From positions 9,534-73,533 of the forward strand of contig CAZSUJ010000004.1 of NCBI GenBank assembly GCA_964609925.1: 64,000 bases of DNA, given 5' to 3'. A program made the position numbers and the translations under genes. This stretch comes from an uncultured Chthoniobacter sp. (lineage in GTDB: Bacteria; Verrucomicrobiota; Verrucomicrobiia; Chthoniobacterales; JACTMZ01). How positions within the stretch are numbered: position 1 is the stretch's first letter; the number at the start of each line of letters is the position of its first letter. Under the pieces are notes generated by a model. It was not told where the DNA came from. It saw only the letters and a program-made list of their open reading frames with translations, and did no database searches. Below are positions 1 to 64,000 of the stretch, piece by piece.

Positions 1-62
1 GCCATGGGCGTTTCGAAAGGCGCCACGGCCAGCAGCGCACTGAGGAGGATTGCTTTTTTCAT
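1..62 (-). CDS. 5' end of an exported-protein gene that runs off the left edge (partial)
   Basis: The complement of 60-62 is ATG. The minus-strand translation MKKAILLSALLAVAPFETPMA... looks like a signal peptide. Only ~20 codons are visible, so the product is unknown. Confidence 0.3.
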   Translation of the reverse strand, partial: MKKAILLSALLAVAPFETPM

Positions 63-472
63 GTCTGGTAGGGATCGGCTATGGCCTCTGAGCGCGTGCG
101 ATCCGCCTCAAAAGCAAGTTCGCACAGCTTTATTCGTCTGTCGTTTGTCTGGCTTCGGCTCGGGAAAGGCCGCGCAGCAAATCCCCCAGAAAAGCTGCGC
201 GGCCACCCCAAACAAATTCATCACCGAATCGAAGAACCGCTGCCGGCGCGCATTTGCTCGACGTTGCAGGCCAACCGGAGCGGCGCAAGGGCGTGGGAGG
301 AGCAGAATGGGGGCGGTGTTCATCGGGGGGCGAGGACACTGATCTTCCTACACATTCATTCAGGTTGTGGGGTCCGTCAAGAAAATCGTTTGAATTTTGT
401 CTGATACCGATTTTGATTGGTCTCGGCGACAGGTTGACGCTCAGAAAAGTGGTCAGGCGCCCCCTCCCCTCC

Positions 473-1864
473 ATGAATAACCAGCTACCTATCTGCGCAG
501 CTCTTTGCCTCGCGGCGTGCACAGCCTCAACTGCGGTGGGCGGACCTTCGAAGCCGAACCTCATCGTCATCATGGCGGACGATCTCGGCTATGCGGATGT
601 CGGCTTCAACGGAAACTCCGAGATTCCGACGCCCAACATCGATCGAATCGCGGCAGGTGGCGTGGTGTTCACCGACGCCTATGTGACCTTCACCGTGTGC
701 GCCCCGAGTCGCGCCGGTTTCATCACCGGGCGGTATCCGCAACGCTTCGGCTTCGAGCGGAACCCGGCATACAGGCCGCACAGCCACGAGACGGGACTTC
801 CCCGCGAAGAAAAGACCCTGGCCGAAGTCCTTCGTCCCGCCGGCTATACATCGGCGCTGATCGGCAAATGGCATCTCGGGGCGCATGACGACCTCCACCC
901 GCTCGCGCGCGGCTTCGATGAGTTCTTCGGTCACGTGGGCGGGGGGAAGCGCTATTTTCCGGAGTTGCTCACGAAGAAGAACACGGCGGACGCGAGAGAC
1001 GAATGGGACAGTTACCACACATGGATCACGCGAGGCTTCGAACCGGTGCAGACGACGGAGTATCTGACCGACGAGTTCACCCGGGAGGCGGTCGGGTTCT
1101 TACGCCGCCGTGCGGATTCGCCGGCACAGCCATTCTTCCTGTTCCTCGCCTACAACGCGCCCCACGGTCCCCTCGAAGCTCCGGCGGAGGACATCGCGAA
1201 GTTCGCGCATATAGGGAACGAGAAGCGCCGCGCCTACGCCGCCATGGTTTCCGTGATGGATCGCGGCATCGGCCGGATCCTTGATTTGCTCGACGAGCGA
1301 AAAATGGCCGAGAACACCCTGATCGTCTTTCTGTCCGACAACGGGGGGGCATCCAACACCCACGGTTCCCGGAATACGCCGCTGCGGGGCGGCAAGAGCG
1401 AGCCGTGGGAGGGCGGTTGGCGCGTGCCGATGGCGGCGCGGTGGCCCGGAGTATTCCCTGCGGGGGCCAAGTATTCCCAGCCGGTTTCCTCGATGGACAT
1501 CTTCGCCACCATCGCTGCGGCCAACGGCCTGCAAGCAGACCCGGAGCGCCCGCTCGACGGAGTGAACTTGACGCCGTATGTGCGTGGCGATCATCCCGGC
1601 GCACCGCACGAGCGGATCTACCTGCGCATGTTTGACAGCGGGGCTTTTGCCATGCGCGACGGCGACTACAAGATCGTGAGGCCGAAAAACGAGACGGGCG
1701 TGAAGCTGTTCAATCTGGCCGACGACATCGCTGAGAAGCGGGACATGGCTGCGGCGAATCCGGAGCGCGTCGAGGCGCTGGTTAGCGATTACAAGCGGTG
1801 GAGCGCCGAGCTGAAGGAGCCCGCGTTCGAGGGACTGAAGCCGCGCAAGCCAGAGCAGAAATGA
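473..1864 (+). CDS. Cys-type sulfatase (family S1), lipoprotein-like signal
   Basis: Lies inside ORF 254..1864. The ATG at 473 gives MNNQLPICAALCLAAC (lipobox-like). This is followed by PNLIVIMADDLGYADVGFNG, the formylglycine motif CAPSRAGFITGR, GKWHLG and LSDNGG. Confidence 0.9.
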   Translation: MNNQLPICAALCLAACTASTAVGGPSKPNLIVIMADDLGYADVGFNGNSEIPTPNIDRIAAGGVVFTDAYVTFTVCAPSRAGFITGRYPQRFGFERNPAYRPHSHETGLPREEKTLAEVLRPAGYTSALIGKWHLGAHDDLHPLARGFDEFFGHVGGGKRYFPELLTKKNTADARDEWDSYHTWITRGFEPVQTTEYLTDEFTREAVGFLRRRADSPAQPFFLFLAYNAPHGPLEAPAEDIAKFAHIGNEKRRAYAAMVSVMDRGIGRILDLLDERKMAENTLIVFLSDNGGASNTHGSRNTPLRGGKSEPWEGGWRVPMAARWPGVFPAGAKYSQPVSSMDIFATIAAANGLQADPERPLDGVNLTPYVRGDHPGAPHERIYLRMFDSGAFAMRDGDYKIVRPKNETGVKLFNLADDIAEKRDMAAANPERVEALVSDYKRWSAELKEPAFEGLKPRKPEQK

Positions 1865-1880
1865 GCATCGCCGTCCGGAC

Positions 1881-3302
1881 ATGAGACCTCCCGCCGCGCT
1901 CCTGATCCTCGCTGCCGCCGGCCCGTGTGGCGCAGGGTTCGCCACAGCCGAACGGCCGCCGAATCTCATCGTCATCGTGAGCGACGACCAAGGTTACCGG
2001 GACGTCGGCTTCAACGGCGGCACGCAAATCCCCACGCCAAACATCGACCGCATCGCGAAAGGCGGCGTTGTCTTTACCGATGCCTACGCGACAGGCGCGG
2101 TCTGCGGCCCGAGTCGCGCCGGGTTCATCACGGGGCGCCATCCGGCGCGCTTCGGCTGCGGCGGCACCCCGGGCTACCGGCCGGACAACCCCAAGGAAGG
2201 ACTGCCGCTCGAGGAGACGACTCTGGCCGAGGCACTGCGTCCGCGCGGCTACACCTCGGCGCTCATCGGAAAATGGCATCTCGGGGCGCACGAGCGCTTC
2301 CATCCCATGAACCGCGGGTTCGACGAGTTCTTCGGCCATGTGGGCGGTGGCAAGCGCTTCTTCCCGGAGTTGCTGACGCGGAGGGACACAAAGGACGCGA
2401 AGAACGAGTGGGAGAGCTACCACACTTGGATCACGCGGGGCGTGGAACCGGTGAGGACGACCGGGTATCTGACGGACGAATTCAGCCGCGAGGCGGCCGA
2501 ATTTGTGCTGCGTCGCGCGGCGGATCCGGAGAGCCCCTTTTTTCTCTACCTCGCCTACAACGCACCACACAGCCCGTTCGAGGCGCCAGCCGGGGAGATC
2601 GCGAAGTTCGGCCACATCGAGAACGAAAAGCGCCGCACCTACGCCGCCATGATCGCGGTGATGGACCGGGGCATCGGCCGGATCCTCGATGTGCTCGACG
2701 AGAACAACCTGGCCGGTGACACGCTCATCTTCTTCTTCACCGACAACGGAGGGCCCACCAAGGATCAAGTCACGGACAACACCCCGCTGCGAGGCGGCAA
2801 GTCGTCCCCTTACGAAGGCGGATTCCGCGTTCCCATGGCCGCGCGCTGGCCCGGCGTGATTCCCGCCGGCTCAACATTCACGCAGCCTGTCTCGACCATG
2901 GACATCTTCGCCACCATCGCCGCGCTCAACCACCTCCCCGAAGATCCGGGGCGTCCACGCGACGGCGTGAACCTCATGCCCTTCCTCACCGGCGCAAAAC
3001 AGGGAGCGCCCCACGAGCGGATTTACCTGCAACTCGGCGCCGGCAGCGGCTTCTGCATGCGTGAGGGAGACTACAAAATCGTCAGCGTGCGCGACGGGGA
3101 GACACAGCTCTACAACGTTCGCGAGGATGCCGGGGAGACGCGTGATCTCGCGCCGTCCGATCCAGCCCGCGTCGAGAAGATGCTCTCCGCCTTTCATGCA
3201 TGGAACGCCACGCTACCGCCTTCGATTCTCGAGGGCATGAGGCCGGAGGAGTGGGGAGGCAAGGCAGCCAAGGAGTCTCCGGCCGGGGGCGCGAACCCCT
3301 AG
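1881..3302 (+). CDS. Cys-type sulfatase, tandem paralogue of the upstream gene
   Basis: Signal MRPPAALLILAAAGPCGA, then PNLIVIVSDDQGYRDVGFNG, CGPSRAGFITGR and GKWHLG. It is collinear with 473..1864 along its whole length, with a 16-nt gap between the two genes. Confidence 0.9.
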   Translation: MRPPAALLILAAAGPCGAGFATAERPPNLIVIVSDDQGYRDVGFNGGTQIPTPNIDRIAKGGVVFTDAYATGAVCGPSRAGFITGRHPARFGCGGTPGYRPDNPKEGLPLEETTLAEALRPRGYTSALIGKWHLGAHERFHPMNRGFDEFFGHVGGGKRFFPELLTRRDTKDAKNEWESYHTWITRGVEPVRTTGYLTDEFSREAAEFVLRRAADPESPFFLYLAYNAPHSPFEAPAGEIAKFGHIENEKRRTYAAMIAVMDRGIGRILDVLDENNLAGDTLIFFFTDNGGPTKDQVTDNTPLRGGKSSPYEGGFRVPMAARWPGVIPAGSTFTQPVSTMDIFATIAALNHLPEDPGRPRDGVNLMPFLTGAKQGAPHERIYLQLGAGSGFCMREGDYKIVSVRDGETQLYNVREDAGETRDLAPSDPARVEKMLSAFHAWNATLPPSILEGMRPEEWGGKAAKESPAGGANP

Positions 3303-4393
3303 AACGAGCCCCGCATCACCATCAGCGGCGGGATGCGCTCCAACACCCCGGTTCCTCCCTGGCCTTCAGCGATCTTTTGCACGCGTTCCACAGCGGAATG
3401 CGCGATGCGCTCCATGTCCTGCTGGATCGTTGTCATGGGCGGATCGGTCAACTCACCGCGCTGCGCACCGTCATAGCCGATGAGCGCCACCTCATCGGGA
3501 ACCGCGACATTCCGGTAGGCGAGCACCTCGAGGAAGTTCGCCGCGAGGCGACCGTCGTTCACAAAGTAAGTCCCGTGCGCGGGATTCTTTTCGAGGAAGG
3601 ACTGGACGTTGAGGGCGATCTCGAACGAGCTGTCACTCCACGGGATGCCGACCACCGGCAATGCCTCCAGCGACTTCCCCGCCTCCACCCAAGCATGCCG
3701 GAAGCCTTCGAGGCGGGCCGACACACGCGGGTTGTTCTCGGATCCGGCATGGTAAACGAACGATGTCTCACGCGGGCTCCGCCGGAGGATCGCCTCGGCT
3801 GCCAGCCGTCCCCCGTGATGGTGGTCGGTGACGATGTTGGCGTGATAGCGATCGCTGAAGTTCGCATCCAAGCCGATGACCGGGACAGGAAACTCCTTGA
3901 AAGAATCCAAGAGCCGCCCGCTCGAGTCGCTGTCCACCATCAGAACATCGCACCCCCGCCAGATCTTTTCGTCCGGCTTCACCGCGGATGGCAGCAGTTC
4001 GATTTCCAGGTTGATGTTGTGGTAGTGGCACAACCGGGTCAGCGCATCGGCCAGGCGGCGGAATCCCGAGAAGTAGATGTAGCCCTTGCCCGCAAACATC
4101 GCGCGCACGCAGATCGAGCGTAAGATCTTGGTGTAAAGGTGATTGGATGCGACGTAGCGCTTGCTTGGAAGCAGGTCCAGCCAACCCTCTTCCTGCAACT
4201 GCCGGAGCGCTCGCCAGACGGAATCGCGGGTCAGCCCGAAACTTGCCGACATCTGCCGCACAGTGGGCAGGCGCTCGCCGGGCTGGAGTCGATTGGCTCG
4301 GATGAAATGCTTGATCTGGTCCACAGCGGCGGCGCGCCGATTGGCCTCCGGGCCGATCTGCAGCGGGCGGTCAATGTTCAGGATGGCAGACAT
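3299..4393 (-). CDS. Transcriptional regulator, GntR-type HTH fused to a LacI/PBP1-type sugar-binding domain (AraR-like architecture)
   Basis: Only the last 364 codons of the 801-codon ORF 3299..5704 look real. The ATG at 4393 gives MSAILNIDRPLQ... The winged HTH is LPTVRQMSASFGLTRDSVWRALRQLQEEGWL. Periplasmic-binding-fold motifs follow: VIGLD, VTDHHHGGRLAAEAIL, ARLEGFRHAW, ALIGYDG. It is divergent from the GH42 gene. Confidence 0.8.
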   Translation of the reverse strand: MSAILNIDRPLQIGPEANRRAAAVDQIKHFIRANRLQPGERLPTVRQMSASFGLTRDSVWRALRQLQEEGWLDLLPSKRYVASNHLYTKILRSICVRAMFAGKGYIYFSGFRRLADALTRLCHYHNINLEIELLPSAVKPDEKIWRGCDVLMVDSDSSGRLLDSFKEFPVPVIGLDANFSDRYHANIVTDHHHGGRLAAEAILRRSPRETSFVYHAGSENNPRVSARLEGFRHAWVEAGKSLEALPVVGIPWSDSSFEIALNVQSFLEKNPAHGTYFVNDGRLAANFLEVLAYRNVAVPDEVALIGYDGAQRGELTDPPMTTIQQDMERIAHSAVERVQKIAEGQGGTGVLERIPPLMVMRGSF

Positions 4394-4606
4394 GCGGGCA
4401 ATTTGTCCGTAATCCTGAATCCCACCCCCATCCAAGACAAGATCAAGCCATGGCTGAGGACTGGTCGCTTGACACCAGACATTTTTCAGACAATTTTCCG
4501 CCATGGCTCGGCCCCCCAGCCCCTTCTTGCCTTCCATCGTGCGGCGAAGGTCCGCACATGCACCACCGTGCCCAGCACCTTCAGACAGCTGACGCAGCCT
4601 GCAATC

Positions 4607-6727
4607 ATGAAACGAACCACGAGACTGCCAGCCGGCGATGTCATTCTTTACGGGGCGGACTACAACCCGGACCAATGGCAGGGGCAGGAGCATGTGCTGC
4701 TCGACGACATCGCGCTCATGAAGAAGGCCCGGGTCACGTCGGCGTCGATCGGAATCTTCTCGTGGACAGCCCTCGAGCCGGAGCCCGGCGTGTTCACTTT
4801 CGATTGGCTCGACGCCACGATGGACCGTTTCGCCGAGGCCGGGTTGAAGGTCTTCCTCGCCACGCCGAGCGGAAGCAAGCCGATGTGGCTTTCGGAAAGC
4901 CACCCGGAGGTGAGGCGCGTTGACGTGCAAGGCCGGAGGGAGCCCTCGGGCGGACGGCACAACCATTGTCCCACTTCGCCGGCTTACCGGGAGGCTGTGC
5001 ACCGGATCAACAGCGAGCTCGCGCTGCGCTACGGAAGGCACCCGGTGCTTGCATTGTGGCACGTCGGAAACGAGCTCAACGGCGATTGCCACTGCGACCT
5101 CTGCCGCGCCGCGTTCCAAGGCTGGCTGCGGCAGCGCCACGGAAGCTTGGACAACCTCAATCGCGCATGGTGGACATCGTTCTGGAACCAGACCTACAAC
5201 GACTGGTCTCAGATCCCCACTTTCAACAAGAGCATCGACGGCTTGGCGGTGGACTGGATGCGCTTCGTCAACGACCAGCACTGCTCGTTCCTGGAAAACG
5301 AGATGGCCCCGTTGAGGGAGTTCGCCCCGTCCATTCCGTGCACCACGAACTTCATGGGCACGCACCCGACCACGAATTACTGGCAGTGGGCAAAGACCGT
5401 GGACTGCGTTTCCAACGACCACTATCCCCTGCCCGACGATCGCGAGGACTGCTGGCGGCGGTCGCTGGGAGCCGACTTCATCCACAGCCTCATGCGCGGC
5501 ATGGCGCACGGCGATCCATGGATCTTGATGGAGTGCTCCCCCAGCTCCGTCAACTGGGGCAAAGTCAACAAACTCAAGCGTCCCGGCGTGCACATGCAGG
5601 AAGTCCTGCAGGCCGTGGCCAACGGCGCGGATGTCGTCCACTACTTCCAGTGGCGGAAAGGACGCGGGGGCCACGAGAAATTCCACGGGGCGGTGGTTGA
5701 CCACGAGGGCAGCTCACGCACACGAGTCTTCAAGGAATGCACCGAGGTCGGAAAGACGCTTGAGATGCTCGCACCGGTGGTCGGAATCCGATCCGACCGC
5801 GCTCCGGTGGCCATGATCTACGATTGGGAAAGCCGCTGGGCGCTGGCTGCGTCCGCAGGCCCCAAGTCCGAGGCGTGGGGCGACCTCTACACGCGCACCT
5901 GCAGCGAGCATTTCCGCGCACTCCGGCTGGCCGGGATCGAAGTCGATCTGGTTCCGGTCGATGCCGATCTCTCGGGCTACCGCACCGTCATCACCCCGTC
6001 GCTCTACTTGCTCGAGCAGCAGACAGCTCGGAAGCTGACAAACTTTGTCGAGATGGGGGGCGCGTGGATCGCGACCTACTTGACCGGCTACGTGGACGAA
6101 CACAACCGCTGCTGGTGCGGCGGATTCCCGGGCCCGAATCTGCGCGAAGTGTTTGGCCTCTGGAACGAGGAGGTCGATTACCTTTTCGACGATGAGACCG
6201 TCAGGATCCTCGGCCGCATCGCCGGCTTGGGACCGGACATGAAGGCCAAGGATGTGGTCGAGCACCTGCACGCCGAGGGCGCGACGACCATGGCGTCGGT
6301 CGATTCGGATTTCTACGCAGGCGCACCTGCGGTCCTGCGCAACAAGTGGAAAGAGGGTTCGGCCTACTACGTCGGAACCCGCCTCGACGAGGAGAGCCTC
6401 ACCGCATTCTACCGCGTGGTGGCTGCCGAACTCGGCCTGCCGCGCACGGAACTTCCGCGCGGCATCGTCCGCAAAGCGCGTCTCGGATCAGCCGGGCCGG
6501 TGGACTTTCTCTTCAACTACACCAAGGCAGGCGTCGAGATCGACCTTGGCGACGAGACGTTCATGCAGGTTTCCGACGGGCGACAAGTCACCGGAAGGAC
6601 GACCCTTCAGGCGTATGAAACCCTCCTCCGAGGCGTGACCCCGCCCCGTCGGCAGGGCACCGCCGCGACTCGAAAACATCCCCTCCATCATGAACACCCA
6701 ACACCCCCGCTCCCCACTCCAGGCTAA
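4607..6727 (+). CDS. GH42 beta-galactosidase, cytoplasmic
   Basis: The ATG at 4607 gives MKRTTRLPAGDVILYGADYNPDQWQ. Also WHVGNELNG, the Cys cluster CHCDLCRAAF (GH42 Zn site) and a trimerisation-type C-terminal half. No signal peptide. The 5' part of ORF 4139..6727 is discarded. Confidence 0.85.
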   Translation: MKRTTRLPAGDVILYGADYNPDQWQGQEHVLLDDIALMKKARVTSASIGIFSWTALEPEPGVFTFDWLDATMDRFAEAGLKVFLATPSGSKPMWLSESHPEVRRVDVQGRREPSGGRHNHCPTSPAYREAVHRINSELALRYGRHPVLALWHVGNELNGDCHCDLCRAAFQGWLRQRHGSLDNLNRAWWTSFWNQTYNDWSQIPTFNKSIDGLAVDWMRFVNDQHCSFLENEMAPLREFAPSIPCTTNFMGTHPTTNYWQWAKTVDCVSNDHYPLPDDREDCWRRSLGADFIHSLMRGMAHGDPWILMECSPSSVNWGKVNKLKRPGVHMQEVLQAVANGADVVHYFQWRKGRGGHEKFHGAVVDHEGSSRTRVFKECTEVGKTLEMLAPVVGIRSDRAPVAMIYDWESRWALAASAGPKSEAWGDLYTRTCSEHFRALRLAGIEVDLVPVDADLSGYRTVITPSLYLLEQQTARKLTNFVEMGGAWIATYLTGYVDEHNRCWCGGFPGPNLREVFGLWNEEVDYLFDDETVRILGRIAGLGPDMKAKDVVEHLHAEGATTMASVDSDFYAGAPAVLRNKWKEGSAYYVGTRLDEESLTAFYRVVAAELGLPRTELPRGIVRKARLGSAGPVDFLFNYTKAGVEIDLGDETFMQVSDGRQVTGRTTLQAYETLLRGVTPPRRQGTAATRKHPLHHEHPTPPLPTPG

Positions 6728-7433
6728 GACAGGGGCATTCACCCTCGTCGAGATCCTGGTCGTCGTCGCAATCATCGGTGTCCTCGCTGCGTTGGCCTTC
6801 CCCGTGCTGCAACGCGTCCGAGGCAAGGCCGGCGAAACGAAGTCCGTCGCGGCCATGAAGTCGGTGCTGACTGCCAACTCGCTCTACTCGGCCGACAACT
6901 TCGGGCAGATTCTCACCCTGAAGTATGCTGGGGACCCTTCGCTAGCTGGAGGCGGGTGGGTCGGAGGGGCATATTGGGGACGCTTGCAGCCGTATCTCTT
7001 CGGGACACCGAGAATCTCCAATCAAACCCAGCTTCAAGCAAAGATCCTCAGTGAGCTGAGGAACCTTTTCGGCGGGGATCCCAAGACCATGAGCGGGACC
7101 GCGTTCGAAGGGCCGAAGATTTACCATGACACGTCCGCCCTCCCTGTGCCGTTTGCCTTCAACAAGTATCTGAACAAGTGGAATGGCTGGGTGACTCAGT
7201 TGCAAATAACCAAGCCCGCGTCCACCATTTATGCCACCTATGGCTTCGCCATGTTTGATGAGGCGGACGCCGCCGCTTACCGGGAATTGCCCAAGAACGG
7301 TGACAGGCCAGAGAATAACATTTTCTATCTCCCACCAAACAGGACCCTCGCTGGCTTCCTGGACGGGAGGGTGGAGATTCTGACCGCTCCCATCCCGGAA
7401 GAGATGGTCAAATTCGAAGGTGCCAGCCTGTGA
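6690..7433 (+). CDS. Prepilin-type N-terminal cleavage/methylation domain protein (PVC pseudopilin-like)
   Basis: MNTQHPRSPLQAKTGAFTLVEILVVVAIIGVLAALAFP is the class-III signal / N-methylation helix. The C-terminal ...LAGFLDGRVEIL resembles a degenerate H-X9-DG motif. The gene starts 38 nt inside the 3' end of the GH42 gene. Confidence 0.75.
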   Translation: MNTQHPRSPLQAKTGAFTLVEILVVVAIIGVLAALAFPVLQRVRGKAGETKSVAAMKSVLTANSLYSADNFGQILTLKYAGDPSLAGGGWVGGAYWGRLQPYLFGTPRISNQTQLQAKILSELRNLFGGDPKTMSGTAFEGPKIYHDTSALPVPFAFNKYLNKWNGWVTQLQITKPASTIYATYGFAMFDEADAAAYRELPKNGDRPENNIFYLPPNRTLAGFLDGRVEILTAPIPEEMVKFEGASL

Positions 7434-7552
7434 CAAGGCACCTCCCGAGTGTCATTGAACGAGGGGTCTATTCCTGAGGTCCAATCTTCTGGCATCTTCT
7501 TGGCGGTAAGTTGCCTCCCCCCATGCCGGCCCCTCCCGATACCACCCGACGC

Positions 7553-10500
7553 ATGACCGCCCGAGTCTGCTCCCGCACGTTGGCGGCCGTCTTGGCCTCC
7601 GCCGCCTTGGTGCCGGTTGTAATGGCCCAGCGGGTCAACGTGGCGAAATACCAGACCGTCACGGCCAGTTCGACGAGTTCGACTTATCGTCCCGATTTCG
7701 CGGTGGACGGCATCGCGGGCAACTTCCACTCGTTCCGCAGCTCCGGCGCGTTCTGGCTTGAGGTCTCCTACCCCGCTCCGATCGCGATCGCCAGCGCACA
7801 CGTCTATCTCGGACTCCTCGAGGGCAGCACCACGCAGGTCCTCTCGAACTTCCGCTTCCAGTATCACGACGGCGCCGGTTGGCTGGACATTCCCGGTTCA
7901 GTCGTGACAGGCAACACACTCGCCGAACGCTCGGTCATCTTCTCCCAAGCCGTCACCGCGACCCGTTTCCGGCTGCTCAGCAACGACGCCTCGGGATCAC
8001 GCACCGTCCGGGAGCTCGCTTTCTTCCCGCCCAATATCGTCGGCAACGTCGAGCAGGGCCAGCCACTCGGCACCGACGTCAACCTTAACCTGGCCTACAA
8101 ACGCCCCGCCACGGCCTCGTCCCATCAAATCGTCAACACCAATGGCGCGGGCTACCCGAAGAATGCATTCGACGGCTACATCGACAACCGTTCGCGCTGG
8201 CTGATCCAGCCGACGAACATCAGTGGCACGAATGTTTATCTCAGCGGAGAATTTCTCGAGGTGGATCTCCTCGCCACCAACTTGATCGGCTCGGCCCATG
8301 TTTACTCGGGAATCATGAGCACCAACCGCACAAGCAGCTCCCCCATCCCGGATTTCGAGCTGCAGTATCTGAGCGGGACCAACTGGCTTGTCATTCCCGG
8401 CACCAGCGTCGCCGGCAACACCAACCCCAGTTTGGTGGTCCCGTTTGCGACCAACGTGGCGACCAGCCGCGTCCGCCTCGTCACCACCAGCGCCACCCCG
8501 GCGCGGCTGCAGGAACTCCTTCTCTTCCCTCCGCGCACGGGCGGATACCCGGTCGGTCAGGAGGTCATCAATGCCGCCCCTTCGACCAACACCTGGGAGC
8601 GTCTCTCGGACTCCTTCTACCGCGTCCGCAATGCCGGCCCGGATCTCCGGATCGGGCTCGTCAGCGGGGCCGTGGTGAACGTTCCGGCGGACGCCAACAA
8701 CCCGCAGCGCACGGAATGGCAATTGCTGCTGAACTACCGCGACGGCACCTACCGCGTGCGGAACGCCGAGTCCGGCTTGTGCCTTGCCCTCGCCCGCGAC
8801 CTCAACGGTCAGATCAGCACCTCGAACAACACCCCGGTCGTCGCGGAGCAATACACCGGCCTCCCGCACCAGGACTGGCGCATGCTCTACGCCAACGCCA
8901 CCAACTTCAGCCTGGCCAACGCCTACTCGGGTTTGGTCATCCAACCCTCCGGAAGCAGTTGGAGTTCAGGGACCCCTCTCGTCGTCAGCACCGTCAACAC
9001 GAGCAACGTGACGCAGCTTTGGAACACCAGCTTCCGCCGCCACTATCCCAAGAAGGGTATCGCTGGAACGCTCAACCCGAATCCGTTCAACACCAACATC
9101 ACTTACCATCGGGACTTTTTCGACCGCTTGGGGGGCGGCAGCTGGAGTTACGTGTGGGGGAGGCCGTTCAACAGCAACTTCCCCTACCTCGATCACAACC
9201 ACGTCTACAACCCGATGCAGTGGGGGAACTTCAGTTGGACCCATGGATCCGCTCAAGGTCCGATGGAAAACCTCCATCGCGAACTGCAGTCAAACCCCAA
9301 GCCTGTTTACTTCATGGGCTTCAACGAGCCGGACAAGACGGAGCAAGGCTTCATCACGGTGGAAGAGGCCGTCATGCGCTGGCCGCGTTTCGAGGCGCGT
9401 GATGTCCCGCTTGTTTCGCCAGTGCCTGCCGACACTTTCAGCGAGTGGAGCACCAACTTCTTCAGCCAAGCCGAGGACAACGGCTACCGCGTCGACCACA
9501 CTGCCGTCCATTGGTATGCTGCGCCGAGCGCCTCCTCGTTGATCACCAACGTCCTTTGGAAGGCCTACACGAACTACGGCAACCGCCCGATCTGGCTGAC
9601 CGAGTTTTCCGTCGTTCCGTGGGGAGTGACAAACACCAACACTGCTTGGACGGAGAAGGACAATTTCGACTTCCTCGCCGAGTTCATGTGGCGCGCGGAG
9701 GGCATATCCTGGATCAAGCGCTATTCCCTCTTCTGTTTCACCACCGGCGGCTCCACCAACAATCCGAACTACACCTACGCCCCGCGCAGCGACACGTTCA
9801 ACGCCGACGGCAGCCTCACTCCGTTCGGCCAACTCTACGCCGGCTGGGACGGTGTCACGAACGTGGTCACGAACCGCGCCTACCACCTGCATGCATTCGG
9901 GAGCTACCAACGCGGACGCAACCCGGGTGGCACCTCCGCCCCCACCGCCGTCTCACCCTCGAACAACATCGCCGGAACCCAGTGGACGCTGTTTCCAGCC
10001 ACCACCACGACCAATACGAATACGTTCCGCATCATCTCCACACTCGACGGCCGTCCGTTGCGGACGACAAACGGAACGAACGTCAGCCTCGGCACCAACG
10101 GCGAGACCGGCGCCGCCGTGGAGTGGCGTCTCGCAGCCGACCAAAACGGGCTCCAGTTCATCCAGCATCCGGCCTCGGGCAACCGGCGGCTCCACCTCGC
10201 CAGCAACAGCAGCACGCTCACGATGGTCGCCTCAAACAACACGACCGACTTCTCGGAATGGCGCTTCGTCCGGCCGGCCGTTTCCGAGACGGCCGCGCCG
10301 CCGACTTCGCCGACCGGCGTCACCGCCAACGGAGGCGTCGCGTCTGTCGTCGTTTCATGGGCACCCGTGGACGCTGCGGACAGCTATGCCATCGAACGCC
10401 TCGATCCAGTCCAGCTGACTTGGTCGAACGTGGTGACCGGATTGACCCAGACGGCTTGGACCAACAACGCACTGCCCGGCAACACCACCAATTCCTACCG

Positions 10501-10966
10501 TGTCACGGCCGCAAACATCCTCGGCACCTCGCCGGCGTCCGCGGTTGTCGTGGCGACCACGATGCATCCGATGTCCTCGCTTGCAGCGTGGAACTCCGAG
10601 TATCTCGCCAGCCTGCCGCCGCAGGATCAGGCCAACACGGCGGACCCGGACCGTGACCGGATCCTGAACATTCTCGAATACGCCCACGCCAGCAGCCCGA
10701 CCCAGCCCGGCGCGAACCCCTTCCAGATCGGACCGCCGGTCGCGCAGAGCGTGACCATCCAGTTCCCTTGGAACTGGCGGGCAACGGACATCACCTGGCG
10801 CGTGCGCGGCGGGACCAATCTGGCCAGCATGTCGGCCTGGTCGGTTGTCACTCCCACGAGCGTGCAAACCAACCGCAGCGGGGATGTGGATGTCATCCGC
10901 ATGACGTTCCCGTGCGGCGTCATCCCGTGCCGGTTCTTCGTGCTCGAGGTTTTGCCTGCGCCCTGA
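7553..10966 (+). CDS. Secreted multidomain glycoside hydrolase: 2x F5/8-type-C (CBM32-like), ricin-B, GH128-like (Glyco_hydro_cc) catalytic core, ricin-B, Fn3, C-terminal TSP3-like module
   Basis: The ATG at 7553 gives the signal MTARVCSRTLAAVLASAALVPVVMA. Two discoidin-like domains (...VDGIAGNFHSFRS..., ...AFDGYIDNRSRWL...). Ricin-like QxW repeats (EWQLL, QDWRML, TQLWNT). Clan GH-A core motifs YNPMQWG, FMGFNEPD, DHTAVHWY, PIWLTEFS. Fn3 with SWAPVDAADSYAIER. The tail is ...DPDRDRILNILEYA...CRFFVLEVLPAP. Confidence 0.75.
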   Translation: MTARVCSRTLAAVLASAALVPVVMAQRVNVAKYQTVTASSTSSTYRPDFAVDGIAGNFHSFRSSGAFWLEVSYPAPIAIASAHVYLGLLEGSTTQVLSNFRFQYHDGAGWLDIPGSVVTGNTLAERSVIFSQAVTATRFRLLSNDASGSRTVRELAFFPPNIVGNVEQGQPLGTDVNLNLAYKRPATASSHQIVNTNGAGYPKNAFDGYIDNRSRWLIQPTNISGTNVYLSGEFLEVDLLATNLIGSAHVYSGIMSTNRTSSSPIPDFELQYLSGTNWLVIPGTSVAGNTNPSLVVPFATNVATSRVRLVTTSATPARLQELLLFPPRTGGYPVGQEVINAAPSTNTWERLSDSFYRVRNAGPDLRIGLVSGAVVNVPADANNPQRTEWQLLLNYRDGTYRVRNAESGLCLALARDLNGQISTSNNTPVVAEQYTGLPHQDWRMLYANATNFSLANAYSGLVIQPSGSSWSSGTPLVVSTVNTSNVTQLWNTSFRRHYPKKGIAGTLNPNPFNTNITYHRDFFDRLGGGSWSYVWGRPFNSNFPYLDHNHVYNPMQWGNFSWTHGSAQGPMENLHRELQSNPKPVYFMGFNEPDKTEQGFITVEEAVMRWPRFEARDVPLVSPVPADTFSEWSTNFFSQAEDNGYRVDHTAVHWYAAPSASSLITNVLWKAYTNYGNRPIWLTEFSVVPWGVTNTNTAWTEKDNFDFLAEFMWRAEGISWIKRYSLFCFTTGGSTNNPNYTYAPRSDTFNADGSLTPFGQLYAGWDGVTNVVTNRAYHLHAFGSYQRGRNPGGTSAPTAVSPSNNIAGTQWTLFPATTTTNTNTFRIISTLDGRPLRTTNGTNVSLGTNGETGAAVEWRLAADQNGLQFIQHPASGNRRLHLASNSSTLTMVASNNTTDFSEWRFVRPAVSETAAPPTSPTGVTANGGVASVVVSWAPVDAADSYAIERLDPVQLTWSNVVTGLTQTAWTNNALPGNTTNSYRVTAANILGTSPASAVVVATTMHPMSSLAAWNSEYLASLPPQDQANTADPDRDRILNILEYAHASSPTQPGANPFQIGPPVAQSVTIQFPWNWRATDITWRVRGGTNLASMSAWSVVTPTSVQTNRSGDVDVIRMTFPCGVIPCRFFVLEVLPAP
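10571..10963 (+). other. Copy A of the recurrent TSP3-like + beta-rich module (C-terminal)
   Basis: SSLAAWNSEY...ADPDRDRILNILEYAHASSP...MSAWSVV...CRFFVLEVLPAP-stop. Confidence 0.6.
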
Positions 10967-10996
10967 GGCGGAAGCGCTATCGACCGCGCAAGGCGC

Positions 10997-12280
10997 TCAG
11001 AAATTCACGCCGGTGAAGAATCCCGCGATGAAGCCGTCACTCACCTCCGGTCCGCCCGCGGGCTGGATGATGCATTGGACGAAGGGCTGCAGGAATGCCC
11101 AGCCATTGATCTGCACTCGGTAGCCTCCCTCGACCACCATCGTCCCCGTGCGATTGGAACTCCGGCTGTCGCGGCCACCGGCGACAGCCACCTGCGCGAA
11201 GTCGGCGCTCCGCCCAGGCGCAGGGCCTTGGTAAACCAGCCCGCCCTGAGCGTAGAGCGGCCACCGGTTGTTGTAGGGTGGCGCGAAGCTGACCATGCTG
11301 AAGAGACGCAAGCCTTCCTCAGCCGAGCCGGGTTCTCGGAAGAGCATCTGGTCGGCTTGCCAGTAGAACCCGTAGCGGCTCCCGCCGTCATCGTTGCCCT
11401 GCCCGTAGAAATAGCCGCCGAAGGCGTATTTCCCCGGTAGCTTCCCCTCGCCCACCAAGGGCGTGAAGCCGGTCTCGCCCATGAAGAACTCCCCGTTGTT
11501 CGCGGGATCGTGAGCGTCGCCTTGCATCATCAGCCCGTGGTTTTCCGCGAGCGTCCCCTCGGGATAGCTCATGAACAAGCCGACCTTCGTGTATTGCCAG
11601 TCGAGCGGCTTGACCTCCACCGTGCCGCCCCAAGTTGAAAAACCCGACGAGAACGGGATGTTCCCACCGAGGCCTTTCGCGCTCTGGATGGCGGCGTTGA
11701 GGAAGTTGAGGGAGAGCGGTTGGTTCAGAAACTCGCGCACCGGACGCAGCCAGCCTCCCGACAACGCGAGCAAGCCCTTGCGTCCGCCGAGCCCCGACGT
11801 GCTATAGCGCAGTCCGCAGGCTGCGAGACGCCAATCCACGCCGGTCTCGTAAGGTGAAGGGTTGAACATCCCAGCGGCCCGCACGGCCTCGTTGGGATTG
11901 TCCGCAGACGCGGGATCACGCCAGCGGCCCTCGATGAAGCCGTCCAACCCGTCGAGGAGCCGGGTGCCCAGAACTTCGTCGAAATCCACCACCGCTCCGA
12001 AGGCGAGCTCTTGGTCGAAGAAACCGGCCGCTCCCTCCTCGCTCGCGACAACTCCATAGAATCCCCCGCGCCAGCGCCCCTCGAACTCGATCCCGCCACT
12101 CGACAAAGCTTCGCGCGCGCCGAACCAGTCCCCTGTCATCTGCCGCCCGTTCCACCACCGGGGAAGCGCCGCGGGAGCCGCCGGGCTCCCGGCCCGGCTC
12201 GCGCTTGCGCACACGATCCAGACGATCAAGACCGCCGCCCGCCGCCAGATGTCCGTTCGATACCTCGACTTTGTGCCCAT
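10997..12280 (-). CDS. OprB-family carbohydrate-selective porin
   Basis: The ATG at 12280 gives MGTKSRYRTDIWRRAAVLIVWIVCASA. The OprB-type N-terminus is MTGDWFGAREALSSGGIEFEG. The sequence has an alternating beta-strand character and ends in FFTGVNF (C-terminal Phe of an outer-membrane barrel). Confidence 0.75.
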   Translation of the reverse strand: MGTKSRYRTDIWRRAAVLIVWIVCASASRAGSPAAPAALPRWWNGRQMTGDWFGAREALSSGGIEFEGRWRGGFYGVVASEEGAAGFFDQELAFGAVVDFDEVLGTRLLDGLDGFIEGRWRDPASADNPNEAVRAAGMFNPSPYETGVDWRLAACGLRYSTSGLGGRKGLLALSGGWLRPVREFLNQPLSLNFLNAAIQSAKGLGGNIPFSSGFSTWGGTVEVKPLDWQYTKVGLFMSYPEGTLAENHGLMMQGDAHDPANNGEFFMGETGFTPLVGEGKLPGKYAFGGYFYGQGNDDGGSRYGFYWQADQMLFREPGSAEEGLRLFSMVSFAPPYNNRWPLYAQGGLVYQGPAPGRSADFAQVAVAGGRDSRSSNRTGTMVVEGGYRVQINGWAFLQPFVQCIIQPAGGPEVSDGFIAGFFTGVNF

Positions 12281-12418
12281 CAATACCGCCCCGGGGGGAG
12301 CAGCGCTGGCCTCCCGTGCGAAGAACGTCACTGGAGCGTGCCAACGGGGCGCAATCTATTAGCTCACCTAATACATGGCAAGCGCAAGAATCCCCGGCAG
12401 GACGAAGTCCAGGGCTTA

Positions 12419-15400
12419 TCAGGGCACGTTGAAGACGACCTTGTGCGTCAGCATCCGCTTCGGCGCGATGGCGAGCGGGGTCGGCCCGGTCACGGGCGAA
12501 GCACCGCGGCTGCCGTCGGGATTCAGCCGATAGAAGGAAGTGTAGCGCGTTTCCCAACCGGGATTGAAGGCCACGAACGTCGTCTCGACGCTCGTCGGGC
12601 TGAGCCGTTTGGTGAACGTGGCGGTGAGGACGATGGACGAGTTCGCATCGGCGCCGCCGGCGTCCTTGGCCCGCGCAACGTAGGTCCAGTCGAGGTCGCC
12701 GTAGTCTTTGAAGCTCGAAAGAAACGTCAGCACGCTCGTCGAAAGGATGGAAGGATTGCGCGCCGCGAACTCACCGGGGGCGGCAGTCGTGGTTACCCAA
12801 CTCGACCACAGGCGATCGATGTAGGGCTGGACGGCGGGCGTGTTCGGCGTGGTCCCGGTCATGGGGAATGGCTGGTCACCGGGGTTGTAAGGCACGCCGG
12901 CCATGGCCGCGGTCATGCTCATGGAGAGCCATTCGGCAGGCTGGAAAAGCGCGGAATTCCGGGCGTCCGTCCACTCCTGCCGCATGGTCGTTCCGGCCCA
13001 GCGGCGCATGTAGGTCGTATCACGGGCCATACCGAGGGTCCACGCGGTGGGCGGGTAGGCTTGGATGAAGCGGGAACCGGTCGGGAAGGCATAGAAGAAG
13101 TTGTTCAGCGTGACTTCGGCCTTCTTCGTCAGTGACTGCCCCGCGCTGGCCTTTCCGCCGAAAGCCTCGGGCGACTCGTAGAACGCCAGCGGACTGGCCT
13201 CGACGTAGCCCGTGTTGACCGGCCATCCGGCGTTGTTGCCGTTGTTGATCACCTGACCCGAGTCGATCGTCGTGACCGGGACCCACGAGTGCAGGTTGAG
13301 CGGCGAGTTCGCCAAGTTGTAGTTCTTGTCGAGGAAGTAGGCCTCCCCAGCCGCGAGGTTCGAGGTGAACAGGTAGATACCGAGGTCGAGCACGGCTTTG
13401 CGGTCGGTGGCCGCGCCCCAAAGGATGGCCGCGGACCACGCTTGGATTCCCTCGAACACGGAATTCTCGTTCTCGCCATTGTATTTGTCGCTCAGGGTGC
13501 CGTAAGCGCCCCAGTAGCCGAGCGGATTGGTCGTGTCCAAAACCGCCGTGGTGCTCCCCGGCATCGCCCCGCTGGCCCACGGGTGTCCGGTGAACTGGTC
13601 GAAGAACGCGAACTTCTGGTAGCTCATCCGCGCGTCCTTGTAGAGGCTGGCATCCAACGCGGCGTTGTCGGGATCGTAAGCCAGCGTCATGAGCAACTGG
13701 TCAATCGCCGTGCCCATCTGGCTTTGGGAAACCCAGAGGTCAGCCGGTTTGGTGTTGATGTTGGGCTCCCACGCGCGGTCGAAGATGCCGGCGAGGGCGG
13801 CCGAGCTGAGGTAATAGCCGTAGAAGTAGTGCTGGTCGTTCCACTGGTCGGACACGCCGAAGCCGCTCCACAGCATGCCCTTTTCCCACTTCGAAAGGCC
13901 GGTCTTTGTCGCGTTCTGCACGGGCGAGACCGTAGCCGGGTTTTGCACCGAGCTGACGACACCCCAAGCGGGCTGCGTGGCCGTCGGGTTGATCACGATG
14001 CGGCCGGTGCCCTCGTCGTATTGCGAGTAGTAGGCCATGTTCCACAGATTGGCCAAGGACTGCGGCGAGGGATTGTTCTCGGAGGGCGGGTCCAAGAAGA
14101 GGAGGCTGATGGCGCGCTGCATGCCCTGCACGGAACTCTTGAGCGCGTCGTTCATCCCGCCGAAGGGATTGTTCTGGGCGAAAACCGGGAACTCGTAGGA
14201 GTTGGCCGGGGTCTTGGCCGCGTTCAAGGCGTAGGAAGTGATGTCGACATTCGGGTAATTCGCGGCGTTGGTCGCGACTGACTGCTGGAGGTTGAAGACA
14301 TCGCCGAGGAAGTTGGCGGCGGCCCCGAACTGGTTGCCCAAACCGTAGCCGTCCGGCGCGGAAGAACCGAGGAACGCGCCGTTGAAAGGCGCGAGGCCCT
14401 GACTGGTGAGCTTCGTATATTGGGCGATGATCGAATTATAGACGACCTCATCCACACCGGTGGTCTGGGGTGCGACCTGGCCACGGTAGAAGAAGGCCGG
14501 CTGGACAATGCGGGGGAAAGGCGTAAGCGTAACGCACCAAGTCAAGGCGGGCGGACTGTCCTTTGTGGCCACGCCCTCGGTCCCGGGGATGTATCTGGCT
14601 GGCGCCGCACCCGAGGGAGGCGGATTCTTGTTGAAGCTGGCAACCGAGCCGTTGGACAGGACGGCAACGAATCTCGCGGGGAATCCTTTCGGGTTGTGCA
14701 CGGAGACGGGGTCGGGATTGCCCGAGCCCGACCAGTTGGTGGCCACCGGCACCACGCTGAGGCTCGAGTTGTAGCCGCTGCCGGGTGCGGTGACGTTGAT
14801 CGCCGTGATTCGTCCGTCCGTCACCACGACATCAGCTTGGGCGGGCGATGTGGGAAGAGGGTCTCCTTGGTTGAACCACAACTTCAAGCTGGGCAGGTAG
14901 TTGCTCCCAGAGCGCAGGATGCGCACCGCCTTGACCCCGCCGTTGGTATCGAGCACGGGCTGCAAGGCGGCGTCGAAGCCGAGGCCGCCGAAGATCGCGT
15001 ATTCCAAGGGATCGTAGGTCAGGCCCGCACCCGCATTCGAGATGATCAGGTTGGTCGCCTCGATGATACCATTGGTCGGGATGGTGAAACCAATGACGGG
15101 AGCGACCACGTTCGTGACCGCGGGATCTGAAGGGTCCTTGGCCAGAAAGCTGACCTGCGTCTCGGAATCGTAACCCGGGACCAGCGGCGAGGTAATGTCG
15201 GCCCCATTGACGGAATAGGTGGCGTAAACCCGCGCCACGGCGTTGGTGGTCGGGGAACCGCCGACGAAGACGACATCCTTCGGTGAGTTGATGATGAAAT
15301 CCGAAGGAACACCGTCGCCCAGAACCACATTGGCGACCCTGCTGCCATTGAAGAACGTCTTCAGGCCCACCGTCTTGGGCGGCACCGAGTCGTCCGTGAA

Positions 15401-18400
15401 GGAGGCGGTGAGCGTGTTGGTGGCAGCATAGTTGCCTTGGTTGATGATCGCCGCCTGGAAGGTGCCCGGAATCTTCGTCATCCTCGCGGTGGCCGTCTGG
15501 GCGTTCGTGCTGTTTGTCCCCGGTGGGATGGACACGGTCACAACCGGCGGGTTGCCATCCACCGAAGGGTAGGAGCCCGCGCTGCCGGTTCCGCCGTAGG
15601 GCGGGTCGATCTGGAAGATGTTGCCGGGCTTCACGACTTCGAACTGGGCGCCTGTGCCGGTGCCGAAGAGGCTCACGTTGATGCTGTTGGTGTTCGTGGG
15701 GGAGAAATCGAAGCCCGCCCCGCCCTCAACCACGTTGACCAGACCCGGCAGCATCGCGCCGGTGTTTCCGTCAAAATTCGGCACGATGATCGGAGGATCG
15801 ATGTTTTGGCCGCCCTGGGTGGCCGTCATGACCGACGAATAGCCACTCCCCTTGTCGAGCATGAAGATCGCGAGCACCTTGCCGCCGCCGACCTGCGCGT
15901 AGGCCTTGGCCTGCCGGCCGCCGGCCGCGGTCGGAGGATCGATGGTGACGCTGACGGTCGCCGGGGGAATGCCGTCGGGATAAGACTGACCCTTGCTGAC
16001 CACATCGACCTGCTGGACCTCCCCCCGGTAGGCATCGACGAGAGCGACGGCGGTGGCGCCGTTGCCCTTGTTCGAACTATCCACGATGGCGACCTGCGGC
16101 GCCGCCGTGATCTTGGTGTAGTTGGTGCCGACATCGGTGATGATGATGCCCGGGATGCCGGTCTGGGTAACACGGCGGGAGTAGTCCGGAGGGGGAAGGC
16201 TCGGGAGGAAATTCTGGAACGGATAGGCCACGGTGAAGGAGTCCGTGATGACGGGCTTGAGGTTCCCGCGCAGGCTCCAGTAGTTCCAACGCGAGGCGGT
16301 GGTTGGCGTGGTGCGATTGGCGTTGGGGGGTGCGCTTGCGGGGATGGGGAAATCGCGACCGTAGGAACGCAGCGGGCTCCACACGACCTCGGGGCGCGCG
16401 GCCTTGGTCAAATCGGGGCCGAGCGTGATCGGTTGGTATTGATGCGGGTTGAGAGCGATCACGGTCTGCCGTGAATCCGCGGTCATGCCGGCTGCCGCCG
16501 GACGCCCGGCCGCAGCGTAAGGATTGCGCACATCGACACGGAAAGTCGTCTGAGACTCGGTCATGTTGTCCACCGTGTAGTCGATGCTCGTCGACGTGGG
16601 GAAATTGAAGGCGTATTGGCCGAGCGACGACGCCCAGTCGCGCGCCGCCTGGTCCATGATGCGGCGGCTGTCGGCGGGGACGCCAGTGTGGTAGTAGCGC
16701 ATTGGCGGGACGTTCGCGACGACGAACCAGTTCTTCGCGCGCGGTTGGACGAACTCGAGGAAGAAGAAGGGGTTGCCCTGTGCGTCGGTGCCGTTGTTGA
16801 AGCCCGGGGCGTTGGCGGGCGGCCCGAGTTTGACCGGACGAACGGTGTCCGTGCGGTAGAAGACGGCGGTGTAGGTGTGATTGTTCTGCCCGGGCGCGTT
16901 GATCGTGTTGCCGGCCTTGTTTTTGTAGGGTCCGGGCGGGGGATTGAAGCCGCCGGGCTGCTTCGACGGGGTGTCGAAATACCATGGCGGAACCTCCTGA
17001 TACCATTGGTTGGGATTCACGTGGTTGCCGTAGAGCAGCACGAACTGCACGCCGCTGACCCCGGGAACACTCCACGGTCCGCCGGCCACCATGCCCGCGC
17101 CGGTGCCGGTATTATTGCTGATCGCGCCGTTCGTGTTGGCGCGGATGAGATTGTAGAAGGTCGTGTAGCGGGCGTTGTTGACCTCGCACCACGCGTAGGG
17201 CAGCCCCTGCCCCACCGTCATCTTGAGGTAGTTCCCCTTGCCCGGCTGGTTGAAGGGCGTGCGCTGGTAGCGGTTGGCCGCGTAGTAGTTCGTGGCCCGC
17301 AGGCTCGCCGCCTCATAGATTATGTCCGCATCGAAATCCCCGACGCGATCGACCTTTAGCGAGAAGGGAGTCTGGTCCTCGGCTGAAGCGCCACGATCCC
17401 ACACCGGGTAAGGAAACGGATCATTCGTCCCGCCGGGCCGCAGGTTCCATGCGCCGGGTTGCAGGACTTCGTCCGGACGCAGATTGCCCGGCACCACCAC
17501 CGTGGTCTCCAGGGGTCGCATGGCGAGGTAAAGCCACGCCTGATGCCACGAGACCGGCACGCTGGAGGCAGTCAGCTTGTCACCGTATTGGTAGAAGAAG
17601 GGGTTGACGGAGGAGAGGTTGACCCCGCGCACGATGGTCTTGTCCTGCCAATAGTCGGTGTTGAGCGGAAAATTCTTCATCGGCTTCGATTGGTAGCCGA
17701 AGGGACCCGGAGCCCAGTTGTAATTGACGATGAAGGGATTCAGGAAAAGCGGCTGCTGGTCCACGCGAACAGGGTTCCATGTGCCGGCGGAGCGGCCGCC
17801 GTCGGGGGCGTTGGTATTCTGCGGCCACTGGTAATTGAAATAATCCCAATCCGAGCCGGTGTAGTTGCCGTAGTCGCCCGGCGCGTGGATACCGGGCTTG
17901 ATGCCGGGCGGCGGCGTGCCATCCGCCCAGAGGAACCAGCCGAGCCAGGAACGCAGCGGCGGACGCACGCCATTGGTCGAGTAGTCCTGCAGGAGATCGG
18001 CGGTGAAGCTGCCGCGGGCGGCACCAACGGCACTCGGATACTTCGATGTGTCGGGGGTCGGATCAGTGGAACTGACGGGTGCCGCTTCCGTGCGCACGCT
18101 GACATTGGGCAACGGCGGCAAGCCAGCCCAAGCGCTGCCGACGTTCGTGCCGATATGGAACACGGTGTCCCCCGGTCCGCCGGCGGAGGAAAACCGCGGC
18201 AGCGCCCCGGCCGATGCGTCCGCCGGGAGGCGCACCTCGAGGGTGAAGAAGCGCATCGGGTTGAGGTCCACAGGATGGCCGTAAACGGTGTAGCCATCAC
18301 CTTCCTCGAGAACAACGGGCGTGCCATTGGCCGGTTCCCACTGGCCCAGAACAGCCGAACTCATCACGCGCACCTGCGCGCTGCCGACACTCTGGTCGCT

Positions 18401-20923
18401 CTGCCGGTAAACGAAGTAGGCCTGGCCCGGGGAGCGCGTCTCATCCAGAGCCGGTGCCAATGCGACAGGCGGATCGGCCTCCAACGGGCTGGTGCCGAGG
18501 ACGTATTCTAGGGCATTGGCAAAACCGTCTGCGTCGGGGTCATCGGTCGGCTGCTGCCGGTCCGACGGCACTCCTTTGGCGGCGAGCCAATCGGCAAAGG
18601 TCACGGGCCCGGAAGCACCGGCAACCCCGACCATCCAGCAGGTGCCGACAGCCGCAAGCAGGAGTGTTTTGACGGCTCCGGACTGGGCCCGGCGGCGGCG
18701 GCGAACAACGAAATAGACCGCGGCTGCTCCCATCAAGAGGAGCGCTGCAGTGCTTGGCTCGGGGACGGCCGTGGCGCCGAACACCGCCTGACCGAGATTG
18801 CCCAAGGGCACGCCCGTGCCGGCGATGTAGTTCGTGATGTTGGCCGCCGACACGCTCGAAAGCAGGCTGAACTGGGCTGGCCCGATGTAGGCTCCCAAGT
18901 CGAATCCACCCACCTCCGGCAGCCACACGAAAGCGCGCGAGCCCATGTCCGTGTTGCCGCTGTAGAGCGTGTAGAAGCCGGCCGCGAGACCGGTTTCGGT
19001 CATGAGTTGGATCTGGGTGAAAGCCTGCCCGGAGAGCGCAGTGGAGAAGACGAGTTCGTGCGTTTGGTCGAGGATCGGCTGGTAGATCCACCCGGACACG
19101 CCGAGTTGCAGCGCCCCACCGTTGTAACGCTCGGCCGATCCGGCCACGTAACCGCTTTCCGTCACCTGCAAGATGGTTGACTGCGCGTATCCGTCGTTGC
19201 GGGTGTAGGTCGGGCCGGTGAGGCCGATCTCCGCGGTCACGCCATTGGTCTTGGTCAGCCACGTCGCGTTGCCGAGAAGCACGTTCCCGCCATTGTAGCG
19301 CTCCGAGTATCCGAGGACCAAACCGGCGCCGGTCACGTAATCGGCCGAGCTGTATTGGAAGCCCGTCGCACTGGTGAAGTTCGTGCCGGTCAGCCCGACG
19401 CGGGTGGTCGCTCCAGCTGGCGTGGCGACCCAAGCAGACTGCCCTGCAGGCGAGCCGCCGGTGTAGCGCAGCGAGTAGCCGATGGCGCGTCCCGATGCAT
19501 TCATCCGATCCGCGACGCTTTGCTGGTAGCCGCTCGAAGAAGTGTGCTCCGCGTCGGTCAGGCCGATCCGGGCGCTGGAGTAAGTGCCGCCAGGGGCCTG
19601 CGCGATCCAAGCTGCATTGCCTTGGTCGGTCTCTCCGGTGAAGCGCTGGGAACCTCCGATGGCGACTCCCGACTCCGCCAGGGCGCGCACGAAGCTAAAC
19701 TCGCGACCGGATGCCGATTGAAACTCGCCGCCTGTCAGACCGACCCGCACGGTCGAGGCATTACTGATCGTCGCCACCCAGGCCGCTTGGCCCGGAGCCA
19801 CGCCGACGTAACGCTCCGAGTGCCCGGCGACCAGACCGGAGTCGGTGATCGCAACCACATCGCTCACCCGCGCACCGTTCGTCGCGGTGTAGTCCGCGCC
19901 GATGAACCCGACCCGCTGCGTCGTGGCGCCCCCCGGCGAGGCAACCCACGCCGACTTTCCTGTCGCCGCTCCGGCATTGAACCGCTCGGAGTAGCCGGCG
20001 GACTGTCCTGCGAAGTTGATGAATTGCGCCTCGCTTGCCTGATAGCCATTCGTGCCGGTGTGCTCGGCATCGTAGAATCCCACGGCGACCGTCGCGCCCG
20101 GGTTGGTGCTCCATCGCGAAACCCACGCATGCTGGCCGAGAAAATCCCCGGTTCCGGCGGCGTATCTCCAAGAAAAGCCCGCGACCTCACCCGACTCGGC
20201 GGTCTGGCCGATCGAACTGAACTGGTATCCATTGGTCCCAGTGAACCCGGCGTTGGTGAACCCGACCCGCTGGGTCACCGGCACGCCGGCCACCGGCTTC
20301 GCCACCCACGCGCTCTGGCCGAGGTCATTCGACGCTGTCGCTCCGTAACGCCGCGAGAAGCCGACGCTCACCCCGTCGGACGTGATGGATGTCGCCTCGG
20401 AAAACTGGAAGGTGCCGCCTGTGTGTTCAGTGTCGAAAAGCCCGACGCGCGTCGTGACGGCGTTGGAGGCGTTCGCCACCCAAGCCGCGCTGCCGAAATT
20501 CGTCGCAGTCCCGAGAAACCGCGCGGCACTCCCGCGAAGCCAGCCACCTTCGGTCAGTTCAACCGCGACGTTGGCTTGGGTGCCGTCGTTGCGCGTGTAG
20601 TCCGTTCCGGAAAGGCCGATCTGTCGCGTCCCGTCGCCCGACGCAAAAATCCAAGGAACCGTCCCGAGCGAGTTGGATCCCTGGAAGCGCTCGGAGGCCC
20701 CGAACACCTGCCCCGCCTCGTTCATTCCGCCCAAGATGCTGTTCTGGAAGGTGTCGCTGCGCGTGTAATTGCTGTCGAAAAAACCCAACCGCTGAAGGTT
20801 CGTCAGCCCCTGCCCTTGCGCCTGCCCGAGCATGAGAAGCGACAGAGACACGAAAGTTGCGGAACGAAAGAGAACGGTCAGGGAAACCGTCGACGTGATG
20901 GTGGAGAGCCGGCAGCAAGTCAC
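12419..20923 (-). CDS. Giant (2,834 codons) surface protein: signal + 11 HAF-like repeats + internal PEP-CTERM + second hydrophobic segment + TSP3-like module + GH81-like endo-beta-1,3-glucanase split by an inserted repeat array
   Basis: Uninterrupted minus-strand frame. GH81-type C-domain motifs are WNDQHYFYGYY (13811-13843), FDQFTGHPWASG (13568-13588 for GHPWASG) and ENENSVFEGIQAWSAAILWG (from 13474 downwards). The GH81 N-domain-like part is TVGQGLPYAWCEV (~17181-17220). The PEP-CTERM is VPEPSTAALLLMGAAAVYFVVRRRRR at 18689-18766. Confidence 0.7.
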   Translation of the reverse strand: MTCCRLSTITSTVSLTVLFRSATFVSLSLLMLGQAQGQGLTNLQRLGFFDSNYTRSDTFQNSILGGMNEAGQVFGASERFQGSNSLGTVPWIFASGDGTRQIGLSGTDYTRNDGTQANVAVELTEGGWLRGSAARFLGTATNFGSAAWVANASNAVTTRVGLFDTEHTGGTFQFSEATSITSDGVSVGFSRRYGATASNDLGQSAWVAKPVAGVPVTQRVGFTNAGFTGTNGYQFSSIGQTAESGEVAGFSWRYAAGTGDFLGQHAWVSRWSTNPGATVAVGFYDAEHTGTNGYQASEAQFINFAGQSAGYSERFNAGAATGKSAWVASPGGATTQRVGFIGADYTATNGARVSDVVAITDSGLVAGHSERYVGVAPGQAAWVATISNASTVRVGLTGGEFQSASGREFSFVRALAESGVAIGGSQRFTGETDQGNAAWIAQAPGGTYSSARIGLTDAEHTSSSGYQQSVADRMNASGRAIGYSLRYTGGSPAGQSAWVATPAGATTRVGLTGTNFTSATGFQYSSADYVTGAGLVLGYSERYNGGNVLLGNATWLTKTNGVTAEIGLTGPTYTRNDGYAQSTILQVTESGYVAGSAERYNGGALQLGVSGWIYQPILDQTHELVFSTALSGQAFTQIQLMTETGLAAGFYTLYSGNTDMGSRAFVWLPEVGGFDLGAYIGPAQFSLLSSVSAANITNYIAGTGVPLGNLGQAVFGATAVPEPSTAALLLMGAAAVYFVVRRRRRAQSGAVKTLLLAAVGTCWMVGVAGASGPVTFADWLAAKGVPSDRQQPTDDPDADGFANALEYVLGTSPLEADPPVALAPALDETRSPGQAYFVYRQSDQSVGSAQVRVMSSAVLGQWEPANGTPVVLEEGDGYTVYGHPVDLNPMRFFTLEVRLPADASAGALPRFSSAGGPGDTVFHIGTNVGSAWAGLPPLPNVSVRTEAAPVSSTDPTPDTSKYPSAVGAARGSFTADLLQDYSTNGVRPPLRSWLGWFLWADGTPPPGIKPGIHAPGDYGNYTGSDWDYFNYQWPQNTNAPDGGRSAGTWNPVRVDQQPLFLNPFIVNYNWAPGPFGYQSKPMKNFPLNTDYWQDKTIVRGVNLSSVNPFFYQYGDKLTASSVPVSWHQAWLYLAMRPLETTVVVPGNLRPDEVLQPGAWNLRPGGTNDPFPYPVWDRGASAEDQTPFSLKVDRVGDFDADIIYEAASLRATNYYAANRYQRTPFNQPGKGNYLKMTVGQGLPYAWCEVNNARYTTFYNLIRANTNGAISNNTGTGAGMVAGGPWSVPGVSGVQFVLLYGNHVNPNQWYQEVPPWYFDTPSKQPGGFNPPPGPYKNKAGNTINAPGQNNHTYTAVFYRTDTVRPVKLGPPANAPGFNNGTDAQGNPFFFLEFVQPRAKNWFVVANVPPMRYYHTGVPADSRRIMDQAARDWASSLGQYAFNFPTSTSIDYTVDNMTESQTTFRVDVRNPYAAAGRPAAAGMTADSRQTVIALNPHQYQPITLGPDLTKAARPEVVWSPLRSYGRDFPIPASAPPNANRTTPTTASRWNYWSLRGNLKPVITDSFTVAYPFQNFLPSLPPPDYSRRVTQTGIPGIIITDVGTNYTKITAAPQVAIVDSSNKGNGATAVALVDAYRGEVQQVDVVSKGQSYPDGIPPATVSVTIDPPTAAGGRQAKAYAQVGGGKVLAIFMLDKGSGYSSVMTATQGGQNIDPPIIVPNFDGNTGAMLPGLVNVVEGGAGFDFSPTNTNSINVSLFGTGTGAQFEVVKPGNIFQIDPPYGGTGSAGSYPSVDGNPPVVTVSIPPGTNSTNAQTATARMTKIPGTFQAAIINQGNYAATNTLTASFTDDSVPPKTVGLKTFFNGSRVANVVLGDGVPSDFIINSPKDVVFVGGSPTTNAVARVYATYSVNGADITSPLVPGYDSETQVSFLAKDPSDPAVTNVVAPVIGFTIPTNGIIEATNLIISNAGAGLTYDPLEYAIFGGLGFDAALQPVLDTNGGVKAVRILRSGSNYLPSLKLWFNQGDPLPTSPAQADVVVTDGRITAINVTAPGSGYNSSLSVVPVATNWSGSGNPDPVSVHNPKGFPARFVAVLSNGSVASFNKNPPPSGAAPARYIPGTEGVATKDSPPALTWCVTLTPFPRIVQPAFFYRGQVAPQTTGVDEVVYNSIIAQYTKLTSQGLAPFNGAFLGSSAPDGYGLGNQFGAAANFLGDVFNLQQSVATNAANYPNVDITSYALNAAKTPANSYEFPVFAQNNPFGGMNDALKSSVQGMQRAISLLFLDPPSENNPSPQSLANLWNMAYYSQYDEGTGRIVINPTATQPAWGVVSSVQNPATVSPVQNATKTGLSKWEKGMLWSGFGVSDQWNDQHYFYGYYLSSAALAGIFDRAWEPNINTKPADLWVSQSQMGTAIDQLLMTLAYDPDNAALDASLYKDARMSYQKFAFFDQFTGHPWASGAMPGSTTAVLDTTNPLGYWGAYGTLSDKYNGENENSVFEGIQAWSAAILWGAATDRKAVLDLGIYLFTSNLAAGEAYFLDKNYNLANSPLNLHSWVPVTTIDSGQVINNGNNAGWPVNTGYVEASPLAFYESPEAFGGKASAGQSLTKKAEVTLNNFFYAFPTGSRFIQAYPPTAWTLGMARDTTYMRRWAGTTMRQEWTDARNSALFQPAEWLSMSMTAAMAGVPYNPGDQPFPMTGTTPNTPAVQPYIDRLWSSWVTTTAAPGEFAARNPSILSTSVLTFLSSFKDYGDLDWTYVARAKDAGGADANSSIVLTATFTKRLSPTSVETTFVAFNPGWETRYTSFYRLNPDGSRGASPVTGPTPLAIAPKRMLTHKVVFNVP
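18221..18603 (-). other. Copy B of the recurrent TSP3-like + beta-rich module (internal, N-terminal to the GH81-like part)
   Basis: VTFADWLAAKG...DDPDADGFANALEYVLGTSP...LGQWEPA...MRFFTLEVRLPA. Confidence 0.6.
18689..18766 (-). other. Internal PEP-CTERM-type sorting motif (PEP + TM helix + Arg cluster)
   Basis: VPEPSTAALLLMGAAAVYFVVRRRRR. The PEP codons lie at 18755-18763 and five Arg codons at 18689-18703. No stop codon follows. Confidence 0.75.
18913..20797 (-). repeat. Eleven divergent ~57-aa protein repeats (HAF-like extracellular repeat)
   Basis: Each unit reads approximately (R)VGLTxxxxTxxxGxQxSxxxxxxxSGxVAGxSxRYxGGxxxGQSAWVAxxxGxTT. The last unit carries GSRAFVWLPEVGGFDLG, close to the HAF-repeat signature as I recall it. 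Confidence 0.6.
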
Positions 20924-21319
20924 AGCTTGGCAGGGAAAACATCGCGACCAGAGTTGTCAACACCCCTTGTGAATAACTTTGAACCGAACTCACGAGGCTC
21001 CCGGAGCCGTGATGCTGCGGAAGGCACACGATTTAGTGCCCGAGGCACGGTTGTAGCTGGTTGAATCCGACGGTGGCGACACATGTTGACATAAACAGCT
21101 CGATAGCCGGCGAATTTCTCGATTTTTTTGACCCACACACATCAGCACAAGTTGCGCGTTCATGCTTCTGAGGTATTCTTGAACAGAGCCCGACCAAAAC
21201 GGGTCTGAATCTTGTCATGTGTTGGCTCCCCCTTGGTATTTCAGCCACCAGCAGAAGTTTGCCGGGTGCAGCCCTGCATCTGTTGAGCAGGTCGCTGTTG
21301 GCATGATCGCGCTACGACT
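20924..21319. promoter_or_regulatory. Divergent intergenic/promoter region between the two giant genes
   Basis: 396 bp with no convincing ORF. It is locally less GC-rich and holds several TTGAC-type hexamers (e.g. acatgTTGACAtaaac). No promoter can be pinned down by eye. Confidence 0.3.
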
Positions 21320-24300
21320 ATGAAGCGGCGAGTTGCTCATTACGGCATTCTCGCGGCCCCGCTTCTGCTGCTGCTCATTCTCGTGGCCGCGGTGGTGTTG
21401 ATGCCTGAGGCGCGCGATCCTCGGACCGCTCGAGGTGTGGATCCAGCCAAGGAGGAGGCGGCGGGGGCGGCATCTCCCCGGATAACCGAGGGTGCGGCGC
21501 TGCAAGCCTTCGACGCATGGGTGGCGGACGGGAATTACACCGAGGAATTGGCGCAAGGGATCGAATTGGCCCGGCAGCGGCGGGCAACTCTGAAGAAGCT
21601 AATCCAAGCCAATCCCGAGGCAGCTTTGGCGCAGGCGGTGCCCTACGCCCTGCGGAAACGGTTGCCCGAACCCGTCGCGGCTTTGCTGGAAACCCCCGTG
21701 AGCACGGTGGCGAACCTTGACGTCGAGCAGGCCTGCGATGGGCCGGGGGGCCAGTCGAGAAGGCAGAGTTGGGTGATGCTGGACGACCAGCGGGTGCAAG
21801 CCTTCGCGTATGGAGACAGGGCCGAGGTGATGACCAAGGAGAAACTCTCGGTCCACGGCATCGCCATCGACGAGGTGATGGCGATGCTGGATGACCCGCT
21901 GCGGGAGCTTTCCCCAGAGGAGGTCGCCGACTCAGGTCACACAGGACGGGTGGTGCAATTCGGGAAACGGCTGTTCGCGGTGGAATCGGACACCGCGCTG
22001 GAAGCCGCCCGGCAGCAATTGCGCGGGACGGAGGAGATTTTGGGGCCGTCCGCACTACCAGCCTACCGCCAGTTGGCGGCCGGGCAGATGGACGGCCTTT
22101 ATCCGCTCGCCATGCTGGGGGGCGCGGGTGGATCGGACGGCGACTTGCCGCCCGTTGCCTTCTCTCCGTGGACTGAGGGCGGGAAGACCATGCTCTACAT
22201 CCGTGCCCGCTTCGCCGACGAAGCCCCCACCTACGAACCGGTCAGTTTCACCGACGCCCAGACCAACCAAGCCATGGCCGAGACGTTCTGGAAAGAGAAC
22301 TCCTACGGCAAGTCCACTCTCACCACGACGATCACCACGGTGGTCGTGACTTTGCCGAAGAACGGGGGCGAATACGTCAACAATTTCGGCACCCTGCTCG
22401 CCGATGCCCGGCAAGCCGCCTTGGCCGCGAACCCCGCCTGGAATCACAACAACTTCGATTTTTACACGGTTGTCACGAACTTCGCCACCAACGGCCAAGG
22501 TCAAGGCTTCAACTACTCGGGTGTCGCCCAAGTCGGCGGCCCGGGCTCCCACCTCCTGCGCACGTTCATCTCCGTGCGCACGGCCTCCCACGAATACGGA
22601 CACAACCTCGGTCTCAACCACTCAGAATACTGGCTCACCGACTCTCCCTCACCCATCGGCCGCGATTCCATACCCGGCGGATACGCCGACGACACCGCCA
22701 ACGACGAGCGTATTGAATACGGCCATAAATTCGCCGTGATGGGCGGCCAATTTGGCGGCGCCTTCGAGGAGGGACGCGCGCACTACTCCGCCGGCGACAA
22801 AAATCGTCTCGACTGGCTCGTCCAGACCAATGGCGACGTGATCAGCACAACCAACAGCGGCACCTACCGCCTCTTCCGCCACGACGTGCCCGAATCGCTG
22901 TTGGGCAGCATGAGCAACAATGTCGCCCGCGCCATCAAGATCGACCTGCCCGCCACCACGCCGCCGGGCATAAGTCCGCCTTACAAATACTGGCTCAACT
23001 ACCGCTGGCTAACCCAGGATGGCATTGCTACGACCTATCTTCGCAACGGCGTCCAAGTCGACTGGCGACGCGATGACGCCCAGGCCCGCTCGGTCATGCT
23101 CGATATGACCCCCTACTCGCGCGACAGCGGCCCCTACGGCGCGAACCCGGGTTATTCGGCTGACAATGACGACAAGGAAGACGGCGTGCTTCTCATCGGA
23201 CGCACGTTCAGCGACACCGCCGCCGGAATTCACTTCACCCCCATCGCCCGCGGCACCAACGCACCCAACGAATGGCTCGATATTGTCATCAACATCGGCA
23301 CCCAGAGCAACAACATCGCCCCGGTCATCTCCAACTTCACCGTCAGCAACACGAACCCCGCCACCAACCAGAACGTGACTTTCGCCGTCACCGCGACCGA
23401 CACCAACGGCGACACCCTCGCTTATTACTGGGACATGGGCGACAACTCGATTCAGGCGTCGTCGCTCAACCAGACCAACCGCACCAAGAGTTGGACCAAT
23501 GCCGGCTACTACACTGTGCGCGTTGAGGTCTCCGACATGAAGGGAGGCAAGACAACCACCTCCCGGCTCATCCGCGTCGGCACCCCGACCGACAACGGCA
23601 CGATCCAGGGACGCGTCACCCAGGCAGGCCGCCCCGTGGAGGGAGCCCTGGTGCGCTCGGGTGCGATCAGTGCGTGGACCCAAAGCGACGGCTCCTACGT
23701 CCTGGCCGGACTGCCCATCGGTGCGGCGACGGTCACAGCAGTCAAGGACGGCCTCACCTTCACCCCGCGATTCACCAACCCGGTGCCGGTCACCGAGTTC
23801 AACGCGTTTGGCGTTGATTTCACCGCGAACGAGCCGTGGACCGGGGGCGGCGGAACTGCGGCCAGCATCCGGCCCTATCAGCTCACGCTGCCCGTGGGCT
23901 TTGCGGCTCCGTTCGCCGCGCAGGCATTCGACGGGTCCGGGAATCCGGCGTCCTTCAACCCGACGTGGAGCGTTTCCGGCGGCGGCGTGATCAACAGCAA
24001 CGGCGTGTTTCAGGCCCAGAGCGTCGGAGGGCCTTTTGTGGTGACCGCGCAGGACGGTGCGGTCACAGCGACAGCCGCCGTCACGGTGGTTTCGGCGGCC
24101 GCCGGGCCGTCCACGAACGGCACTTGGATCAACCCTGCCGGGGGCTCGTGGTCCACCAACACCAATTGGGCGGGAGGCCCGCCGGGGATCATCGCCGGCG
24201 GTGCCAATTTGACCGCGGACTTCAACACGCTGAACATCACGTCGGATACCACCGTGAACCTGGATGGCGGCCGCATGATCGGGAACCTGGTGTTTGGAGA

Positions 24301-26173
24301 CACCACGCCAGCCTCCGCGGGCAGTTGGATCGTGGCCAATGGCACGGGCGGCTACCTGACGCTCGCCGGCACCAATCCCACCATCACGGTGAACGCGCTG
24401 GGCAGCGGCAAGTTCGCCACCATCACGGCCCAGCTCCACGGGCTCAACGGCTTCACCAAGACCGGTGCCGGCAACCTCCTTCTCAACAACAGCAGCAATG
24501 CCATCAGCGGCGCAATCGTGCTTTCCGGCGGCAACATCCAGCTCAACAGCGCCTCCCTGCGCAATGCTGCGTCGGTGGCGATCAACTCAGGCAGTTTGGT
24601 GGTGGCCACGGCGGCATCCAATGCCGTCGGCGGCACGATCTCCTTCGGCGGCGGCACGATGCAATTCAATGCCAGTCCCGCCACGGACTATTCCGCCAAT
24701 TTCAGCACCGCGACCAATCAGCCCTATCGCATCAACCTTACGTCCACCAATCAGGCCACCTTCAGCAACCGCCTCGTCAGCCAGGGCGGATCGCTCACGA
24801 AGCTGGGCTCGGGCCGGTTGATCCTCGCGGCGTCCAACACCTACACCGCCGGCACAGCTCTTTCCGGCGGCACCCTGACCTTGGCCAGCACGTCGGCCGT
24901 GGGCAGCGGTCCGGTGTCTTTCACAACCAACGCCACCCTGCAGGCAGGCCTGGCAGCGACGCTCTCCAACGCGGTCAGCGTCACCAACGGCGTCACCGGA
25001 ACCCTCGACTCCGACAGCAACAACGTCACGCTCAGCGGCGTGCTCACCGGTGCCGGCGGCCTCACGAAGACCGGCGTCGGCACCCTCAACATTTCCGGAG
25101 GCGGTGCGTCGAACACGCTCTCGGGCCCCATCACCATCAGTGCCGGCACCCTGGCCAACGATAACGTGAATCCGAACCCCGGCATCCAATCGCTGGCCAA
25201 CATGAACGGATCGATCACCGTGGCCGCCGGAGCCACCTTCAATTTCAGCCAGAGCTTCACCGCCGAGCCGCTGGACAACGCCATCACGCTCAGCGGCTCC
25301 GGCAACGGCGGATTCGGCGCCCTCAACCTCTGGCGCAACGCCACGAACACCGGCCAGATCACCCTCGCCGCGGATTCCACCATCTCCCACACCTTCAACA
25401 ACGCCACCATCGCCGGCTCCATCACCGGCACCAACCGCAACCTTACATTCACCACCACCGTCACAAACCAGCCCGGCCTGACGGTCTCCGGGCCGATCAA
25501 CCTCGGCACCGGCGGCATCACCGTCCAAGGCGTGGCCAACAGCGGCAACTTCAGCGTCCGCCTGACCGGGAGCAACAACTACACCGGCGAGACCCACGTC
25601 ATGGCCGGAACCCTCATGCTTAGCGGCAGTTCGCGCATCGACGATTCGGGCACCGTCCGGATCGCCAGCAGCGCCGTCCTTCACCTTGATTTCGCGGGCA
25701 CTGACAACATCACCACGCTCTTCCTCGACGGCGTCACCATGCCCGCCGGAACTTACGGATCCCTGTCCTCCACCGCCGCCAACAAGAGCGCCTATTTCCA
25801 AGGTGCAGGCATTTTGCAGGTCGGTGCAGCCGACAATTACGCATCCTGGGCCACACTCAACGGCGTCACCGGCGGGTCAAACGGCGATAATGACAAGGAT
25901 GGCGTGGCCAACCTCCTGGAATACGCGCTCATCGACGGAGGCGAACGGGGCGTGCTCAACGGCAACGTCATTACCTTCACCAAGCGCGGCGCTCCCTACG
26001 GCGAGGATTTGACCTACATCATTGAGGTGTCCGAGACCCTCCTGCCCGGCTCATGGGCTCCGGCGGTCACCCACGGCCCCGCTCAACTGGGCGCGCCGAT
26101 CAGCTACGACTTGGCCCCGGGTCCCGGCAATCCCAAGAAGTTCGCCCGCCTCAAGGTCGTGATGGCGCCGTAA
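21320..26173 (+). CDS. Membrane-anchored/secreted metzincin-like zinc metalloprotease fused to PKD, carboxypeptidase-regulatory-like and Big_2-like domains, a long PATR region and the C-terminal TSP3-like module
   Basis: N-terminal anchor MKRRVAHYGILAAPLLLLLILVAAVVL. HEYGHNLGLNH (HExxHxxGxxH) at 22589-22621. PKD segment NVTFAVTATDTNGDTLAYYWDMGDNS...YYTVRVEVSD. GTIQGRVTQAGRPVEGALV. PATR head GTWINPAGGSWSTNTNWAGG...IGNLVFGD, then many G-T/N-rich beta-strand repeats. The tail is ...NDKDGVANLLEYA...KKFARLKVVMAP. Confidence 0.75.
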   Translation: MKRRVAHYGILAAPLLLLLILVAAVVLMPEARDPRTARGVDPAKEEAAGAASPRITEGAALQAFDAWVADGNYTEELAQGIELARQRRATLKKLIQANPEAALAQAVPYALRKRLPEPVAALLETPVSTVANLDVEQACDGPGGQSRRQSWVMLDDQRVQAFAYGDRAEVMTKEKLSVHGIAIDEVMAMLDDPLRELSPEEVADSGHTGRVVQFGKRLFAVESDTALEAARQQLRGTEEILGPSALPAYRQLAAGQMDGLYPLAMLGGAGGSDGDLPPVAFSPWTEGGKTMLYIRARFADEAPTYEPVSFTDAQTNQAMAETFWKENSYGKSTLTTTITTVVVTLPKNGGEYVNNFGTLLADARQAALAANPAWNHNNFDFYTVVTNFATNGQGQGFNYSGVAQVGGPGSHLLRTFISVRTASHEYGHNLGLNHSEYWLTDSPSPIGRDSIPGGYADDTANDERIEYGHKFAVMGGQFGGAFEEGRAHYSAGDKNRLDWLVQTNGDVISTTNSGTYRLFRHDVPESLLGSMSNNVARAIKIDLPATTPPGISPPYKYWLNYRWLTQDGIATTYLRNGVQVDWRRDDAQARSVMLDMTPYSRDSGPYGANPGYSADNDDKEDGVLLIGRTFSDTAAGIHFTPIARGTNAPNEWLDIVINIGTQSNNIAPVISNFTVSNTNPATNQNVTFAVTATDTNGDTLAYYWDMGDNSIQASSLNQTNRTKSWTNAGYYTVRVEVSDMKGGKTTTSRLIRVGTPTDNGTIQGRVTQAGRPVEGALVRSGAISAWTQSDGSYVLAGLPIGAATVTAVKDGLTFTPRFTNPVPVTEFNAFGVDFTANEPWTGGGGTAASIRPYQLTLPVGFAAPFAAQAFDGSGNPASFNPTWSVSGGGVINSNGVFQAQSVGGPFVVTAQDGAVTATAAVTVVSAAAGPSTNGTWINPAGGSWSTNTNWAGGPPGIIAGGANLTADFNTLNITSDTTVNLDGGRMIGNLVFGDTTPASAGSWIVANGTGGYLTLAGTNPTITVNALGSGKFATITAQLHGLNGFTKTGAGNLLLNNSSNAISGAIVLSGGNIQLNSASLRNAASVAINSGSLVVATAASNAVGGTISFGGGTMQFNASPATDYSANFSTATNQPYRINLTSTNQATFSNRLVSQGGSLTKLGSGRLILAASNTYTAGTALSGGTLTLASTSAVGSGPVSFTTNATLQAGLAATLSNAVSVTNGVTGTLDSDSNNVTLSGVLTGAGGLTKTGVGTLNISGGGASNTLSGPITISAGTLANDNVNPNPGIQSLANMNGSITVAAGATFNFSQSFTAEPLDNAITLSGSGNGGFGALNLWRNATNTGQITLAADSTISHTFNNATIAGSITGTNRNLTFTTTVTNQPGLTVSGPINLGTGGITVQGVANSGNFSVRLTGSNNYTGETHVMAGTLMLSGSSRIDDSGTVRIASSAVLHLDFAGTDNITTLFLDGVTMPAGTYGSLSSTAANKSAYFQGAGILQVGAADNYASWATLNGVTGGSNGDNDKDGVANLLEYALIDGGERGVLNGNVITFTKRGAPYGEDLTYIIEVSETLLPGSWAPAVTHGPAQLGAPISYDLAPGPGNPKKFARLKVVMAP
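25827..26170 (+). other. Copy C of the recurrent TSP3-like + beta-rich module (C-terminal)
   Basis: ADNYASWATLNG...GDNDKDGVANLLEYALIDG...LLPGSWAPA...KKFARLKVVMAP-stop. Confidence 0.6.
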
Positions 26174-26196
26174 CGACGCAAGCGCCCGACCAAGAG

Positions 26197-27684
26197 ATGA
26201 AACGAAGAGACTTTCTCAAAACAGCCGGGGCCACAGCCCTTGGAGTGGTGGCTGGCGGTCACCTGTTCGGCCAGATGAATCCCGTGACCACGCGCCGGAA
26301 AAACGTCATTTTCGTGATGACCGACCAATGGCGATACCACGCGCAAGGCCTCGCCAAGTCGGATCCGGTCCAAACACCGGAGATCGACCGATTCGCGGCG
26401 AAGAGCTTTACCTTTCACAACGCGATCGCGAGCACGCCGGTCTGCTGTCCAAACCGCGCCTGCTGGCTGACCGGCCGATACCACCAGAACCATGGTGTGA
26501 TGAAGAATGAGGATACGGCCGTCCGCCCGGAGCAGATCCTCGTCAGCAATTTCAAGCGCGACGGTTATGCAACGGCCTATATCGGCAAATGGCATCTGAG
26601 CGGAAGGTTTCCCAAGGCCCAGCCCACGCCCGAGGAGGAAAGGAAGGACTTTGATTTCTGGTATCGGGTGAAGACCCACTCCCACTTCCTGCTCGAATAC
26701 GACGATCACGGCAAAATGGTCAACTTGGGCCCGGGCTGGCAGCCGTCGCACGAGGTAGACAAGGCCATCGAATTCATGAAGCAGCCGCGGCAAACTCCGT
26801 TCTTCATGGTCTTGTCCTTCGGCCCGCCCCACAACGGGATCTATCCCGGGACAGGTGAGAAGCGGCACACTCCCGGAGATTACTCGCACCGGGCCAACGC
26901 CTATGGTTACTACGCTCCGGCCGAATTCGAGGCGCCCTACGCGAAACTCAAGGAGCAAGACATCCGGGGTAACATCCGCGCCGTTCCGGTGAACGACGGT
27001 CTGGTCCCCGGAGAGACGGAATCCGCCCTCGGCGCTGCGCCCGGCTATTTCGGAGCCTGTTCCGCCTTGGATGCGGATTTCGGCCGCTTGCTTGCCTATC
27101 TCAAATCCTCCGGCCTCGAGGACGACACGATCGTCGTCTTCACCTCCGACCACGGCGAGATGCTGGGATCGCACGGCTTGATGACCAAGGGCGTATGCTT
27201 CGAGGAATCCATCCGCGTGCCACTCTCGATTCATGTTCCCGGCATGGCGGGCGGCGACGAGCGGCGGTTGTTCAACAGCCCCGATGTGCTGCCCACCTTG
27301 ATGGGTTTGACCGGCGTGGAGTGTCGCCAAGCGGGCGTGGATGGCAGCGACCACTCCGCATACCTGATGGGAGATCGTTCCGCCAAGGAGCCCCAGTTGG
27401 CATACATCGGCTACGCCAATTTCCGCGGCTTTCGGACCAAACGCCACACCTACGTGGCCGCGTTGGCAGGGGGCCACATGGGCGGTCGCGAGGCGGCCTA
27501 CGCGCGGCGCACGCTCAATCGGCAGACCGATCACCTCCTGTTTGATTTGGAGAACGACCCACTGCAGTTGCGACCGATCCAGCGCCGGGACGCGCCGCAC
27601 ACCGATGCGCTGATCACCGATTTCCACGACGAACTGCGCAAGCAACTGGCGGCGCGCGGCGAGGTGCTGCCGCCGATTTCTTAA
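26197..27684 (+). CDS. Cys-type sulfatase with twin-arginine (TAT) signal
   Basis: The ATG at 26197 gives MKRRDFLKTAGATALGVVAGG (RRDFLK). Also NVIFVMTDQWRYHAQG, the CCPNRACWLTGRY motif, GKWHLSG and FTSDHGEMLG. It lies 23 nt after the upstream stop. Confidence 0.9.
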   Translation: MKRRDFLKTAGATALGVVAGGHLFGQMNPVTTRRKNVIFVMTDQWRYHAQGLAKSDPVQTPEIDRFAAKSFTFHNAIASTPVCCPNRACWLTGRYHQNHGVMKNEDTAVRPEQILVSNFKRDGYATAYIGKWHLSGRFPKAQPTPEEERKDFDFWYRVKTHSHFLLEYDDHGKMVNLGPGWQPSHEVDKAIEFMKQPRQTPFFMVLSFGPPHNGIYPGTGEKRHTPGDYSHRANAYGYYAPAEFEAPYAKLKEQDIRGNIRAVPVNDGLVPGETESALGAAPGYFGACSALDADFGRLLAYLKSSGLEDDTIVVFTSDHGEMLGSHGLMTKGVCFEESIRVPLSIHVPGMAGGDERRLFNSPDVLPTLMGLTGVECRQAGVDGSDHSAYLMGDRSAKEPQLAYIGYANFRGFRTKRHTYVAALAGGHMGGREAAYARRTLNRQTDHLLFDLENDPLQLRPIQRRDAPHTDALITDFHDELRKQLAARGEVLPPIS

Positions 27685-27690
27685 CGGCTC

Positions 27691-29751
27691 CTATCCTCCG
27701 GTTATGGCGATCTCGGAGGCACCTGTGGCGACGAGGCACTCGAGGAGCCACAAGCCGCGGCCCAGCGACCGCGCTTCGGGCTGGCCAATCGAGCGCGGTT
27801 GCTCGTGATTCGTCCAGAAAAGGAGGGGCCCCTGCTCGATCATGCGGACAACGAGCCGCTCCGGAGTCGCTTCGACCGTTGCGACGGCTGCCGGGCCGAG
27901 GAATTTGTCGGAACGTCCGAATACGGCCCAACCATTCCTGACCCGGGCCAACCAGAACATCTCGTCGCCGAAGGTTGGGATTTCGAAGGACCACGTGTCG
28001 CCCGCTGCCAGCGGTCTCCCCTCGCGGGTGTTCCAGCGGAAGGCGACGACCTGATTGCTCTCCTGGTCAGCCCCCGGCAGAAGCTTCATGGCATCGGCGA
28101 AGTCGCCATGCGTGAGTTCGCCGCGAACCGCGATCTCGGGTGACGTCAGGTTGTAAGCAACGACCACGGCGGCGTCTCGATGGATGGGGGCCAAGGCGCG
28201 AAAGGCGCGGTCGCTGCGATACGAGTCGATAAAGATGCTTTCGGGCGCCGGGAGCGCCGGTTCCGCAGCACGGAGGATGTGGCCGTCGGAAAGGCACAAG
28301 CGTTCCACGAGGTTACGGTCGATGTTGGCGGGCGCATCGGAGAGGTAGATCGGTCCGCCGGAAACGGCCTTGCTGCGCGCCATGATTTCGCCGGCCACGG
28401 GATCGTTCGAGTGGAACATGTCGTGGTCACCCCAGACGGTGCCGCGCATCCAGAGCATGTTGGCGAACGAGTTGTTGAGATGGTGCTTGGCGCGCCACAG
28501 GTCGCCCAGCTTGTAATCCTCGCTGCAGCGCGTCACGGCGCTGCGGCGCGTGTGGAAGTGGCAGAGGTTGTTGTGTGCCATGCAATTGATCATGGCTTCC
28601 ATGCGCGAGGCTGCGGCTTCCTCCAGCGCCTGATGGTTCGACGACGCGGCCGGCACGGCATGCGGGACGCGCCCTTGGTAGAACGTGAGATTCTTCGCCT
28701 GGTTGTCCACCTTGATGAAATCGAATCCCGCGGCCTGCTGGGCGGCGACGAGGGCGTCATAAAACTTGCGCGCGTGCTCGATCCCCGGGCGCGGTTGCAG
28801 GGTGCCGGGAGAAACCTCCACGAGCGCATCGTTGAGGTCGCCGAGTTCGTTCTCAGCCGCGATGCCGCCCCAATAGCCATTGAAGTTGAGCCACACGCCG
28901 AGCCAACGGAACCCGCATTCGCGCGCAGCCTGCACGACCGGTTCCCAGCCGTGCGGGAAATGCGGACGGTAAACGCCGAGGCTGTTCAACCGCCTCTGAT
29001 TCTCTCCCGCGGGGATTTCGGCCTCGTCGCTGGCGGGCGGCTGCGTTCCGGGAGGATAGCCGCCGATTTCATCGAGGTGCCCATCGTCCACCATGACCCA
29101 GCGCACCGGCACACCGGAGGCGGCAATGTCCTGGAAGGCGTGGACGAGAAGATCCTCATTGATCTGCCAGTGGAATTCCTCCCACGAGCACCAGCCGAGG
29201 TATTCGAAGACCTCGGGATAGGTCTTCTCGCGACGCAAGCCAAGACGGGCGGTGACCTCGGGAACGGATGCCGCTTCGTTCCACACCCGGTCCACCGCAT
29301 CGTAAGGATGCTCGGCCACAGCCCATGCGAGCACGGGTGCCGCTGCCGCCTGCAAGCCGTCGGTCCCCCAGTGGTCCACCTCCACCAGCAGTCCCTGCTC
29401 ATCGCCACGCATCCACGCCATGAAGTCACGGGTCACCAGCGGCAGGAGCGCGAGGAAACGCCCGTCGGCCAGACGCGCCATGGCGAACATCCCTCCCCTC
29501 TTCAAGTTTGTGAAACTCTGCACCACCAAAGGGTGGCCTTGGTTGTAGCCCTCCGGCCAGAGGTCCAACGCAGGGTTGATCGCGTTCTTCTGGAACGGGG
29601 CGAAATAGCAGGCCTCCGATATCGGGGGCAGCTCCATGCGGAAAACCGCGAGGGGACCGTCGCCGCGTTGGGCGTCGATGTCCGCACGGATGTGGCCGGC
29701 GTCCTCGGAGCCGACCGGATCAATTCGCATGCGCGGAGGCCCGTGCGTCAC
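27691..29751 (-). CDS. GH36-clan raffinose-synthase/Sip1-like glycosidase or transglycosidase, cytoplasmic
   Basis: Motif series [76 protein letters not shown] matches the Raffinose_syn family pattern. The GTG start at 29751 overlaps the upstream stop (GTGA). An alternative ATG at 29730 gives MRIDPVG. No signal peptide. Confidence 0.75.
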
Positions 29752-31253
29752 TCGAGTGGTTCCGGTTCAAAATCAGTCGGGTTCACCCAGCCGGAATCGG
29801 GCGTCTCCCCGCTCATGAACCGTTCGTAAAAATTCCTCGAATCCCCGGCATACGGCTCGGCTTCGAAAACGTCGCCCTGCCCGAACATCCGCGGATCACC
29901 CTGGCGTTTGAGTTCCTCGACAAGTTGGCGATGCATCTCGTCTTTGCGGACTTGGTGCTCGGGAGACGCCGCAAGGTTGTTCAAGCAGTCCGGGTCCTCC
30001 TCGAGATGGAAAAGCTCCTCGGCGGGATGTTTGCCGAAGCAAAGCGCCCAGTGGCGATCTCCCGGATCTTTGCGCCGCGCCTCTAGGATCACAGACTTCG
30101 TCGGGCTGCCATCGGTGTTCATGTAGCCGGTCTCAGGATTGCAGGACGGCCAACGCGCCGGCTCGAAGTTGCAGGAATAAAGCCAGCCGTGCTTGATGAG
30201 GCTCCGGATCGGATAACCTTCGTCACGCGGCCGGCCGACATCGTGCCGCTCCTGGCCAAGCAGGATGCGGCTTCGCGAGGCATGGGGCTTCTCCGCCGAG
30301 AATAAATCCGAGAGACTCACGCCGGCCGCGGGAGCCATTCCGGTCTCCTGCCAGCGGAGGCCGGCGACCTCGATGAACGTCGGTGCAAGATCGACCAGGC
30401 TGACATAATCGTCCACCACGCGCCCCGGAGCCTTGATCCCGCGTTTCCACATGGCAGCCAGCGGGACGTGGTTGGCGCCTTCGTAGAGGTTGCCCTTGCG
30501 GCGGGGAAAAGGCATCCCGTTGTCCGAGGTCACAACCACCAGTGTGTTCTCCAACTGGCCCCGCTTTTCCAACTCCTCCAACATCCGCCCGAGATGGCGG
30601 TCGAGGTGTTCAACCTCCAGGCTGTAGTCGAGCATGTCGTTGCGCACGGTTTCCACATCGGGCCAATAGGCCGGCACGCGGTCGATTTCGTCCGGGCTTT
30701 TCCCCCCCACCCTCACGCCGCTCCCGTATTCGTAATCGCGGTGCGGCTCGCGGCAGCCGAACCAGAAGCACCAAGGCTGCGCCTCCGGCGCCGCATCCAG
30801 AAAATCGCCGAAGTTCGCCGCATAGTCGTTGCTGTCGATGCCGGTGGTCGGTGGCGGCGACGTGTGCTTGTTGAACGGCCTGCCGGTCAGCCTGCGCTCT
30901 CCGCCGTCCGCGTCCAGCGCCACGCCCGGCGCCCATCCTTTGGCGGTGAAACCGATGAAATAGCCATGGGCGGCCAACGCCTCGGGATAGGTGATGAACT
31001 CCAAGGGAAAATACGCGTTGTGATTGCACGCCGCCTTGAGTTGCCACGGGTTACGGCCGGTAAGCATGCTGGCCCGGGACGGGGCGCACTTGGCGTTCGG
31101 AGTGTAGGCGTTGGCGAAGAGGATCCCTTCACGCGCAACCCTGTCGAAAGCTGGCGTGCGAACCCACGCACAGCCGTGGCACGAGGCGTGCGGGTGGCTC
31201 CAGTCGTCGGCCACAACCAGAAGGATGTTGGGTCTGTCGGTCTTCCGGTTCAC
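29748..31253 (-). CDS. Cys-type sulfatase without signal peptide (predicted cytoplasmic)
   Basis: [24 protein letters not shown] starts directly with the catalytic core. Also [13 protein letters not shown] and [10 protein letters not shown]. Confidence 0.85.
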
Positions 31254-31291
31254 TTCCTGTTACCCAGTGAAATGTTCCCCATTCCTGGCCC

Positions 31292-32323
31292 TCATGGAAT
31301 GATGAACTCCTCTCCGATCAGCCCGGCGATGTTGTCGTGGTGGGTGCGCATCTCTGCAACCAAGTCCTCGCCGGGCCATTCGTAGTGTCCGGTGAGGAAG
31401 ACCGAGGTGCGCTTGGGCCCCGGATGGGCATTGGCCACGGCGAATTGACCGGGCGGAGTCACCGCCGGGTCGAACAAAGCGCATGCGAAGACCACGGGAA
31501 TCCGGAGACGGCGGGCGGCCGTGGCTGCATCGAAGAACGCCAGCGTGCGGAGGATGGAATGGTCTTTGAGGTAGCGCTGACGCACCGCATTCGAACTCCC
31601 GACAGAGGGCTGTTGCAGGCGGATGGGATGGTGACCGAACGTCGGTTGCCCCAACTCGGCACTCTGGACCCTTTGCATCCACGGCAACGCGAGCGCCCCG
31701 ATGCCGCCACCGAAACTCCAACCAAAGTAATGCCAGCGATCCAACCGGCGCCTCAGCATCTCCTCAGCCGCTTCGGGCGCGCGCCAAATGGCGGCGGCAC
31801 AGAGCCCGAGCACGTAGGTTTCCGGCGATTCAATCCCGTGAACGACATGGCGGCCTGCATCATTCAAGGGCAGGCGAGGGTCGGCGGAAATATGAAACCC
31901 AGGAGCCACAGGCAGAATCACCGCGAATCCCGGACGGAAAAAGCGCGCTTCGACACCTGTCCGTCCATCGTAGCCGTGGGAGGCGACGATCCCCGCGCGG
32001 ATGGTGCGCTCGTCCTCCGGAGTCGCCAGCCACGCCGACGCACGGAAATCGCAGCCAATGTTGTAGCCCACCCGCCGGAGACGGAAGCCGGGGATCGCGG
32101 GAAAGTCCCCGCCCACGTCGAGATGCAGCGGTTCGGCGGCCGTGCAATCATGCAGTGTGCCCCAGAAATCCTCGAATCCCGGCGACTCCGTATCGGGTGC
32201 GGCCATTCGCCGGAGCGCTGCGGCATCGTAGCCGTGCGTGGGATCAAAGGGGAAGGAGTGGGCGATCCGCCCTGCATCTTGCGCGTCCTCGGCGCCAGCG
32301 GGGCGGACGGCGCATGCTTGCAT
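31292..32323 (-). CDS. CE7/acetyl-xylan-esterase-like alpha/beta hydrolase, cytoplasmic
   Basis: The ATG at 32323 gives MQACAVRP... The AXE1-type N-terminus is FDPTHGYDAAALRRMAAPDTESPGFEDFWGTLHDCTAAEP. The nucleophile elbow is GWSFGGG. The upstream part of ORF 31292..32608 overlaps the sulfatase gene and is discarded. There is a 2-nt gap to the upstream stop. Confidence 0.6.
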   Translation of the reverse strand: MQACAVRPAGAEDAQDAGRIAHSFPFDPTHGYDAAALRRMAAPDTESPGFEDFWGTLHDCTAAEPLHLDVGGDFPAIPGFRLRRVGYNIGCDFRASAWLATPEDERTIRAGIVASHGYDGRTGVEARFFRPGFAVILPVAPGFHISADPRLPLNDAGRHVVHGIESPETYVLGLCAAAIWRAPEAAEEMLRRRLDRWHYFGWSFGGGIGALALPWMQRVQSAELGQPTFGHHPIRLQQPSVGSSNAVRQRYLKDHSILRTLAFFDAATAARRLRIPVVFACALFDPAVTPPGQFAVANAHPGPKRTSVFLTGHYEWPGEDLVAEMRTHHDNIAGLIGEEFIIP

Positions 32324-32325
32324 GA

Positions 32326-33846
32326 TCAAGCGTTGGCGATGCGCGGCATGCGCATGGGCTCCTCGCGCAAGATGGTCTGCAGGAAGCGGTGCATCATTTC
32401 GGACTTCAGAGCGGCGGCGCCCGGTTCGTGCCAGAGATTGCGTGTTTCGCCGGGGTCGTTTGCAAGGTCGAACAACTCGCCGTCCGCACCATCCCGATAG
32501 ACGGTGATTTTGTGCGTTGGCGTGACGAGGGTCCGCATGTGGAAGGTCTCCGTGCCGTGGTGGTTTTCCACGATCGTCTCCGCGCGGACAGGTCCACCCC
32601 CAGCCCACGAATCGAGTTGGCTGTGTCCCGTCATGGATCCGGGGATTTCAAGTCCCGCCGCGGCGAGGAATGTCGGTGCGAGGTCCACAAGGTTCTGCAG
32701 ATCGGTGCTGGCCGCCCCGGCCGGAACCCGCCCCGGCCAGCGCACGAGGAAAGGCACACGCAGGATGTCCTCATACATGTGGATGGCTTTGGCCGTGAGC
32801 CCATGCTGCCCGAGGAAATGCCCGTGATCACTGGTGAAGACGACGATTGTGTTCTCCGCTTGGCCAGACTCTTCGAGGGCGTCGAGGATGCGACCAATCT
32901 CGCGGTCCATGAGGCTAGTCATACCGTAATAGCATGCCATGTCGGCGCGCAGCGTCGCGGCGTCGCGCGCCTGGAATCCGCCGCCGTGGATGGCCTCGCC
33001 GCGGGCGGCCTGACGCCAGAAGTCCGGGTCGCGCTCGACAGCAGCCTTGCGGAAATGCACGGGGTTCTTGTCATGCTCGCCGGGAACCATCGTGCCCGGC
33101 TCCATGGAGTCCGGGGCATACATTGAGGCCCACGGTTCCGGCACAAGGTAAGGCGGATGCGGGTCGTGGAAGCTCGACCAGATGAAGAACGGGCGCTCGC
33201 CCGCGGACTCCATCGCGGCGATGGTGCGGTCGGCCGTCCACACGGAGTAATGGAACTCTTCCGGCAAATCCCACGTCCGCGAGCGGTAGATGCGGTCCTT
33301 CTTGGCCGCGTCGGGCGGCCAGTCCTCGAAGTAGTCGCGCCAGTTCTTCAACCCTTTCTCCTCCATCCACAAGGCGTAGTGCCCCCCTGCGTGGGCCTCG
33401 GCCGTGTGCATCCGCGCGGTTTCGACGTGCTCGAAGCCATACCACGGGCCGTGAAAGCTGCGCCAGAAGTCAAGGTCGCGCAGGAGTGGCTGGCACTCGA
33501 TGGATTCCATGCCCGGGCGCGAGGCCAGGGGTTGGAAATGGGCCTTGCCCACCAGCGTGGTCGCATACCCTGCTCCGCCGAGCATGGGACCGATGGTCGG
33601 GACATCCTCGAAAAGCCTCGTTCCGAGGGTCCAAGCCCCGTGCTCGGAGGGCATCATGCCGGTCAGGATGCTGGCGCGACTGGGCGTGCAGGTCGGATTC
33701 GGACAGTAAGCCCGGTCAAACCTCGTGCCTCCGGCCCCCAACGAATCGAGGGCCGGTGTGGAGATGCTCGAATTCACTGCTCCGAGAGCGGACCAATGCT
33801 GCTGGTCCGAAGTTATAAGCAGGATGTTGGGGCGTGTGTTTGTCAT
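32326..33846 (-). CDS. Cys-type sulfatase without signal peptide (predicted cytoplasmic)
   Basis: The ATG at 33846 gives MTNTRPNILLITSDQQHWSALG. Also CTPSRASILTGM and VFTSDHGHFLGQHGL. Confidence 0.85.
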   Translation of the reverse strand: MTNTRPNILLITSDQQHWSALGAVNSSISTPALDSLGAGGTRFDRAYCPNPTCTPSRASILTGMMPSEHGAWTLGTRLFEDVPTIGPMLGGAGYATTLVGKAHFQPLASRPGMESIECQPLLRDLDFWRSFHGPWYGFEHVETARMHTAEAHAGGHYALWMEEKGLKNWRDYFEDWPPDAAKKDRIYRSRTWDLPEEFHYSVWTADRTIAAMESAGERPFFIWSSFHDPHPPYLVPEPWASMYAPDSMEPGTMVPGEHDKNPVHFRKAAVERDPDFWRQAARGEAIHGGGFQARDAATLRADMACYYGMTSLMDREIGRILDALEESGQAENTIVVFTSDHGHFLGQHGLTAKAIHMYEDILRVPFLVRWPGRVPAGAASTDLQNLVDLAPTFLAAAGLEIPGSMTGHSQLDSWAGGGPVRAETIVENHHGTETFHMRTLVTPTHKITVYRDGADGELFDLANDPGETRNLWHEPGAAALKSEMMHRFLQTILREEPMRMPRIANA

Positions 33847-33948
33847 GAAGCTCCGCGGCCGCAGGATTGGGCGGTGCGGTCCAGCCCCCTCAACGATCCC
33901 TCCGAGGGAGCGAGGCAGGACCGGGCCACTTACCCCCAAAGGCTCTAT

Positions 33949-36900
33949 TCATGGCACAACCGCGTCCACATCGAAGAAGCTGCGGTTGGTGGCCGGCACG
34001 GCGAACGCCTTGCGGGTGTAGTCGTTGGTCTGCGAAATCCCGCTCTGGTCGGCCGAGTTGGCCACAGTCACCGCCGCGTTGGTCCAAGGACCGGCGGAAA
34101 GGTTGGTCGTTGCATTCACGGAGTAGGCCACGCCAGTGTTCCTCTCGACCCAGCTGACCTCGGCGTTAGCTCCACTCTTCGTGGCACTCAGCAGGGCGGG
34201 CGAGCCCACAGCCGGGTTGCCGTCGAAGGAGAACTCCTCACCGTTGTCGAACCCGTCGCCATCCGGATCAGCCGCGGGCGCGGTATTCGTGAAGCCGGGA
34301 TAGGTGCCCTGCCAGAACGAAACCCACGAGTCGTAGGCGTTGGTCCCGCCAGACTGCACGGTGAGGACGCCCGTGGATTGGGCGAACACGTAGGTGGCCC
34401 CGTTGGTCGTGTTCGTCCAATTGCCGCCGGCGCCGCTGAAGCCATTGACGAGGAAATTCGTCCCGTAGTTCGCGACGACGTTGGTCCCCACGATGGTCCA
34501 ACTGTCGCCGCTGTTGGTCGAGGCGGCGGACAGGTCGAACTGGAAGTCGCCGTTCGCATTGAGCGTTCCGGTGCCGCTCACCCGGTTGTTCGTGCCGTTG
34601 CCGCCGACCGTGAAGGTGAGCAAGGCGTCTTCCGCCAGTGTGACCGCCCCGTCGGTGATGGTGGTGTTGCCGGCATGTGTGTTGGTGCCACGCAGCTCGA
34701 GCGTGCCGCCGGAGGTCTTGTTGAGGCCGCCGCCGCCGGTAAGGCCTTGGTTGATTTGCAGCGTGCCCGTGCCGTTGGTCTCGACGCGCACCGTGGCGGT
34801 GCCACCGGAGATCATGATCGACCCGCCGAGCACGTTGCGGCTGGTCGCCGTGGTCGTGGCCAAGGTCGCCCCGCCTGCGAGAGTGATGTTCTCGTTGTTG
34901 GTGAGGGCGTTGGTGGTGTTGTTGAAGAACGTCAGCGTGGCGTTCGAGGCGACCAAGGTGCCGAAGGCGCTGTCGCCCAGCGATCCAGCATTGTTCACGG
35001 AGGTCAGTGTGCCTTGGTCGACGTTGATCTGCCCCACGATCACGGTGCCCGGATTGATCGCCACGACGTTGGTGCCGGTCTTGGTCAGTGTGTTGGTTCC
35101 ACCGTTGACCAAGGTGCCGCTGCCTATGATGTCAATGCGGGCCGTTCCGCCTACGGAAGCATCGGAGGCCAGAGCGAGGCGCAGTCGTGTAGCGGTGGAC
35201 GTGCTGTTGTTCACCACTGCCCCCGCCCCGCCCGGGCCGTTGCCCGCGATGGTGACAACGCGCTCGGTGTTGTTCTGGCCGTTGAGGTCGAGCGTCGCGC
35301 CGCTGGCGACGGTGACGGCGTTTGATGTGCTGCCGAGAGAGTTGGAATTCGCAAGGCGCAGTGCACCGGAAGAGACGGTGGTGTTGCCTGTGTAGCCGTT
35401 TACCGCCGAAAGCGTGAGCGTGCCCACGCCGTCCTTCACGAGGGCGCCCGTGCCGGTGATCACCCCGGTGAAGTCGGCGTTGGTCGCCTGGTCGAGGTAG
35501 AAAACGCCATTGTTGGTGACGTCCCCGCCGAAGCTTTCGAGGGTGGTGCGGAGCGTGCCGCCGGAAATCGTCGTTGGCGAGGTCAGCGAATTCGAGCCGG
35601 CGAGGACCAGCGTCCCGGCGCCAGCTTTGGTCAATGCGCCGTTGGTCAGGCCGCCGTTGACGATCGCGGTGGCGGCGTTGACGGCGATCGTGCGGTTGCT
35701 GCCACCGAGATCCAGGCTGTTGGCGAACGTGAGCGTGCTGTTCGCCGTGGCGGCGTTGAGCACGAGAGTTGATGAGCCTTGGAGGAAGTTCGTTTGTCCC
35801 CATGTAAGCGCTGTCGGGCTGGAGGTGCCGCCAAGGGCCACGGTGATCGGGGCGCCGAAGGCGCTGAATCCAATGTTGGCGCTGGTCGAGTTGGTGTAGC
35901 CCACGCTGATAAGGCCAGCCCCGTCTCCAATCGAGCGGGTGATGCTCGCGCCACTTTCGAAGATGCCGCCGATAACACCACCGTTACCGAGCCGCAAAGT
36001 CGAATTGGTGGCGATGTTGACTCCATCGTTGGCCCGCAGCGTGCCCTGAGCAGTTATGATACCGTTGCTGTTGGTGTGGCTGACAGTTCCGTTGAGCACC
36101 GTGAGGGCGCCACCGGTGCCGACGAACAATGTCTGGCTCGAGACATTGAAAACGATCTTGCCATTGACAATGACCGTGCCGGCGCCATCGCCTGTCAAAC
36201 TGCCAATGCGGCCAAAGTTGCGGATCCAAAGATCGCCGTTGACGGTGGCGGAGGAGTTTGTGTTCCCGTTGTAAAGATACACGTTGCCGCCAAGACCGAT
36301 GTTGTTGGTCACGGTATTGCCGTTGAGGTCAAGGAACGCAGTATTCGTTCCGGGGTTGTTTGTTCCGACTGCGATGTTGCCCGCTCCTGCCGCCGTGCCG
36401 GAACCAAGGACCAAGCGACCGCTTTCGACCACCGTGGCGAACAACGGGATGCCGAAATTGGACTGCGTCAGATAATTGCTGATTGAACCCGTGTAACCGT
36501 TGGAGGAGTTGCTGAGAATCAGACGTCCGGGGCCGGCCTTGACCAAGCCGGCAGTGCCAAAGACCTGCGCGTCGAGGGTCACGCTTTTGTTCGTGCCCAA
36601 GGTGTTGACCGTGACGATCGGACTCGAGCCGGCCAAAGTCAGGGTGTTGTTGGTGTTGCCCCCGTTTCCGAGCGTCCAACCGGCGGCGGTGTTTGTCGCG
36701 GTGTCGCCAAAGACGAGGTTCCCGATCGTGACCGGGGCATTCAAGGTGACGGTGGAATCGTTCGTGATGTCGAGCGTGCTGAAGTTGGCCGTGTTGTTGC
36801 TGCCGCCGCCAATGACGCTGGCTTGCCAGTTCGCCGCCGTTTGCCAACTCCCGCTGGCACTACCGGCGGTGATGTTGGTCCAAGTCGCGGTGGTTTGCGC

Positions 36901-36954
36901 GAATGCGGTGGCTGCGAGGGAGAGGATCGTTGCTGCGGGGAGGAGGAGTTTCAT
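33949..36954 (-). CDS. PATR (autotransporter-associated beta-strand repeat) surface protein without barrel, ending in the TSP3-like module
   Basis: Signal MKLLLPAATILSLAATAFA. PATR head TWTNITAGSASGSWQTAANWQ...IGNLVFGD. About 800 aa of G/T/N-rich repeats containing LTKAGAGTLVL-type units. The tail is ADPDGDGFDNGEEF...RSFFDVDAVVP. Confidence 0.8.
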   Translation of the reverse strand: MKLLLPAATILSLAATAFAQTTATWTNITAGSASGSWQTAANWQASVIGGGSNNTANFSTLDITNDSTVTLNAPVTIGNLVFGDTATNTAAGWTLGNGGNTNNTLTLAGSSPIVTVNTLGTNKSVTLDAQVFGTAGLVKAGPGRLILSNSSNGYTGSISNYLTQSNFGIPLFATVVESGRLVLGSGTAAGAGNIAVGTNNPGTNTAFLDLNGNTVTNNIGLGGNVYLYNGNTNSSATVNGDLWIRNFGRIGSLTGDGAGTVIVNGKIVFNVSSQTLFVGTGGALTVLNGTVSHTNSNGIITAQGTLRANDGVNIATNSTLRLGNGGVIGGIFESGASITRSIGDGAGLISVGYTNSTSANIGFSAFGAPITVALGGTSSPTALTWGQTNFLQGSSTLVLNAATANSTLTFANSLDLGGSNRTIAVNAATAIVNGGLTNGALTKAGAGTLVLAGSNSLTSPTTISGGTLRTTLESFGGDVTNNGVFYLDQATNADFTGVITGTGALVKDGVGTLTLSAVNGYTGNTTVSSGALRLANSNSLGSTSNAVTVASGATLDLNGQNNTERVVTIAGNGPGGAGAVVNNSTSTATRLRLALASDASVGGTARIDIIGSGTLVNGGTNTLTKTGTNVVAINPGTVIVGQINVDQGTLTSVNNAGSLGDSAFGTLVASNATLTFFNNTTNALTNNENITLAGGATLATTTATSRNVLGGSIMISGGTATVRVETNGTGTLQINQGLTGGGGLNKTSGGTLELRGTNTHAGNTTITDGAVTLAEDALLTFTVGGNGTNNRVSGTGTLNANGDFQFDLSAASTNSGDSWTIVGTNVVANYGTNFLVNGFSGAGGNWTNTTNGATYVFAQSTGVLTVQSGGTNAYDSWVSFWQGTYPGFTNTAPAADPDGDGFDNGEEFSFDGNPAVGSPALLSATKSGANAEVSWVERNTGVAYSVNATTNLSAGPWTNAAVTVANSADQSGISQTNDYTRKAFAVPATNRSFFDVDAVVP
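33952..34344 (-). other. Copy D of the recurrent TSP3-like + beta-rich module (C-terminal)
   Basis: TNAYDSWVSFWQG...ADPDGDGFDNGEEFSFDGNP...LSAGPWTNA...RSFFDVDAVVP-stop. Confidence 0.6.
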
Positions 36955-36977
36955 GGAGATGGAGGGTTCAGGATTTC

Positions 36978-37010
36978 ATATCGACATGTTCTATCTGAAT
37001 TTATCAATAC
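36978..37010. promoter_or_regulatory. Operator/promoter-like inverted repeat upstream of the PATR gene
   Basis: ATATCGAC (36978-36985) - 17 nt - ATCAATAC (37003-37010) inside an AT-rich 85-nt gap. It resembles the perfect repeat at 49593-49624, matching 6/8 and 7/8 per half-site. Confidence 0.35.
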
Positions 37011-37039
37011 TATTTTGCGATGTGGCGTTTTTCAACTGT

Positions 37040-38170
37040 TCATTTGGGTTCGGGAAGGACGCGCTGCCCGCTGGCCGGGTCGAAGAGGTGAACGCGGTTG
37101 GACTGGATGCAGAAGCGCTGTTTGGAGCCGTCCCCGCGGTGATCGGCCTCGGCGTGGCTGCGGCTGATGAGTGTGTGCTGTCCGGTGTTGAGGTAAAAGT
37201 AGGTTTCGGCCCCCATTGGCTCTATGAGCTCCACGAGCGCCTCAAACGATCCGGCGCGGGGCTCGGTGCCTCCGCGCGCCGGTTCGCAGTGCTCGGGGCG
37301 GACGCCGAGCGTGACTTCCTTTCCGGCGAGGGCGGCGTAGCCGGGCGGGTTGCCAAGTTCCACCCGGACCGGGCCGCCGCGGGCTTCGCGGAACACGAGT
37401 CCGGCGGCTGCGGCCTCGACCTGCCCTTCAATGAAATTCATCGGCGGGCTGCCGAGAAATCCAGCCACGAACAGATTTACCGGCTCGTGGTAAATGCGCA
37501 GAGGTTCGTTCGCCTGCTGGATGACACCGTCTTTCATCACCACGATGCGGGTGCCCATGGTCATGGCCTCCACCTGATCGTGGGTCACGTAGATCATCGT
37601 CGCCTGCAGTTTCTGGTGCAGCTTGGTGATTTCCGTCCGCATCTGGACGCGCATTTTGGCGTCAAGGTTCGAGAGCGGTTCGTCAAAAAGGAAGACCTTG
37701 GGCTGCCGGACGATGGCACGCCCGACCGCGACCCGCTGCCGCTGACCGCCGCTGAGCGCCTTGGGCTTGCGGTCGAGCAGCGCCTCGATACCGAGAACTG
37801 CGGCCGCATCCATCACCCGCTGCCGGATCTCCGCGCGGGGGAAACGTCGCAACTTCAGTCCGAATGCCATGTTGTCGAAGACCGACATGTGCGGATAGAG
37901 CGCGTAATTCTGGAACACCATGGCGATGTCACGGTCCTTGGGCGGCACGTCGTTGACCACCCGGCCGTCGATGGAAACTTCGCCCCGCGAAATTTCCTCC
38001 AGGCCGGCGATCATGCGCAGGGTCGTCGACTTGCCGCAGCCGGACGGCCCGACGAAGACAACGAACTCGCGGTCGGTGATATCGAGGTTGAAATCGCGGA
38101 CGGCGGTGACGCCCTCACCTTTCTCGCCCTCATAGATCTTGCAGACGTTACGCAGGCTGACTTGGGACAT
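37040..38170 (-). CDS. Carbohydrate ABC transporter ATP-binding protein (MalK/UgpC/MsmX type)
   Basis: Walker [10 protein letters not shown], signature LSGGQRQR, Walker [10 protein letters not shown], and a C-terminal TOBE-like regulatory domain. It overlaps the upstream gene by 23 nt. Confidence 0.9.
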
Positions 38171-39836
38171 GGGCGGGGCTTTCGATGGTGTTGTTCTCGA
38201 CGACAGCGGCCGGGCAGCCTTCTACGTCGAAGGGCGGCGCGCCGGCGTGCTGCGCCGGGTAGTTGGCGGAAGGAAGGATGCGGTTGCCGCGGATGACGAG
38301 ACCGCTGACACCGCGGGCGCGGATGATGCGTGGATCGAAGGCGCGGAAGAGGTTGTCCTCGATGCGCACGTTGCGGTGGTAGTCGCTACCGGGCTGGTGC
38401 TCCTCCTTGACGCCCGGGCTGATCTGGATCTGCGCCTTGGCCCAGATGCCATATTTGCAGTCCTCGAATGTGTTGCGCCGGATGAGGATGTCGCGCACGG
38501 CACCGCTTTCGAACCAGTGGTTCGCGTCGCCTTCGATGAGGATGGCGGCTCCGGCGGTGTGGAATGTGTTCTCCTCGACAACGACACGTCCGGGCACGGA
38601 GAGAAGGAATCCGCGGGCGCGGTTGCCGCGGCAGCGGCAGTGGCGGATCGTGACATCGGCCGACCAGGTCAGGTTGCCCATGGCGTCCCCCACCCGCGGC
38701 GGAACAGGAGGAGCCTCCTCGAGGCCAATGCGCAGAAACTCGCTGTTGAGGCGTTGCACGGAAGCAGCGCGTGCCGTGTGCTTCGTGGCCAAAGTGTCGC
38801 GATCGACCAGTTCAAGCAGTTCTCCGGATTCGGCGAAACCGACACCCCGCTGCTGGCGGTGGGACAGGCGGACCTCGAACTCAGCGGGACCGAGGACCCG
38901 CGTGATCTGGGTGTAGAGGCCGTGGACATTCGTGGCGTCGTCCAGTTGGTTCTCGAACACGCAATCTTCCAAGACAACGGACCCCCGGCAGTTCACGAAA
39001 TGGGTCGCGTCGGCCGTGGTCGAAACCATGCGCGAGCCGTCTTCCGGTGGCGCAACCCGCAACCTTTCGACGCGGATGCCTTCGCACCGCTGGGCGATCA
39101 GACCCATCGCGCCCGCGTGGTGGATCGTGACGTCTTGGATCTCCAGCCGGCGGCTGTTCTGCGCGGCGACGGCGGGGAAATCGCGGCGCTCGCTGACCAA
39201 AGCGAGCACGTTGCCGGGTTGCGGACGCGGCTCGCGGAAGTCCGCGTGCAAACGGACCCGCCGCGGACCGGTCTCCTCGGCACGGCAGCGGCGGCCGATG
39301 TTGAAATTGTCAAAGACTTGGAAAGCCGTCTCGCGGCGGACCGAGTCGAATTCGAGGATATTGCGGATCACGAAGGTCTCCGGCGACGGGCCGAAAAGGA
39401 GGCGTCCGTCGCGCACCTCGAACGGGAACCCCTCCGGAACCTCGATCTCCACGCCGCTTTCGTCGCTCTCGCGCACGATCCCCTCACCGTGGAAGGGAAC
39501 GGCCCAGTCCACTCGAAAACCCGAGAGCCGCACCCCGTCGCAACGGTCGAGGTGGAACGGAATCAGGCCGCCGTGGAAAACGAACTCCGCACCGTCCGCC
39601 TCCACGGCGAAGTCGCGGCGATCCTCGAGGAGGAAGACTATGCGCTTGAGCCCCTCATCGTTGTTCGAGATGAAGAGATACTTCTCTTCCGCGCGGTCGG
39701 GGTGAAAGTCGTAGCGCCCGGGCGCGAAGCGGAGCCCGGCACAATCCTTGCTTTCGAGTGCCTCGCGCACGAGAGGCGTGAAGTCGGAGGCGCCGGGATG
39801 GAATTCGTGGAGTTTATTCATAATGTGAATTTTCAA
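38148..39836 (-). CDS. Cytoplasmic right-handed beta-helix glycosidase-like protein (GH110-like, tentative)
   Basis: No signal peptide. [74 protein letters not shown], and later PbH1-type turns ([27 protein letters not shown]). The GH110 label rests on my recollection of that family's N-terminal beta-barrel plus beta-helix layout. Confidence 0.55.
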
Positions 39837-39861
39837 TTGTGCGTGTCATCCGTGACGCTTT

Positions 39862-41220
39862 TCATGATCCAAAGCCCTGCTTGGAGCGCAGCGCTTCGGC
39901 TCTGACCCGCAGCTGCGGTTCCCGCTCGATGTTGCGCTGGATCGCGCGGTTGACCTCGGCGGCGAGTTGCCGCGCAGCCTCCTCGGGCGTGACCACCCGG
40001 TTTTCCACGCGTCCGAGCATCTCGATGATCCAGCGCTGGACTTGCGCCGCATCGACAAAAGGGCTCGTGTCGGGCGGTTGCGCATCGCGGATCGCATCGA
40101 GAAAAACCTGATGGAACGTCTCATCCGGCACCGCCTTGTTGACGAGGGCCGCGCCGTCGGGCGCCATCTCCGGATTGGGGGGCAGGGAATCGCCATCCTC
40201 GATGATCTTGCGGCCGTATTCGGGGGTGGCAAGGTAGGAGAGGAAGGCCACCGCCAGTTCGGGGTGCCGGCTGCGGGCATTGACCGCAACTCCGCGCGTC
40301 CGCGTGTAGCCCCGCGAAGGCTGACCGGGCAGCCGCGGCAGCCGAACGGCGGCCAGATTCCCCTGCAGTTCTGGGAAATTTGCCGCCTGCACGGTGAACC
40401 AACGACCGATCATGATCATGGCCGCTTCACCCGAAGAGAACCAGTTGATGCCTCCCGATCCCCAGCCTCCCTGGCTCGACATGGCCACCGACTGCTCCGG
40501 CGTGGGCAACACGCGGTGCTTGAACATGAGGTCGTGGTAATGCTGGAACGCGGCCACAGCCTCGGGCGAGTCGAGCAGGCAGGTCATTCCGTCCTCGCTG
40601 AAATACCGCGCTCCGTGCGTGACCAGCAGGTCGGCAAAAAGATCCGGCGGAGACCAATTGGCGACCGGAATATGCGTTTTTCCACTCTTCGAAGGTGTCT
40701 CCGCAATGGCGCGCCCCGCAGCAACAAAATCGTCCCACGTCCAGTCGGCCTGCGGATAAGGCACCCCGTGGTCATCGAAGATCGCCTTGTTGTAGAGCAC
40801 CGCCTGCACGTTGACGTTGGCCGGGAAGCGATATTGCCGGCCGTCCACGAAAAGGGCGTGACGGATGGCGGGAAAAGTCTTCGACGCATCGAACCCCTGC
40901 TTCGCGGCCACGTCGGTGAGATCCAGAAGCAACCCGGCCTGCGCCATGCTCTGCATGAGGGTCTCCGGAATGTCCATGAGGTCCGGGCCGACGCCGGTGG
41001 CGCATTGCACGAGCAGTTTGGTGGCGTCACCCGTTTCTGTGGCCAAACGCACTCCTGGATGGGCCGCCGTGAAACCGGCCGTCTGACGGTCGCGCGCGGG
41101 ATTCGGGTCGGTGGCCCAACGGAGCACCACCTCGTTTCCGTCGCTGGAGCGTAAGGTGCCCATGGCGATGGCATAGAGGCCGAGGAAGACGGCGAACGCA
41201 GCGAGGAAGACGTATTTCAC
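39862..41220 (-). CDS. ABC transporter extracellular solute-binding protein (family 1, sugar)
   Basis: The GTG at 41220 overlaps the upstream stop (GTGA). It gives (M)KYVFLAAFAVFLGLYAIA as anchor/signal, followed by a typical SBP_bac_1-like body (LRWATDPNP..., GPDLMDI..., YNKAIFDDHGVPYP..., GRWF). The rest of ORF 39862..41745 is discarded. Confidence 0.8.
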   Translation of the reverse strand: MKYVFLAAFAVFLGLYAIAMGTLRSSDGNEVVLRWATDPNPARDRQTAGFTAAHPGVRLATETGDATKLLVQCATGVGPDLMDIPETLMQSMAQAGLLLDLTDVAAKQGFDASKTFPAIRHALFVDGRQYRFPANVNVQAVLYNKAIFDDHGVPYPQADWTWDDFVAAGRAIAETPSKSGKTHIPVANWSPPDLFADLLVTHGARYFSEDGMTCLLDSPEAVAAFQHYHDLMFKHRVLPTPEQSVAMSSQGGWGSGGINWFSSGEAAMIMIGRWFTVQAANFPELQGNLAAVRLPRLPGQPSRGYTRTRGVAVNARSRHPELAVAFLSYLATPEYGRKIIEDGDSLPPNPEMAPDGAALVNKAVPDETFHQVFLDAIRDAQPPDTSPFVDAAQVQRWIIEMLGRVENRVVTPEEAARQLAAEVNRAIQRNIEREPQLRVRAEALRSKQGFGS

Positions 41221-42074
41221 CCCTTGACCCCCCCGAGTTGCAGGCCTTTCACGAGGAACTTCTGGAACATCACGAAAATGATGATCAGCGGCACGATGTT
41301 CATCACCGTGGCCGCCATGATCAGCTCGGTCTGGCGCCCGTAGGAGCTGTCGAGTCGCAGCATGCCCACAGGCATGGTGAAAAGCTGCTCGTCCTGCAGC
41401 ATGACCAACGGCCAGAAAAACGACTGGTAAGCCCCGAGGAAGGTGAGGATGCAGAGTGCAATCAAGCCTGGCCGCGACAGCGGCACGATCACGTCCCAGA
41501 AGATCCGCCAGTGCCCGGCCCCGTCGATCGTGGCCGCCTCGTCGAGCGAGGGCGGGATCGAAAGCATGAACTGCCGCAGCAGGAACGTTCCGAAGGCGCT
41601 GAAGGCTGCGGGAATGATCAAGCCGTGGTAGGTGTTGACAAAACCGAACGTCACCATGAGCTGGAAATTCGGGATCATGGTGACCACGCCGGGGATCATC
41701 ATGGTGCCGAGGTAGAGGAGGAACACCTTGTCGCGACCGGGCCACTGGATGCGCGAGAACGCGTAGGCGGCCATGGCGCTGGTAAGCACCTGGAAGAGCG
41801 TGATGCCCATGGCCACGAAGATGCTGTTGAAATACCAGCGGCCGAATTTGACACCGAGAAAGACGCCGGTCACCGGGTCGGGCTTGAGATCGAGGACGAC
41901 GGGGTAGTTCAGCGCTGTCGGTTCGCGCGGCACGATGTGCGCCTGCTCGACTTCGGCGCGGGTCTTGAACGACGCACAGACCATCCAGACGAAGGGCGCC
42001 GAGAGCGCGAAGCCGATGGCGCAGAGCAGAAAGAAGCGGGGGATGGAGCGTGCGGGGAGCATGGTCTCAGACAT
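41217..42074 (-). CDS. Carbohydrate ABC transporter permease (MalG/UgpE-like)
   Basis: Six hydrophobic segments and an EAA-type loop LDEAATIDGAGHWRIFWDVIVPLSRPG. There is an 8-nt overlap with the upstream permease. Confidence 0.85.
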   Translation of the reverse strand: MSETMLPARSIPRFFLLCAIGFALSAPFVWMVCASFKTRAEVEQAHIVPREPTALNYPVVLDLKPDPVTGVFLGVKFGRWYFNSIFVAMGITLFQVLTSAMAAYAFSRIQWPGRDKVFLLYLGTMMIPGVVTMIPNFQLMVTFGFVNTYHGLIIPAAFSAFGTFLLRQFMLSIPPSLDEAATIDGAGHWRIFWDVIVPLSRPGLIALCILTFLGAYQSFFWPLVMLQDEQLFTMPVGMLRLDSSYGRQTELIMAATVMNIVPLIIIFVMFQKFLVKGLQLGGVKG

Positions 42075-43503
42075 CCAGGCTGCGGCCGAAGCGCCAGTTG
42101 AAGGCGGTAATGGAGAAAAGCATGGCGAACAGGACCCAGGATACGGCGGCGGCGTAGCCGAAGTTCAGGTCCTGGAAGCCGACTGTGTAAATATAGTAGC
42201 TCAGCGTGGTGGTCGCCCCCGCCGGGCCGCCGCCGGTCATGACTCGCGCCTGCTCAAACCCGCCCTGCAATCCGCCGATGATCGACACGATCGAGATGAA
42301 GAAGGTCGTGGGCGCGAGCTGCGGCCAAGTGACATTGACAAAGCGCTGCCAGCGGTTGGCCCCGTCGATCTCCGCGGCCTCGGTGAGTTCGACCGGAACA
42401 TTCGACAACGCCGCGAGGTAAAGCAGCATGTTGGTGCCGCCGATGGCGGTCCAGAACCCCATGATCATGAGCGAGGGCTTGGCCAACTCGATGCTGGCCA
42501 GCCACTGCGGCAACTCCGATGCCTCGAGCCCCGTTAGGGCAGAGAGCATGGCATTGATCGGCCCGGTCTGCGGGTTGTAGAGCGCTTTCCACAGGATCAT
42601 GAGCGCCACTCCCGAGGTGAAGGCGGGCAGGTAGAAGATCGTCCGGAACGACACCACGTTGAACGCGAGGCCGAGCCCGGCGATGACCCACAAAACAGCA
42701 GCCAGCAACGCGGCATCGCGGAACCCCGCCGCCCAGAGCAGAGCCGCCAGTCCGAGTCCGCTGACCACGCAGAGCCCCGCAGCCGGCCAGGCCCGCCCCT
42801 TTTTCACCGGCAGAGAGTCATTCAACAGGATCGCCAAAACCAAGGAACCCGCCACGGAAAAAGGCAACGCGAGCATCATGTAAACGGTGTTGTAGAGATA
42901 ATGCCAAAACCGGGGGTCGTTCGCCTCGTAGGCGCTCCACATCGCGCTGTGCAAGAAGACGAGTCCGGCCGAACCCGCCACCACCGCCACGCCCGGCAGC
43001 AGGCCCGCCCGCGGCGCCGTTTCATGCTCGCCGGGCTTGTTGTCCCAGAGCATCCAGCCCAGCACCGAAAAAACCACGGCCACAATCAACAGGCTGTGGT
43101 GCGCGCCGGCCCCGACCGCTCCGGCGCCGATCGCCAGCGAAGCGACGAAGAACGATGCGGCGCCACCGCGACCGCAGCGCACGCCGCTCAGCCCCATCCA
43201 TACCGCCCCGATCACCCCGGCCAGCACAAGCAGCACGCTGCCGCAATAGGCGGCGATGACCAGCGGCGCGCCCGCGCCGATCGCCGAAAAGCCGAGCGCA
43301 TCCTCGAAGTTCCGCAGCCCGACAAACTCACGGGGCACGGACGGCTTCAAAGTCCAGTTGGTGAAGGCCATTCCCAGCGAGAGGACCACGGGGAACAAGG
43401 TGAACAGGAAGAAGCCCCCGAAATTCGGCAGCAGAAAACCGAAGACCGCAGCCGGCGGGCCCTTGGGGCGCCGCGGGCGAACTGGTCTGCCGCTGGTGCT
43501 CAT
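42067..43503 (-). CDS. Carbohydrate ABC transporter permease (MalF/UgpA-like) with two extra hydrophobic insertions
   Basis: The ATG at 43503 overlaps the upstream stop (ATGA). EAA loop LTEAAEIDGANRWQRFVNVTWPQLAP. The canonical FVGLRNFEDALGF and NDPRFWHYLYNT blocks are separated by ~120 hydrophobic residues. Confidence 0.8.
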   Translation of the reverse strand: MSTSGRPVRPRRPKGPPAAVFGFLLPNFGGFFLFTLFPVVLSLGMAFTNWTLKPSVPREFVGLRNFEDALGFSAIGAGAPLVIAAYCGSVLLVLAGVIGAVWMGLSGVRCGRGGAASFFVASLAIGAGAVGAGAHHSLLIVAVVFSVLGWMLWDNKPGEHETAPRAGLLPGVAVVAGSAGLVFLHSAMWSAYEANDPRFWHYLYNTVYMMLALPFSVAGSLVLAILLNDSLPVKKGRAWPAAGLCVVSGLGLAALLWAAGFRDAALLAAVLWVIAGLGLAFNVVSFRTIFYLPAFTSGVALMILWKALYNPQTGPINAMLSALTGLEASELPQWLASIELAKPSLMIMGFWTAIGGTNMLLYLAALSNVPVELTEAAEIDGANRWQRFVNVTWPQLAPTTFFISIVSIIGGLQGGFEQARVMTGGGPAGATTTLSYYIYTVGFQDLNFGYAAAVSWVLFAMLFSITAFNWRFGRSLDV

Positions 43504-46500
43504 GGCGCAACCTCCGGCTCGATTTTGATCTTCATCACCGCTTGCACCCCGTTGGCTCCCCAAGATCCGATCTCCCAAGGGTAGAGCGACTTGGCCGGGT
43601 CGGGGGACACCACGTTGTTGTCCTCGATGAGTCCGCGGATCGAAGTCAGGAGCAGGCCCGGGGACGCCCCGCCGTCGATACGGTTATTGCGCAAGGTGAT
43701 GTTGCTGAAAGCTCCGGCCGGCGAGATCGTCCCGTCCCCGCCGGCGGCGAGAACAGCGACGCCCATGCCGCCACCCTCGGTGATCAAGTTGTCAGCAATC
43801 ACAAGGTTGTCGGCCAGACCCGCTTCGAGCCACCAGTATTCCGGCGCGATGTAGACGGCGGTCATGCGCGCGCCCTCGATGTGGTTGCCCGTGATCTCGC
43901 CTTGGCCGGCCTTGACGAGAATGCCGCGCGAGCGGTTTTGTCCGACGTGGCAGTTGCGGATGATGAAGCCGCTGCCGATGGCGCCTGCATCGCAGATGAG
44001 GGTTCCGGGGACGATATCCCCCACGGCAGCGTCCAAGGTGACCAGAAAACCGTCCTCCATCGCCGTTCGGCCGAGGTCGCCATTGAACTTCTGCTCAAGG
44101 AGCATGGCGCGTTCCTCGGGAGTGGCCGGTCCGTCGTCGACGACGGAAACGACCCGGCGATTATCCGGCCTCAGCCCGCTCCTGGTGAAAAGTTGGACGT
44201 CGTCGCCGGGTTGCAGGGTCATGCCGGATTTCGCCAGCACGCGCAGGGCGGCCCCCTCCACGCGGGTGATGTAGTGAAAGTCGCCGTTGATCGCGATGGC
44301 GTCGTCGCCCATGTGGAAGGCCGAGCAACCGTCATAGACCGGCCCCCTCCGCGCGTTCTTCGAGTGGAACGCATCCGCGTTGAGCGAACGAAGCCGCCGG
44401 TGCTCCCGCGAGCGCAAATCGTCGGTCGGCTCCCGCCGCTCGACCCGGCATTTGATGTAGCGGGATCCCTCGCAGCCGTTCTCGAGAAAACCGAAGCTGT
44501 TGCTCGCGTGCAGAGTGACCCTCTCCATGACCAGCCCCTTGCTTCCGGTTGCGTAGATGGTGTGGGGCATGCTGCCGCCCGGCGCGTAACTCGTCTTGAT
44601 CACGGCAATGTCGCCGATCTGCTCGTTTGCGTAAGCCAGGTTGGACGATGACTTGGTCAATACGGCCCGCATGGGTCCACTTGGCTCGCACAGCGTGCTG
44701 TAATACGTCATGCGTCCGCGCAGGCTGCCGGTGGCGGGATCGAAAACTTCCACGGACCCGGTTGACGTTCCCGGCTCCGGGTAGCCCTCGAGAATTTCCA
44801 CCTCGAGGCGTGATGCGTCAGCCGAGATGGAGGTGATGCGCCCCTGCGTGAATGGCAAGGGGTCGTAGTCGATGGTCAGGCCGCGGATCGTGACATTCTC
44901 GCAGCCCTCGATGGTGATCGCCCGGGTAGTTTCCGTGCAGACCATCTCCACCTGATCGGCGATGATCTCGGTGTCCTTCACACCCCGCAGGAGGAGGTGC
45001 TGCCGGCTCGAGGGCCGGACCCGATAGCGGCCCGGCGGTATTACAATCCGTTTTTCGCCGGCCGCCACCCGCGTAGCGATGAACGTGGGCAACCACGCCG
45101 TGTCCTCCACCGGGGTCGGACCCGGCGTGGCAATGACCGTGCCGACCCGGTAGAATGCGGTGTCGGTCGCGGGGACAACGAATTCCTTGCGGTGGTAATC
45201 CGCCGGCATGGGGATGCCTTCCTGGTTGCGTGAATTGGAAATCGTCACGCCGGCGGTGACCCACGGGCCGGTGTTCAAGTTGGTCGTCGTTTGCACCAGA
45301 TAACTCACGCCGCCGGGCGGGTTGTTGCGCGCGATGAAGCTGAAGACCAGATTCTCACCGTTGCCCGTCGCGATTAGCACGGCTCCGTCCGCCGACGTTG
45401 GGTTGCCGCCGAAGGCGAACTCGGCTTCGTTGTTGAGAAGGTCTCCATCGGCGTTGTCCACGGCCGCGGTGCTTCTGAACCCCGCAGCCTCGCTCTGCCA
45501 AAGCCCGACCCAATAAGCGTAGTTGTTCGTCACGGGAGCCTGCACAACCCTCAAAACGCTGTTGGACTGGGCGAACACGTAGCTGATGCCGTTGGCTGCG
45601 TTCGTCCATTTGCCGTCGCCGCCATTGAAGCCGCGGACGAGAAAATTCGCGCCGTAGGTGTTGGTCAGATTTCCGGTCAGGATGGTCCAACTGTCGCCCA
45701 CGCGGGTCGAGGCACCGGTGAGGTCGAAATCGAACTCCCCATCGATGCTGGTTGCGCCTGTGCCGCCCAAGGTGTTGTTCGTGCCGTTGCCGCCGATGAG
45801 GAAGCGCAGCGAGCCTCCGGAAACGAGGTTGATGGCACCTTCCTCCACCAGGGTGTTGCCGGTGTGGCTGCTGTTTCCTCGCAACTCCAGTGTGCCGGAG
45901 CCGGTTTTGTTGAGATGACCGGCACCGGTGACGGCCCCGCCGAGAATCAAGGTGCCCGTGCCCCGGGGATCGACGCGCACCGAGGCAGTGCCCGGGCTCA
46001 AGGTGATGCTACCGTCGAGGATGTTGGGGCTGGTGGCAAGTGTGCCGGCCAGTTCAGCGCCGTCCGCGAGGGTGATGTCCTCGCGGTTGCTGATGGCCGA
46101 GCCGCTGCTGTTGAAGAACTGCAGACTGGCGTTGGAGGCAACAAGTGTGCCGAAGTTTGTGTCGCCGAGGGCGGTTCCGCTGTTGACCACGACCACAGCC
46201 CCCCGGTTGAGGAGGAGGCTGCCCATCGAGGTCACACCAGTATTGATGATGAACGAATTGGTTCCGACTTTGGTCAGGGTGTTGGTGCCGGCATCGATCA
46301 CCGTGCCGCCAAACGAGGTGTCGATCCGCGCCGTGCCGCCGAGCGACGCATTCGTGGCGAGGACGAGGCGAAGGCCCGTGGCGGAATTGGTGCCACGGTT
46401 GACCAGCGCGGCACTGCCGCCTACACCCCTGCCGCTGATTGTGACGGTCTCCCCGCCGATGTTGAAGCCGTTCAGATCCAAGGTTGCTCCGGCCTCAACC

Positions 46501-46847
46501 GTGGTGCCATCGGCGATCGCACCCAGGGCGTTGGTCTGGCCCACACGGAGCACGCCCTGCGAGACGGTTGTGACGCCGTTGTAGGTGTTCGGTGCGGCCA
46601 GGACCAAAGTTCCCGCTCCGGTCTTGGTCAGGCCGCCCGTTCCTGTGCTGTTGGAAACCACTCCGGTCATGGTTGCTGTCTGGGTTGGAACGCTGACCGT
46701 GAGGATCGAGCCGTTGAGGTCGATCGCATTGGTGTAAACCAAGTTCGTGCTGTTCGTCGGCGGGCTGAGCACGAGATTCGTCGACGCCTGCACGATGCAA
46801 GCGGAGCCGAGCAGGGCAGCCAAAAGAAGGAGGGTGCGGGGAAGCAT
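43500..46847 (-). CDS. Secreted chimeric protein: PATR region + TSP3-like module + right-handed beta-helix enzyme domain
   Basis: The ATG at 46847 gives the signal MLPRTLLLLAALLGSACIVQA. The N-terminal ~590 aa is collinear with the C-terminal part of 33949..36954. The C-terminal ~520 aa is collinear with 46936..48741 (IVIPPGRYRVRPS..., LTIDYDPLPFTQGRITSIS..., SLNADAFHSKNARRGP..., MGDDAIAINGDFH...). Confidence 0.75.
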   Translation of the reverse strand: MLPRTLLLLAALLGSACIVQASTNLVLSPPTNSTNLVYTNAIDLNGSILTVSVPTQTATMTGVVSNSTGTGGLTKTGAGTLVLAAPNTYNGVTTVSQGVLRVGQTNALGAIADGTTVEAGATLDLNGFNIGGETVTISGRGVGGSAALVNRGTNSATGLRLVLATNASLGGTARIDTSFGGTVIDAGTNTLTKVGTNSFIINTGVTSMGSLLLNRGAVVVVNSGTALGDTNFGTLVASNASLQFFNSSGSAISNREDITLADGAELAGTLATSPNILDGSITLSPGTASVRVDPRGTGTLILGGAVTGAGHLNKTGSGTLELRGNSSHTGNTLVEEGAINLVSGGSLRFLIGGNGTNNTLGGTGATSIDGEFDFDLTGASTRVGDSWTILTGNLTNTYGANFLVRGFNGGDGKWTNAANGISYVFAQSNSVLRVVQAPVTNNYAYWVGLWQSEAAGFRSTAAVDNADGDLLNNEAEFAFGGNPTSADGAVLIATGNGENLVFSFIARNNPPGGVSYLVQTTTNLNTGPWVTAGVTISNSRNQEGIPMPADYHRKEFVVPATDTAFYRVGTVIATPGPTPVEDTAWLPTFIATRVAAGEKRIVIPPGRYRVRPSSRQHLLLRGVKDTEIIADQVEMVCTETTRAITIEGCENVTIRGLTIDYDPLPFTQGRITSISADASRLEVEILEGYPEPGTSTGSVEVFDPATGSLRGRMTYYSTLCEPSGPMRAVLTKSSSNLAYANEQIGDIAVIKTSYAPGGSMPHTIYATGSKGLVMERVTLHASNSFGFLENGCEGSRYIKCRVERREPTDDLRSREHRRLRSLNADAFHSKNARRGPVYDGCSAFHMGDDAIAINGDFHYITRVEGAALRVLAKSGMTLQPGDDVQLFTRSGLRPDNRRVVSVVDDGPATPEERAMLLEQKFNGDLGRTAMEDGFLVTLDAAVGDIVPGTLICDAGAIGSGFIIRNCHVGQNRSRGILVKAGQGEITGNHIEGARMTAVYIAPEYWWLEAGLADNLVIADNLITEGGGMGVAVLAAGGDGTISPAGAFSNITLRNNRIDGGASPGLLLTSIRGLIEDNNVVSPDPAKSLYPWEIGSWGANGVQAVMKIKIEPEVAP
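45126..45530 (-). other. Copy E of the recurrent TSP3-like + beta-rich module (internal, at the fusion junction)
   Basis: TNNYAYWVGLWQS...DNADGDLLNNEAEFAFGGNP...LNTGPWVTA...TAFYRVGTVIAT, followed by the linker PGPTPVEDT. Confidence 0.6.
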
Positions 46848-46935
46848 CTGCAGCAATCGAAGCGGACGATTTGCATGATGGCGCGCACAGGCGGAATTCT
46901 TCGTTGGCCTCCATGCGGGATTCACCGGGCGTCCC

Positions 46936-48741
46936 TCACGGCGCGGCGACCACCGGTTCGACGTTGACCTGCATGACCGGTTGAACTCCATTCCGGCCCC
47001 AAGGCCCGACTTGCCGCGGATGGAGGGCCATGTCCGGGTCGGGTTCGATGACGTTGTCTGCTTCGACCAGGCTGCGCACCGAGGTGACCAGAAGCCCGGG
47101 GCTCGGCCCGCCTTTGACGGAGTTGCCGGTGATGCTGATGTTATTGAAGGTTCCGGCCGGGGAGATGATGCCGGCTTCCCTGCCGACGGAAATCACGGCG
47201 ATGCCCATGCCCCGGCCCTCGGAGATGCGGTTGCGGGCGATCACGAGATTGTCCGACATGCCGGCCTCGAGCCACCAGTATTCCGGTGTGACAAGGATGG
47301 AGGTCATGAGTGAGCCGGTGATTTCGTTGTCCGTGATCTCGCCGCGCCCCGCTTTGACAAGGATGCCTCGCGAGCGGTTGTGTCCGAGGCGGCAATGGCG
47401 GATGGCGAATCCGTTGCCAATGCCGTCGGAATCGCAAACCATGGTGCCGAGCCCCACGCCCTCCACCGGTTCCTCAAGCACGATGCGGTAGGCGTCGTTG
47501 AGACCGTCGCGGCGGATGTCGGGATAGAGGTTGCGGGACATGACGTCCTTGCGCTCGTCCTCGGTGATCTTGCCGTCGGGCGTGACCGAGACAACGCGCC
47601 GGTCGGGCAGGCGCGTGCCGTCGGGGTTGAGGAATTGAACGGCGTCGCCCGCGCGGATTTGCATCACGCGTTTAGCCAGCACGCGGAGTTCCGCGCCCTT
47701 GGCTTCGGTGACGAAGTGAAAGTCCCCATTGATGGCGATGGCGTCATCGCCCATGAAGAATGCGCTGCAGTGCTCGTAGGTCGGGCCGCGCCGCGCGTTC
47801 TTCGAGTGGTAGGCGTCGGCGTTCATCGAGCGAAGGCGTGGCATCTCGCGCACCACGGGGTCGTGCTCGGGCGCGCGGCGGTCCACCCGGCAGCGGATGT
47901 AGCGCGAGTTGTTGCAACTGTTCTCGAAGAATCCGAAGGTCGGTCCGGCATAGAGCGTGACATCCTCAAAGACCAACCCCTCGCTGTCCGTCGCCATGAT
48001 CGCGTGGGGCTGCCTGCCGCCCGGGGCATAGGTCACCGAGATCACGGCAATGTCCCCGACCTTCTCGATGGCGAACTCCTCGGTGGCGCTCCGCTTTGTG
48101 ATGACGGCCCGCATGGAGTCCTCCATCGAGGTGGTTGCACCGAAGTGCGTGGTGCGCTCGCGCAAACGGCCGGTGGCCGGGTCGAAAATCTCCACCGAGC
48201 CGATAATCTCGCTGTTGCCCGGTTCAGCGTAGCCGTCGAGGATTTCAACGGTCAGGCGCGAGGTGTCCTCCGAAATCTCCACAATGCGCCCCTGCGTGAA
48301 CGGGAGGGGATCGTAGTCGATGGTGAGGCCCCTGATCGTGAGATTCTGGCAGTTCTCGATGGTGACGGCACGCGTGGTTTCGGTGCAGACCATCTCGACC
48401 CCTTCCATGACAAGCGTCACGTCCTGAAGCCCCGCGAGCCGCAGATGCTCGCCGTTTTCCGGTTCGACGCGGTAGCGTCCGGGGGGCACGACAATCGTCT
48501 TTTCGCCGGCTGCCAAGGCGTCTGCGATGATCCCCCGCAAATCGGCCAGAACCTCCTCAGGGGCCGGTCTCCCGGGGGAAGGAGTGACTGAGGACGCAGA
48601 GGGGGCTTCGGCTGTTGCTGCCGCCGCGGCGGGAGGGTTGGCCTCGGCCTGACGCGCGGGTTGCGGCGTCGGCCGGCAGGAGGCAGAGGTCATGGCAAGC
48701 AGACCTGCGATAAGAAGATAATGGCGGGTGGTCGTGTTCAT
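46936..48741 (-). CDS. Right-handed beta-helix enzyme (GH110-like, tentative), probable lipoprotein
   Basis: The ATG at 48741 gives MNTTTRHYLLIAGLLAMTSASC, then an Ala/Pro-rich linker. Also IVVPPGRYRVEPENGEHLRL, LTIDYDPLPFTQGRIVEIS, SMNADAYHSKNARRGP, MGDDAIAINGDFH and PbH1-like turns (RHCRLGHNRSRGILVKAGRGEITDNEI). Confidence 0.7.
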   Translation of the reverse strand: MNTTTRHYLLIAGLLAMTSASCRPTPQPARQAEANPPAAAAATAEAPSASSVTPSPGRPAPEEVLADLRGIIADALAAGEKTIVVPPGRYRVEPENGEHLRLAGLQDVTLVMEGVEMVCTETTRAVTIENCQNLTIRGLTIDYDPLPFTQGRIVEISEDTSRLTVEILDGYAEPGNSEIIGSVEIFDPATGRLRERTTHFGATTSMEDSMRAVITKRSATEEFAIEKVGDIAVISVTYAPGGRQPHAIMATDSEGLVFEDVTLYAGPTFGFFENSCNNSRYIRCRVDRRAPEHDPVVREMPRLRSMNADAYHSKNARRGPTYEHCSAFFMGDDAIAINGDFHFVTEAKGAELRVLAKRVMQIRAGDAVQFLNPDGTRLPDRRVVSVTPDGKITEDERKDVMSRNLYPDIRRDGLNDAYRIVLEEPVEGVGLGTMVCDSDGIGNGFAIRHCRLGHNRSRGILVKAGRGEITDNEITGSLMTSILVTPEYWWLEAGMSDNLVIARNRISEGRGMGIAVISVGREAGIISPAGTFNNISITGNSVKGGPSPGLLVTSVRSLVEADNVIEPDPDMALHPRQVGPWGRNGVQPVMQVNVEPVVAAP

Positions 48742-48749
48742 GAGCTGGC

Positions 48750-49571
48750 TCAAAATTGTCCGTTGCAGAATTTCGTGCGCTTCTGCTGCTGGCTGCCGGT
48801 TGGCACAAGTTCCTCGGGCATTTTGGCCCACTCCTCGGCCGTGTGGGCCGAGATGCTGCCGTCAGCCCAGAGCACGTTGCCCCTTCCGTTATGGCGCGTG
48901 GCGAACGCCCTGCCCTCATTTGACTCCGAGGCGCTCGGCGTGAACGTCTCGGCGGATCCCCCGTAGAAGTTGTTTTGAAAAACCATGTCGATCAGCACGG
49001 GCAACTTGCTCGGACGCGACACCGCCACGATGCGATCCACGCTGTTTCCATTGTTACGGATCGAATCCCGGTTGCTGTTGAGCTGTGCGTTGTATCCGTA
49101 GTGCATCGGATAGCGGGGGTCGGCGGCAGTGGATTCGGGCATCCGAGCCCAAGACGTTTGGCCGGTTGGAGAGGTAGCCGGGGCGCCGGGGCATACGAAA
49201 ACTTCGCGACTCTTTCCCACATACGGCCAGATGTCCACCAGCCAGCCCATGGACGCCCCTGACCCAGCCGGGAGCGGCGGAGTCCAAGTGCCGCCGCCGT
49301 CACCCCAGCCGCCACGGGGAAACGTGCCGTTGTTGTCAGCCGCGAACGATGCGACGGCGGCACCGATAGACTTCATGTTGGCCATGCACTTCGCGGAAGC
49401 GCCGCGGCCGAGCATGCTCTGCGCTGTAGGAATCGCCAACGCAGCGAGGACTGCGATGATCGCAACCACCGCGAGCAGTTCCATGAGGCTGAAACCGCGG
49501 TTGTCGGGACCGCAGGTTCCAACGGTGAGGCCGAATCGCAAACCATGCCGATGAGGGAGGGGGGAGGACAT
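48750..49571 (-). CDS. Prepilin-type N-terminal cleavage/methylation protein with an H-X9-DG C-terminal motif
   Basis: ...DNRGFSLMELLAVVAIIAVLAALAIP is the class-III signal. The C-terminal TRHNGRGNVLWADGSISAHT fits H-X9-DG exactly. It is the first gene of the minus-strand block, with an 8-nt gap to the next gene. Confidence 0.8.
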   Translation of the reverse strand: MSSPLPHRHGLRFGLTVGTCGPDNRGFSLMELLAVVAIIAVLAALAIPTAQSMLGRGASAKCMANMKSIGAAVASFAADNNGTFPRGGWGDGGGTWTPPLPAGSGASMGWLVDIWPYVGKSREVFVCPGAPATSPTGQTSWARMPESTAADPRYPMHYGYNAQLNSNRDSIRNNGNSVDRIVAVSRPSKLPVLIDMVFQNNFYGGSAETFTPSASESNEGRAFATRHNGRGNVLWADGSISAHTAEEWAKMPEELVPTGSQQQKRTKFCNGQF

Positions 49572-49592
49572 GCTGATGTGATGTTTTTTAAT

Positions 49593-49624
49593 GTATTGAC
49601 ATGATTTGATGGCTGCGTCAATAC
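49593..49624. promoter_or_regulatory. Perfect 8-bp inverted repeat in the divergent promoter region (operator and/or face-to-face promoters)
   Basis: GTATTGAC (49593-49600) - 16 nt - GTCAATAC (49617-49624). Each arm contains a TTGAC(A/G) -35-like hexamer for one direction and an AATAC(T/A) -10-like element for the other. A second small palindrome, TTGTATCACAA, lies at 49630-49640 just before the regulator ATG. Confidence 0.5.
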
Positions 49625-49647
49625 TGCTTTTGTATCACAATGAAGTC

Positions 49648-50799
49648 ATGACTGATACCAGCTCTAATTGGAGTTTTCCTGGCTCCGGCCCCAAGCACAT
49701 CCAACTCAGCGAGGTGCTGGAAACCGAGTTCCGGCAGTTGGACCATGGCTCGCCAGTTCCGCCCGTCACAGCCCTGATGGACCGATTCGAAGTGTCCCAG
49801 GGCACCGTGGTGCATGCCCTGCGCAACCTGCGCAACCGCGGATTGGTCACCCGCCCGCCGGGACGCAAACGTCTGGTGGTGGTGGGACGCGCGATACGCC
49901 GCGATGCGGTGCTCAACATTCTGCTGGTCCGCTCCCCGTGGACTTCGCCCGACTACGACGCGATGATCTACGCGCTGCTGGAGGAGGCCAACCGGGAACG
50001 CCTGCACATCGAAACCTTGCATGCGGTCGATACCGACCGCGAGGAATTCGCCCAGGCCCTCTATGCCCATGACGCCATCCTGATCATGCCGTCCTCGACT
50101 CACCCCTCGAACTTGGTGCCTCTCGTGCGTCAGTCCGGACGGCCTGCAGTCATGCTTTGGGACAATCCGAACGACCCGACGATTTTCCGCGTGGCGGACG
50201 AGAACCAGCGTGTCGGCCAAATGGCTGCGGAGTTCCTCTTAGGGCTCGGGCACGAGCGCGTCCTGGCTTTCCTCAGCGAGCCCGCGAGTTCGTCGGTCAC
50301 CCAGAGCCGCTTGGCCGGCTGGTCCTCCGCCCTGCGTGGCGTCGGCGATGAGCAACCTGAGCGTTTGATCATCGACTGCTCGGTCGAACCGGGGGTGCAG
50401 TCCATCGTCGGCTCCTACGAGCGTCTACGCCGCTGGTTGTTCCAAAACGGCAACCGTCTGCCGGCCACGTCCGTCTTTTGCCTGCACTGGACCGGCGCCC
50501 TAAGCATGCTGCGCGCCCTGCGCGAGGTCGGCATCGATGTGCCGGGCGATGTGAGTATCCTCACGCACGGTGGCGGCAACCGTCTCTGTGAGTTCACCAA
50601 TCCGCCACTTTCGGTCATCCAGAGCGAGGTGCAGGACTTCGCCCGCGAAGCCCTTGCACTGTTGAAAGCAGCCTGCCTTGGAAACACCCCCGGGGAGCGC
50701 ATTGTGCGCATTCCGTCGTTCATCACCGAACGCGAATCCACCGCCCCGCCAACGGTGCGGAAGGTTTCCCGAAAAACTCCCCCTCTTGGAAAGCCATGA
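49648..50799 (+). CDS. Transcriptional regulator, GntR-type HTH + LacI/PBP1-type sugar-binding domain (AraR-like architecture)
   Basis: The ATG at 49648 gives MTDTSSNW... HTH VTALMDRFEVSQGTVVHALRNLRNRGLV. Binding fold VADENQRVGQMAAEFLLGLGHERVLAF, SRLAGWSSAL. It is divergent from the 22-kb block. Confidence 0.8.
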   Translation: MTDTSSNWSFPGSGPKHIQLSEVLETEFRQLDHGSPVPPVTALMDRFEVSQGTVVHALRNLRNRGLVTRPPGRKRLVVVGRAIRRDAVLNILLVRSPWTSPDYDAMIYALLEEANRERLHIETLHAVDTDREEFAQALYAHDAILIMPSSTHPSNLVPLVRQSGRPAVMLWDNPNDPTIFRVADENQRVGQMAAEFLLGLGHERVLAFLSEPASSSVTQSRLAGWSSALRGVGDEQPERLIIDCSVEPGVQSIVGSYERLRRWLFQNGNRLPATSVFCLHWTGALSMLRALREVGIDVPGDVSILTHGGGNRLCEFTNPPLSVIQSEVQDFAREALALLKAACLGNTPGERIVRIPSFITERESTAPPTVRKVSRKTPPLGKP

Positions 50800-51416
50800 A
50801 ACTCACCGTGACCTCCGCCGCCGTTGGCACCATCCTTGCCTTGGCCTTCCCCGCGAAAGCCGTCGACGGTCTCCTGCCCAACCCCTCCTTTGAGGAGATG
50901 ACTGCGGGGCGACCACTCGGTTTCAGGGTGTTCCCGAGCCCAGACGATGCCCAAGGCGACTTTTACGTTCTCGAAGGGACCGAGGGTGACACCACCCATA
51001 CTGGCCGTCGCGCCTTGCAGTTTCACTTTCCAGAGGGTGCCGACATCGCGCAGGTGGCATGGACAGCCGACCCAGCAACAGGGGGGTGCGTGGTGCAGAC
51101 TGGGGGCTACAAATGCAGTTTTTGGATCAAGGCGGAGGGGATGCGGCCCGGCTTCCACGTCTGGGTAGCCGCAAATGGCTACGGCGAAGGCAAGAAACCC
51201 CTGGAGAAAATCGCCCGCAGTGAATACCTCAACGCCGCAGAGCTAGCCAACGGAGACTGGAAGCGGGTCGAGTTCACATTTGATGTTCTCACGGAGGGCG
51301 GCATCCAGCGGGTCGCGCCGTCGGTCGTCTTCAAGACCAGCCCCGACGCCCTGATCGAGCACGTCCCATCCGACACGCGGATCCTCGTGGATGACCTTCA
51401 GATCGAGGCACAGTAA
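50796..51416 (+). CDS. Small secreted CBM4/9-like (jelly-roll) protein
   Basis: ATGA overlap with the regulator stop. Signal MKLTVTSAAVGTILALAFPAKA, then LLPNPSFEEM...YKCSFWIKAEG...DDLQIEAQ, the pattern of carbohydrate-binding CBM_4_9-type modules. Confidence 0.5.
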   Translation: MKLTVTSAAVGTILALAFPAKAVDGLLPNPSFEEMTAGRPLGFRVFPSPDDAQGDFYVLEGTEGDTTHTGRRALQFHFPEGADIAQVAWTADPATGGCVVQTGGYKCSFWIKAEGMRPGFHVWVAANGYGEGKKPLEKIARSEYLNAAELANGDWKRVEFTFDVLTEGGIQRVAPSVVFKTSPDALIEHVPSDTRILVDDLQIEAQ

Positions 51417-53853
51417 GCCCGTGAGCGCGCGCCGCCTGATACCCTTGGTCGCCGCCCTGCTGTGGTTGCAGCCTTCCTCCGCGGTCACCGCATCGCCCGA
51501 CGAATGGTCCCGAACAAGGCGCTGGCTCGGCCCCGATTGGTATGCCGGACCGATGCAGGATTGGCAGGTCGTTGACGGACGTCTCCAGGCCAGCCCTCGC
51601 GGGGGTGGACGTCGTTTCGCACATTTGGTCACACGGGTGATTGCCCGCCCGGCGGCCGGCTTCCGGTTGGGCACCACCGTATCCACAGCCGGAAGGTTCG
51701 GCCCGGAGAATGGTCCGGCGGCCGGTCTGGCCCTCGGAACAAAGGGAAAACCCGAGCACCCGCTGCACGCCGCCGTCTATCCGGATGTATTTTACCCTGC
51801 GGCCATCACGCACGGCGGTCACCTCAGACTGGGCGACCAAACGCTTGCGCTCGGCCTAAAGCCAGACGCGCCCGTGACCTTGGCCCTCACGGGAGAGGCC
51901 GCCGAGGAGGGCAAAGTGCGGCTGACCCTTGTAGCCACGAGTCCGGATGGCGCGGAACTCGGCCGCATGGAATCGGTCGAGCCGGCAAACCGCCTGCGGG
52001 GAGTCGTTGGCGTCTTCGCGTCGAAACAAATCAAGGACGCCCCGGAGAACCCCGAACCGCCGGTCTTCGCCACCTTCGAGCGATTCAGTCTGGATGGGCC
52101 TGCGATCGACCAACATCCCGAGAACGCCTTCGGGCCGATTCTCTGGACGCAATACACCTGCGCCAGCGGTCTCCTCCGGCTGCAAGCGCAATTTCCCCCA
52201 CTGGAGCCCAGTGATGCGCAGAAAGCGGTATTGGAGATGCAGGAAGCCGATGGCACGTGGTCGAAAAAAGCAGAAGCACTGATCGAGCCGGCGTCCTCGA
52301 CCGCATTGTTTGAAATCGGAGATTGGGACGCCCAACGGGCCATCGCCTACCGCGTGGTCTATGAGTGGAACGGGGCGGCGCACCACTGGGAGGGGAAGGT
52401 CCGCGCCGAACCGAACCCCGACAAGCCTTGGAAGCTGGGCCTTTTCTCCTGCGACCATGGTGGACTTTTTCCGCTCGCCGAATTGGTGCGCGAGCTGCAA
52501 GAGCGCGACCCCGACATGCTGTTCTTTGCCGGGGACCAGTTCTATGAACACTTTGGCGGATTCGGCTTCACTCGATCGCCGCTCCAGTTGGCCCGCCTCG
52601 ACTACCTGCGCAAATGGTTCCTCTTCGGCTGGACCAACCGCCACCTGCTCAAGGATCGACCGTCGATCATAATCCCGGACGACCACGACGTTTTCCAAGG
52701 CAACCTCTGGGGCCAAGGGGGACGCGCCATTCCCGGGATGCCTGAGCCACCCCCGAAACAGGTCGATGCCGCCAAGGGCGGCTACGCAATGGAGCCCGAC
52801 TGGGTGCGGCTCGCGGAGCGGAGCCAGACAGGTCACCTGCCGCCGCCCGTCGATCCACGGCCGGTGGATCGGGGCATCGGTGTCTATTTCACCGCCTTCC
52901 CCTACGGCGGCGTCAGCTTTGCGGTGCTCGAAGACCGTAAATTCAAACTTGGCCCTGCCTCCGAGGAGGCCCAAAAGGGCGACACGACTTTGCTGGGAGA
53001 TCGCCAAGTCGAATTTCTCGACCGGTGGGCATTGGATTGGCGGGGCGGGGCCACGATGAAGGCCATCCTTTCCCAGACCATCTTCGCCCAGCCGGTGACC
53101 CATGGGGGCGAGAAATTGGCGCGCAACAACAAGCAGACGGACAACAACGCGTGGCCTGTGGCAGGGCGCGATCGTGCCCTCACCGCGATCCGCCGCAGCG
53201 GGGCCTTCAGCTTGCACGGCGACCAGCACTTCGCCCTCCAAATGCGCCATGGCATTGACGATTGGGAGGACGCCGGCGTGGCTTTCATGGGGCCGGCCAC
53301 CGTGGCAGGATATCCCCGCGGTTGGTGGCCCGACGGCGATCCCGCTGCGCCGCCCCCGCCGGAAAAGATGTTCGGACGGCACGCTGACGCTTTTGGCAAT
53401 AAAATGACCATCGACGCGGTGGCCAATCCAACCGACCCCGCCGGATGGACAAAAGACCCCACCGAACTCGCCATGGCCAAGGGCTCGGGCTACGCCGTCG
53501 TCGAGTTCGACCCCGCAGCGCGAACCATGACCACCCATTGCTACCCCCTCCCCTACCCGATTGATCCAGCCCGCCTCGAAAACGGACAATACAAGGGCTG
53601 GCCGCTGACCTTCTCTGCCTCGCAGAATGATGGCCGCAAGCCGATCGGGAACTTGCCCGATCTCACCTTCGACATCGACGCTCCCGTGGTCGGGGTCTTC
53701 GACCAAGCATCGGGCGAAGTGATCTACGCGCGCCGTATCAAGGGCCGCACCTTCGCGCCGCCCGTCTTCGCACCAGGTGCCTACGAGGTGAGGTTCGGTG
53801 CCGACACCCCGGACCGCGGCGCCGGGATTTTCGCCTTCCCCGCGCAGCCCTAG
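51391..53853 (+). CDS. Secreted PhoD-like metallophosphoesterase-fold protein with an N-terminal beta-sandwich region
   Basis: LGLFSCDHGG, MLFFAGDQFYEH, IIIPDDHDVFQGNLWG, FPYGGVSFAVLEDRKF, LLGDRQVEFL and FSLHGDQHF follow the PhoD/calcineurin-like motif order. Signal ...RRLIPLVAALLWLQPSSAVTA. The start is either the ATG at 51391 (26-nt overlap) or the GTG at 51421. Confidence 0.55.
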   Translation: MTFRSRHSKPVSARRLIPLVAALLWLQPSSAVTASPDEWSRTRRWLGPDWYAGPMQDWQVVDGRLQASPRGGGRRFAHLVTRVIARPAAGFRLGTTVSTAGRFGPENGPAAGLALGTKGKPEHPLHAAVYPDVFYPAAITHGGHLRLGDQTLALGLKPDAPVTLALTGEAAEEGKVRLTLVATSPDGAELGRMESVEPANRLRGVVGVFASKQIKDAPENPEPPVFATFERFSLDGPAIDQHPENAFGPILWTQYTCASGLLRLQAQFPPLEPSDAQKAVLEMQEADGTWSKKAEALIEPASSTALFEIGDWDAQRAIAYRVVYEWNGAAHHWEGKVRAEPNPDKPWKLGLFSCDHGGLFPLAELVRELQERDPDMLFFAGDQFYEHFGGFGFTRSPLQLARLDYLRKWFLFGWTNRHLLKDRPSIIIPDDHDVFQGNLWGQGGRAIPGMPEPPPKQVDAAKGGYAMEPDWVRLAERSQTGHLPPPVDPRPVDRGIGVYFTAFPYGGVSFAVLEDRKFKLGPASEEAQKGDTTLLGDRQVEFLDRWALDWRGGATMKAILSQTIFAQPVTHGGEKLARNNKQTDNNAWPVAGRDRALTAIRRSGAFSLHGDQHFALQMRHGIDDWEDAGVAFMGPATVAGYPRGWWPDGDPAAPPPPEKMFGRHADAFGNKMTIDAVANPTDPAGWTKDPTELAMAKGSGYAVVEFDPAARTMTTHCYPLPYPIDPARLENGQYKGWPLTFSASQNDGRKPIGNLPDLTFDIDAPVVGVFDQASGEVIYARRIKGRTFAPPVFAPGAYEVRFGADTPDRGAGIFAFPAQP

Positions 53854-53990
53854 GCAACGCTGCGCCTCGTAGAAGATTTTTGTAATTTTTTTCCTTGTCA
53901 CATCTGGCGATCGGCATTTTGTTATAGGGATATTCAACATTTCGTGTTGACATATATTTGGCTACGTTCAACCAAACCTCCCCAACACCC
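53854..53990 (+). promoter_or_regulatory. AT-rich leader/promoter region of the PATR/PEP-CTERM gene
   Basis: The most AT-rich stretch I saw by eye (…agatttttgtaatttttttcc…gtgTTGACAtatattt…). TTGACA at 53947-53952 directly abuts TATATT, so the promoter geometry is unclear. Confidence 0.3.
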
Positions 53991-56423
53991 ATGAAAACGA
54001 AAACTCCCGCCGTGTTCCGCATCGTTTGCCTGACGATCGGACTCCTTGCCACCTTGACTGGCGCTCACGCACAGCGCTACACGGACACCAATCCGATTGC
54101 CACGGGCGCTTGGAATACGTTGCGCTGGAGTTCCGCAACTAACGGGCCCTTCACCAGCGCGTGGGCTGCTGGGCAGAATGTATTCTTCCTCGCGAATAAC
54201 TCCTACGTGTTCGACGGCGGCATGGGCGCACCTACTAATGTGGGCAACATCACGGTTTCAAACGGGGCGACCGTGACTTTCACCAATATTTCCTCCACCT
54301 TGCAGACTGGTGGGAATGTCCGCACCTTCGAGGTCCAGAGCGGCGCGCTTTTGGACCTTAATCTTCAGGCATTCTCCACCGCCGCCGGGACCGGGTTTAT
54401 CAAGACGGGCGATGGCGTGTATGCCACCGGTAGCGGGACCAACCAAGGCGGTTTTACGCTTAACGGGGGAACGGTCATCATCCGAGGAACAACCGGGCTG
54501 GGGGGCGGGGCAACGAATGTTCTCACCCTCAGCAATGGTGTCGTGGCCGCCAACTCGTCACAAACCCTTGCCGATACCAGATTCGGAGGCGGCATCCGCA
54601 TCCGCGGCGACATCCAGTTCGGTGCCGTGTCGAACAGTTACGCGGCCAACGCCGCGCCCCTGATCGCTAGTAACGCCAACATCTCGTTTGCCAATGCCGT
54701 GAGTCTGGGTGCCACCACGCGCACGCTCACCATCGGTGGCAACGGAAACTACACGCTCTCGGGGCCCATCTCTGGAGACAGCGCCGACGTCGGTCTCATC
54801 ATCACGAACACTTCCACCGGCAAATTCGTCCTCTCCGGCACGAACACTTACACCGGAACGACAACCATCGCGGGCGGACGGGTAGACATCAGCGCACCCG
54901 CCGGCGCGAACACGTTCGCCAGCACGAACATTGTCATCAGCGGAGGAACGCTCAGCCTCACTTTCGGCGGCGCCCAGAACATCATCACCAACATTGCGAA
55001 GCTGACCATCTCCTCCGGCGGGTTCAACGGTGCCGACAGGAACCAGACCTTCGCCTCGCTCGACATGTCGGGCGGATTCATGACCAAGTCCGGATTCGGG
55101 GTGCTGGCCTTCAGCGGAGCCTCATCGGTCACCAGTGGTTCCATCACCAACACCGGCATAAACAGCGACGTGCGATTCCTCGGCGGTCTGACGCTCGGCG
55201 GAGCCTCCATTGTTTACAACAACGCCACCAACGCGGGTAATGGCATCGTCCGGGTGAGCAACAACATCACTTACTCCTCGAACGCTCTGGGTGCCGCGTT
55301 TAACAACAATGCAGCGGGCATCGGTCGGTTGGAGCTTCTTGGCACGGGTGGAACAAACACCTTCGACATCGGCGATGGTGGGGTCGCAACGGACATGGCT
55401 GTCAACTGGAACGTCACCGGCAGCGTCACTCTACGGAAGACAGGCGATGGCGCCCTTGCCATGTCCCAGTCCAACTCCTTCACGAACTTGGTCCTTGAAG
55501 GTGGCCGCATCAACGCCGACCACAACAACGCTTTGGGCAGCGGTCTTGTGACCCTCAATTCCGCGACCACGAACTCTGAACTCCGGGTCGGCGGCGGTTT
55601 GAGCATCACCAACGCTCTACAAGTATCGGACGTCGCCTCGGGGCGCACCAACACCCTCAGGAGTTTCAGCACCAACGATGTCGGGACCTGGGCTGGATCT
55701 ATTGACATCCAGGAGACCGATGCCAACAGCTTCCGCCTGCAGGCCTCAACGAACGCCTCGTTGGTTGTCTCGGGTGCCATCTCCGGCGTCGGCGGGTTCC
55801 GGAAGATAGACCAAGGCATCGTCACCCTCTCTGGTTCGACGACCAACACCTACGCCGGGAACACCGTGATCAATCTAGGCACGCTCCGACTCAACAAGAC
55901 CGCCAACACCACGGCGATCTCGGGTGATGTGAGCATCGCCACCGGTGCCACACTGCTCATCTCCGCGTCCGAGCAGGTGGCCGACACCTCGGCTGTTACG
56001 CTCTCCGGCGGCACGATCCTTCGTGACAGCGGAGTGAGCGAAGCGTTTGGCAATCTGACGGTCAGTTCAGCCTCCACACTGGATTTCGGCTCCGGAACCG
56101 AAGGGACTCTGAGCTTCGGAGCCTACTCGCCAACGGTGAAATTGACGCTGAACAACTTTTTCGGTGGCAACGTCCTGACCTTCGGCAGCGATTTAACCTC
56201 CTCGATCGCGGTCGGGACCTACAACACTACCAGCTACACGAGCGGCGACGGTCTGTTTGAAATCAACAGCATCTCCGGCGGATTCACCACCAGTTACGAC
56301 GGTGGCACCTTCACCATCACCGCCATCCCCGAGCCTTCGACGGTGCTCGCGGCACTCGGCCTCGGCGGGCTGATGCTCTGGCCGACGGTCCGCCGTCTGC
56401 GCGGCAAACGGCACCAAGGTTGA
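53991..56423 (+). CDS. PATR surface protein with C-terminal PEP-CTERM anchor
   Basis: The ATG at 53991 gives the signal MKTKTPAVFRIVCLTIGLLATLTGAHA. PATR repeats (FIKTGDGVY, LRKTGDGALAM, FRKIDQGIVTLSG...). The terminal sequence is ITAIPEPSTVLAALGLGGLMLWPTVRRLRGKRHQG-stop. Confidence 0.8.
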   Translation: MKTKTPAVFRIVCLTIGLLATLTGAHAQRYTDTNPIATGAWNTLRWSSATNGPFTSAWAAGQNVFFLANNSYVFDGGMGAPTNVGNITVSNGATVTFTNISSTLQTGGNVRTFEVQSGALLDLNLQAFSTAAGTGFIKTGDGVYATGSGTNQGGFTLNGGTVIIRGTTGLGGGATNVLTLSNGVVAANSSQTLADTRFGGGIRIRGDIQFGAVSNSYAANAAPLIASNANISFANAVSLGATTRTLTIGGNGNYTLSGPISGDSADVGLIITNTSTGKFVLSGTNTYTGTTTIAGGRVDISAPAGANTFASTNIVISGGTLSLTFGGAQNIITNIAKLTISSGGFNGADRNQTFASLDMSGGFMTKSGFGVLAFSGASSVTSGSITNTGINSDVRFLGGLTLGGASIVYNNATNAGNGIVRVSNNITYSSNALGAAFNNNAAGIGRLELLGTGGTNTFDIGDGGVATDMAVNWNVTGSVTLRKTGDGALAMSQSNSFTNLVLEGGRINADHNNALGSGLVTLNSATTNSELRVGGGLSITNALQVSDVASGRTNTLRSFSTNDVGTWAGSIDIQETDANSFRLQASTNASLVVSGAISGVGGFRKIDQGIVTLSGSTTNTYAGNTVINLGTLRLNKTANTTAISGDVSIATGATLLISASEQVADTSAVTLSGGTILRDSGVSEAFGNLTVSSASTLDFGSGTEGTLSFGAYSPTVKLTLNNFFGGNVLTFGSDLTSSIAVGTYNTTSYTSGDGLFEINSISGGFTTSYDGGTFTITAIPEPSTVLAALGLGGLMLWPTVRRLRGKRHQG

Positions 56424-56471
56424 TTTTCATGAGGGCCAGTCTGGGGAGATTGGTTCCTTTGGGGGTAAATA

Positions 56472-56514
56472 GCTCCGTCGCAGCAGGGGTGCTGCGGCGG
56501 AGCACCTTTTTTCT
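56472..56514 (+). terminator. Rho-independent terminator
   Basis: GCTCCGTCGCAGCA-GGGG-TGCTGCGGCGGAGC forms a 14-bp stem with one G-U pair and a 4-nt loop. It is followed by ACCTTTTTTCTT and lies 49 nt after the stop of 53991..56423. Confidence 0.65.
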
Positions 56515-56553
56515 TGAGCGCCGCATCGCCCCGCTCTGTCTTTGGCACACTTG

Positions 56554-57637
56554 TCAGGAAGCGTTGTTGGCTCCCGACCTAGCCACGCTTTCTCCGGGGT
56601 AATCCACAGTGCGTTGGGTGGAAGCGTTGTGCCGGGCGGCCGCAATGATTTCGGTTGGCGGTTCGCCGATCGCTTCCATGCGGCGGAGAAGGCGGCTGCG
56701 CAGGTCCTCGCGCACCGGAGCGTGCGCGGCGGAATCCACGAGATTGGTCAACTCGTAGGGGTCCGCATGCAAGTCGTAGAGACGCATCTCACGATAGACT
56801 GCGGCGTGCGCTTGTGTTCGTCATTGCGTGTCTTGAAGTGACATCCATGGTCGGAAGCGAAGACCACCGTCGTGCGGTCGACCTGCCCGGTTGACTCGAG
56901 CGCATCGATGAGGCGGCCGAGCCCGTCATCGAGGCGTTTGACCATGGCGCAGTAGCCCGCCCAGTCTCTCGCGGACGAGCCCCCCAAAGCCTGCAGGTCC
57001 GGCGGCAGCCACCGCCGGTGTAGTCGTGCTCCATACCGTAGGGAGACAGATACGGGTCGTCGGTGTTTTGGTGATGCGGCTCGAGTTGCGAGATGAAGAG
57101 CAGGTAAGGCTCCTCCGGAGTGACGGCACCCGCGGCGATCTAGCGGATGGCGGCGTCGATCACCGCATCCGAGCGGTAGCCGGGAAGATCCACCCGCTGA
57201 CCGTCCGTGTCCCATAGGCAGGCGGAATACAAGTCGGACGTCAGTTCCACGCAGTTCGCCGCCAGCCAGTCTTGGTAGCCCGCCCGATTCTCCCGCGGCA
57301 CCGGCCCGTCGCCTGTTCCCTCGGAAAGGTGCCAATTGCCGATGTAGGAGGTTCGGTAACCATGCGCAGCGAAGATTTCAGCAAGCTTGGGCGTGCCCGG
57401 AGCGGGCATCGGGCCGTTGTGGTGAACGCCGTTGGTCGTGGCGTATTGGCCGGTCTGCAGGCACGCCCGGGCGGGACCGCAGACCGGTTGCGGGGTGAGG
57501 CCGAGCGGGCAGTCGTTCAGCCCTACTGCGTCCTAACGCTGCTGGTCGCTGAGAAACACCACGATATCACGCACGGCCTGATCGTGTCCCTTTGACGCAG
57601 GCAGGGCAACGGCACCCACACGGCGTGGCAGCCTCAT
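56554..57637 (-). pseudogene. Decayed Cys-type sulfatase (nonsense codons + frameshifts)
   Basis: From the ATG at 57637 the sequence reads MRLPRRVGAVALPASKGHDQAVRDIVVFLSDQQR-TAG(57533-57535)-DAVGLNDCPLGLTPQPVCGPARACLQTGQY...YIGNWHLSEG...DAAIR-TAG(57140-57142)-IAAGAVTPEEPYLLFISQLEPHH. The homology then continues in two other frames (...YCAMVKRLDDGLGRLIDALESTGQVDRTTVVFASDHGCHF..., then MRLYDLHADPYELTNLV... ending at 56554). Confidence 0.8.
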
Positions 57638-57653
57638 CCGGCCCCCGCCGATT

Positions 57654-59081
57654 CTATTCTGCGGCGTTCTTGGCGGCGTTACGTTCCCTTCTAGCCTTGT
57701 CGGCCGCCTCGGCCTCGGGGGTTTTGAACACCTTCCACAGCGGCGGGATCAGCTCGGCGTGCCACTCGTCGAAGGCCTTTTGCAGCTTGGCCCGCACTTC
57801 GGGAAGTTCGCCCACGAGGTCGCGGGTTTCGCCGATGTCTTTGGAGAGGTTGTAGAGTCCGGTAGCCTCGCCCTGCTTGACGAGTTTGTGGTCGCCGCCG
57901 CGCACGGCCCAAATGTTGCGTTCCGCGAGCCGCCAGAAAAGCATGTCGTGCGGGTCGCCGGCATTCTCCCCGCGGAGGTAGGGCAGCAAGTCCACGCCAT
58001 CGAGCGGCTGGTCGGCGATGCTGTCCACCCCGGCCGAGGCGAGAGCGGTGGGCAGGATATCGAGGCTGCTTACCGGGCGATCATAGACTTTCCCGGCGGG
58101 CAGAACGCCTTTCCATTGGACGAGGAACGGCACCCGGATTCCGCCTTCCCACATCGTTCCCTTGCGGCCGCGCAGCGGGGCGTTGGAACTCGTGTTGTTT
58201 TCGGTGGTTCCGCCGTTGTCGCTGAGGAAGAAGATGAGGGTGCGCTCTTCGAGGCCGTCGTCGCGGAGTTGCTTCAGGATCCTGCCCACGGCGTCGTCCA
58301 GGCCGACGATCATGGCGGCGTAGGTGCGGCGTTTTTCATCCGGGATGTCCTTGACGCGCTCCAGCAGCTCCGGAGTGGCCTGCAGGGGTGTGTGCGGGGC
58401 GTTGAAGGCGGTGTAGAGGAGCCAGGGTTTTTCCTTGTTGCGGTGGATGAAGGCGGCGGATTCCTCGCCGAGAACGGTGGTGAGGTAGCCGGGGGCGGCG
58501 GGCTGCGGCTCACCGTTGCGCTCGAGCAGGGTGTTGTAGTGGTTCAGCGGTGGCGAATCGCGGTAGCTGCCGGTGGGGTAGTTGTGGCCACCTCCGATGA
58601 AGCCGAAGAACTCGTCGAAGCCGCGTCGGTTTGGGTGGAAGGGCGGGGCCTCTCCAAGGTGCCATTTGCCGATGACGCCGGTGTGATAGCCGGCAGCCTT
58701 GAGTTGATCGCCGAGGGTGGTTTCCGTGAGCGGCAGGCCGCGCGTGTCGTTTGGATCGACAGGCCACTCGGGTTCCCAGTTGATGTCGTGGCCGAAGCGC
58801 GACTGCGAGCGCCCGGTGATGAGACCAGCACGACTGGGCGAACACATCGCGGAGGAGACATAACCGGCGGTGCAGCGGACGCCATTCTTCGCGAGGCTGT
58901 CGATGTGCGGCGTCGGGATATCCCTCGACCCCTGCACGCCAAGATCGGCGTAGCCGAGATCGTCGGCAAAAAGGATAAGAACATTCGGCCGCGGAGCTTC
59001 CGAGGCTGAGTGTGCCGGCAGGGCAACAATGGTCAAAAAGGAGGCCCACGTTAAGGCGTGGCCGATGGACGGTTTTCTCAT
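57654..59081 (-). CDS. Cys-type sulfatase, secreted
   Basis: Signal MRKPSIGHALTWASFLTIVALPAHSA. Also PNVLILFADDLGYADLGVQG, CSPSRAGLITGR, GKWHLG and FLSDNGG. Same subfamily look as 473..3302. Confidence 0.9.
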   Translation of the reverse strand: MRKPSIGHALTWASFLTIVALPAHSASEAPRPNVLILFADDLGYADLGVQGSRDIPTPHIDSLAKNGVRCTAGYVSSAMCSPSRAGLITGRSQSRFGHDINWEPEWPVDPNDTRGLPLTETTLGDQLKAAGYHTGVIGKWHLGEAPPFHPNRRGFDEFFGFIGGGHNYPTGSYRDSPPLNHYNTLLERNGEPQPAAPGYLTTVLGEESAAFIHRNKEKPWLLYTAFNAPHTPLQATPELLERVKDIPDEKRRTYAAMIVGLDDAVGRILKQLRDDGLEERTLIFFLSDNGGTTENNTSSNAPLRGRKGTMWEGGIRVPFLVQWKGVLPAGKVYDRPVSSLDILPTALASAGVDSIADQPLDGVDLLPYLRGENAGDPHDMLFWRLAERNIWAVRGGDHKLVKQGEATGLYNLSKDIGETRDLVGELPEVRAKLQKAFDEWHAELIPPLWKVFKTPEAEAADKARRERNAAKNAAE

Positions 59082-59235
59082 GGGGTTTTTGGGTGTTCGA
59101 GCAGGGCGCGGCGCAAAGGGCAGCGAGCCGGCTGGAATACAGGCAAGCTTTTCATTGTAACACCGTCAGCGTGATTATGTCACAGCATCTCTTCTGGACA
59201 GAGGGGCGGGCGCGATCCGGAGCGAATCCTCTCCT

Positions 59236-62200
59236 CTATCGCAGGCTCACCACCAGCGACTCTCCCGCAAGCATGGTCAGCGGTTCGCCGAAGGCGATCC
59301 GTGCCTTTCCACATTCCATTTCCAAAGTTGCAGACACAGGTTGGCCGCCAAGCATCGCTTCGGCTTTCACGGGCGCGGAACCGCCGGGCGGGACGAGATC
59401 GAGTGTCTTGAGGTTGAGTCGGCCGAATTTCACCTCGAGCGAGGCGGTCATGGTCCTCCCGCACTGCTTCTGGTGAAACGAGCCCCAGCCTTCCGCAGCG
59501 GTGAAAGCTGTCTTGAAGTCGCCGGCATTCCAACGCGGGGCGAAACCGATCGATCCGGCGGGTCCGTCGTATTCGAAGCCACCGCAAGCGAGGAACGTCG
59601 CATAACTGGCCATGGAACGGGCGTAGTGCTCGCCGGCTTCGGGTTCGTTGAACGGATTGCCTTTCTTCGGGCTGTCCGGTTGGTGCCGGTCGTGCAGCGC
59701 GCGGGCCACGGTCAACCCCTCGGCTACCATGCCCTCGTAAATGAGGTGCGAGGCGAAGGCGTGCTCGAAGCCCGTCATTGTCTCGTTGTAGAACCCTTGA
59801 TGGAAATGGTTTCCGGCATTCCACGGGTGTGCGGGCCTACTGCCGTTGGGCCGATACGATCCTTCGGGCCACGTGGCTACGACCGTTCCGGCCATGCCCG
59901 CCTGCGCAAACGGCCGGCTCGGCTTGTTTTCCGGCCGCTCGTAGTGAGGCCCGACGTCCGTCATGAAGTTGTGTCGGAAAATCGAGGCGAGCGCGGCGCG
60001 TGTTTCCTTCTCCGGCACGATGCGGCCGAGGTCTGTGCGCCACGCCCATTGCTGACCCAGCACCTGGTCGATGTGGCAGCCGTCGTAGGAACCCGGACGC
60101 CACTTTTCCGACTCCGGGGAGAGATGGACAAAGCGGTCGCTGCTCCAGAGCTTGGCGACGAAGTTATCCCTGCCCAAGGCGACGCGGTCGCGGCAGAGGG
60201 CGGCGAAGTCATCGTCACCTGCGATGCGGGCCATCCGCTCGACGGCGGTGATCGCGGCGAGGCTCAAGCTGGAGATCCACGGACTGGGCCCGGCGATGTC
60301 CTCGTCCAGCGTGTGATGGGTCACGCGGTCAGGCAGGCCGTCACCGTCGCTGTCCTGCGAAAGCAACCATTCGGTCGCACGGCGGATCCGCGGCCAGTAT
60401 TCCTTCACGAAACTGTCGTCTGTGCCAAGCAGGTGCGTGCGGTAGGTGCGCAGAAGGATTCCGCTTTGGCCGTCGATGGAAGCCCAATGTCCGTAGCCCT
60501 CGCCAAACAGAATGGGCTGTTCCGGCAACGGATCGGGAGAGCCGGGTCGTCCGTCGATGCGCATGGCGATGCTGCCGTCGGACTTGATGCCCACGGCGGG
60601 CACGAAGTCGGCCTGCGTGCGCAGCGATTTTTCCAACTCGGGAAACAGCCGGCCTACGCCTTCCTCGTAGTGCCAGACGTGATTGCAAGTGCCAGGGAAC
60701 GAATACGCGCCCTCGAAGCCGTAGAACCGTCCATCCGCAAAACGGAAACAAGTGGCGGTCGCGAGAGCGGAGACATTGGCGATCGAGCGGTCGAGCAACC
60801 AACGGGGCAAGGTCGAGTCGTAATAAGTCTCACGCCACAGGTCGATCAAGGCGACAAGATCGGGGCCATGAGCGGCCAGTTCGTCCACCACGGCGGATAC
60901 AGAGTCGTATTCCGTGGCATACCAGCGGCCGGTGCCTTGCAGGCGCCCCCAGCAGTGCAGCTCGAAGTTCGGGAAGTGCCAGGCGACGGCGAAGGTGAAA
61001 CTCCGAGACGCGCCCGGCGCAAGACGGAAGGGCGCGGCGAGCGCGCCCAGTTGTGTTTCATCGAAAGGGCGCGTGGCTTCCACAACGACCGGAGCCTCGC
61101 CGGCGGCGAGATCGCCCGCCACCGAAGGCATCGCCTGGGCGTCGGCCGGGGGATCGAGCAGGACGAAAGCCATGGTCCCAAAGTCGGGGCGCTCATGGAC
61201 CGGCGCGAGTTTCTCATCTAGAAGCTCCACCCGGTCGAAAACGAGGCCGCCGGTGGTGGAGTCGTCGGTCACGCGGAGACGCACTTTCTTTCCCGCATGA
61301 GGGCGCAGATCCCAAACGACCGGCATTAGCGTGTCGCTTCGGGTCGGCGAGGCCGAACAAAGCACCTCGTTGCCGCAGAGTAATTCGACGCGCAAGTTCT
61401 CGTCGTCCTTTTGTCCCGAAAGTAGAAAGCGCAGACCGTTGCGCTCGACGATAAACTCGGGGGATTCGAGGGCGCCGGTCGCGGCCGGACCAGAGGAAAG
61501 CGAACTGGCACAGCCCTCCCCCGCGCGGCCACTGGGACCTCCCTCGGGCAGCGATGCGTAATCCGCCGGCCGGATTCCGAAAGCCTCGCCGCTCGCCCTC
61601 CAGCCCATGTAGTCCGTGCTTTCAAAATCGGCCAAAAGGATCGGCGGACGCGGCTTTTCGCCGCCCGCCAAACCCGTTGCCGAAGGAACTGCGGCAAACT
61701 CAACTGCCAGCGCGGCGGACGGCGCGCGGACGGCAGCGGTGCGCGAACCCTCCTCCGCGCTCAGACCCGAAAGATGGGCCACCCCGTTCTGCAACCAACC
61801 GAGCACGTCGCCCTCGAACGTTCGGGAACCAGTGTTTTTCACCGTCACGCGGAGGAACGCCGCCGGAATCCCCGAGGCTCCCGCGTCGAGCGGGACAAAG
61901 GGCGCAATGCCTTCCAAGGTGACATCCATCGACAGATCTTTCCCGCCCTCGTAGCGGACGAGACCCGCCGGATACTCGGCGGTGAACGTCGTTGCGGGAA
62001 ACGTGTCGAGCGTCAGCGGAAAACTCACGAGCCGACCCTTCTCATCGCGCACGCGCACGGCGAATCCCTGCCGGACTGCAGCCGCCGGCCGCACGAGTGG
62101 CGAAGATCCGAAGGCGCGGCCGTTCATGATGTCCCAACGAGCGAGGCTCCCGTCCCCCTTGAGGTAAAGCTGACCAGCCAGAATGCCGCCGACCGGCATG

Positions 62201-62364
62201 GCGATGCTGGCAAGTTCCTCGCCGGCGTAATGGCGCGGTGAGCCCGGCGCTAGGAGTTCGCCCAGGTGCTCGGAGCATCGATGGAGCTGGGTCGCGTTCA
62301 TATACTTCCATTCCAGCGAGCGAAGCGGTCCATCTCGCGGCACCACTCCCTCATTCTTTACCAA
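59236..62364 (-). CDS. GH116-like (GBA2-type beta-glucosidase family) enzyme with an inserted beta-sandwich domain, cytoplasmic
   Basis: The GBA2-type N-domain includes ELASIAMPVGGILAGQLYLKGDG. The C-terminal (alpha/alpha)6 DUF608-like part has TCNHVWHYEEG, SIDGQSG, DQVLGQ and GFEHAFASHLIYEGM. No signal peptide. An alternative ATG lies at 62301. Confidence 0.7.
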   Translation of the reverse strand: MVKNEGVVPRDGPLRSLEWKYMNATQLHRCSEHLGELLAPGSPRHYAGEELASIAMPVGGILAGQLYLKGDGSLARWDIMNGRAFGSSPLVRPAAAVRQGFAVRVRDEKGRLVSFPLTLDTFPATTFTAEYPAGLVRYEGGKDLSMDVTLEGIAPFVPLDAGASGIPAAFLRVTVKNTGSRTFEGDVLGWLQNGVAHLSGLSAEEGSRTAAVRAPSAALAVEFAAVPSATGLAGGEKPRPPILLADFESTDYMGWRASGEAFGIRPADYASLPEGGPSGRAGEGCASSLSSGPAATGALESPEFIVERNGLRFLLSGQKDDENLRVELLCGNEVLCSASPTRSDTLMPVVWDLRPHAGKKVRLRVTDDSTTGGLVFDRVELLDEKLAPVHERPDFGTMAFVLLDPPADAQAMPSVAGDLAAGEAPVVVEATRPFDETQLGALAAPFRLAPGASRSFTFAVAWHFPNFELHCWGRLQGTGRWYATEYDSVSAVVDELAAHGPDLVALIDLWRETYYDSTLPRWLLDRSIANVSALATATCFRFADGRFYGFEGAYSFPGTCNHVWHYEEGVGRLFPELEKSLRTQADFVPAVGIKSDGSIAMRIDGRPGSPDPLPEQPILFGEGYGHWASIDGQSGILLRTYRTHLLGTDDSFVKEYWPRIRRATEWLLSQDSDGDGLPDRVTHHTLDEDIAGPSPWISSLSLAAITAVERMARIAGDDDFAALCRDRVALGRDNFVAKLWSSDRFVHLSPESEKWRPGSYDGCHIDQVLGQQWAWRTDLGRIVPEKETRAALASIFRHNFMTDVGPHYERPENKPSRPFAQAGMAGTVVATWPEGSYRPNGSRPAHPWNAGNHFHQGFYNETMTGFEHAFASHLIYEGMVAEGLTVARALHDRHQPDSPKKGNPFNEPEAGEHYARSMASYATFLACGGFEYDGPAGSIGFAPRWNAGDFKTAFTAAEGWGSFHQKQCGRTMTASLEVKFGRLNLKTLDLVPPGGSAPVKAEAMLGGQPVSATLEMECGKARIAFGEPLTMLAGESLVVSLR

Positions 62365-62531
62365 TGGTCATCGGCGTCGGCAATTAGGTCGAGGAAGGTT
62401 TCGAGAGGCGTCACTTCAACGGTTACCAGTCTTGAGGCCGACTGTTGAACGAGAACGTGCAGGCCGGAGGATCGATGCTTGGGGCTTCTCAGCCCGCAGT
62501 TGTGATCGCGGAGGAGATCTCCGAGGGTGTG

Positions 62532-63179
62532 ATGAACACATCCAGAAAGACAAAGAAGGCCGCAGCCAAGGCTGCGGGGAAAACGAATGAAAACTTGGCC
62601 CACGCGTGGCTGGCGTGGAGCAATGGAACGGAAACCGATGGGGCGTTCCGCCGCCAAGTCGCGAAGGCCTTGCGACCAGTGGTGATGGCGCGCGCCCTTC
62701 GGCAACGGAGCAAACTCCCACCCGAGATGGTGGAGGACATCGCGCAGGACGCGGCTGTCCTGCTGGTCGGTCGCTACCTCGCCGGCAACGAGGGCTTGGC
62801 CGAAGCGACGGCCAATCGCGATTTCGGCGCGAACGGGCAGGAACCCGAACACTCTCTGCTGGGTGCACTCGAGGTGGCGGTCAAACGCGCCATGCGAAAA
62901 GCGGGGCGGGAGGCCGATCGCCACGCTCTGCTGGCTGAAGCCGCAGAGAAGGGGAACCTGCCCGACGCCGCTGAGGCAAACTACCGGCTGCCGTTCGAGC
63001 AGCAACTGCGTCTGGCGCTTTCAGCCTTGGACCAAGCGATGGGGCAGAGGCTTTTGCCCCAAGCCCAAGGAGCTCTCCTGCGCGAGATTCTTGATGGAAA
63101 GCCGCCCGCGAACGGGGCGTGTCGCCGTCGGCGATCAGCCACCAGGTCAAGAAGACGGCCGAGCGCCTCGGCCGCATGA
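62532..63179 (+). CDS. Hypothetical protein; possible disrupted sigma/HTH-like regulator
   Basis: MNTSRKTKKAAAKAAGK...VEDIAQDAAVLLVGRYLAGNEG...LLREILDGKPPANG. The C-terminal 20 codons are Arg/Ser junk, while an HTH-like peptide (ERGVSPSAISHQVKKTAERLGRMIERGEV, 63110-63208) sits in another frame. Confidence 0.3.
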   Translation: MNTSRKTKKAAAKAAGKTNENLAHAWLAWSNGTETDGAFRRQVAKALRPVVMARALRQRSKLPPEMVEDIAQDAAVLLVGRYLAGNEGLAEATANRDFGANGQEPEHSLLGALEVAVKRAMRKAGREADRHALLAEAAEKGNLPDAAEANYRLPFEQQLRLALSALDQAMGQRLLPQAQGALLREILDGKPPANGACRRRRSATRSRRRPSASAA

Positions 63180-63426
63180 TCGAGCGCGGGGAGGTCACGA
63201 TACGAAAGACTGTCCCCCACCCGAGGGCTCAGGCGCCACGTCGCGCTGCTACCAGTTCGACCTGCCCGTCGGCGCCGGCAAGTTCGGACCGACCGTAGCC
63301 GGCCCGCTGGCCAAGGGCTCGCTGCTGCGCGAGGTTGTCGCGACCGCCGCCTGCCCCGTCATCCGGCCGTTCCAGGTCGCCAAAGTCGGCTAAATCCCGG
63401 AGGTCAGGGCTTACTGGCGCGAGTCG

Positions 63427-63699
63427 ATGCACCACCACTCGTGGCTGCTCTTCTTTTCCTCGACCGCCTACCCGCCGGCCGCCCAAGCCATCGCGGCCTG
63501 CCTGGCCGACCGGATCATCATCCCCAAGACCGCCGGCAGCGACACCGTGCGGGTTTGCATCCCGGCCGCCGACATGCACCGCATCCTCCGGCACGAGCTC
63601 CGATGCTTCGTCAGCCTCAGCGCCCAGATCGGCTGCTCCGCCTCGGAGGCCATGCAGTCGCTGTGGGATTCCTTCGACCTGCTTTTTGGAGCAGACTGA
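63427..63699 (+). CDS. Hypothetical small protein (90 aa)
   Basis: This frame has a very strong GC3 bias. By eye nearly all third positions are G/C, much stronger than the overlapping minus-strand frame. No family recognised. Confidence 0.4.
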   Translation: MHHHSWLLFFSSTAYPPAAQAIAACLADRIIIPKTAGSDTVRVCIPAADMHRILRHELRCFVSLSAQIGCSASEAMQSLWDSFDLLFGAD

Positions 63700-64000
63700 C
63701 TTCGACCCGAGCGAGGGAGCCAGAGCCTTCAGCATGGCACTGCGGCACCGCAGGACCCATGCTCCAGCCGGGGCAAGGAGACCCAACCTGTCGAGAACCC
63801 CGATGCGCTCGGCGCGGCTGAGCTTCTTCCAACTCCTCTCAGTGGCCTCGCCCAGTTCGTCAGTGAAATCGCACCACAACTCGAAGTCGGAGATCACGCC
63901 CTCGGCGCTGTAGCCCTCCGGATTGTTGACGCCCTCGGCGAACCGCCTCCGGCTCTGTTCACGGGCGCGCTTTTCAAAGTGGGCCAGAAGCGAGGTCCGA
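63700..64000 (-). CDS. Partial hypothetical gene entering from the right edge (3' end uncertain)
   Basis: The minus frame ...SLLAHFEKRAREQSRRRFAEGVNNPEGYSAEGVISDFELWCDFTDELGEATERSWKKLSRAERIGVLDRLGLL... is GC3-rich and protein-like. It has no stop until 63229, so it runs antisense through 63427..63699. Confidence 0.3.

Follow-up and report, generated by a model that had tools for sequence, protein, structure and literature searches.

We propose that 13 consecutive genes at positions 27691-49571 of the window (the whole 64-kb stretch of DNA analysed) probably form a PUL-like catabolic locus without SusC/D, the likely substrate being a glycan with alpha-linked galactose, sulfate esters and O-acetyl groups. 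The cluster is real and conserved, and most likely enables a Verrucomicrobiota-type bacterium to trim, take up and digest such a sulfated, acetylated alpha-galactose glycan.

Gene organization and transcription

The ORF listing and translations bear out the co-directional, minus-strand block claimed in the first-pass annotation (Table 1), the strand pattern across the window being +++++--++, 13 minus genes, ++++---++. Stop and start codons overlap at five junctions, and every overlap described earlier was found again: ATGA at 43500-43503, GTGA at 41217-41220 and 29748-29751, 8 nt at 42067-42074 and 23 nt at 38148-38170. Pfam and NCBIfam confirmed the earlier family calls for all 13 products. 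Sulfatases and glycosidases form an island that spans the whole window, with a GH42 beta-galactosidase and more sulfatases lying outside the block.

The 85 nt at 36955-37039 had been called the only real gap. When start codons giving proper signal peptides or N-termini are chosen (position 46847 in the PATR enzyme gene and 33846 in that of the first sulfatase), two more gaps appear, of 88 nt (46848-46935) and 102 nt (33847-33948). Since these have genome-average GC contents (0.61 and 0.69) and only the 85-nt gap (0.38) and the head intergenic region (0.36) are AT-rich, the description is defensible.

Table 1. Features of the block, in its gene order, and of the divergent unit
Feature	Coordinates	Strand	Domains and motifs
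Secreted PhoD-like metallophosphoesterase, divergent unit gene 3	51391..53853	+	Pfam PhoD; signal peptide
Conserved secreted 206-aa protein, downstream of regulator	50796..51416	+	Signal peptide; LLPNPSFE motif
AraR-type regulator, divergent	49648..50799	+	Pfam GntR HTH 30-73, Peripla_BP_3 194-365, Peripla_BP_1
Operator-like palindrome	49593..49624	.	GTATTGAC-N15-GTCAATAC; 76-bp divergent promoter region, GC 0.36
Prepilin-like H-X9-DG / DUF1559 protein, first gene of block	48750..49571	-	Pfam N_methyl, SBP_bac_10; DUF1559; H-X9-DG
Lipoprotein GH110-like beta-helix enzyme; predicted exported inverting alpha-galactosidase or alpha-galactanase	46936..48741	-	Beta_helix
Secreted fusion, N-terminal PATR module and C-terminal GH110-like catalytic module	43500..46847	-	Pfam PATR, Beta_helix
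ABC permease 1 (long, 478 aa)	42067..43503	-	Pfam BPD_transp_1; ATGA overlap with upstream gene
ABC permease 2	41217..42074	-	Pfam BPD_transp_1; 8-nt overlap
Extracytoplasmic sugar-binding protein, CUT1 type	39862..41220	-	Pfam SBP_bac_1 (1.5e-33), SBP_bac_8; signal/anchor sequence
Cytoplasmic GH110 alpha-1,3-galactosidase homologue	38148..39821	-	Beta_helix; Pfam GLAA-B barrels I and II; PDB match
MalK-type ABC ATPase	37040..38170	-	Pfam ABC_tran, OB_MalK, TOBE_2; 23-nt overlap with GH110
Second operator-like site	36979..37010	.	GTATTGAT-N17-GTCGATA; in 85-nt AT-rich gap
Secreted PATR-repeat protein without catalytic domain	33949..36954	-	Pfam PATR x4; signal peptide
Signal-less S1 sulfatase (first)	32326..33846	-	Pfam Sulfatase (1e-48), SGSH_C; CTPSR motif
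Signal-less CE7-like (AXE1) esterase	31292..32323	-	Pfam AXE1 (5e-13); GxSxG at residue 201
Signal-less S1 sulfatase (second), S1_8A nearest	29748..31253	-	Pfam Sulfatase (2e-38); CAPSR motif
Signal-less GH36-type alpha-galactosidase homologue, raffinose-synthase/Sip1 branch, last gene	27691..29751	-	Pfam Raffinose_syn (4.5e-41)

The functional locus reaches beyond 49571, to 53853, and takes in three divergently transcribed genes. The first product combines a GntR HTH with Peripla_BP_3, which is the architecture of AraR and upholds the earlier call of an AraR-type regulator; orthologues are equally placed in six related loci (L001, L006, L009, L010, L014 and L015). In the same six the regulator is followed by an orthologue (204-206 aa) of the secreted 206-aa protein, which has no Pfam match. 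The PhoD-like protein, without a PDB sequence match, has counterparts in L010 and the Planctomycetota locus L012.

Sites of the type TTGAC-N16-GTCAA occur only twice in the 64 kb (expected 0.00-0.15), in the head region and in the 85-nt gap, where the site overlaps a promoter-like TTGAAA-17-TAGTAT. TTGAC-N14-17-GTCAA is present once per locus, always between the regulator and prepilin genes, in L006, L009, L010, L014 and L015, the arms being conserved and the spacers divergent across these five; the equivalent internal gap of L008 has a single clear half-site. TTGAC is also the sigma-70 -35 consensus, and the head palindrome could in part be two back-to-back promoter elements. Since the palindrome is confined to the head and the gap, and the head copy is kept in five loci, the block probably comprises two co-regulated transcription units with a shared putative operator.

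Exported and cytoplasmic enzymes

The product previously termed a cytoplasmic beta-helix enzyme does belong to the Beta_helix family and lacks a signal peptide, as do six orthologues, and this assignment can be refined to a GH110 alpha-1,3-galactosidase homologue. It matches PdGH110B (7jw4, E 7.7e-105) and GH110A (2.7e-85) in the PDB, and alignment shows conservation of the equivalents of PdGH110B D321, D344, D345 and R451, the catalytic Asp triad and the +1-subsite Arg (PMC7939477).

The lipoprotein enzyme, in which a PROSITE-type lipobox (TSAS-C) precedes a Pro/Ala linker, shows 23% identity to the block GH110 (E 6e-16). Its AF2 model (pLDDT 89) was submitted to Foldseek against the PDB; the top 15 matches were all GH110 (TM 0.57-0.69 over the query length), the next-best fold reaching TM 0.33. 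The second exported enzyme begins with the signal peptide MLPRTLLLLAALLGSACIVQA. Its residues 570-1114 share 57% identity with the lipoprotein enzyme, making the two paralogues, and residues 81-572 share 52% identity with the C-terminal half of the PATR protein at 33949-36954. It had been described as a PATR-tethered beta-helix enzyme: Pfam supports the fusion and not the tethering, as both an autotransporter barrel and a PEP-CTERM anchor are absent from the two PATR proteins of the block. Exported GH110-like enzymes have the GH110 fold at TM 0.67-0.71. They were missed by the Pfam GLAA-B barrel models and gave no single-sequence PDB match; the best PDB matches of their family profile are GH110A/B (E 1e-14). 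Both belong to a large uncharacterised sister family of GH110, which numbers at least 1075 50%-identity clusters.

That these exported proteins are beta-helix binding proteins or adhesins, with depolymerisation being done elsewhere, is extremely unlikely. One copy is indeed fused to an adhesin-like PATR module, and the family is uncharacterised and has no single-sequence PDB match; however, the whole-chain fold is that of GH110, and D309, D332 and D333, which align with PdGH110B D321, D344 and D345 (PMC7939477), are invariant in 42 diverse sequences. An N-R-S-R-G motif is likewise invariant or nearly so in these 42 members (N455, R456 and S457 in at least 90%, R458 and G459 in all). Since the beta-helix enzymes are GH110 and GH110-like, we expect alpha-galactosidic linkages in the substrate.

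Export signals were judged by manual heuristics rather than by SignalP or LipoP. Sec-type signals were recognised in the two PATR-containing proteins and the sugar-binding protein, and none in GH110, the sulfatases, the CE7-like esterase, the GH36-like enzyme or the ATPase; upstream of the two sulfatase starts the sequence either is too short for a signal or has no hydrophobic stretch. Six related loci repeat the split, the GH110-like enzyme being always exported and GH110 always signal-less, which supports the outside-to-inside logic suggested earlier. The description as PUL-like without SusC/D also stands, neither protein being found anywhere in the window, block included. The block has no outer-membrane transporter; 25 kb away there is an OprB porin.

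The block encodes a complete CUT1 ABC importer, the binding protein of which has weak, sub-cut-off NCBIfam matches to MalE and GanS. The first sulfatase (C-x-P-x-R at residue 53) is closest in the PDB to 7oz8, BT1918 of S1_46 (E 2e-45). The best match of the second is 9bb9 (S1_8A, E 1.1e-30, residues 5-458), S1_8A being the galactose-2-sulfate 2-O-sulfohydrolase of the lambda-carrageenan pathway (PMC12549532). No formylglycine-generating enzyme, which cytoplasmic sulfatases need, was seen in the window. The esterase matches 1vlq, an acetyl xylan esterase/cephalosporin-C deacetylase (4e-12), and the GH36-type enzyme, whose gene shares a GTGA overlap with the sulfatase gene, matches 7exf (2e-39). 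No endo-acting enzyme or beta-galactosidase was recognised in the block.

These matches raise the question of whether the locus is directed at lambda-carrageenan, a red-algal sulfated alpha-1,3/beta-1,4-galactan, as the PVC counterpart of the Pseudoalteromonas lambda-CarPUL: the nearest relatives of GH110 (PdGH110B) and of one sulfatase (S1_8A) both act in that cascade (PMC12549532), and the rest of the window encodes a GH42 beta-galactosidase and additional sulfatases. We consider this unlikely, since no GH150-like endo-enzyme was recognised, the block lacks a beta-galactosidase, the S1_8A match is only E 1e-30, and among solved structures the large secreted proteins of the block match only GH110 or autotransporter passengers. 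The named relatives of the block GH110 come from Capsulimonas, Paludibaculum, Tepidisphaeraceae, Acidobacteria, Cytophagales and Akkermansiaceae, and the first two, which are terrestrial or wetland organisms, also speak against it. The published cascade, moreover, has no GH36-type enzyme or acetyl esterases (PMC12549532).

The prepilin-like protein matches NCBIfam IV_pilin_GFxxxE and pre_pil_HX9DG at cut-off and has a class III leader, G|FSLMELL, with Glu+5. It represents a distinct orthogroup (47-88% identity) sharing contigs with GH110-like orthologues; Glu+5 and the Asp of H-X9-DG are invariant, and the His and Gly of the motif nearly so. Its AF2 model (pLDDT 87) had no PDB fold match except for the N-terminal helix. 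The PATR protein had no PDB sequence match.

Conservation in related loci

The conserved core of Verrucomicrobiota-type loci consists of the regulator, the secreted protein of about 205 aa, the prepilin-like H-X9-DG protein, the exported GH110-like enzyme and the cytoplasmic GH110. It is kept in L009, L010, L014 and L015, and a Planctomycetota MAG (L012) retains the prepilin/GH110-like/GH110 trio. Since gene order is kept in other genomes, the 13-gene run is not due to chance; GCA_041736875.1 is syntenic, with the same order and extra esterases. An affiliation with Opitutaceae, as implied in the first-pass annotation, is supported by the names of only a few homologues. Relatives differ in the ABC importer, the PATR proteins, the esterases and GH36. 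The PATR fusion enzyme is present in L006/L008 and absent from L010, L009 and L014; the importer is missing from L009, L012 and L015, where GH110 is still signal-less, and is therefore not obligatory to the module. Esterases of four families (AXE1, DUF4886, SASA and CE2/GDSL) recur among the loci, L008 carrying an AXE1 orthologue; this recurrence argues for an acetylated substrate.

This variability, in which the PATR enzyme, importer, GH36 and second sulfatase come and go and the last two are not conserved in all relatives, could mean that the core (prepilin-like protein, GH110-like enzyme, importer and GH110) merely stands beside an unrelated distal set (PATR protein, sulfatases, esterase and GH36) for other substrates, the more so as the block is split by an AT-rich gap with a promoter-like site and the 64 kb is all one sulfatase and glycosidase island. 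Such a mosaic is rather doubtful. The second copy of the head palindrome lies in that very gap and nowhere else in the 64 kb, the PATR protein is paralogous, at 52% identity, to the module on the GH110-like enzyme, and signal-less orthologues of the first sulfatase adjoin GH110 in L008, L009 and L014, directly following it in the latter two. The PATR orthologue comes after the ATPase in L008, and in GCA_041736875.1 the ATPase is followed by PATR, sulfatase and AXE1 in the order of the block.

The neighbours of two of the eight loci might instead point to turnover or remodelling of the cell's own sulfated surface or exopolysaccharide: in L012 the module lies next to GT4 glycosyltransferases, a sulfotransferase and a Wzy-type polymerase, and in L009 next to glycosyltransferases. 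Biosynthetic neighbours are limited to these two, however, and the window has no biosynthetic genes; the AraR-type sugar-responsive regulator, the dedicated importer (in several genomes) and the full cytoplasmic finishing set are typical of catabolic loci. We regard this alternative to foraging on external glycans as very unlikely.

Proposed pathway

For the catabolic locus that we favour, we infer a pathway in which the prepilin-like and PATR proteins may also play a part. The substrate would contain at least Gal-alpha-1,3-Gal. The two exported paralogous enzymes (lipoprotein and PATR-fused) would attack it outside the cytoplasmic membrane, yielding fragments containing alpha-galactose, and the MalEFGK-type importer would bring oligosaccharides into the cytoplasm. 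There the GH110 (alpha-1,3-galactosidase type), the GH36-type alpha-galactosidase, two formylglycine-type sulfatases and the CE7-like deacetylase would release galactose, sulfate and acetate. The regulator may act as a repressor, binding the palindrome at the head promoter and the similar site in the 85-nt gap, and so govern two units (49571-37040 and 36954-27691); its own unit also encodes the secreted 206-aa protein and PhoD-like enzyme.

Comparison with known systems

Verrucomicrobiota are already known to have PUL-like loci that lack SusC/D: Orellana et al. (2021) did not find SusCD genes and considered that other sugar transporters may replace them (PMC8857213). Those clusters share with ours co-localised glycosidases, sulfatases, esterases and non-SusCD transporters, but they centre on GH29 fucosidases and sulfated fucose or rhamnose glycans, whereas at the centre of the present block are GH110 and GH110-like enzymes, together with an ABC importer, a regulator of the AraR type and a prepilin-like protein specific to the locus.

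The lambda-carrageenan PUL of Pseudoalteromonas distincta U2A (PMC12549532, PMC7939477) similarly combines GH110 exo-alpha-1,3-galactosidases and S1 sulfatases on a sulfated galactan, and its cascade supplies the best structural relatives of the block GH110 and one sulfatase. The P. distincta GH110s, however, have signal peptides and are periplasmic, whereas the block GH110 and sulfatases are signal-less and accompanied by an ABC importer. Depolymerisation in P. distincta is initiated by GH150 and involves a GH2 beta-galactosidase, both of which the block lacks; the block has in addition exported GH110-like enzymes, GH36, CE7, PATR proteins and the prepilin-like protein.

Sequence places the cytoplasmic enzyme clearly within CAZy GH110 (alpha-1,3-galactosidases; structures 7jw4, 9beh, 8pvs, 9i4f and 8yk1). 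The exported enzymes have the same fold and likewise carry the Asp triad and the conserved Arg motif, but are only about 23% identical to the block GH110 and 14-17% to solved GH110 structures (structure alignment), and make up a large family of their own.

Gram-positive-type PULs, such as the arabinan/AraR system of Bacillus subtilis, have an ABC importer, cytoplasmic finishing enzymes and AraR/LacI-type repressors. The block resembles them in its surface or secreted depolymerase, CUT1 oligosaccharide import, cytoplasmic exo-glycosidases and esterases, and a putative GntR-HTH/LacI-domain repressor with palindromic operators at more than one promoter. It differs in that its host is a diderm PVC bacterium, so that there is an outer membrane to cross, in its predicted cytoplasmic sulfatases, and in a palindrome unlike the AraR box. 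Although clusters of this kind are known, the surface enzymes of the block represent a large unstudied sister family of GH110.

Organization of the gene block and its surroundings

The first-pass annotation had read the 13 consecutive minus-strand genes as one co-directional block, and the ORF listing bears this out. With starts taken from the ORF limits and N-terminal features, the one ATGA and two GTGA overlaps were recovered, and the overlaps of 8 and 23 nt were found as well. The AT-rich gap of 85 nt is likewise present. It ceases to be the only gap once the PATR enzyme is started at 46847, as its signal peptide suggests, and the first sulfatase at the ATG at 33846, these choices leaving further gaps of 88 nt (GC 0.61) and 102 nt (GC 0.69), respectively. 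The window has a GC content of about 63%, and the AT-rich stretches between genes are the 85-nt gap and the intergenic region at the head of the block (GC 0.36), with no other gap of this kind. Every protein family named earlier, including the H-X9-DG motif and the AraR-type architecture of the regulator, was confirmed with Pfam and NCBIfam.

Features of the gene block and of its surroundings in the 64-kb window
Feature	Coordinates	Strand	Remarks
Sulfatase	92-1864		
Sulfatase	1839-3302		
GH42 beta-galactosidase	4124-6727		
Prepilin-like gene	6639-7433	+	N_methyl motif
Exported protein	7478-10966	+	Glyco_hydro_cc and Ricin-lectin
OprB-family carbohydrate-selective porin	10997-12355	-	
Stop-free ORF	12419-20956	-	2845 codons
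Giant PATR/PKD/M12-like protein	21287-26173		
Sulfatase	26053-27684	+	TAT signal
Terminator-like hairpin	27647-27673		GC-rich, T-rich tail
Block of 13 genes	27691-49571	-	
GTGA overlap	29748-29751		
PATR protein	33949-36954	-	
85-nt gap	36955-37039		GC 0.38
Palindrome in gap	36979-37010		GTATTGAT-N17-GTCGATA
23-nt overlap	38148-38170		
Predicted GH110 homologue	38148-39821	-	no export signal
GTGA overlap	41217-41220		
8-nt overlap	42067-42074		
ATGA overlap	43500-43503		
PATR enzyme	43500-46847	-	GH110-like
Lipoprotein enzyme	46936-48741	-	GH110-like
Head palindrome	49593-49624		GTATTGAC-N15-GTCAATAC
AraR-type regulator	49648-50799	+	
206-aa secreted protein	50796-51416	+	LLPNPSFE motif, no Pfam family; after regulator
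PhoD-like secreted protein	51391-53853	+	after 206-aa gene
PATR protein	53928-56423		PEP-CTERM anchor
Sulfatase fragment	57140-57532	-	130 aa, profile positions 44-127 only
Sulfatase	57654-59165	-	full length
GH116	59236-62367		

The window as a whole constitutes a glycan-degradation island, the flanks of which occupy 1-27684 and 53928-62367. The terminator-like hairpin lies at the 3' end of the TAT sulfatase gene, just before this gene (end at 27684) and the last gene of the block (end at 27691) converge. The stop-free ORF looks like two proteins joined in frame: a complete PEP-CTERM protein ending in ...VPEPSTAALLL...RRRRR near residue 760 is followed at once by a signal-peptide-like VKTLLLAAVGTCWMVGVAGA and about 2000 residues with a weak match to the GH81 C-terminal domain. 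Such an ORF may be a true fusion, or else a stop codon is missing or the sequence was misassembled. The sulfatase fragment beside the full-length sulfatase is probably a truncated remnant or pseudogene.

GH110 and the exported GH110-like enzymes

Full-length similarity and barrel insert domains identify the signal-less beta-helix enzyme of the block as a predicted GH110 homologue. It matched PdGH110B (7jw4) of Pseudoalteromonas with an E-value of 7.7e-105 and GH110A (9beh) with 2.7e-85, and GLAA-B barrels I and II both scored above the Pfam cut-off. In PdGH110B, Asp-344 serves as general acid, water activation falls to Asp-321 and/or Asp-345, and Arg-451 selects a galacto-configured +1 sugar (McGuire et al., PMC7939477). 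By alignment the block enzyme keeps the equivalents of all four residues (PdGH110B numbering), with a GNRARG motif. A single contig scan with six exact peptide patterns from this enzyme located only relatives with 45-47% identity at three loci (L003-L005) of Armatimonadota (MFD09671.bin.1.19, Capsulimonas). The named relatives are taxonomically mixed (Capsulimonas, Paludibaculum, Tepidisphaeraceae, Acidobacteria, Cytophagales and Akkermansiaceae); Capsulimonas and Paludibaculum are terrestrial or wetland organisms.

Over its last 545 residues the PATR enzyme is 57% identical to the lipoprotein enzyme, and BLASTP gave about 23% identity (E 6e-16) between these exported enzymes and the block's own GH110. 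Neither matched a PDB entry in single-sequence phmmer searches, nor did the Pfam GLAA-B models recognize them. A profile of the family found the GH110A/B structures and nothing else in the PDB (E 1e-14 to 1e-11). In a 42-sequence family alignment D309, D332 and D333 are invariant and an N-R-S-R-G motif is conserved, and in alignment these positions coincide with the triad and the Arg motif of GH110. The AlphaFold (AF2) model of the lipoprotein enzyme (pLDDT 89, pTM 0.87) superimposed on all GH110 structures with query-normalised TM scores of 0.57-0.69 (E about 1e-24), against 0.33 for the best non-GH110 fold. By model and alignment together, the exported enzymes have the GH110 fold and its catalytic triad. 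On the combined alignment, profile, modelled fold and cluster evidence, we treat the exported enzymes as a putative, uncharacterised sister family of GH110 and not as proven members. The family comprises at least 1075 representatives of 50%-identity clusters (profile search, E <= 1e-30), many of them multidomain with the catalytic module at the C-terminus. More distant members, with 48-52% identity, occur in other CAZyme contexts, together with esterases, fucosidases and rhamnosidases. If characterised, the family would add a new GH110-related activity to CAZy, probably on alpha-galactans.

Sulfatases, accessory enzymes and transport

The two sulfatases of the block gave Pfam Sulfatase E-values of 1e-48 and 2e-38 and have intact CxPxR motifs (CTPSR at residue 53 of the first, CAPSR at residue 56 of the second), as found in formylglycine-dependent S1 enzymes. 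The closest PDB relative of the second is S1_8A (E 1e-30), the galactose-2-sulfate sulfatase of the lambda-carrageenan cascade (PMC12549532). The first is closest to BT1918 of S1_46, a 3S-GlcNAc sulfatase, at moderate similarity, and the PDB neighbours were not taken as a guide to sulfatase specificity. The last gene of the block matched the raffinose-synthase/alkaline alpha-galactosidase branch of GH36, and the esterase, which possesses a GxSxG nucleophile elbow, matched CE7 enzymes. Pfam analysis further revealed a complete CUT1 (MalEFGK-type) importer composed of SBP_bac_1, two BPD_transp_1 permeases and an ATPase with MalK OB/TOBE domains.

With a GH110, two GH110-like, a GH36-type and a CE7-type enzyme, two sulfatases, an ABC importer and an AraR-type regulator, the block is a CAZyme gene cluster, or transporter-plus-regulator PUL, in the broad sense. 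That SusC/D is lacking, as had been claimed, holds for the 13 block proteins and 17 flanking ORFs, including the regulator, among which Pfam detected neither a TonB-dependent receptor nor SusD; the adjacent susC-like and susD-like genes of a Bacteroidota-type PUL are thus absent.

Export signals were judged by manual inspection of the N-termini, and the pattern, here and in six related loci, agrees with the predicted outside-to-inside division of compartments. A class III leader is present on the prepilin-like protein and a lipobox followed by a Pro/Ala-rich linker on the lipoprotein enzyme; the PATR enzyme, PATR protein and binding protein bear Sec-type signals. The GH110, both sulfatases, CE7, GH36 and ATPase carry none. 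In all six related loci the GH110-like enzyme is exported (lipoprotein or Sec signal) and the GH110 is signal-less; the sulfatase adjoining GH110 is signal-less in three of four.

Related loci and the conserved core

Proteins identical to those of the block are also encoded on an NCBI contig of 78,947 bp and in Logan assemblies. The related loci in other genomes are designated here by L numbers. L006/L008 (GCA_041736875.1), whose GH110 is 67% identical, has the order regulator / prepilin, GH110-like, PATR-GH110-like, two permeases, binding protein, DUF4886 esterase, GH110, ATPase, PATR, sulfatase, SASA esterase and AXE1. The PATR enzyme is absent from L010, a closer relative (GH110 88% identical). 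L014 reads regulator / prepilin, GH110-like, importer, DUF4886, GH110, sulfatase, and the importer is absent from L009 and L015. In L012, from a Planctomycetota MAG, a LacI regulator, GH110, prepilin-like, GH110-like, PhoD-like and sulfatase genes are found, so that the prepilin/GH110-like/GH110 trio is retained there as well. These gene orders define a core of the GntR-type loci that consists of the regulator, a secreted protein of about 205 amino acids, the prepilin-like protein, an exported GH110-like enzyme and a cytoplasmic GH110; a sulfatase and an esterase usually accompany it. The importer, the PATR proteins, GH36 and the second sulfatase count as accessory. This five-part core, whose regulator comes with a defined palindrome, offers a compact and tractable system in which to study the sensing, capture and import of sulfated glycans by PVC bacteria in the absence of SusC/D.

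The GH110/prepilin/GH110-like/PhoD/sulfatase module of L012 (12845-17243 of GCA_039815175.1) adjoins genes for making a sulfated polysaccharide, namely GT4 glycosyltransferases, a sulfotransferase and a Wzy-type polymerase.

In every GntR-type locus (L001, L006, L009, L010, L014 and L015) the gene after the regulator encodes the secreted protein of 204-206 amino acids, which bears an LLPN(P/S)SFE motif; the PhoD-like gene recurs in the window, L010 and L012. This might be a sign that the substrate carries a phosphoester. The 206-aa protein, the PhoD-like protein in its N-terminal part and the C-terminal domain of the block's PATR protein gave no Pfam match at E <= 10, and neither the PhoD-like nor the PATR protein had sequence relatives in the PDB.

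PATR proteins and the prepilin-like protein

The PATR protein, over its C-terminal half, and the PATR enzyme, in its N-terminal module, are 52% identical; from this paralogy, the enzyme is a fusion of two modules each of which also occurs separately in the block. Only PATR was detected in both, plus Beta_helix in the fusion, and their C-termini are a GH110-like or a small unassigned domain. Pfam detected no C-terminal type V autotransporter barrel in either, and PEP-CTERM is absent from both, unlike the PATR protein at 53928-56423.

In the prepilin-like protein, N_methyl and IV_pilin_GFxxxE scored above cut-off, as did pre_pil_HX9DG (20.3 versus a cut-off of 19). E31 and D237 are invariant and H227 and G238 nearly so, and the AF2 model has a helix at residues 29-79. 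Leader, helix and motif place it in the H-X9-DG subgroup of type IV pilins/T2SS pseudopilins. Its head domain, confidently modelled, matched no solved structure. Pfam annotation of the 64-kb window showed no genes for pilus assembly (prepilin peptidase, ATPase, platform or secretin); these may lie elsewhere in the genome. The orthogroup is sharply bounded, identities of 47-88% falling to about 30%, and its members share their contigs with the GH110-like orthologues. In the Verrucomicrobiota-type loci and the Planctomycetota MAG, the gene is always immediately upstream of that for the exported GH110-like enzyme. Conceivably, at a rather low probability, this H-X9-DG (DUF1559) protein is a dedicated pilin-like subunit for glycan capture or enzyme docking which, with the exported enzyme, takes the surface role of SusC/D-associated proteins in Bacteroidota. 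Were this so, the very large H-X9-DG families found in PVC bacteria would serve glycan acquisition as components specific to particular substrates, and polysaccharide uptake without SusC/D would become testable through one defined gene pair.

The window holds a second such pairing. Another prepilin-like gene lies directly upstream of the gene for the exported Glyco_hydro_cc/Ricin-lectin protein, repeating the prepilin-like/exported-glycosidase arrangement at the head of the block.

Transcriptional control

The regulator has the AraR-type arrangement of Pfam domains: GntR at residues 30-73, Peripla_BP_3 at 194-365 and Peripla_BP_1 at 93-329. The palindromes in the head intergenic region and in the 85-nt gap are the sole matches in 64 kb, where shuffled sequences lead one to expect 0.00-0.15, and the one in the gap overlaps a promoter-like TTGAAA-17-TAGTAT. 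L006, L009, L010, L014 and L015 each have a single TTGAC-N14-17-GTCAA, always between the regulator and the prepilin-like gene, with conserved arms (consensus ATGTTGAC...GTCAACAT) and unrelated spacers. The conserved head palindrome is a phylogenetic footprint of a control site, a putative operator. TTGAC is also the -35 consensus, and two back-to-back -35 boxes may account for the head palindrome, but they would leave the copy in a unidirectional internal gap unexplained. Read as an operator, that second copy argues that the distal five genes may constitute a further unit which this regulator also controls. In GCA_041736875.1 the corresponding gap contains one good half-site only, and conservation of the second operator is unproven. 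The count of promoter-like sites was modestly above shuffles (5 versus 2.2 ± 1.5) and that of terminator-like sites was not; apart from the promoter-like site in the 85-nt gap, these scans were disregarded.

Proposed pathway and comparison with known systems

The best-supported reading is that the block encodes a utilisation pathway for a glycan polymer with Gal-alpha-1,3-Gal, sulfate and O-acetyl groups, the substrate being a prediction. The exported GH110-like enzymes would work outside the cytoplasmic membrane, the oligosaccharides would be taken up by the CUT1 ABC importer, and finishing would fall to the cytoplasmic GH110, the GH36-type enzyme, the two sulfatases and the deacetylase. The AraR-type regulator would govern the two units plus its own. 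Acetylation of the substrate is supported since four unrelated esterase families recur in orthologous loci. The passage of fragments across the outer membrane is unaccounted for by block genes. Within the window, the only candidate for a sugar channel in the outer membrane is the OprB-family porin, which lies 25 kb from the block.

The overall logic parallels that of ABC-importer-based PULs with AraR/LacI repressors. PUL-like clusters without SusC/D have already been described in Verrucomicrobiota, where outer-membrane uptake was flagged as open (PMC8857213). In the literature searched we found no published description of the present module, and no more than four papers that mention DUF1559. 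Its new elements are the putative GH110 sister family serving as exported enzyme, the strictly linked prepilin-like H-X9-DG protein, the predicted cytoplasmic GH110-sulfatase finishing set and the defined, conserved putative operator.

Of the set found alongside GH110 in the Pseudoalteromonas type of lambda-carrageenan system (GH150 endo-lambda-carrageenase, GH2 beta-galactosidase, and S1_8 and S1_15 sulfatases), only the S1_8A-like sulfatase was recognised in the block. Pfam detected no beta-galactosidase family in the block, and among solved structures its proteins matched only GH110, sulfatases, GH36, CE7 and autotransporter passengers. With no beta-galactosidase and no recognisable GH150 in the block, classical lambda-carrageenan is an unlikely substrate. 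The GH110 of Pseudoalteromonas has a signal peptide and is periplasmic (PMC7939477, PMC12549532), whereas that of the block has none. The conserved signal-less sulfatases beside a signal-less GH110 suggest import before desulfation; this would invert the periplasmic order of the lambda-carrageenan cascade of Pseudoalteromonas.

Follow-up and report, generated by a model that had tools for sequence, protein, structure and literature searches.

The window, the whole stretch of 64,000 nucleotides that was analysed, encodes on its minus strand three related proteins, here called A (38148..39836, 562 aa), B (43500..46847) and C (46936..48741, 601 aa); all three open reading frames described in the earlier note are present. 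B combines an N-terminal half made up of signal peptide, PATR (autotransporter-associated beta-strand repeat) stalk and C-terminal stalk domain (45138..46847) with a putative C-terminal catalytic module (43500..45137, residues 571-1115). C carries a divergent GH110-like catalytic module at 46939-48561 (residues ~61-601). Between B and A lies an ABC sugar importer (39862..43506) with two permeases (42067 to about 43506 and 41217-42074, both Pfam BPD_transp_1) and a solute-binding protein (39862 to about 41223, Pfam SBP_bac_1 and SBP_bac_8); the importer genes are syntenic in locus L005. The start codon of A is 25 nt past the solute-binding-protein gene, and the end of A overlaps by 23 nt with the gene of a MalK/MsiK-type ABC ATPase (37040..38170; Pfam ABC_tran, OB_MalK, TOBE_2). 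Further along the same strand are a stand-alone secreted PATR protein (33949..36954; Pfam PATR in four stretches, E 4.5e-21) and four downstream genes (27691..33846) for an S1 sulfatase (32326-33846), an AXE1-like esterase (31292 to about 32300), an S1_8A-like sulfatase (29748-31253; top PDB match S1_8A, E 1.1e-30) and a GH36-clan (Raffinose_syn) protein (27691-29751, E 4.5e-41). No signal peptide was found in the GH36-clan protein or, on reading their N-termini, in the two sulfatases. Upstream of C, at a distance of 8 nt, the minus strand encodes a DUF1559 protein of prepilin type (48750-49571); beyond it, divergently on the plus strand, lies the gene of a GntR-HTH and sugar-binding regulator (49606-50799). 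Eleven related loci also contain the DUF1559 gene and 15 the regulator gene; by blastp clustering the counts are 18 and 16, respectively.

Thirteen co-directional genes are separated by gaps of no more than 102 nt or overlap; one overlap of 283 nt reflects a start call extended too far. Terminator-like sites were not more frequent than in shuffled sequence. The single operon proposed earlier is plausible on this layout, its status being a prediction from gene arrangement. The GH36-like, GH42 and sulfatase genes that had been named as neighbours were recovered as well, the GH42 beta-galactosidase (E 5.5e-134) elsewhere in the window, which contains seven S1 sulfatases in total.

Protein A matches PdGH110B (PDB 7jw4) over its full length at E 7.6e-105 and every other GH110 structure at E 1e-39 to 1e-85, and contains both GH110-specific Pfam GLAA-B barrels (I and II) in addition to Beta_helix. 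PdGH110B (7JW4, 7JWF, 9BEU) is an exo-alpha-1,3-galactosidase from the lambda-carrageenan PUL of Pseudoalteromonas distincta and belongs to a third, unclassified GH110 subfamily. Its catalytic triad, D321 with D344/D345 (PMC7939477), is identical in A, with D276 in the motif ADATH (39000-39014) and D299/D300 in DDAT (38931-38942). Every GH110 catalytic and -1 subsite residue is retained, those at -1 being identical to PdGH110B; N58, R218, D276, D299, D300, N303, R406, R408, W441 and E443 are invariant in GH110 alignment A2. The GH110 label given in the earlier note is right for A, whose sequence clearly identifies it as a predicted alpha-1,3-galactosidase of the PdGH110B type. Glu480 of PdGH110B blocks the 6-sulfate pocket, and since A keeps the equivalent residue (E435), it is predicted to act on unsulfated terminal alpha-Gal. 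The +1 site differs, K207/R208 of PdGH110B being replaced by R158/N159. Residue 17 of A aligns to residue 41 of PdGH110B and the N-terminus is not hydrophobic; A is predicted to lack a signal peptide and to be cytoplasmic, inside an ABC-importer operon, whereas PdGH110B belongs to a periplasmic PUL.

The layout reported earlier as common to the three regions is borne out by alignment. Residues 571-1114 of B are 57% identical to C over 548 aa (E 0.0), A is colinear with C over 490 aa at 23% identity (pairwise E 1e-15), and profile-profile comparison of the B/C clade with GH110 by hhalign gave a probability of 100% and E 1.4e-39 over 455 columns. At the sequence level, the homology of A, the B module and C is confirmed along the full catalytic length. 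All motifs listed in the earlier note were found in each protein: PGRY (A residues 39-42, B 605-608, C 87-90), the D(W/Y)xxPF strand (LTIDYDPLPFTQGRI in B and C), ADAxH (A 275-279; B 824-828, 44364-44378; C 308-312, 47806-47820), DDAx (A 299-302; B 848-851, 44295-44306; C 332-335, 47737-47748) and RxCxxxxNRxRG, which reads RNCHVGQNRSRG in B and RHCRLGHNRSRG in C.

The relation of B and C to GH110 is nevertheless very remote. The best phmmer match of C is PdGH110A (9BEH, 9BEV), an exo-6-sulfo-alpha-D-galactosidase, at E 0.028, whereas A matches this normal GH110 enzyme at E 1.8e-85. The GH110-specific Pfam models detect neither B nor C, and Beta_helix is the sole Pfam match in C. Searched against the PDB, a B/C family profile matched GH110 chains alone (E 3e-13 to 1e-10; next match E 0.02). 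The AF2 model of C (pLDDT 89.5, pTM 0.87) retrieved GH110 chains as its top 15 Foldseek matches (E 1e-22 to 3e-26, TM 0.61-0.70), headed by PdGH110A, and the first non-GH110 fold was AlgE4 (E 7e-7, TM 0.36). These data support the B module and C as genuine, though very distant, homologs of GH110 that share its multi-domain fold, a beta-helix with two inserted barrels as in PdGH110B. The lyase alternative that had also been offered finds no support, the top non-GH110 fold reaching a TM of 0.36. That B and C might be polysaccharide lyases, C5-epimerases or non-catalytic beta-helix adhesins is very improbable: the likeness to the AlgE4 epimerase, capsule depolymerases and lyases (E 1e-6 to 1e-4) is weak and such as any beta-helix would give, TM being 0.16-0.36 compared with 0.61-0.70 for GH110, Pfam and NCBIfam returned zero lyase matches, and no position of the GH110 hydrolase triad varies, although the PATR stalk of B is adhesin-like.

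The relatives of B and C number at least 1072 clusters at 50% identity. A search for a characterised member found none, and databases give generic names only. The clade HMM gives the B module 835 bits, a home-made GH110 HMM 74 bits; with the latter, scores are 74-84 bits for B and C and 50-138 bits for the clade (median model coverage 0.75), compared with 705-880 bits for true GH110 enzymes. The three known GH110 subfamilies are all at about the same distance from the clade, which lies beyond their spread, and the sequences support a discrete sister clade, which suits the earlier wording of a GH110-like or undescribed glycosidase family. GH110 subfamilies A and B, acting on blood-group-B and linear alpha-Gal (AgaBb 8YK1-3, AmGH110 8PVS, PpaGal 9I4F), share the fold and the inverting Asp triad, and the clade profile matches them at E 1e-10 to 1e-11; their context is mucin and blood-group glycans, that of B and C sulfatases and environmental PVC bacteria.

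The two acidic motifs singled out earlier correspond to the published PdGH110B triad. Its residues align to D309, D332 and D333 of C, the predicted catalytic residues (D825 and D848/D849 in B), and all three Asp are present in 90 of the 90 clade members examined. W490 of C (the W486 platform), E492 (E488) and R456/R458 (R451/R453, the NRxRG arginines) are at least 95% conserved in the clade, most members of which also retain the GH110-like motif DDxxN(I/V)(C/H)G with the equivalent of N348. The rest of the pocket is remodelled. B and C are 14-17% identical to PdGH110B; the clade lacks the ISNND pocket loop (N85 loop), Arg265 is not conserved, and a small residue (Ala/Ser/Thr) stands in place of Glu480. 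B and C have an Arg-rich insert of 8 residues ahead of the catalytic Asp and an enlarged barrel II, and Arg298, Arg304, His246 and Lys463 are new invariant residues of the clade. In C, as in PdGH110A, no Glu closes off the O6 pocket; sulfate binding by C is purely a candidate property.

The retained catalytic residues would fit B and C as ordinary alpha-1,3-galactosidases of known GH110 specificity, divergent exported isozymes of A that CAZy-type tools would assign to GH110. An automated annotator could indeed call them so, since the GH110 HMM still scores them. This reading is unlikely, because the clade lies far beyond the three subfamilies, the most distant of which A still matches at E 1e-39, because in it the N85/D90 loop and R265/R270, which every characterised GH110 enzyme conserves (PMC11368712), are absent or variable, and because clade and GH110 genes coexist in many genomes, which points to distinct functions rather than redundancy.

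Gene neighbourhoods were compared at 80 clade loci with retrieved 10-kb flanks. Sixteen of them contain a true GH110 gene in the flanks, 15 times on the same strand; it abuts the clade gene at eight (L008, L010, L048, L050, L061, L062, L074, L079), is about 100 bp to 4.4 kb away at seven, and at L083 is on the opposite strand at a distance of ~6.6 kb. The 16 loci belong to Verrucomicrobiota, Planctomycetota, Kiritimatiellota, Lentisphaerota, Armatimonadota and Bacteroidota. At the remaining 64 of 80 loci no GH110 gene was found within 10 kb. S1 sulfatases are recurrent neighbours, relatives of the sulfatase at 32326 (~50% identity) standing beside clade genes in seven loci; other neighbours are varied (GH29 fucosidases, SASA and GDSL esterases, GH51-like, GH2, GH10).

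With the N85 loop, R265 and E480 missing, the sugar recognised by the clade may not be galactose. B and C could be inverting glycosidases for another sugar or linkage, for instance in a sulfated or acetylated heteroglycan, sharing with GH110 the scaffold alone. Roughly half of the residues with which GH110 binds galactose are not conserved, and many loci contain fucosidases, arabinofuranosidase-like enzymes, GH2 and SASA/GDSL esterases but not GH110. Beta-helix hydrolases with the same geometry of one acid and two base Asp cleave alpha-GalA, alpha-Glc and alpha-1,3-Glc (GH28, GH49, GH87; PMC7939477), although these families give no sequence-level matches to B and C, reach TM <=0.36 and are without the two inserted beta-barrels. 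Such a role is quite unlikely, given that GH110 itself is the most specific recurrent enzymatic partner and that a GH36-clan enzyme is encoded in the operon and a GH42 beta-galactosidase elsewhere in the window.

Signal peptides were called by visual inspection and a crude hydrophobicity rule rather than a dedicated predictor. The N-terminus of C, MNTTTRHYLLIAGLLAMTSAS|C, is followed by a disordered Pro/Ala linker (pLDDT <50, residues 18-56); C is predicted to be a lipoprotein with a signal peptide, Cys22 and the linker extending to about residue 60. B begins with MLPRTLLLLAALLGSACIVQA, followed by PATR repeats (Pfam PATR E 2.9e-14, TIGR02601 E 1.1e-16). Its N-terminal half aligns over 559 aa, at 50% identity, with the C-terminal part of the stand-alone PATR protein (33949-36954), which by this alignment is a paralog of the B stalk. 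By the same crude test, 62 of 90 clade members have a signal-peptide-like hydrophobic N-terminal segment, several with a lipobox, and partner GH110 genes lack signal peptides in Verrucomicrobiota, Kiritimatiellota, Phycisphaerae and Armatimonadota. The PVC group comprises Planctomycetota, Verrucomicrobiota and allied phyla. To judge from these N-termini, clade members are usually exported and the adjacent GH110 proteins of PVC-group and Armatimonadota loci usually not, so that the earlier idea of three compartments, with A lacking a signal peptide, C lipoprotein-like and B fused to PATR, generalises across the clade.

It is considered fairly likely that the operon serves the two-stage, compartmentalised breakdown of an alpha-galactose-containing, sulfated (probably acetylated) glycan. 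In the first stage, outside the cytoplasm, B on its PATR stalk and C as a lipoprotein would attack the glycan, most likely hydrolysing an axial (alpha) glycosidic bond with inversion as PdGH110B does; in C, D332 would be the general acid, with D309 and D333 activating water. The remodelled -1 site, with its altered loop, Arg265, Glu480 and new invariant residues, suggests that B and C accept substrates that characterised GH110 enzymes do not, candidates being an alpha-galactosyl residue that carries sulfate or another substituent, or an internal (endo) linkage. In the second stage, the products would be imported by the ABC importer encoded between B and A, and in the cytoplasm the two S1 sulfatases, the GH36-like enzyme and A, as a canonical PdGH110B-type exo-alpha-1,3-galactosidase, would complete the breakdown. 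A precedent exists in a cascade in which two GH110-type enzymes of differing sulfate tolerance act with S1_8 and S1_15 sulfatases (PMC12549532).

The sulfated, galactose-rich substrate suggested earlier gains from the conserved GH110 and S1 sulfatase neighbours, one of them S1_8A-like, and the substrate itself is still inferred. S1_8A is the galactose-2-sulfate sulfatase of the lambda-carrageenan cascade (PMC12549532), of which GH110 together with S1_8 sulfatases is a signature (PMC6262041; PMC12549532). Lambda-carrageenan is an unlikely natural substrate, because the relatives come largely from non-marine samples (lakes, ponds, bogs, groundwater). The host of the operon is a soil or freshwater verrucomicrobium, in which B and C would probably start the breakdown of a sulfated galactose-rich polymer.

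The three right-handed beta-helix proteins of the window, which has a G+C content of 62-65%, are all encoded on the minus strand. Protein A (562 aa) lies at 38148-39836, protein B (1115 aa, counted from the Met at the signal-peptide start) at 43500-46847, and protein C (601 aa) at 46936-48741. An earlier note had described them as related and had listed shared motifs, all of which were found at their places in A, B and C. The kinship was borne out by pairwise comparison: the C-terminal 545 residues of B, which form its catalytic module, share 57% identity with C (E 0.0), and A is colinear with C over 490 residues at 23% identity (E 1e-15).

Protein A is assigned on its sequence to the known family GH110, of which it is a new but ordinary member. 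In phmmer searches it matched every solved GH110 structure, including the lambda-carrageenan-cascade enzymes PdGH110B (7jw4, E 7.6e-105) and GH110A (9beh, E 1.8e-85) of Pseudoalteromonas distincta, the subfamily-B enzymes of Akkermansia and Pedobacter (8pvs, E 2.9e-76; 9i4f, E 1e-65) and AgaBb of subfamily A (8yk3, E 1.8e-39). Both GH110-specific GLAA-B barrels are present, with Pfam scores exceeding the cut-off of 28 bits (PF23763, 48.9 bits; PF23764, 43.9 bits), together with PF13229 (Beta_helix). The general acid of PdGH110B is Asp344, the base is Asp321 and/or Asp345, and the galactose pocket consists of Asn85, Arg265, Asn348, Glu480, Trp486, Glu488 and Arg453 (PMC7939477). The phmmer alignment places D276, D299 and D300 of A at D321, D344 and D345 of that enzyme, and the -1 subsite of A is complete, with N58, R218, N303, E435, W441, E443 and R408 corresponding to N85, R265, N348, E480, W486, E488 and R453. 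In an alignment of A with 15 similar proteins the catalytic and -1 residues are invariant except E435, the position of which varies in GH110. The equivalent Glu shuts the 6-sulfate pocket in GH110B (PMC12549532); its retention in A points to unsulfated terminal alpha-1,3-galactose as the predicted target. A has no signal peptide and its ORF cannot be extended upstream. A gap of 25 nt separates its start from the solute-binding-protein gene, and residue 17 pairs with residue 41 of PdGH110B in the alignment.

The catalytic modules of B and C are seen by standard family models solely as a generic Beta_helix domain. The GH110-specific Pfam barrels gave no match in either protein at E <=0.1, and an NCBIfam scan of the three proteins returned nothing informative except the PATR repeat. 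The best single-sequence PDB match of C was GH110A, at E 0.028 (phmmer). A profile of 30 homologs from the family that contains C and the catalytic module of B (the B/C clade) matched GH110 chains alone in the PDB (E 3e-13 to 1e-10; next match E 0.02), and hhalign aligned the clade with GH110 over 455 columns (probability 100%, E 1.4e-39). The comparison of structure predictions suggested in the earlier note gave a GH110 fold for C: the 15 best Foldseek matches of its AF2 model (pLDDT 89.5, pTM 0.87) were all GH110 chains (E 1e-22 to 3e-26, TM 0.61-0.70, about 590 columns), and the next fold was AlgE4 (E 7e-7, TM 0.36). The match covers the full length of the fold, so the entire GH110 architecture of a beta-helix and two inserted barrels is common to both. 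On a home-made GH110 HMM, scores of 705-880 bits for true GH110 proteins contrast with 50-138 bits across the clade (83.5 for C, 74.4 for B), and only a few proteins are intermediate; the clade is therefore discrete. Sequence profiles and the structural model together place B and C as a deep sister clade of GH110, and an automated CAZy-style tool might give the clade a weak GH110 label. Intermediate scores were seen for three proteins from neighborhoods retrieved around clade members (L083, 18219-20198; L044, 3234-5084; L069, 16634-18385): 268 bits for the GH110 model, and 215 and 179 bits for the clade model. Apart from GH110 and the B/C clade, the GH110 superfamily may contain additional deep branches.

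The "ADA" and "DD" acidic motifs of the earlier note proved to be exactly the GH110 catalytic triad (D309, D332 and D333 in C; D825, D848 and D849 in B). The note had made its proposal depend on the conservation of acidic residues, and the triad is kept in all 90 of the 90 clade members aligned. W490, E492, R456 and R458 of C, which correspond to the Trp486 platform, Glu488, Arg451 and Arg453 of PdGH110B, are conserved in at least 95% of the same members. A lyase, an epimerase or an adhesin is a very unlikely identity for B and C, given how poorly such folds score and that the hydrolase triad is conserved.

Unlike the triad, the conserved galactose-binding -1 subsite of GH110 is incomplete in B and C. 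Compared with PdGH110B, the clade has a deletion of the 16-residue ISNND loop, the source of Asn85, a variable R265 equivalent (Ser in 42 of 90) and Ala, Ser or Thr in place of E480; in B and C, N348 is replaced by Ala and an Asn stands two residues along. The clade also has an 8-residue Arg-rich insert ahead of the first catalytic Asp and a bigger barrel II. The acid motif occurs in two forms, DDxxN(I/V)(C/H)G (64/90), which resembles DDATNVHG of GH110, and DDxxA(I/V/L)NG (26/90), the form found in B (44295-44306) and C (47737-47748). The covariation is perfect among the 90 members, and in the second form the N348-equivalent Asn seems to have shifted by two residues. At locus L008 a single GH110 gene is flanked by both forms. 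The rebuilt -1 site of B and C suggests a specificity absent from known GH110 enzymes, and their target could be an alpha-galactosyl residue that is sulfated or otherwise substituted, or else a linkage of the internal kind. B and C could also be plain alpha-1,3-galactosidases, which would make them a nice but ordinary case of compartmentalised paralogs, or they could act on another sugar.

A word-indexed search gave at least 954 relatives, named solely as "hypothetical" or "right-handed parallel beta-helix repeat-containing protein". In an exhaustive profile search, 1072 clusters at 50% identity reached E <=1e-30, and the number rose to 3374 when the limit was E <=1e-10. Species representatives provided 346 loci, largely non-marine (lakes, ponds, bogs, groundwater), from Verrucomicrobiota, Planctomycetota, Kiritimatiellota, Lentisphaerota, Armatimonadota, Acidobacteriota, Poribacteria and Bacteroidota. 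A tblastn search of C against plasmids matched three haloarchaeal megaplasmids alone (NZ_CP112973.1, NZ_CP034941.1 and NZ_CP120469.1, of Halovenus, Halorubrum and Halobaculum) at 23-28% identity and at most 83% query coverage, and the superfamily therefore extends into the Archaea. No clade member was found by this search on the Pseudoalteromonas lambda-carrageenan plasmid, which thus provides no link.

The closest locus, L005 of a Chthoniobacterales MAG, is 71% identical and syntenic with the window, in the order regulator, C, B, ABC importer, GH110, ATPase; a Chthoniobacterales-like verrucomicrobium is therefore the most likely source of the window. A DUF4886/GDSL-like esterase lies between its solute-binding protein and GH110 (11751-12680) and belongs to a family that recurs in 6 loci; this slot is without an esterase in the window, where an AXE1-like esterase lies further downstream instead, and gaps were seen in L006, L007 and L011. 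A true GH110 gene is present within the 10-kb flanks of the clade gene in 16 of 80 related loci, on the same strand in 15 of the 16, and these loci span six phyla. The two genes abut in 8 loci and are separated by about 100 bp to 4.4 kb in 7; in L083 they are about 6.6 kb apart on opposite strands. Relatives of the S1 sulfatase encoded at 32326-33846 (minus strand; about 50% identity) adjoin clade genes in 7 loci. Clustering of all ORFs from 83 loci gave as the main recurrent families the clade with the GH110 group, DUF1559, the regulator and sulfatases. Low-frequency partners (SASA and DUF4886 esterases, GH29, GH51-like, DUF1501) did not pin down the substrate, and three distant clade members have heterogeneous glycan genes as context, with no common theme.

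In the window, A, B and C belong to a co-directional minus-strand cluster with gaps of at most 102 nt or overlapping genes. Its order is a DUF1559 prepilin-like protein (48750-49571), C, B, two permeases, a solute-binding protein, A, a MalK-type ATPase, a PATR protein (33949-36954), the S1 sulfatase, the AXE1-like esterase, an S1_8A-like sulfatase (29748-31253) and a GH36-clan protein; a GntR/sugar-binding regulator is divergent from the cluster. A terminator scan found no excess of terminator-like sites in the cluster, a result that neither supports nor breaks an operon. The DUF1559 gene, of the prepilin-type N-methylation kind, lies 8 nt upstream of C, and in at least 11 related loci a gene of its family occupies the equivalent place. 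The GH42 gene is followed by a second N-methyl-domain gene (6690-7433, plus strand). The sulfatase encoded at 29748-31253 has its closest PDB match in S1_8A (E 1.1e-30), an enzyme of the lambda-carrageenan cascade. Four other sulfatases of the window, at 254, 1881, 26053 (with a TAT signal) and 57654, are exported, and no FGE gene was noticed within the window. An 820-aa exported protein (51391-53853, plus strand) has a weak PhoD-like Pfam match alone and no relative in a PDB search; its homologs are immediate neighbors of clade genes in L016, L022 (Phycisphaera) and L038 (Draconibacterium), and it may be another, uncharacterised partner enzyme. A 2834-aa ORF (12419-20923, minus strand) has a PEP-CTERM motif in mid-protein (residues 719-743) and a weak GH81 C-terminal-domain match near residue 2400; the internal sorting signal suggests that a single ORF has been called across two genes or that the architecture is unusual.

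Signal peptides were judged by eye and by a crude hydrophobicity rule. The compartment split of the earlier note, with one protein lacking a signal, one lipoprotein-like and one fused to PATR, can be recognized in the N-termini, with C as a possible lipoprotein. The N-terminus of C (LLAMTSAS|C22) has no Leu at -3 and fits a permissive lipobox pattern of the PROSITE type; clearer lipoboxes occur in its orthologs (LAALACAGC in L005, FGALAGCG in L006). The N-terminal half of B carries PATR repeats after the signal peptide (PF12951, E 2.9e-14, two stretches; TIGR02601, E 1.1e-16). Its stalk (residues 14-568; 45138-46847, minus strand) shares 50% identity with the last 557 residues of the stand-alone PATR protein, and B therefore looks like a duplicated PATR gene fused to a C-like catalytic module; the L005 ortholog carries the identical type of fusion. 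The PATR protein, B and C have signal peptides, and A, both sulfatases of the cluster and the GH36-like protein have none. Across related loci, clade members usually have a signal peptide or lipobox and the partner GH110 usually does not, with exceptions in Pirellulales and Bacteroidota loci.

In the pathway proposed here, B, on its PATR stalk, and C, as a predicted lipoprotein, would be extracytoplasmic inverting glycosidases that rely on the GH110 triad. Their oligosaccharide products, with sulfate still on, would enter through the ABC system, and the cytoplasmic sulfatases, the GH36-like enzyme and A would complete the breakdown. The S1 (formylglycine-type) sulfatases of the cluster lack signal peptides, which implies that sulfated oligosaccharides are desulfated in the cytoplasm after import. 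The combination of GH110 with S1_8 sulfatases has been published as a signature of lambda-carrageenan, and an "unidentified" depolymerase has been proposed for GH150-less organisms that carry it (PMC6262041). Lambda-carrageenan as the literal substrate is unlikely because the relatives are largely non-marine. We consider it possible, with rather less than even confidence, that the B/C clade is a functionally distinct, as yet uncharacterised sister family or deep subfamily of GH110 that provides the exported first-acting enzyme of a sulfated alpha-galactan pathway widespread in PVC and other environmental phyla. In that position it could act as an endo-alpha-galactanase or as a sulfate-tolerant alpha-galactosidase; if the proposal is true, either activity would supply the "unidentified" depolymerase (PMC6262041).

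The catalytic logic of this proposal holds no surprise. What makes it a specific hypothesis open to testing is how large the clade is, its conserved pairing with GH110 and with sulfatases, and the clear division of the enzymes into exported and cytoplasmic ones. GH110 enzymes convert blood group B, remove the alpha-Gal epitope and participate in the microbial turnover of sulfated algal galactans. To our knowledge, all characterised members lie within three fairly close subfamilies. Three GH110 subfamilies have been described (PMC11368712), and the B/C clade, homologous to GH110 and mechanistically recognisable, is placed by its sequences outside them. Literature searches with "GH110-like" and with GH110 combined with Verrucomicrobia, Planctomycetes or sulfatase found no description of the clade. 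It is much larger and deeper, with at least 1072 clusters at 50% identity, catalytic residues kept, the sugar pocket rebuilt, export usual, and coupling to GH110 and sulfatases across phyla. The clade is thus a concrete candidate for a new alpha-glycosidase specificity, and its recognition would sharpen how CAZymes are annotated in Verrucomicrobiota, Planctomycetota and related MAGs.

Follow-up and report, generated by a model that had tools for sequence, protein, structure and literature searches.

A PATR-repeat stalk fused to a GH110-like domain: a probable old duplication and fusion in a verrucomicrobial sugar-utilisation operon

The closest described relatives of the catalytic domain considered here belong to GH110, the alpha-1,3-galactosidase family, for which structures include PdGH110B (7JW4/7JWF), GH110A (9BEH/9BEV), AgaBb (8YK1-3), PpaGal (9I4F) and an Akkermansia protein (8PVS). 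In PdGH110B, Asp344 is the acid and Asp321/Asp345 are the bases (PMC7939477). Lambda-carrageenan GH110 loci (PMC7939477, PMC12549532) share with the gene studied here (gene A) a genomic setting with sulfatases. A further point of comparison is provided by anchored modular carbohydrate-active enzymes, such as the SusG-type proteins of Bacteroidota PULs and the T9SS-CTD enzymes. Like these, A lies in a substrate-specific, regulator-controlled locus and carries non-catalytic domains that would govern display or targeting. Unlike in Bacteroidota PULs, uptake is served by an ABC importer without a SusC/D pair in the operon, and unlike in these anchored enzymes, the display element of A would be a PATR stalk, in an architecture confined to one 50%-identity cluster. 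The N half of A resembles the PATR (PF12951/TIGR02601) surface proteins, which include autotransporter passengers and the verrucomicrobial/planctomycetal "autotransporter-associated beta strand" proteins: it has two scoring repeats and is 50-57% identical to operon-associated PATR proteins. Unlike autotransporters, A, the stand-alone PATR protein of the same operon (B) and their relatives have no beta-barrel, and B-type proteins end in a module or a PEP-CTERM; unlike in other PATR proteins, the module of A is internal and an enzyme follows it. Literature searches brought up no relevant account of PATR proteins from glycan loci of verrucomicrobia. Finally, A recalls Rosetta-stone fusions, in that both components occur separately in the same operon in relatives. 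It departs from them in that stand-alone B and the stand-alone enzyme gene, C, are both retained beside the fusion, which argues for duplication plus fusion and not a simple merger.

Gene A is part of an operon for sugar utilisation in uncultured Verrucomicrobia from soil or freshwater, and lies within the 64,000-nucleotide stretch of DNA that was analysed (the window; Table 1). The pseudopilin-like and regulator genes at the operon head stand in the same place in L001, L087, L089, L090, L091 and L093. The canonical GH110 gene sits inside the importer span (37040..43506, gene starts adjusted by comparison with L001 and L090), and its product carries the Pfam GLAA-B barrel domains I and II and is 24% identical to both C and the enzyme half of A. 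Sulfatases, an AXE1-type esterase and a GH36-like gene lie downstream on the same strand (27691..33939). Between 33000 and 51000, the search for promoters and terminators yielded no operon-splitting signal that exceeded the level expected from shuffling, and no SusC/SusD domains were found among the window genes scanned, the importer of the operon being of the binding-protein-dependent ABC type. In L001 and L091, B-like PATR genes belong to this operon or adjoin it; in L092 they lie amid related genes of the sulfatase, SASA and AXE1 types, and in an Akkermansia MAG a PATR-plus-module gene overlaps a GH110-like lipoprotein gene by ATGA. These associations argue for a functional coupling of PATR proteins with the enzyme family.

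Table 1. Positions in the window of the operon genes and of the parts of gene A
Feature	Position	Strand	Basis or remark
Divergent GntR/LacI-type regulator	49606-50799	+	Pfam
Operon head, DUF1559/N-methyl pseudopilin-like gene	48750-49571	-	Pfam
Gene C, stand-alone GH110-like predicted lipoprotein	46936..48741	-	tandem paralogue of A's enzyme half
Gene A, fusion protein, 1115 aa	43500..46847	-	stop codon within coordinates; ORF intact
Predicted signal peptide of A, MLPRTLLLLAALLGSACIVQA, followed by ST	46782..46847	-	sequence and alignment of four fusions
PATR beta-helix "stalk", A residues ~23-340	45828..46781	-	PF12951, TIGR02601
Normally C-terminal module, A residues 341-573	45129..45827	-	AF2 pLDDT 81
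Fusion junction and Pro-rich linker, ATPGPTPVEDTAWLPTF	45078..45128	-	position common to four fusions
GH110-like catalytic domain, A residues 591-1115	43503..45077	-	AF2, Foldseek, hhalign
Candidate catalytic Asp825 in NADAFHS	44361-44381	-	alignment to PdGH110B D321
Candidate catalytic Asp848/Asp849 in MGDDAIA	44292-44312	-	alignment to PdGH110B D344/D345
NRSRG motif of A	43923-43937	-	
PEYWWLEAG motif of A	43818-43844	-	
Sugar ABC importer genes, interleaved	37040..43506	-	Pfam BPD_transp_1, SBP_bac_1, ABC_tran, OB_MalK, TOBE_2
ABC permeases	~42067-43506 and 41217-42074	-	Pfam
ABC binding protein	~39862-41220	-	Pfam
Canonical GH110 (alpha-1,3-galactosidase family) gene	38148..39836	-	PDB 7jw4 E 7.6e-105
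MalK-type ATPase	37040-38170	-	Pfam
Gene B, stand-alone 1001-aa PATR protein ending with module	33949..36954	-	in-window paralogue of A's N half
Sulfatase	32326-33939	-	Pfam
AXE1-type esterase	31292-32608	-	Pfam
Sulfatase	29748-31253	-	Pfam
GH36/raffinose-synthase-like	27691-29751	-	Pfam

A single uninterrupted ORF spans 43500..46991; a start at 46847 yields a classic signal peptide, and the public (NCBI) annotation has the identical 1115-aa product. The stop of A overlaps the permease start (ATGA). Read from the N-terminus, the protein opens with a Sec signal peptide, continues through a PATR beta-helix and a two-beta-sandwich module, and reaches its GH110-like domain by way of a short Pro-rich linker. 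Pfam matches are to PATR (E 2.9e-14) and Beta_helix (E 4e-8). A is a PATR repeat protein above the curated cut-offs of both repeat models, PF12951 scoring 53.2 bits against a cut-off of 27 over two stretches (the best at residues 73-102) and TIGR02601 60.2 bits against 19.85 (E 1e-16). Because the aligned signal peptides of the four fusions conserve no Cys, that of A is probably of the SPase I type. The module is laid out as a beta-sandwich, a helix, a degenerate DxDxDG loop (DNADGD) and a second beta-sandwich ending in FYRVGTVI.

The AF2 model of the catalytic domain (pLDDT 94.9) displays a right-handed beta-helix with two inserted beta-barrels, as in GH110. All of its top 15 Foldseek matches are GH110 (E 1e-22 to 1e-26, TM 0.64-0.76), in alignments spanning ~570-610 columns; the next match has E 6e-7. 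Profile alignment of the family with the GH110 of the operon by hhalign gave 99.7% probability (E 3.6e-25, 475 columns, 24% identity), and a family-profile search against PDB sequences reached GH110 at E 2.5e-13 with partial coverage. A single-sequence search of the PDB with the A enzyme was marginal (E 0.008 over 120 aa), the Pfam GH110 barrel models PF23763 and PF23764 do not match A or C, and identity to the solved GH110s is only 14-18%. By its predicted fold, which fits every solved GH110 along its full length, the enzyme half is a divergent GH110 relative. Consistent with this, D321, D344 and D345 of PdGH110B align with D825, D848 and D849 of A, respectively; these three residues do not vary among 57 family members or among the 4 fusions, such that the putative catalytic triad of one acid and two Asp bases appears intact. 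W486, E488, R451 and R453 likewise align with conserved W1006, E1008, R972 and R974, and A would keep, in addition to the triad, the Trp platform and the two Arg of the sugar subsites. Among the seven -1 subsite residues of PdGH110B, W486, E488 and R453 are matched in A, N348, R265 and E480 are unmatched, and N85 is unaligned. These differences, together with the lack of a match to the Pfam barrel models, suggest that the specificity of A may differ from that of an alpha-1,3-galactosidase. Most likely, A is an inverting exo-glycosidase acting on an alpha-linked galactose-like residue, presumably in a sulfated and/or acetylated glycan. The family shared by C and the enzyme half of A forms a large separate clade (>1100 matches) of mostly predicted lipoproteins, with members that carry T9SS CTD, Laminin_G_3, fn3 or AXE1 domains.

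Gene C encodes a signal peptide and Cys22, then a Pro/Ala/Ser linker. Conservation of the Cys extends through the family: nearly all stand-alone members have one after a hydrophobic region, C's own box (TSAS before the Cys) being atypical, and a low-complexity linker of 20-60 aa follows. Judged from this Cys, the stand-alone members would be lipoproteins with a flexible linker. Hydrophobic region, Cys and linker are absent from the fusions, and no lipobox with an invariant Cys was found in A in the four-fusion alignment. The junction and linker of A align with the end of the low-complexity linker of C, and everything N-terminal to the GH110-like domain stands in A where C has lipobox and linker; these alignments show that the lipoprotein signal of a stand-alone enzyme, together with its linker, was replaced in the fusion. 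The autotransporter beta-barrel PF03797 is absent from A and B, NCBIfam autotransporter matches falling far below cut-offs, and so is a PEP-CTERM (PEP motif, TM helix, basic tail). The C-terminus is formed by the enzyme domain in A and by the sandwich module in B, and in P0007, P0011 and P0014 a PEP-CTERM stands in place of the module. Since A has no beta-barrel, PEP-CTERM or lipobox, the protein may simply be released instead of tethered. A PATR stalk serving as a tether is a reasonable reading; whether tether, spacer or glycan-binding arm, its role is, like the cellular location of A, something that we infer from sequence.

A preliminary description of this DNA had read gene A as a chimera of paralogues of two neighbouring genes, and a true two-part chimera it is: its N-terminal portion is a PATR stalk and its C-terminal portion a beta-helix enzyme. 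The N half is collinear with the C-terminal part of B, namely its last 556 aa (A 14-572 against B 445-1000: E 7e-132, 50% identity, 563 aa), and the second half with the adjacent lipoprotein C (A 571-1114 against C 52-599: E 0, 57% identity, 548 aa). In tblastn searches of the whole window with each half, B (identical to P0005; Pfam PATR E 4.5e-21) and C (identical to P0142) were by far the best paralogues, the canonical GH110 gene at 38148-39836 being a third, distant beta-helix paralogue at 24% identity. The motifs listed at the outset (ATLDLNG, GGTARID, GTNTLTK, LNKTGSGTLELRG, YVFAQS, PGPTPVEDT) are all at their expected places, and the DNA likeness reported near 44830-44960 was recovered as 77% identity to 48278-48408, a 2-nt offset from the coordinates first given. 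The junction, too, falls where it had been placed: B ends in ...FFDVDAVVP and its stop codon, whereas the aligned ...FYRVGTVIA of A runs on into TPGPTPVEDT, past which A aligns with C downstream of the signal peptide and low-complexity linker of the latter. Over longer stretches, DNA identity of A is 68% to C (1470 bp) and 67% to B (1004 bp).

The age of the fusion emerges from its orthologues. Three other Chthoniobacterales-type assemblies carry fusions that are 61-70% identical to A over the full length and have the junction in the same place. Synteny in relatives, a check proposed at the outset, showed that in each of the three the gene immediately upstream of the fusion is a stand-alone member of this enzyme family; it is a C orthologue in L001 and L005, and in L004 it is P0121, of the fusion's own enzyme type. 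The arrangement of fusion plus upstream enzyme gene of the same family was seen in L004, L005 and L006, and in L001 the order is C, A and the permeases, then a B orthologue downstream at the same operon position. Recurrence of the same fusion and junction in three other assemblies argues that these lineages separated only after the duplications and the fusion had taken place. By this comparison the fusion is old and not a recent local assembly, and the shared junction points firmly to a single origin before the four carrier lineages diverged. The preliminary proposal of duplication and fusion thus stands insofar as the enzyme half is paralogous to adjacent C, but assembly from the present neighbours falls, given the orthologous fusions elsewhere. 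Between the window and L001, identity is 72% for the enzyme half of A, 71% for C, 74% for the permease and 72% for the binding protein; this matching divergence of enzyme half and flanking genes speaks for vertical inheritance. Among the fusions, identity is 47-66% in the module, 59-66% in the helix and 68-74% in the enzyme half; at protein identities of 60-70%, synonymous sites are saturated. The architecture is rare: of 1.84 billion representatives, a single 50%-identity cluster covers the full length of A, as does a single species genome out of 185,579. Two further candidates from the genome scan, L047 and L042, turned out to be adjacent genes or tblastn over-extension.

Trees of the two halves differ in what they resolve. 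For the enzyme half, neighbour-joining (not maximum-likelihood) trees of corrected p-distances group the fusion clade with the C clade as its sister, the key node having 88-91%, not 100%, bootstrap support. In more distant genomes, which lie outside the fusion/C group, one gene alone occupies the C position; the sister relation accords with the upstream gene having been duplicated in tandem. The expectation that each half should be closest to its neighbour was borne out for C in the tree but not in raw identity, which is 57% to C versus 59-61% to non-neighbour family members; only the tree recovers the relation, owing to the faster evolution of C. Over its full length, the PATR half finds its best collinear match in B. 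When its two parts are compared separately, the helix is equally close to the B family (55-57% identity) and to the operon-associated P0007, P0010, P0011 and P0014 (55-59%), and the module is equally close to the unrelated PATR proteins P0009, P0012 and P0016 (54%). B is not resolved as sister in the trees. The PATR half belongs to the operon-associated subfamily of B and is not traceable to B in particular as its donor. P0121 complicates a simple two-step history. Its derivation by recent gene conversion from the adjoining fusion was rejected because the A of the window and P0001 exclude it with 98% bootstrap support.

The window, L001, L004 and L005 carry gene A; L090, L087 and L089 do not. 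Given its absence from near relatives, it is not essential to the pathway, and is dispensable. L090 lacks it cleanly though its flanking DNA is 87-92% identical to that of the window: the indel borders coincide almost exactly with the A coding sequence, and the unsplit operon retains a 58-nt spacer homologous to the C-A spacer of the window. Loss through recombination between C and the enzyme half of A, leaving a chimeric gene, was considered and rejected for L090, since its P0145 is C-like throughout and keeps the C-type downstream spacer.

On present evidence we regard it as probable that A is a secreted modular glycoside hydrolase in a one-strand glycan-utilisation operon of a Chthoniobacterales-type verrucomicrobium, and that it arose by an old duplication and fusion. 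It would act alongside the canonical GH110, the sulfatases, the AXE1 esterase and the ABC importer. Its history would begin at the operon head, where a lone ancestral gene for a lipoprotein enzyme would have been duplicated in tandem. One duplicate would have lost its lipobox and flexible linker and been placed, in frame, downstream of copied 3' sequence from an operon-type PATR gene. This sequence, equivalent to the final ~556 aa of a B-like protein, would have been preceded by a new signal peptide, and a lipid tether would thereby have been exchanged for a rigid protein stalk. The fusion would have happened once, prior to the divergence of the four known carrier lineages. Thereafter some lineages would have retained A under constraint, and close relatives would have lost it cleanly or replaced it.

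Other accounts of gene A fare less well. Its halves find their best in-window matches in B and in directly adjacent C, as if A had been built in this genome from copies of both; at only 67-68% DNA identity to these genes, and with same-junction orthologues in three lineages that each have an upstream family enzyme (and, in L001, a B orthologue), such a recent local origin is very improbable, effectively refuted by the orthologues, and the enzyme half is 69-74% identical to those of the other fusions but 57% to C. Still harder to credit is that the ORF reflects mis-assembly or a gene-joining frameshift with one half non-functional. The sequence is MAG-derived, the module evolves faster among the fusions than either helix or enzyme half, and the DxDxDG motif is degenerate in A, but an independent Logan read assembly contains the identical gene with the same neighbours, which argues that A is not an artefact, the frame and junction are kept in four lineages, and catalytic and family-invariant residues are all retained. 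The patchy distribution of A, and above all the clean, coding-sequence-bordered indel of L090, could instead reflect a cassette spreading among related Chthoniobacterales by homologous recombination through the C and permease flanks, in place of vertical descent with several losses. This we consider unlikely: A and its flanking genes have diverged from their L001 counterparts to a matching degree, no conflict in topology arises between the trees of A and C over the taxa they share, no mobile-element genes or repeats were found flanking A, and the spacer in L090 is equally compatible with deletion.

A different question is what the PATR part does. Rather than a tether, it could with the module form a CBM-like substrate-targeting arm, a glycan-binding or adhesin element by which a released A binds its polymer. 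A carries no recognisable anchor, relatives bear lectin-like or Ig-like accessory domains (Laminin_G_3, fn3), the module is made of beta-sandwiches, and B-like PATR proteins are conserved operon members, as expected for binding proteins of a utilisation locus. PATR repeats, however, are known from surface-exposed passenger domains and are not known from CBMs. Foldseek returned no specific structural match to the module model and no significant CBM similarity (best E 0.006, cytokine-receptor Ig domains), and the PEP-CTERM that replaces the module in close homologues points to a role in localisation. A targeting arm is possible, if doubtful, and a stalk exchanged for the lipid anchor is the reading we retain.

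Modular shuffling is commonplace in carbohydrate-active enzymes, and A, a new domain architecture of known parts, is ordinary, if tidy, domain shuffling that overturns no current ideas. If our main reading is correct, the swap of lipid anchor for PATR stalk, through duplication and fusion within one operon, would be a dated and well-documented example of the re-wiring of enzyme display in glycan degraders without Bacteroidota-type PULs. A large GH110-like family, with >1000 members across Verrucomicrobiota, Planctomycetota and further groups and with recurrent fusions to AXE1 esterases, would become a target for enzymology on sulfated or acetylated alpha-galactans, and the role of the module at the end of many PATR proteins would become easier to approach. 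Well short of probable is the conjecture that the family of C and the A enzyme half constitutes a new GH family or a deep GH110 subfamily of other specificity, with PATR plus module as a third mode of display. If so, its specificity would differ from alpha-1,3-galactosidase and be linked to de-acetylation and de-sulfation, and PATR-plus-module would display enzymes on the verrucomicrobial surface interchangeably with the lipid anchor and PEP-CTERM. As a natural experiment, the fusion would then show that the module, otherwise strictly C-terminal, works internally and hence is not a terminal sorting signal. In 37 of the 41 module-bearing proteins, it ends no more than 6 aa from the C-terminus; the four exceptions are the fusions.

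Gene A joins known parts, a PATR beta-helix and a GH110-like enzyme, in a domain architecture that is new, within a known type of locus, and its interest lies mainly in the clean evolutionary case that it offers and in its pointer to an uncharacterised GH110-like family. Read from Met 46847 within a single longer ORF, it encodes 1115 residues beginning with a classic signal peptide, a product also on record at NCBI and in an independent read assembly. Residues 14-572 align with residues 445-1000 of the stand-alone PATR protein B (BLASTP, 50% identity, 11 gaps, E 7e-132), and residues 571-1114 with residues 52-599 of the stand-alone lipoprotein C (57%, E 0), which bears out the preliminary description of A as collinear first with the C-terminal part of B and then with C. 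Every motif listed there was found in A, and the A/C DNA stretch described as visibly similar is 77% identical, given a 2-nt offset; over longer spans, A matches C at 68% (1470 bp) and B at 67% (1004 bp). When each half was searched against the whole window by tblastn, no paralogue better than B or C emerged for either, and a third, distant beta-helix paralogue showed 24% identity.

On profile and model comparisons, the C half is predicted to be related, though divergently, to glycoside hydrolase family 110. Searched as a single sequence against the PDB, it gave a marginal GH110 match (E 0.008), while a 57-member family profile reached GH110 structures at E 2.5e-13, and hhalign of the family against the operon's own GH110, itself canonical (PDB 7JW4, E 7.6e-105), returned 99.7% probability over 475 columns. 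For the high-confidence model of this half (pLDDT 94.9), the 15 best PDB structure matches are without exception GH110 chains (E 1e-22 to 1e-26, TM 0.64-0.76); these take in every solved GH110 enzyme in the search, and the next fold follows at E 6e-7. According to PMC7939477, PdGH110B uses Asp344 as acid and Asp321/Asp345 as bases. D848, D825 and D849 of A align with Asp344, Asp321 and Asp345, respectively, and are invariant across the 57 members; the Trp platform, Glu488, Arg451 and Arg453 also have matches in A, Asn348, Arg265 and Glu480 have none, and the alignment does not reach Asn85. The half is thus most likely an inverting glycosidase of GH110 ancestry, whose predicted specificity need not be that of an alpha-1,3-galactosidase. 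In other lineages the family is joined to AXE1 esterases (metagenomic P0245, P0251 and P0338 among them), lectin-like domains or T9SS tails. AXE1 genes also lie in the window locus and adjoin B-like PATR genes at loci L091 and L092; together, the AXE1 fusions and locus genes suggest an acetylated substrate. The metagenomic P0254 (1367 aa) places two FHA domains and a Ser/Thr kinase domain before its GH110-like domain, an arrangement unusual in an enzyme of extracellular type.

Among 5.8 billion proteins searched, full-length orthologues of A were P0001 (70% identity), P0002 (65%) and P0003 (61%), with the B family ranking next. Clustered-database homology searches miss A and its nearest relatives because a 41-aa fragment represents A's 90% cluster (P0381/P0382). 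Both halves are covered together by a single 50%-identity cluster out of 1.84 billion representatives and by a single species genome out of 185,579, that of a Chthoniobacterales MAG. In the alignment, all four fusions share an identical junction position, ...F[YF]R[VI]..., then 8-15 Pro-rich residues, then LP..I. This common position points to one fusion event, which would be older than the split of the four carrier lineages. The duplication and fusion proposed earlier for the PATR stalk and beta-helix enzyme therefore stands in kind but not in timing, the same junction being present in three other lineages. A stand-alone enzyme gene of the same family lies directly upstream of the fusion in 3/3 relatives: a C orthologue in L001 and L005, and P0121, of the type of A's enzyme half, in L004. 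Over the entire operon, including GH110 and a B orthologue, contig L001 (73 kb) is collinear with the window; between the two, the enzyme half of A (72% identity), C (71%), the binding protein (72%) and permease 1 (74%) have diverged alike, as vertical descent predicts.

Neighbour-joining trees of the enzyme family (82 and 33 members, three distance corrections) place the fusion clade (100% bootstrap) as sister to the C clade (100%), the sister node receiving 88-91%. In more distant Chthoniobacterales the C position holds one gene only, preceded as here by the regulator and the DUF1559 gene. From these sister clades and that lone gene, tandem duplication of the C-position gene would be the simplest origin of the enzyme half. 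Raw identity (57% to C vs 59-61% to non-sister family members) misleads on this kinship because C diverged faster. P0121 (L004:2311-4110), a lipoprotein-type enzyme adjoining fusion P0001 (L004:4107-7514), falls in the fusion clade rather than the C clade, basal to all four fusions and not sister to its neighbour, and may be a survivor of an unfused intermediate copy. Divergence after duplication was asymmetric: against the ancestral-type gene of related genomes, C retains 53-56% identity and the enzyme half of A 56-60%.

The N half belongs to the PATR, or 'autotransporter-associated beta strand', repeat family, and Pfam and NCBIfam searches found no translocator barrel in A or B. With distant outgroups only, the fusions join the B family at 100% support. 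After the trees were enlarged by the closer, operon-associated P0007, P0010, P0011 and P0014, support in the helix-region tree was weak (51-66%) and the module-region tree did not recover B beside A; identities of A to the candidates are flat (helix 55-59%, module 50-54%). B-like PATR genes lie in or beside the same operon in L001 and L091, and in L092 among related sulfatase, SASA and AXE1 genes. Because such genes accompany the operon in relatives, the probable donor is an operon-type PATR gene, although B itself cannot be named. Assembly from paralogues of the two neighbours is thus supported for C, by the sister clades, and is not borne out for B specifically, given the trees and flat identities; in raw identity the enzyme half is not closest to C, and the helix and module, taken separately, are as close to other PATR proteins as to B, yet the enzyme tree does unite A with C. 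An unfused pairing occurs in Akkermansia sp. MAG GFS_3381 (L068:7943-12630), where a gene for a 936-aa PATR-plus-module protein overlaps that of a 626-aa GH110-like lipoprotein by ATGA. One in-frame deletion in such an Akkermansia-like pair would yield a fusion of this kind.

The conserved unit of the PATR half is its module, modelled by AlphaFold (pLDDT 81) as two beta-sandwiches connected via a helix and a DxDxDG-like loop; a structure search returned a generic Ig/FN3-like fold, with no informative match. In 37/41 fetched carriers, at most 6 residues separate the end of the module from the C-terminus; it is internal only in the four fusions, among which it changes faster than the helix (47-66% vs 59-66% identity). 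A terminal PEP-CTERM signal takes its place in three of the four added PATR proteins, the close homologues P0007, P0011 and P0014. Nearly all stand-alone enzymes of the family, C included, begin with a hydrophobic segment, a Cys and a 20-60 aa Pro/Ala/Ser/Thr linker, as expected of putative lipoproteins on a flexible leash. The fusions exchange this N-terminus for a signal peptide, PATR helix, module and short Pro linker, and the breakpoint falls within the former lipoprotein linker. The PATR-module unit would then serve display or localisation, the fusion swapping one tether for another; a less likely alternative, which the lack of a recognisable anchor in A would suit, is that it acts as a substrate-binding arm of a released enzyme.

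A is dispensable to the operon, which also occurs without it, in L087/L088, L089 and L090. On both sides of the gap, L090 DNA matches the window at 87-92% identity; collinearity ends at the C stop codon (46936) and restarts at 43475, with ~91 nt (L090:4123-4213) in place of 3.46 kb (43476-46935), borders that almost exactly match the A coding sequence. On the tree, at least two losses are favoured, because divergence of A matches that of its flanks. The same equality weighs against the alternative that A moves as a cassette when the conserved flanks recombine, which we judge less probable. The locus is a glycan-utilisation operon of the ABC-importer kind, without SusC/D, whose minus-strand gene run begins at 49571 and reaches at least as far as 27691. 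A GntR/LacI-type regulator gene is divergent from it, and the A stop codon overlaps the permease start by ATGA.

Features of the locus and of the neighbouring window
Feature	Position	Strand	Remark
Operon gene 1, DUF1559/N-methyl pseudopilin-like	48750-49571	-	operon head
Operon gene 2, C	46936-48741	-	GH110-like lipoprotein
Operon gene 3, A	43500-46847	-	fusion
ORF containing A	43500-46991	-	single ORF
Module of A	45129-45827	-	residues 341-573
Enzyme half of A	43503-45077	-	
Operon genes 4-6, two ABC permeases, then solute-binding protein		-	
Binding-protein ORF	39862-41745		true start near 41220
Distant beta-helix paralogue (the canonical GH110, operon gene 7)	38148-39836		
Operon genes 7-9, canonical GH110, MalK-type ATPase, then B		-	
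B	33949-36954	-	stand-alone PATR
Module counterpart in B	33949-~34650	-	
Operon genes 10-13, sulfatase, AXE1-type esterase, sulfatase, GH36-like gene		-	
AXE1 gene	31292-32608		
PATR+PKD+M12-peptidase gene	21320-26173		1617 aa
Large ORF	12419-20923	-	2834 aa
OprB-type porin gene	10997-12331		

In all the related loci examined, the first operon gene is the DUF1559/prepilin-type N-methyl (pseudopilin-like) one. As called, the binding-protein ORF runs ~175 codons too far, into the permease gene. L001 (11751-12683), L089 and L091 have a DUF4886 gene between those for the binding protein and GH110; the window has none. The remaining window is likewise rich in sulfatases and glycosidases; its 2834-aa ORF, with only a weak GH81 C-terminal domain match, is adjoined by both the porin gene and the PATR+PKD+M12-peptidase gene.
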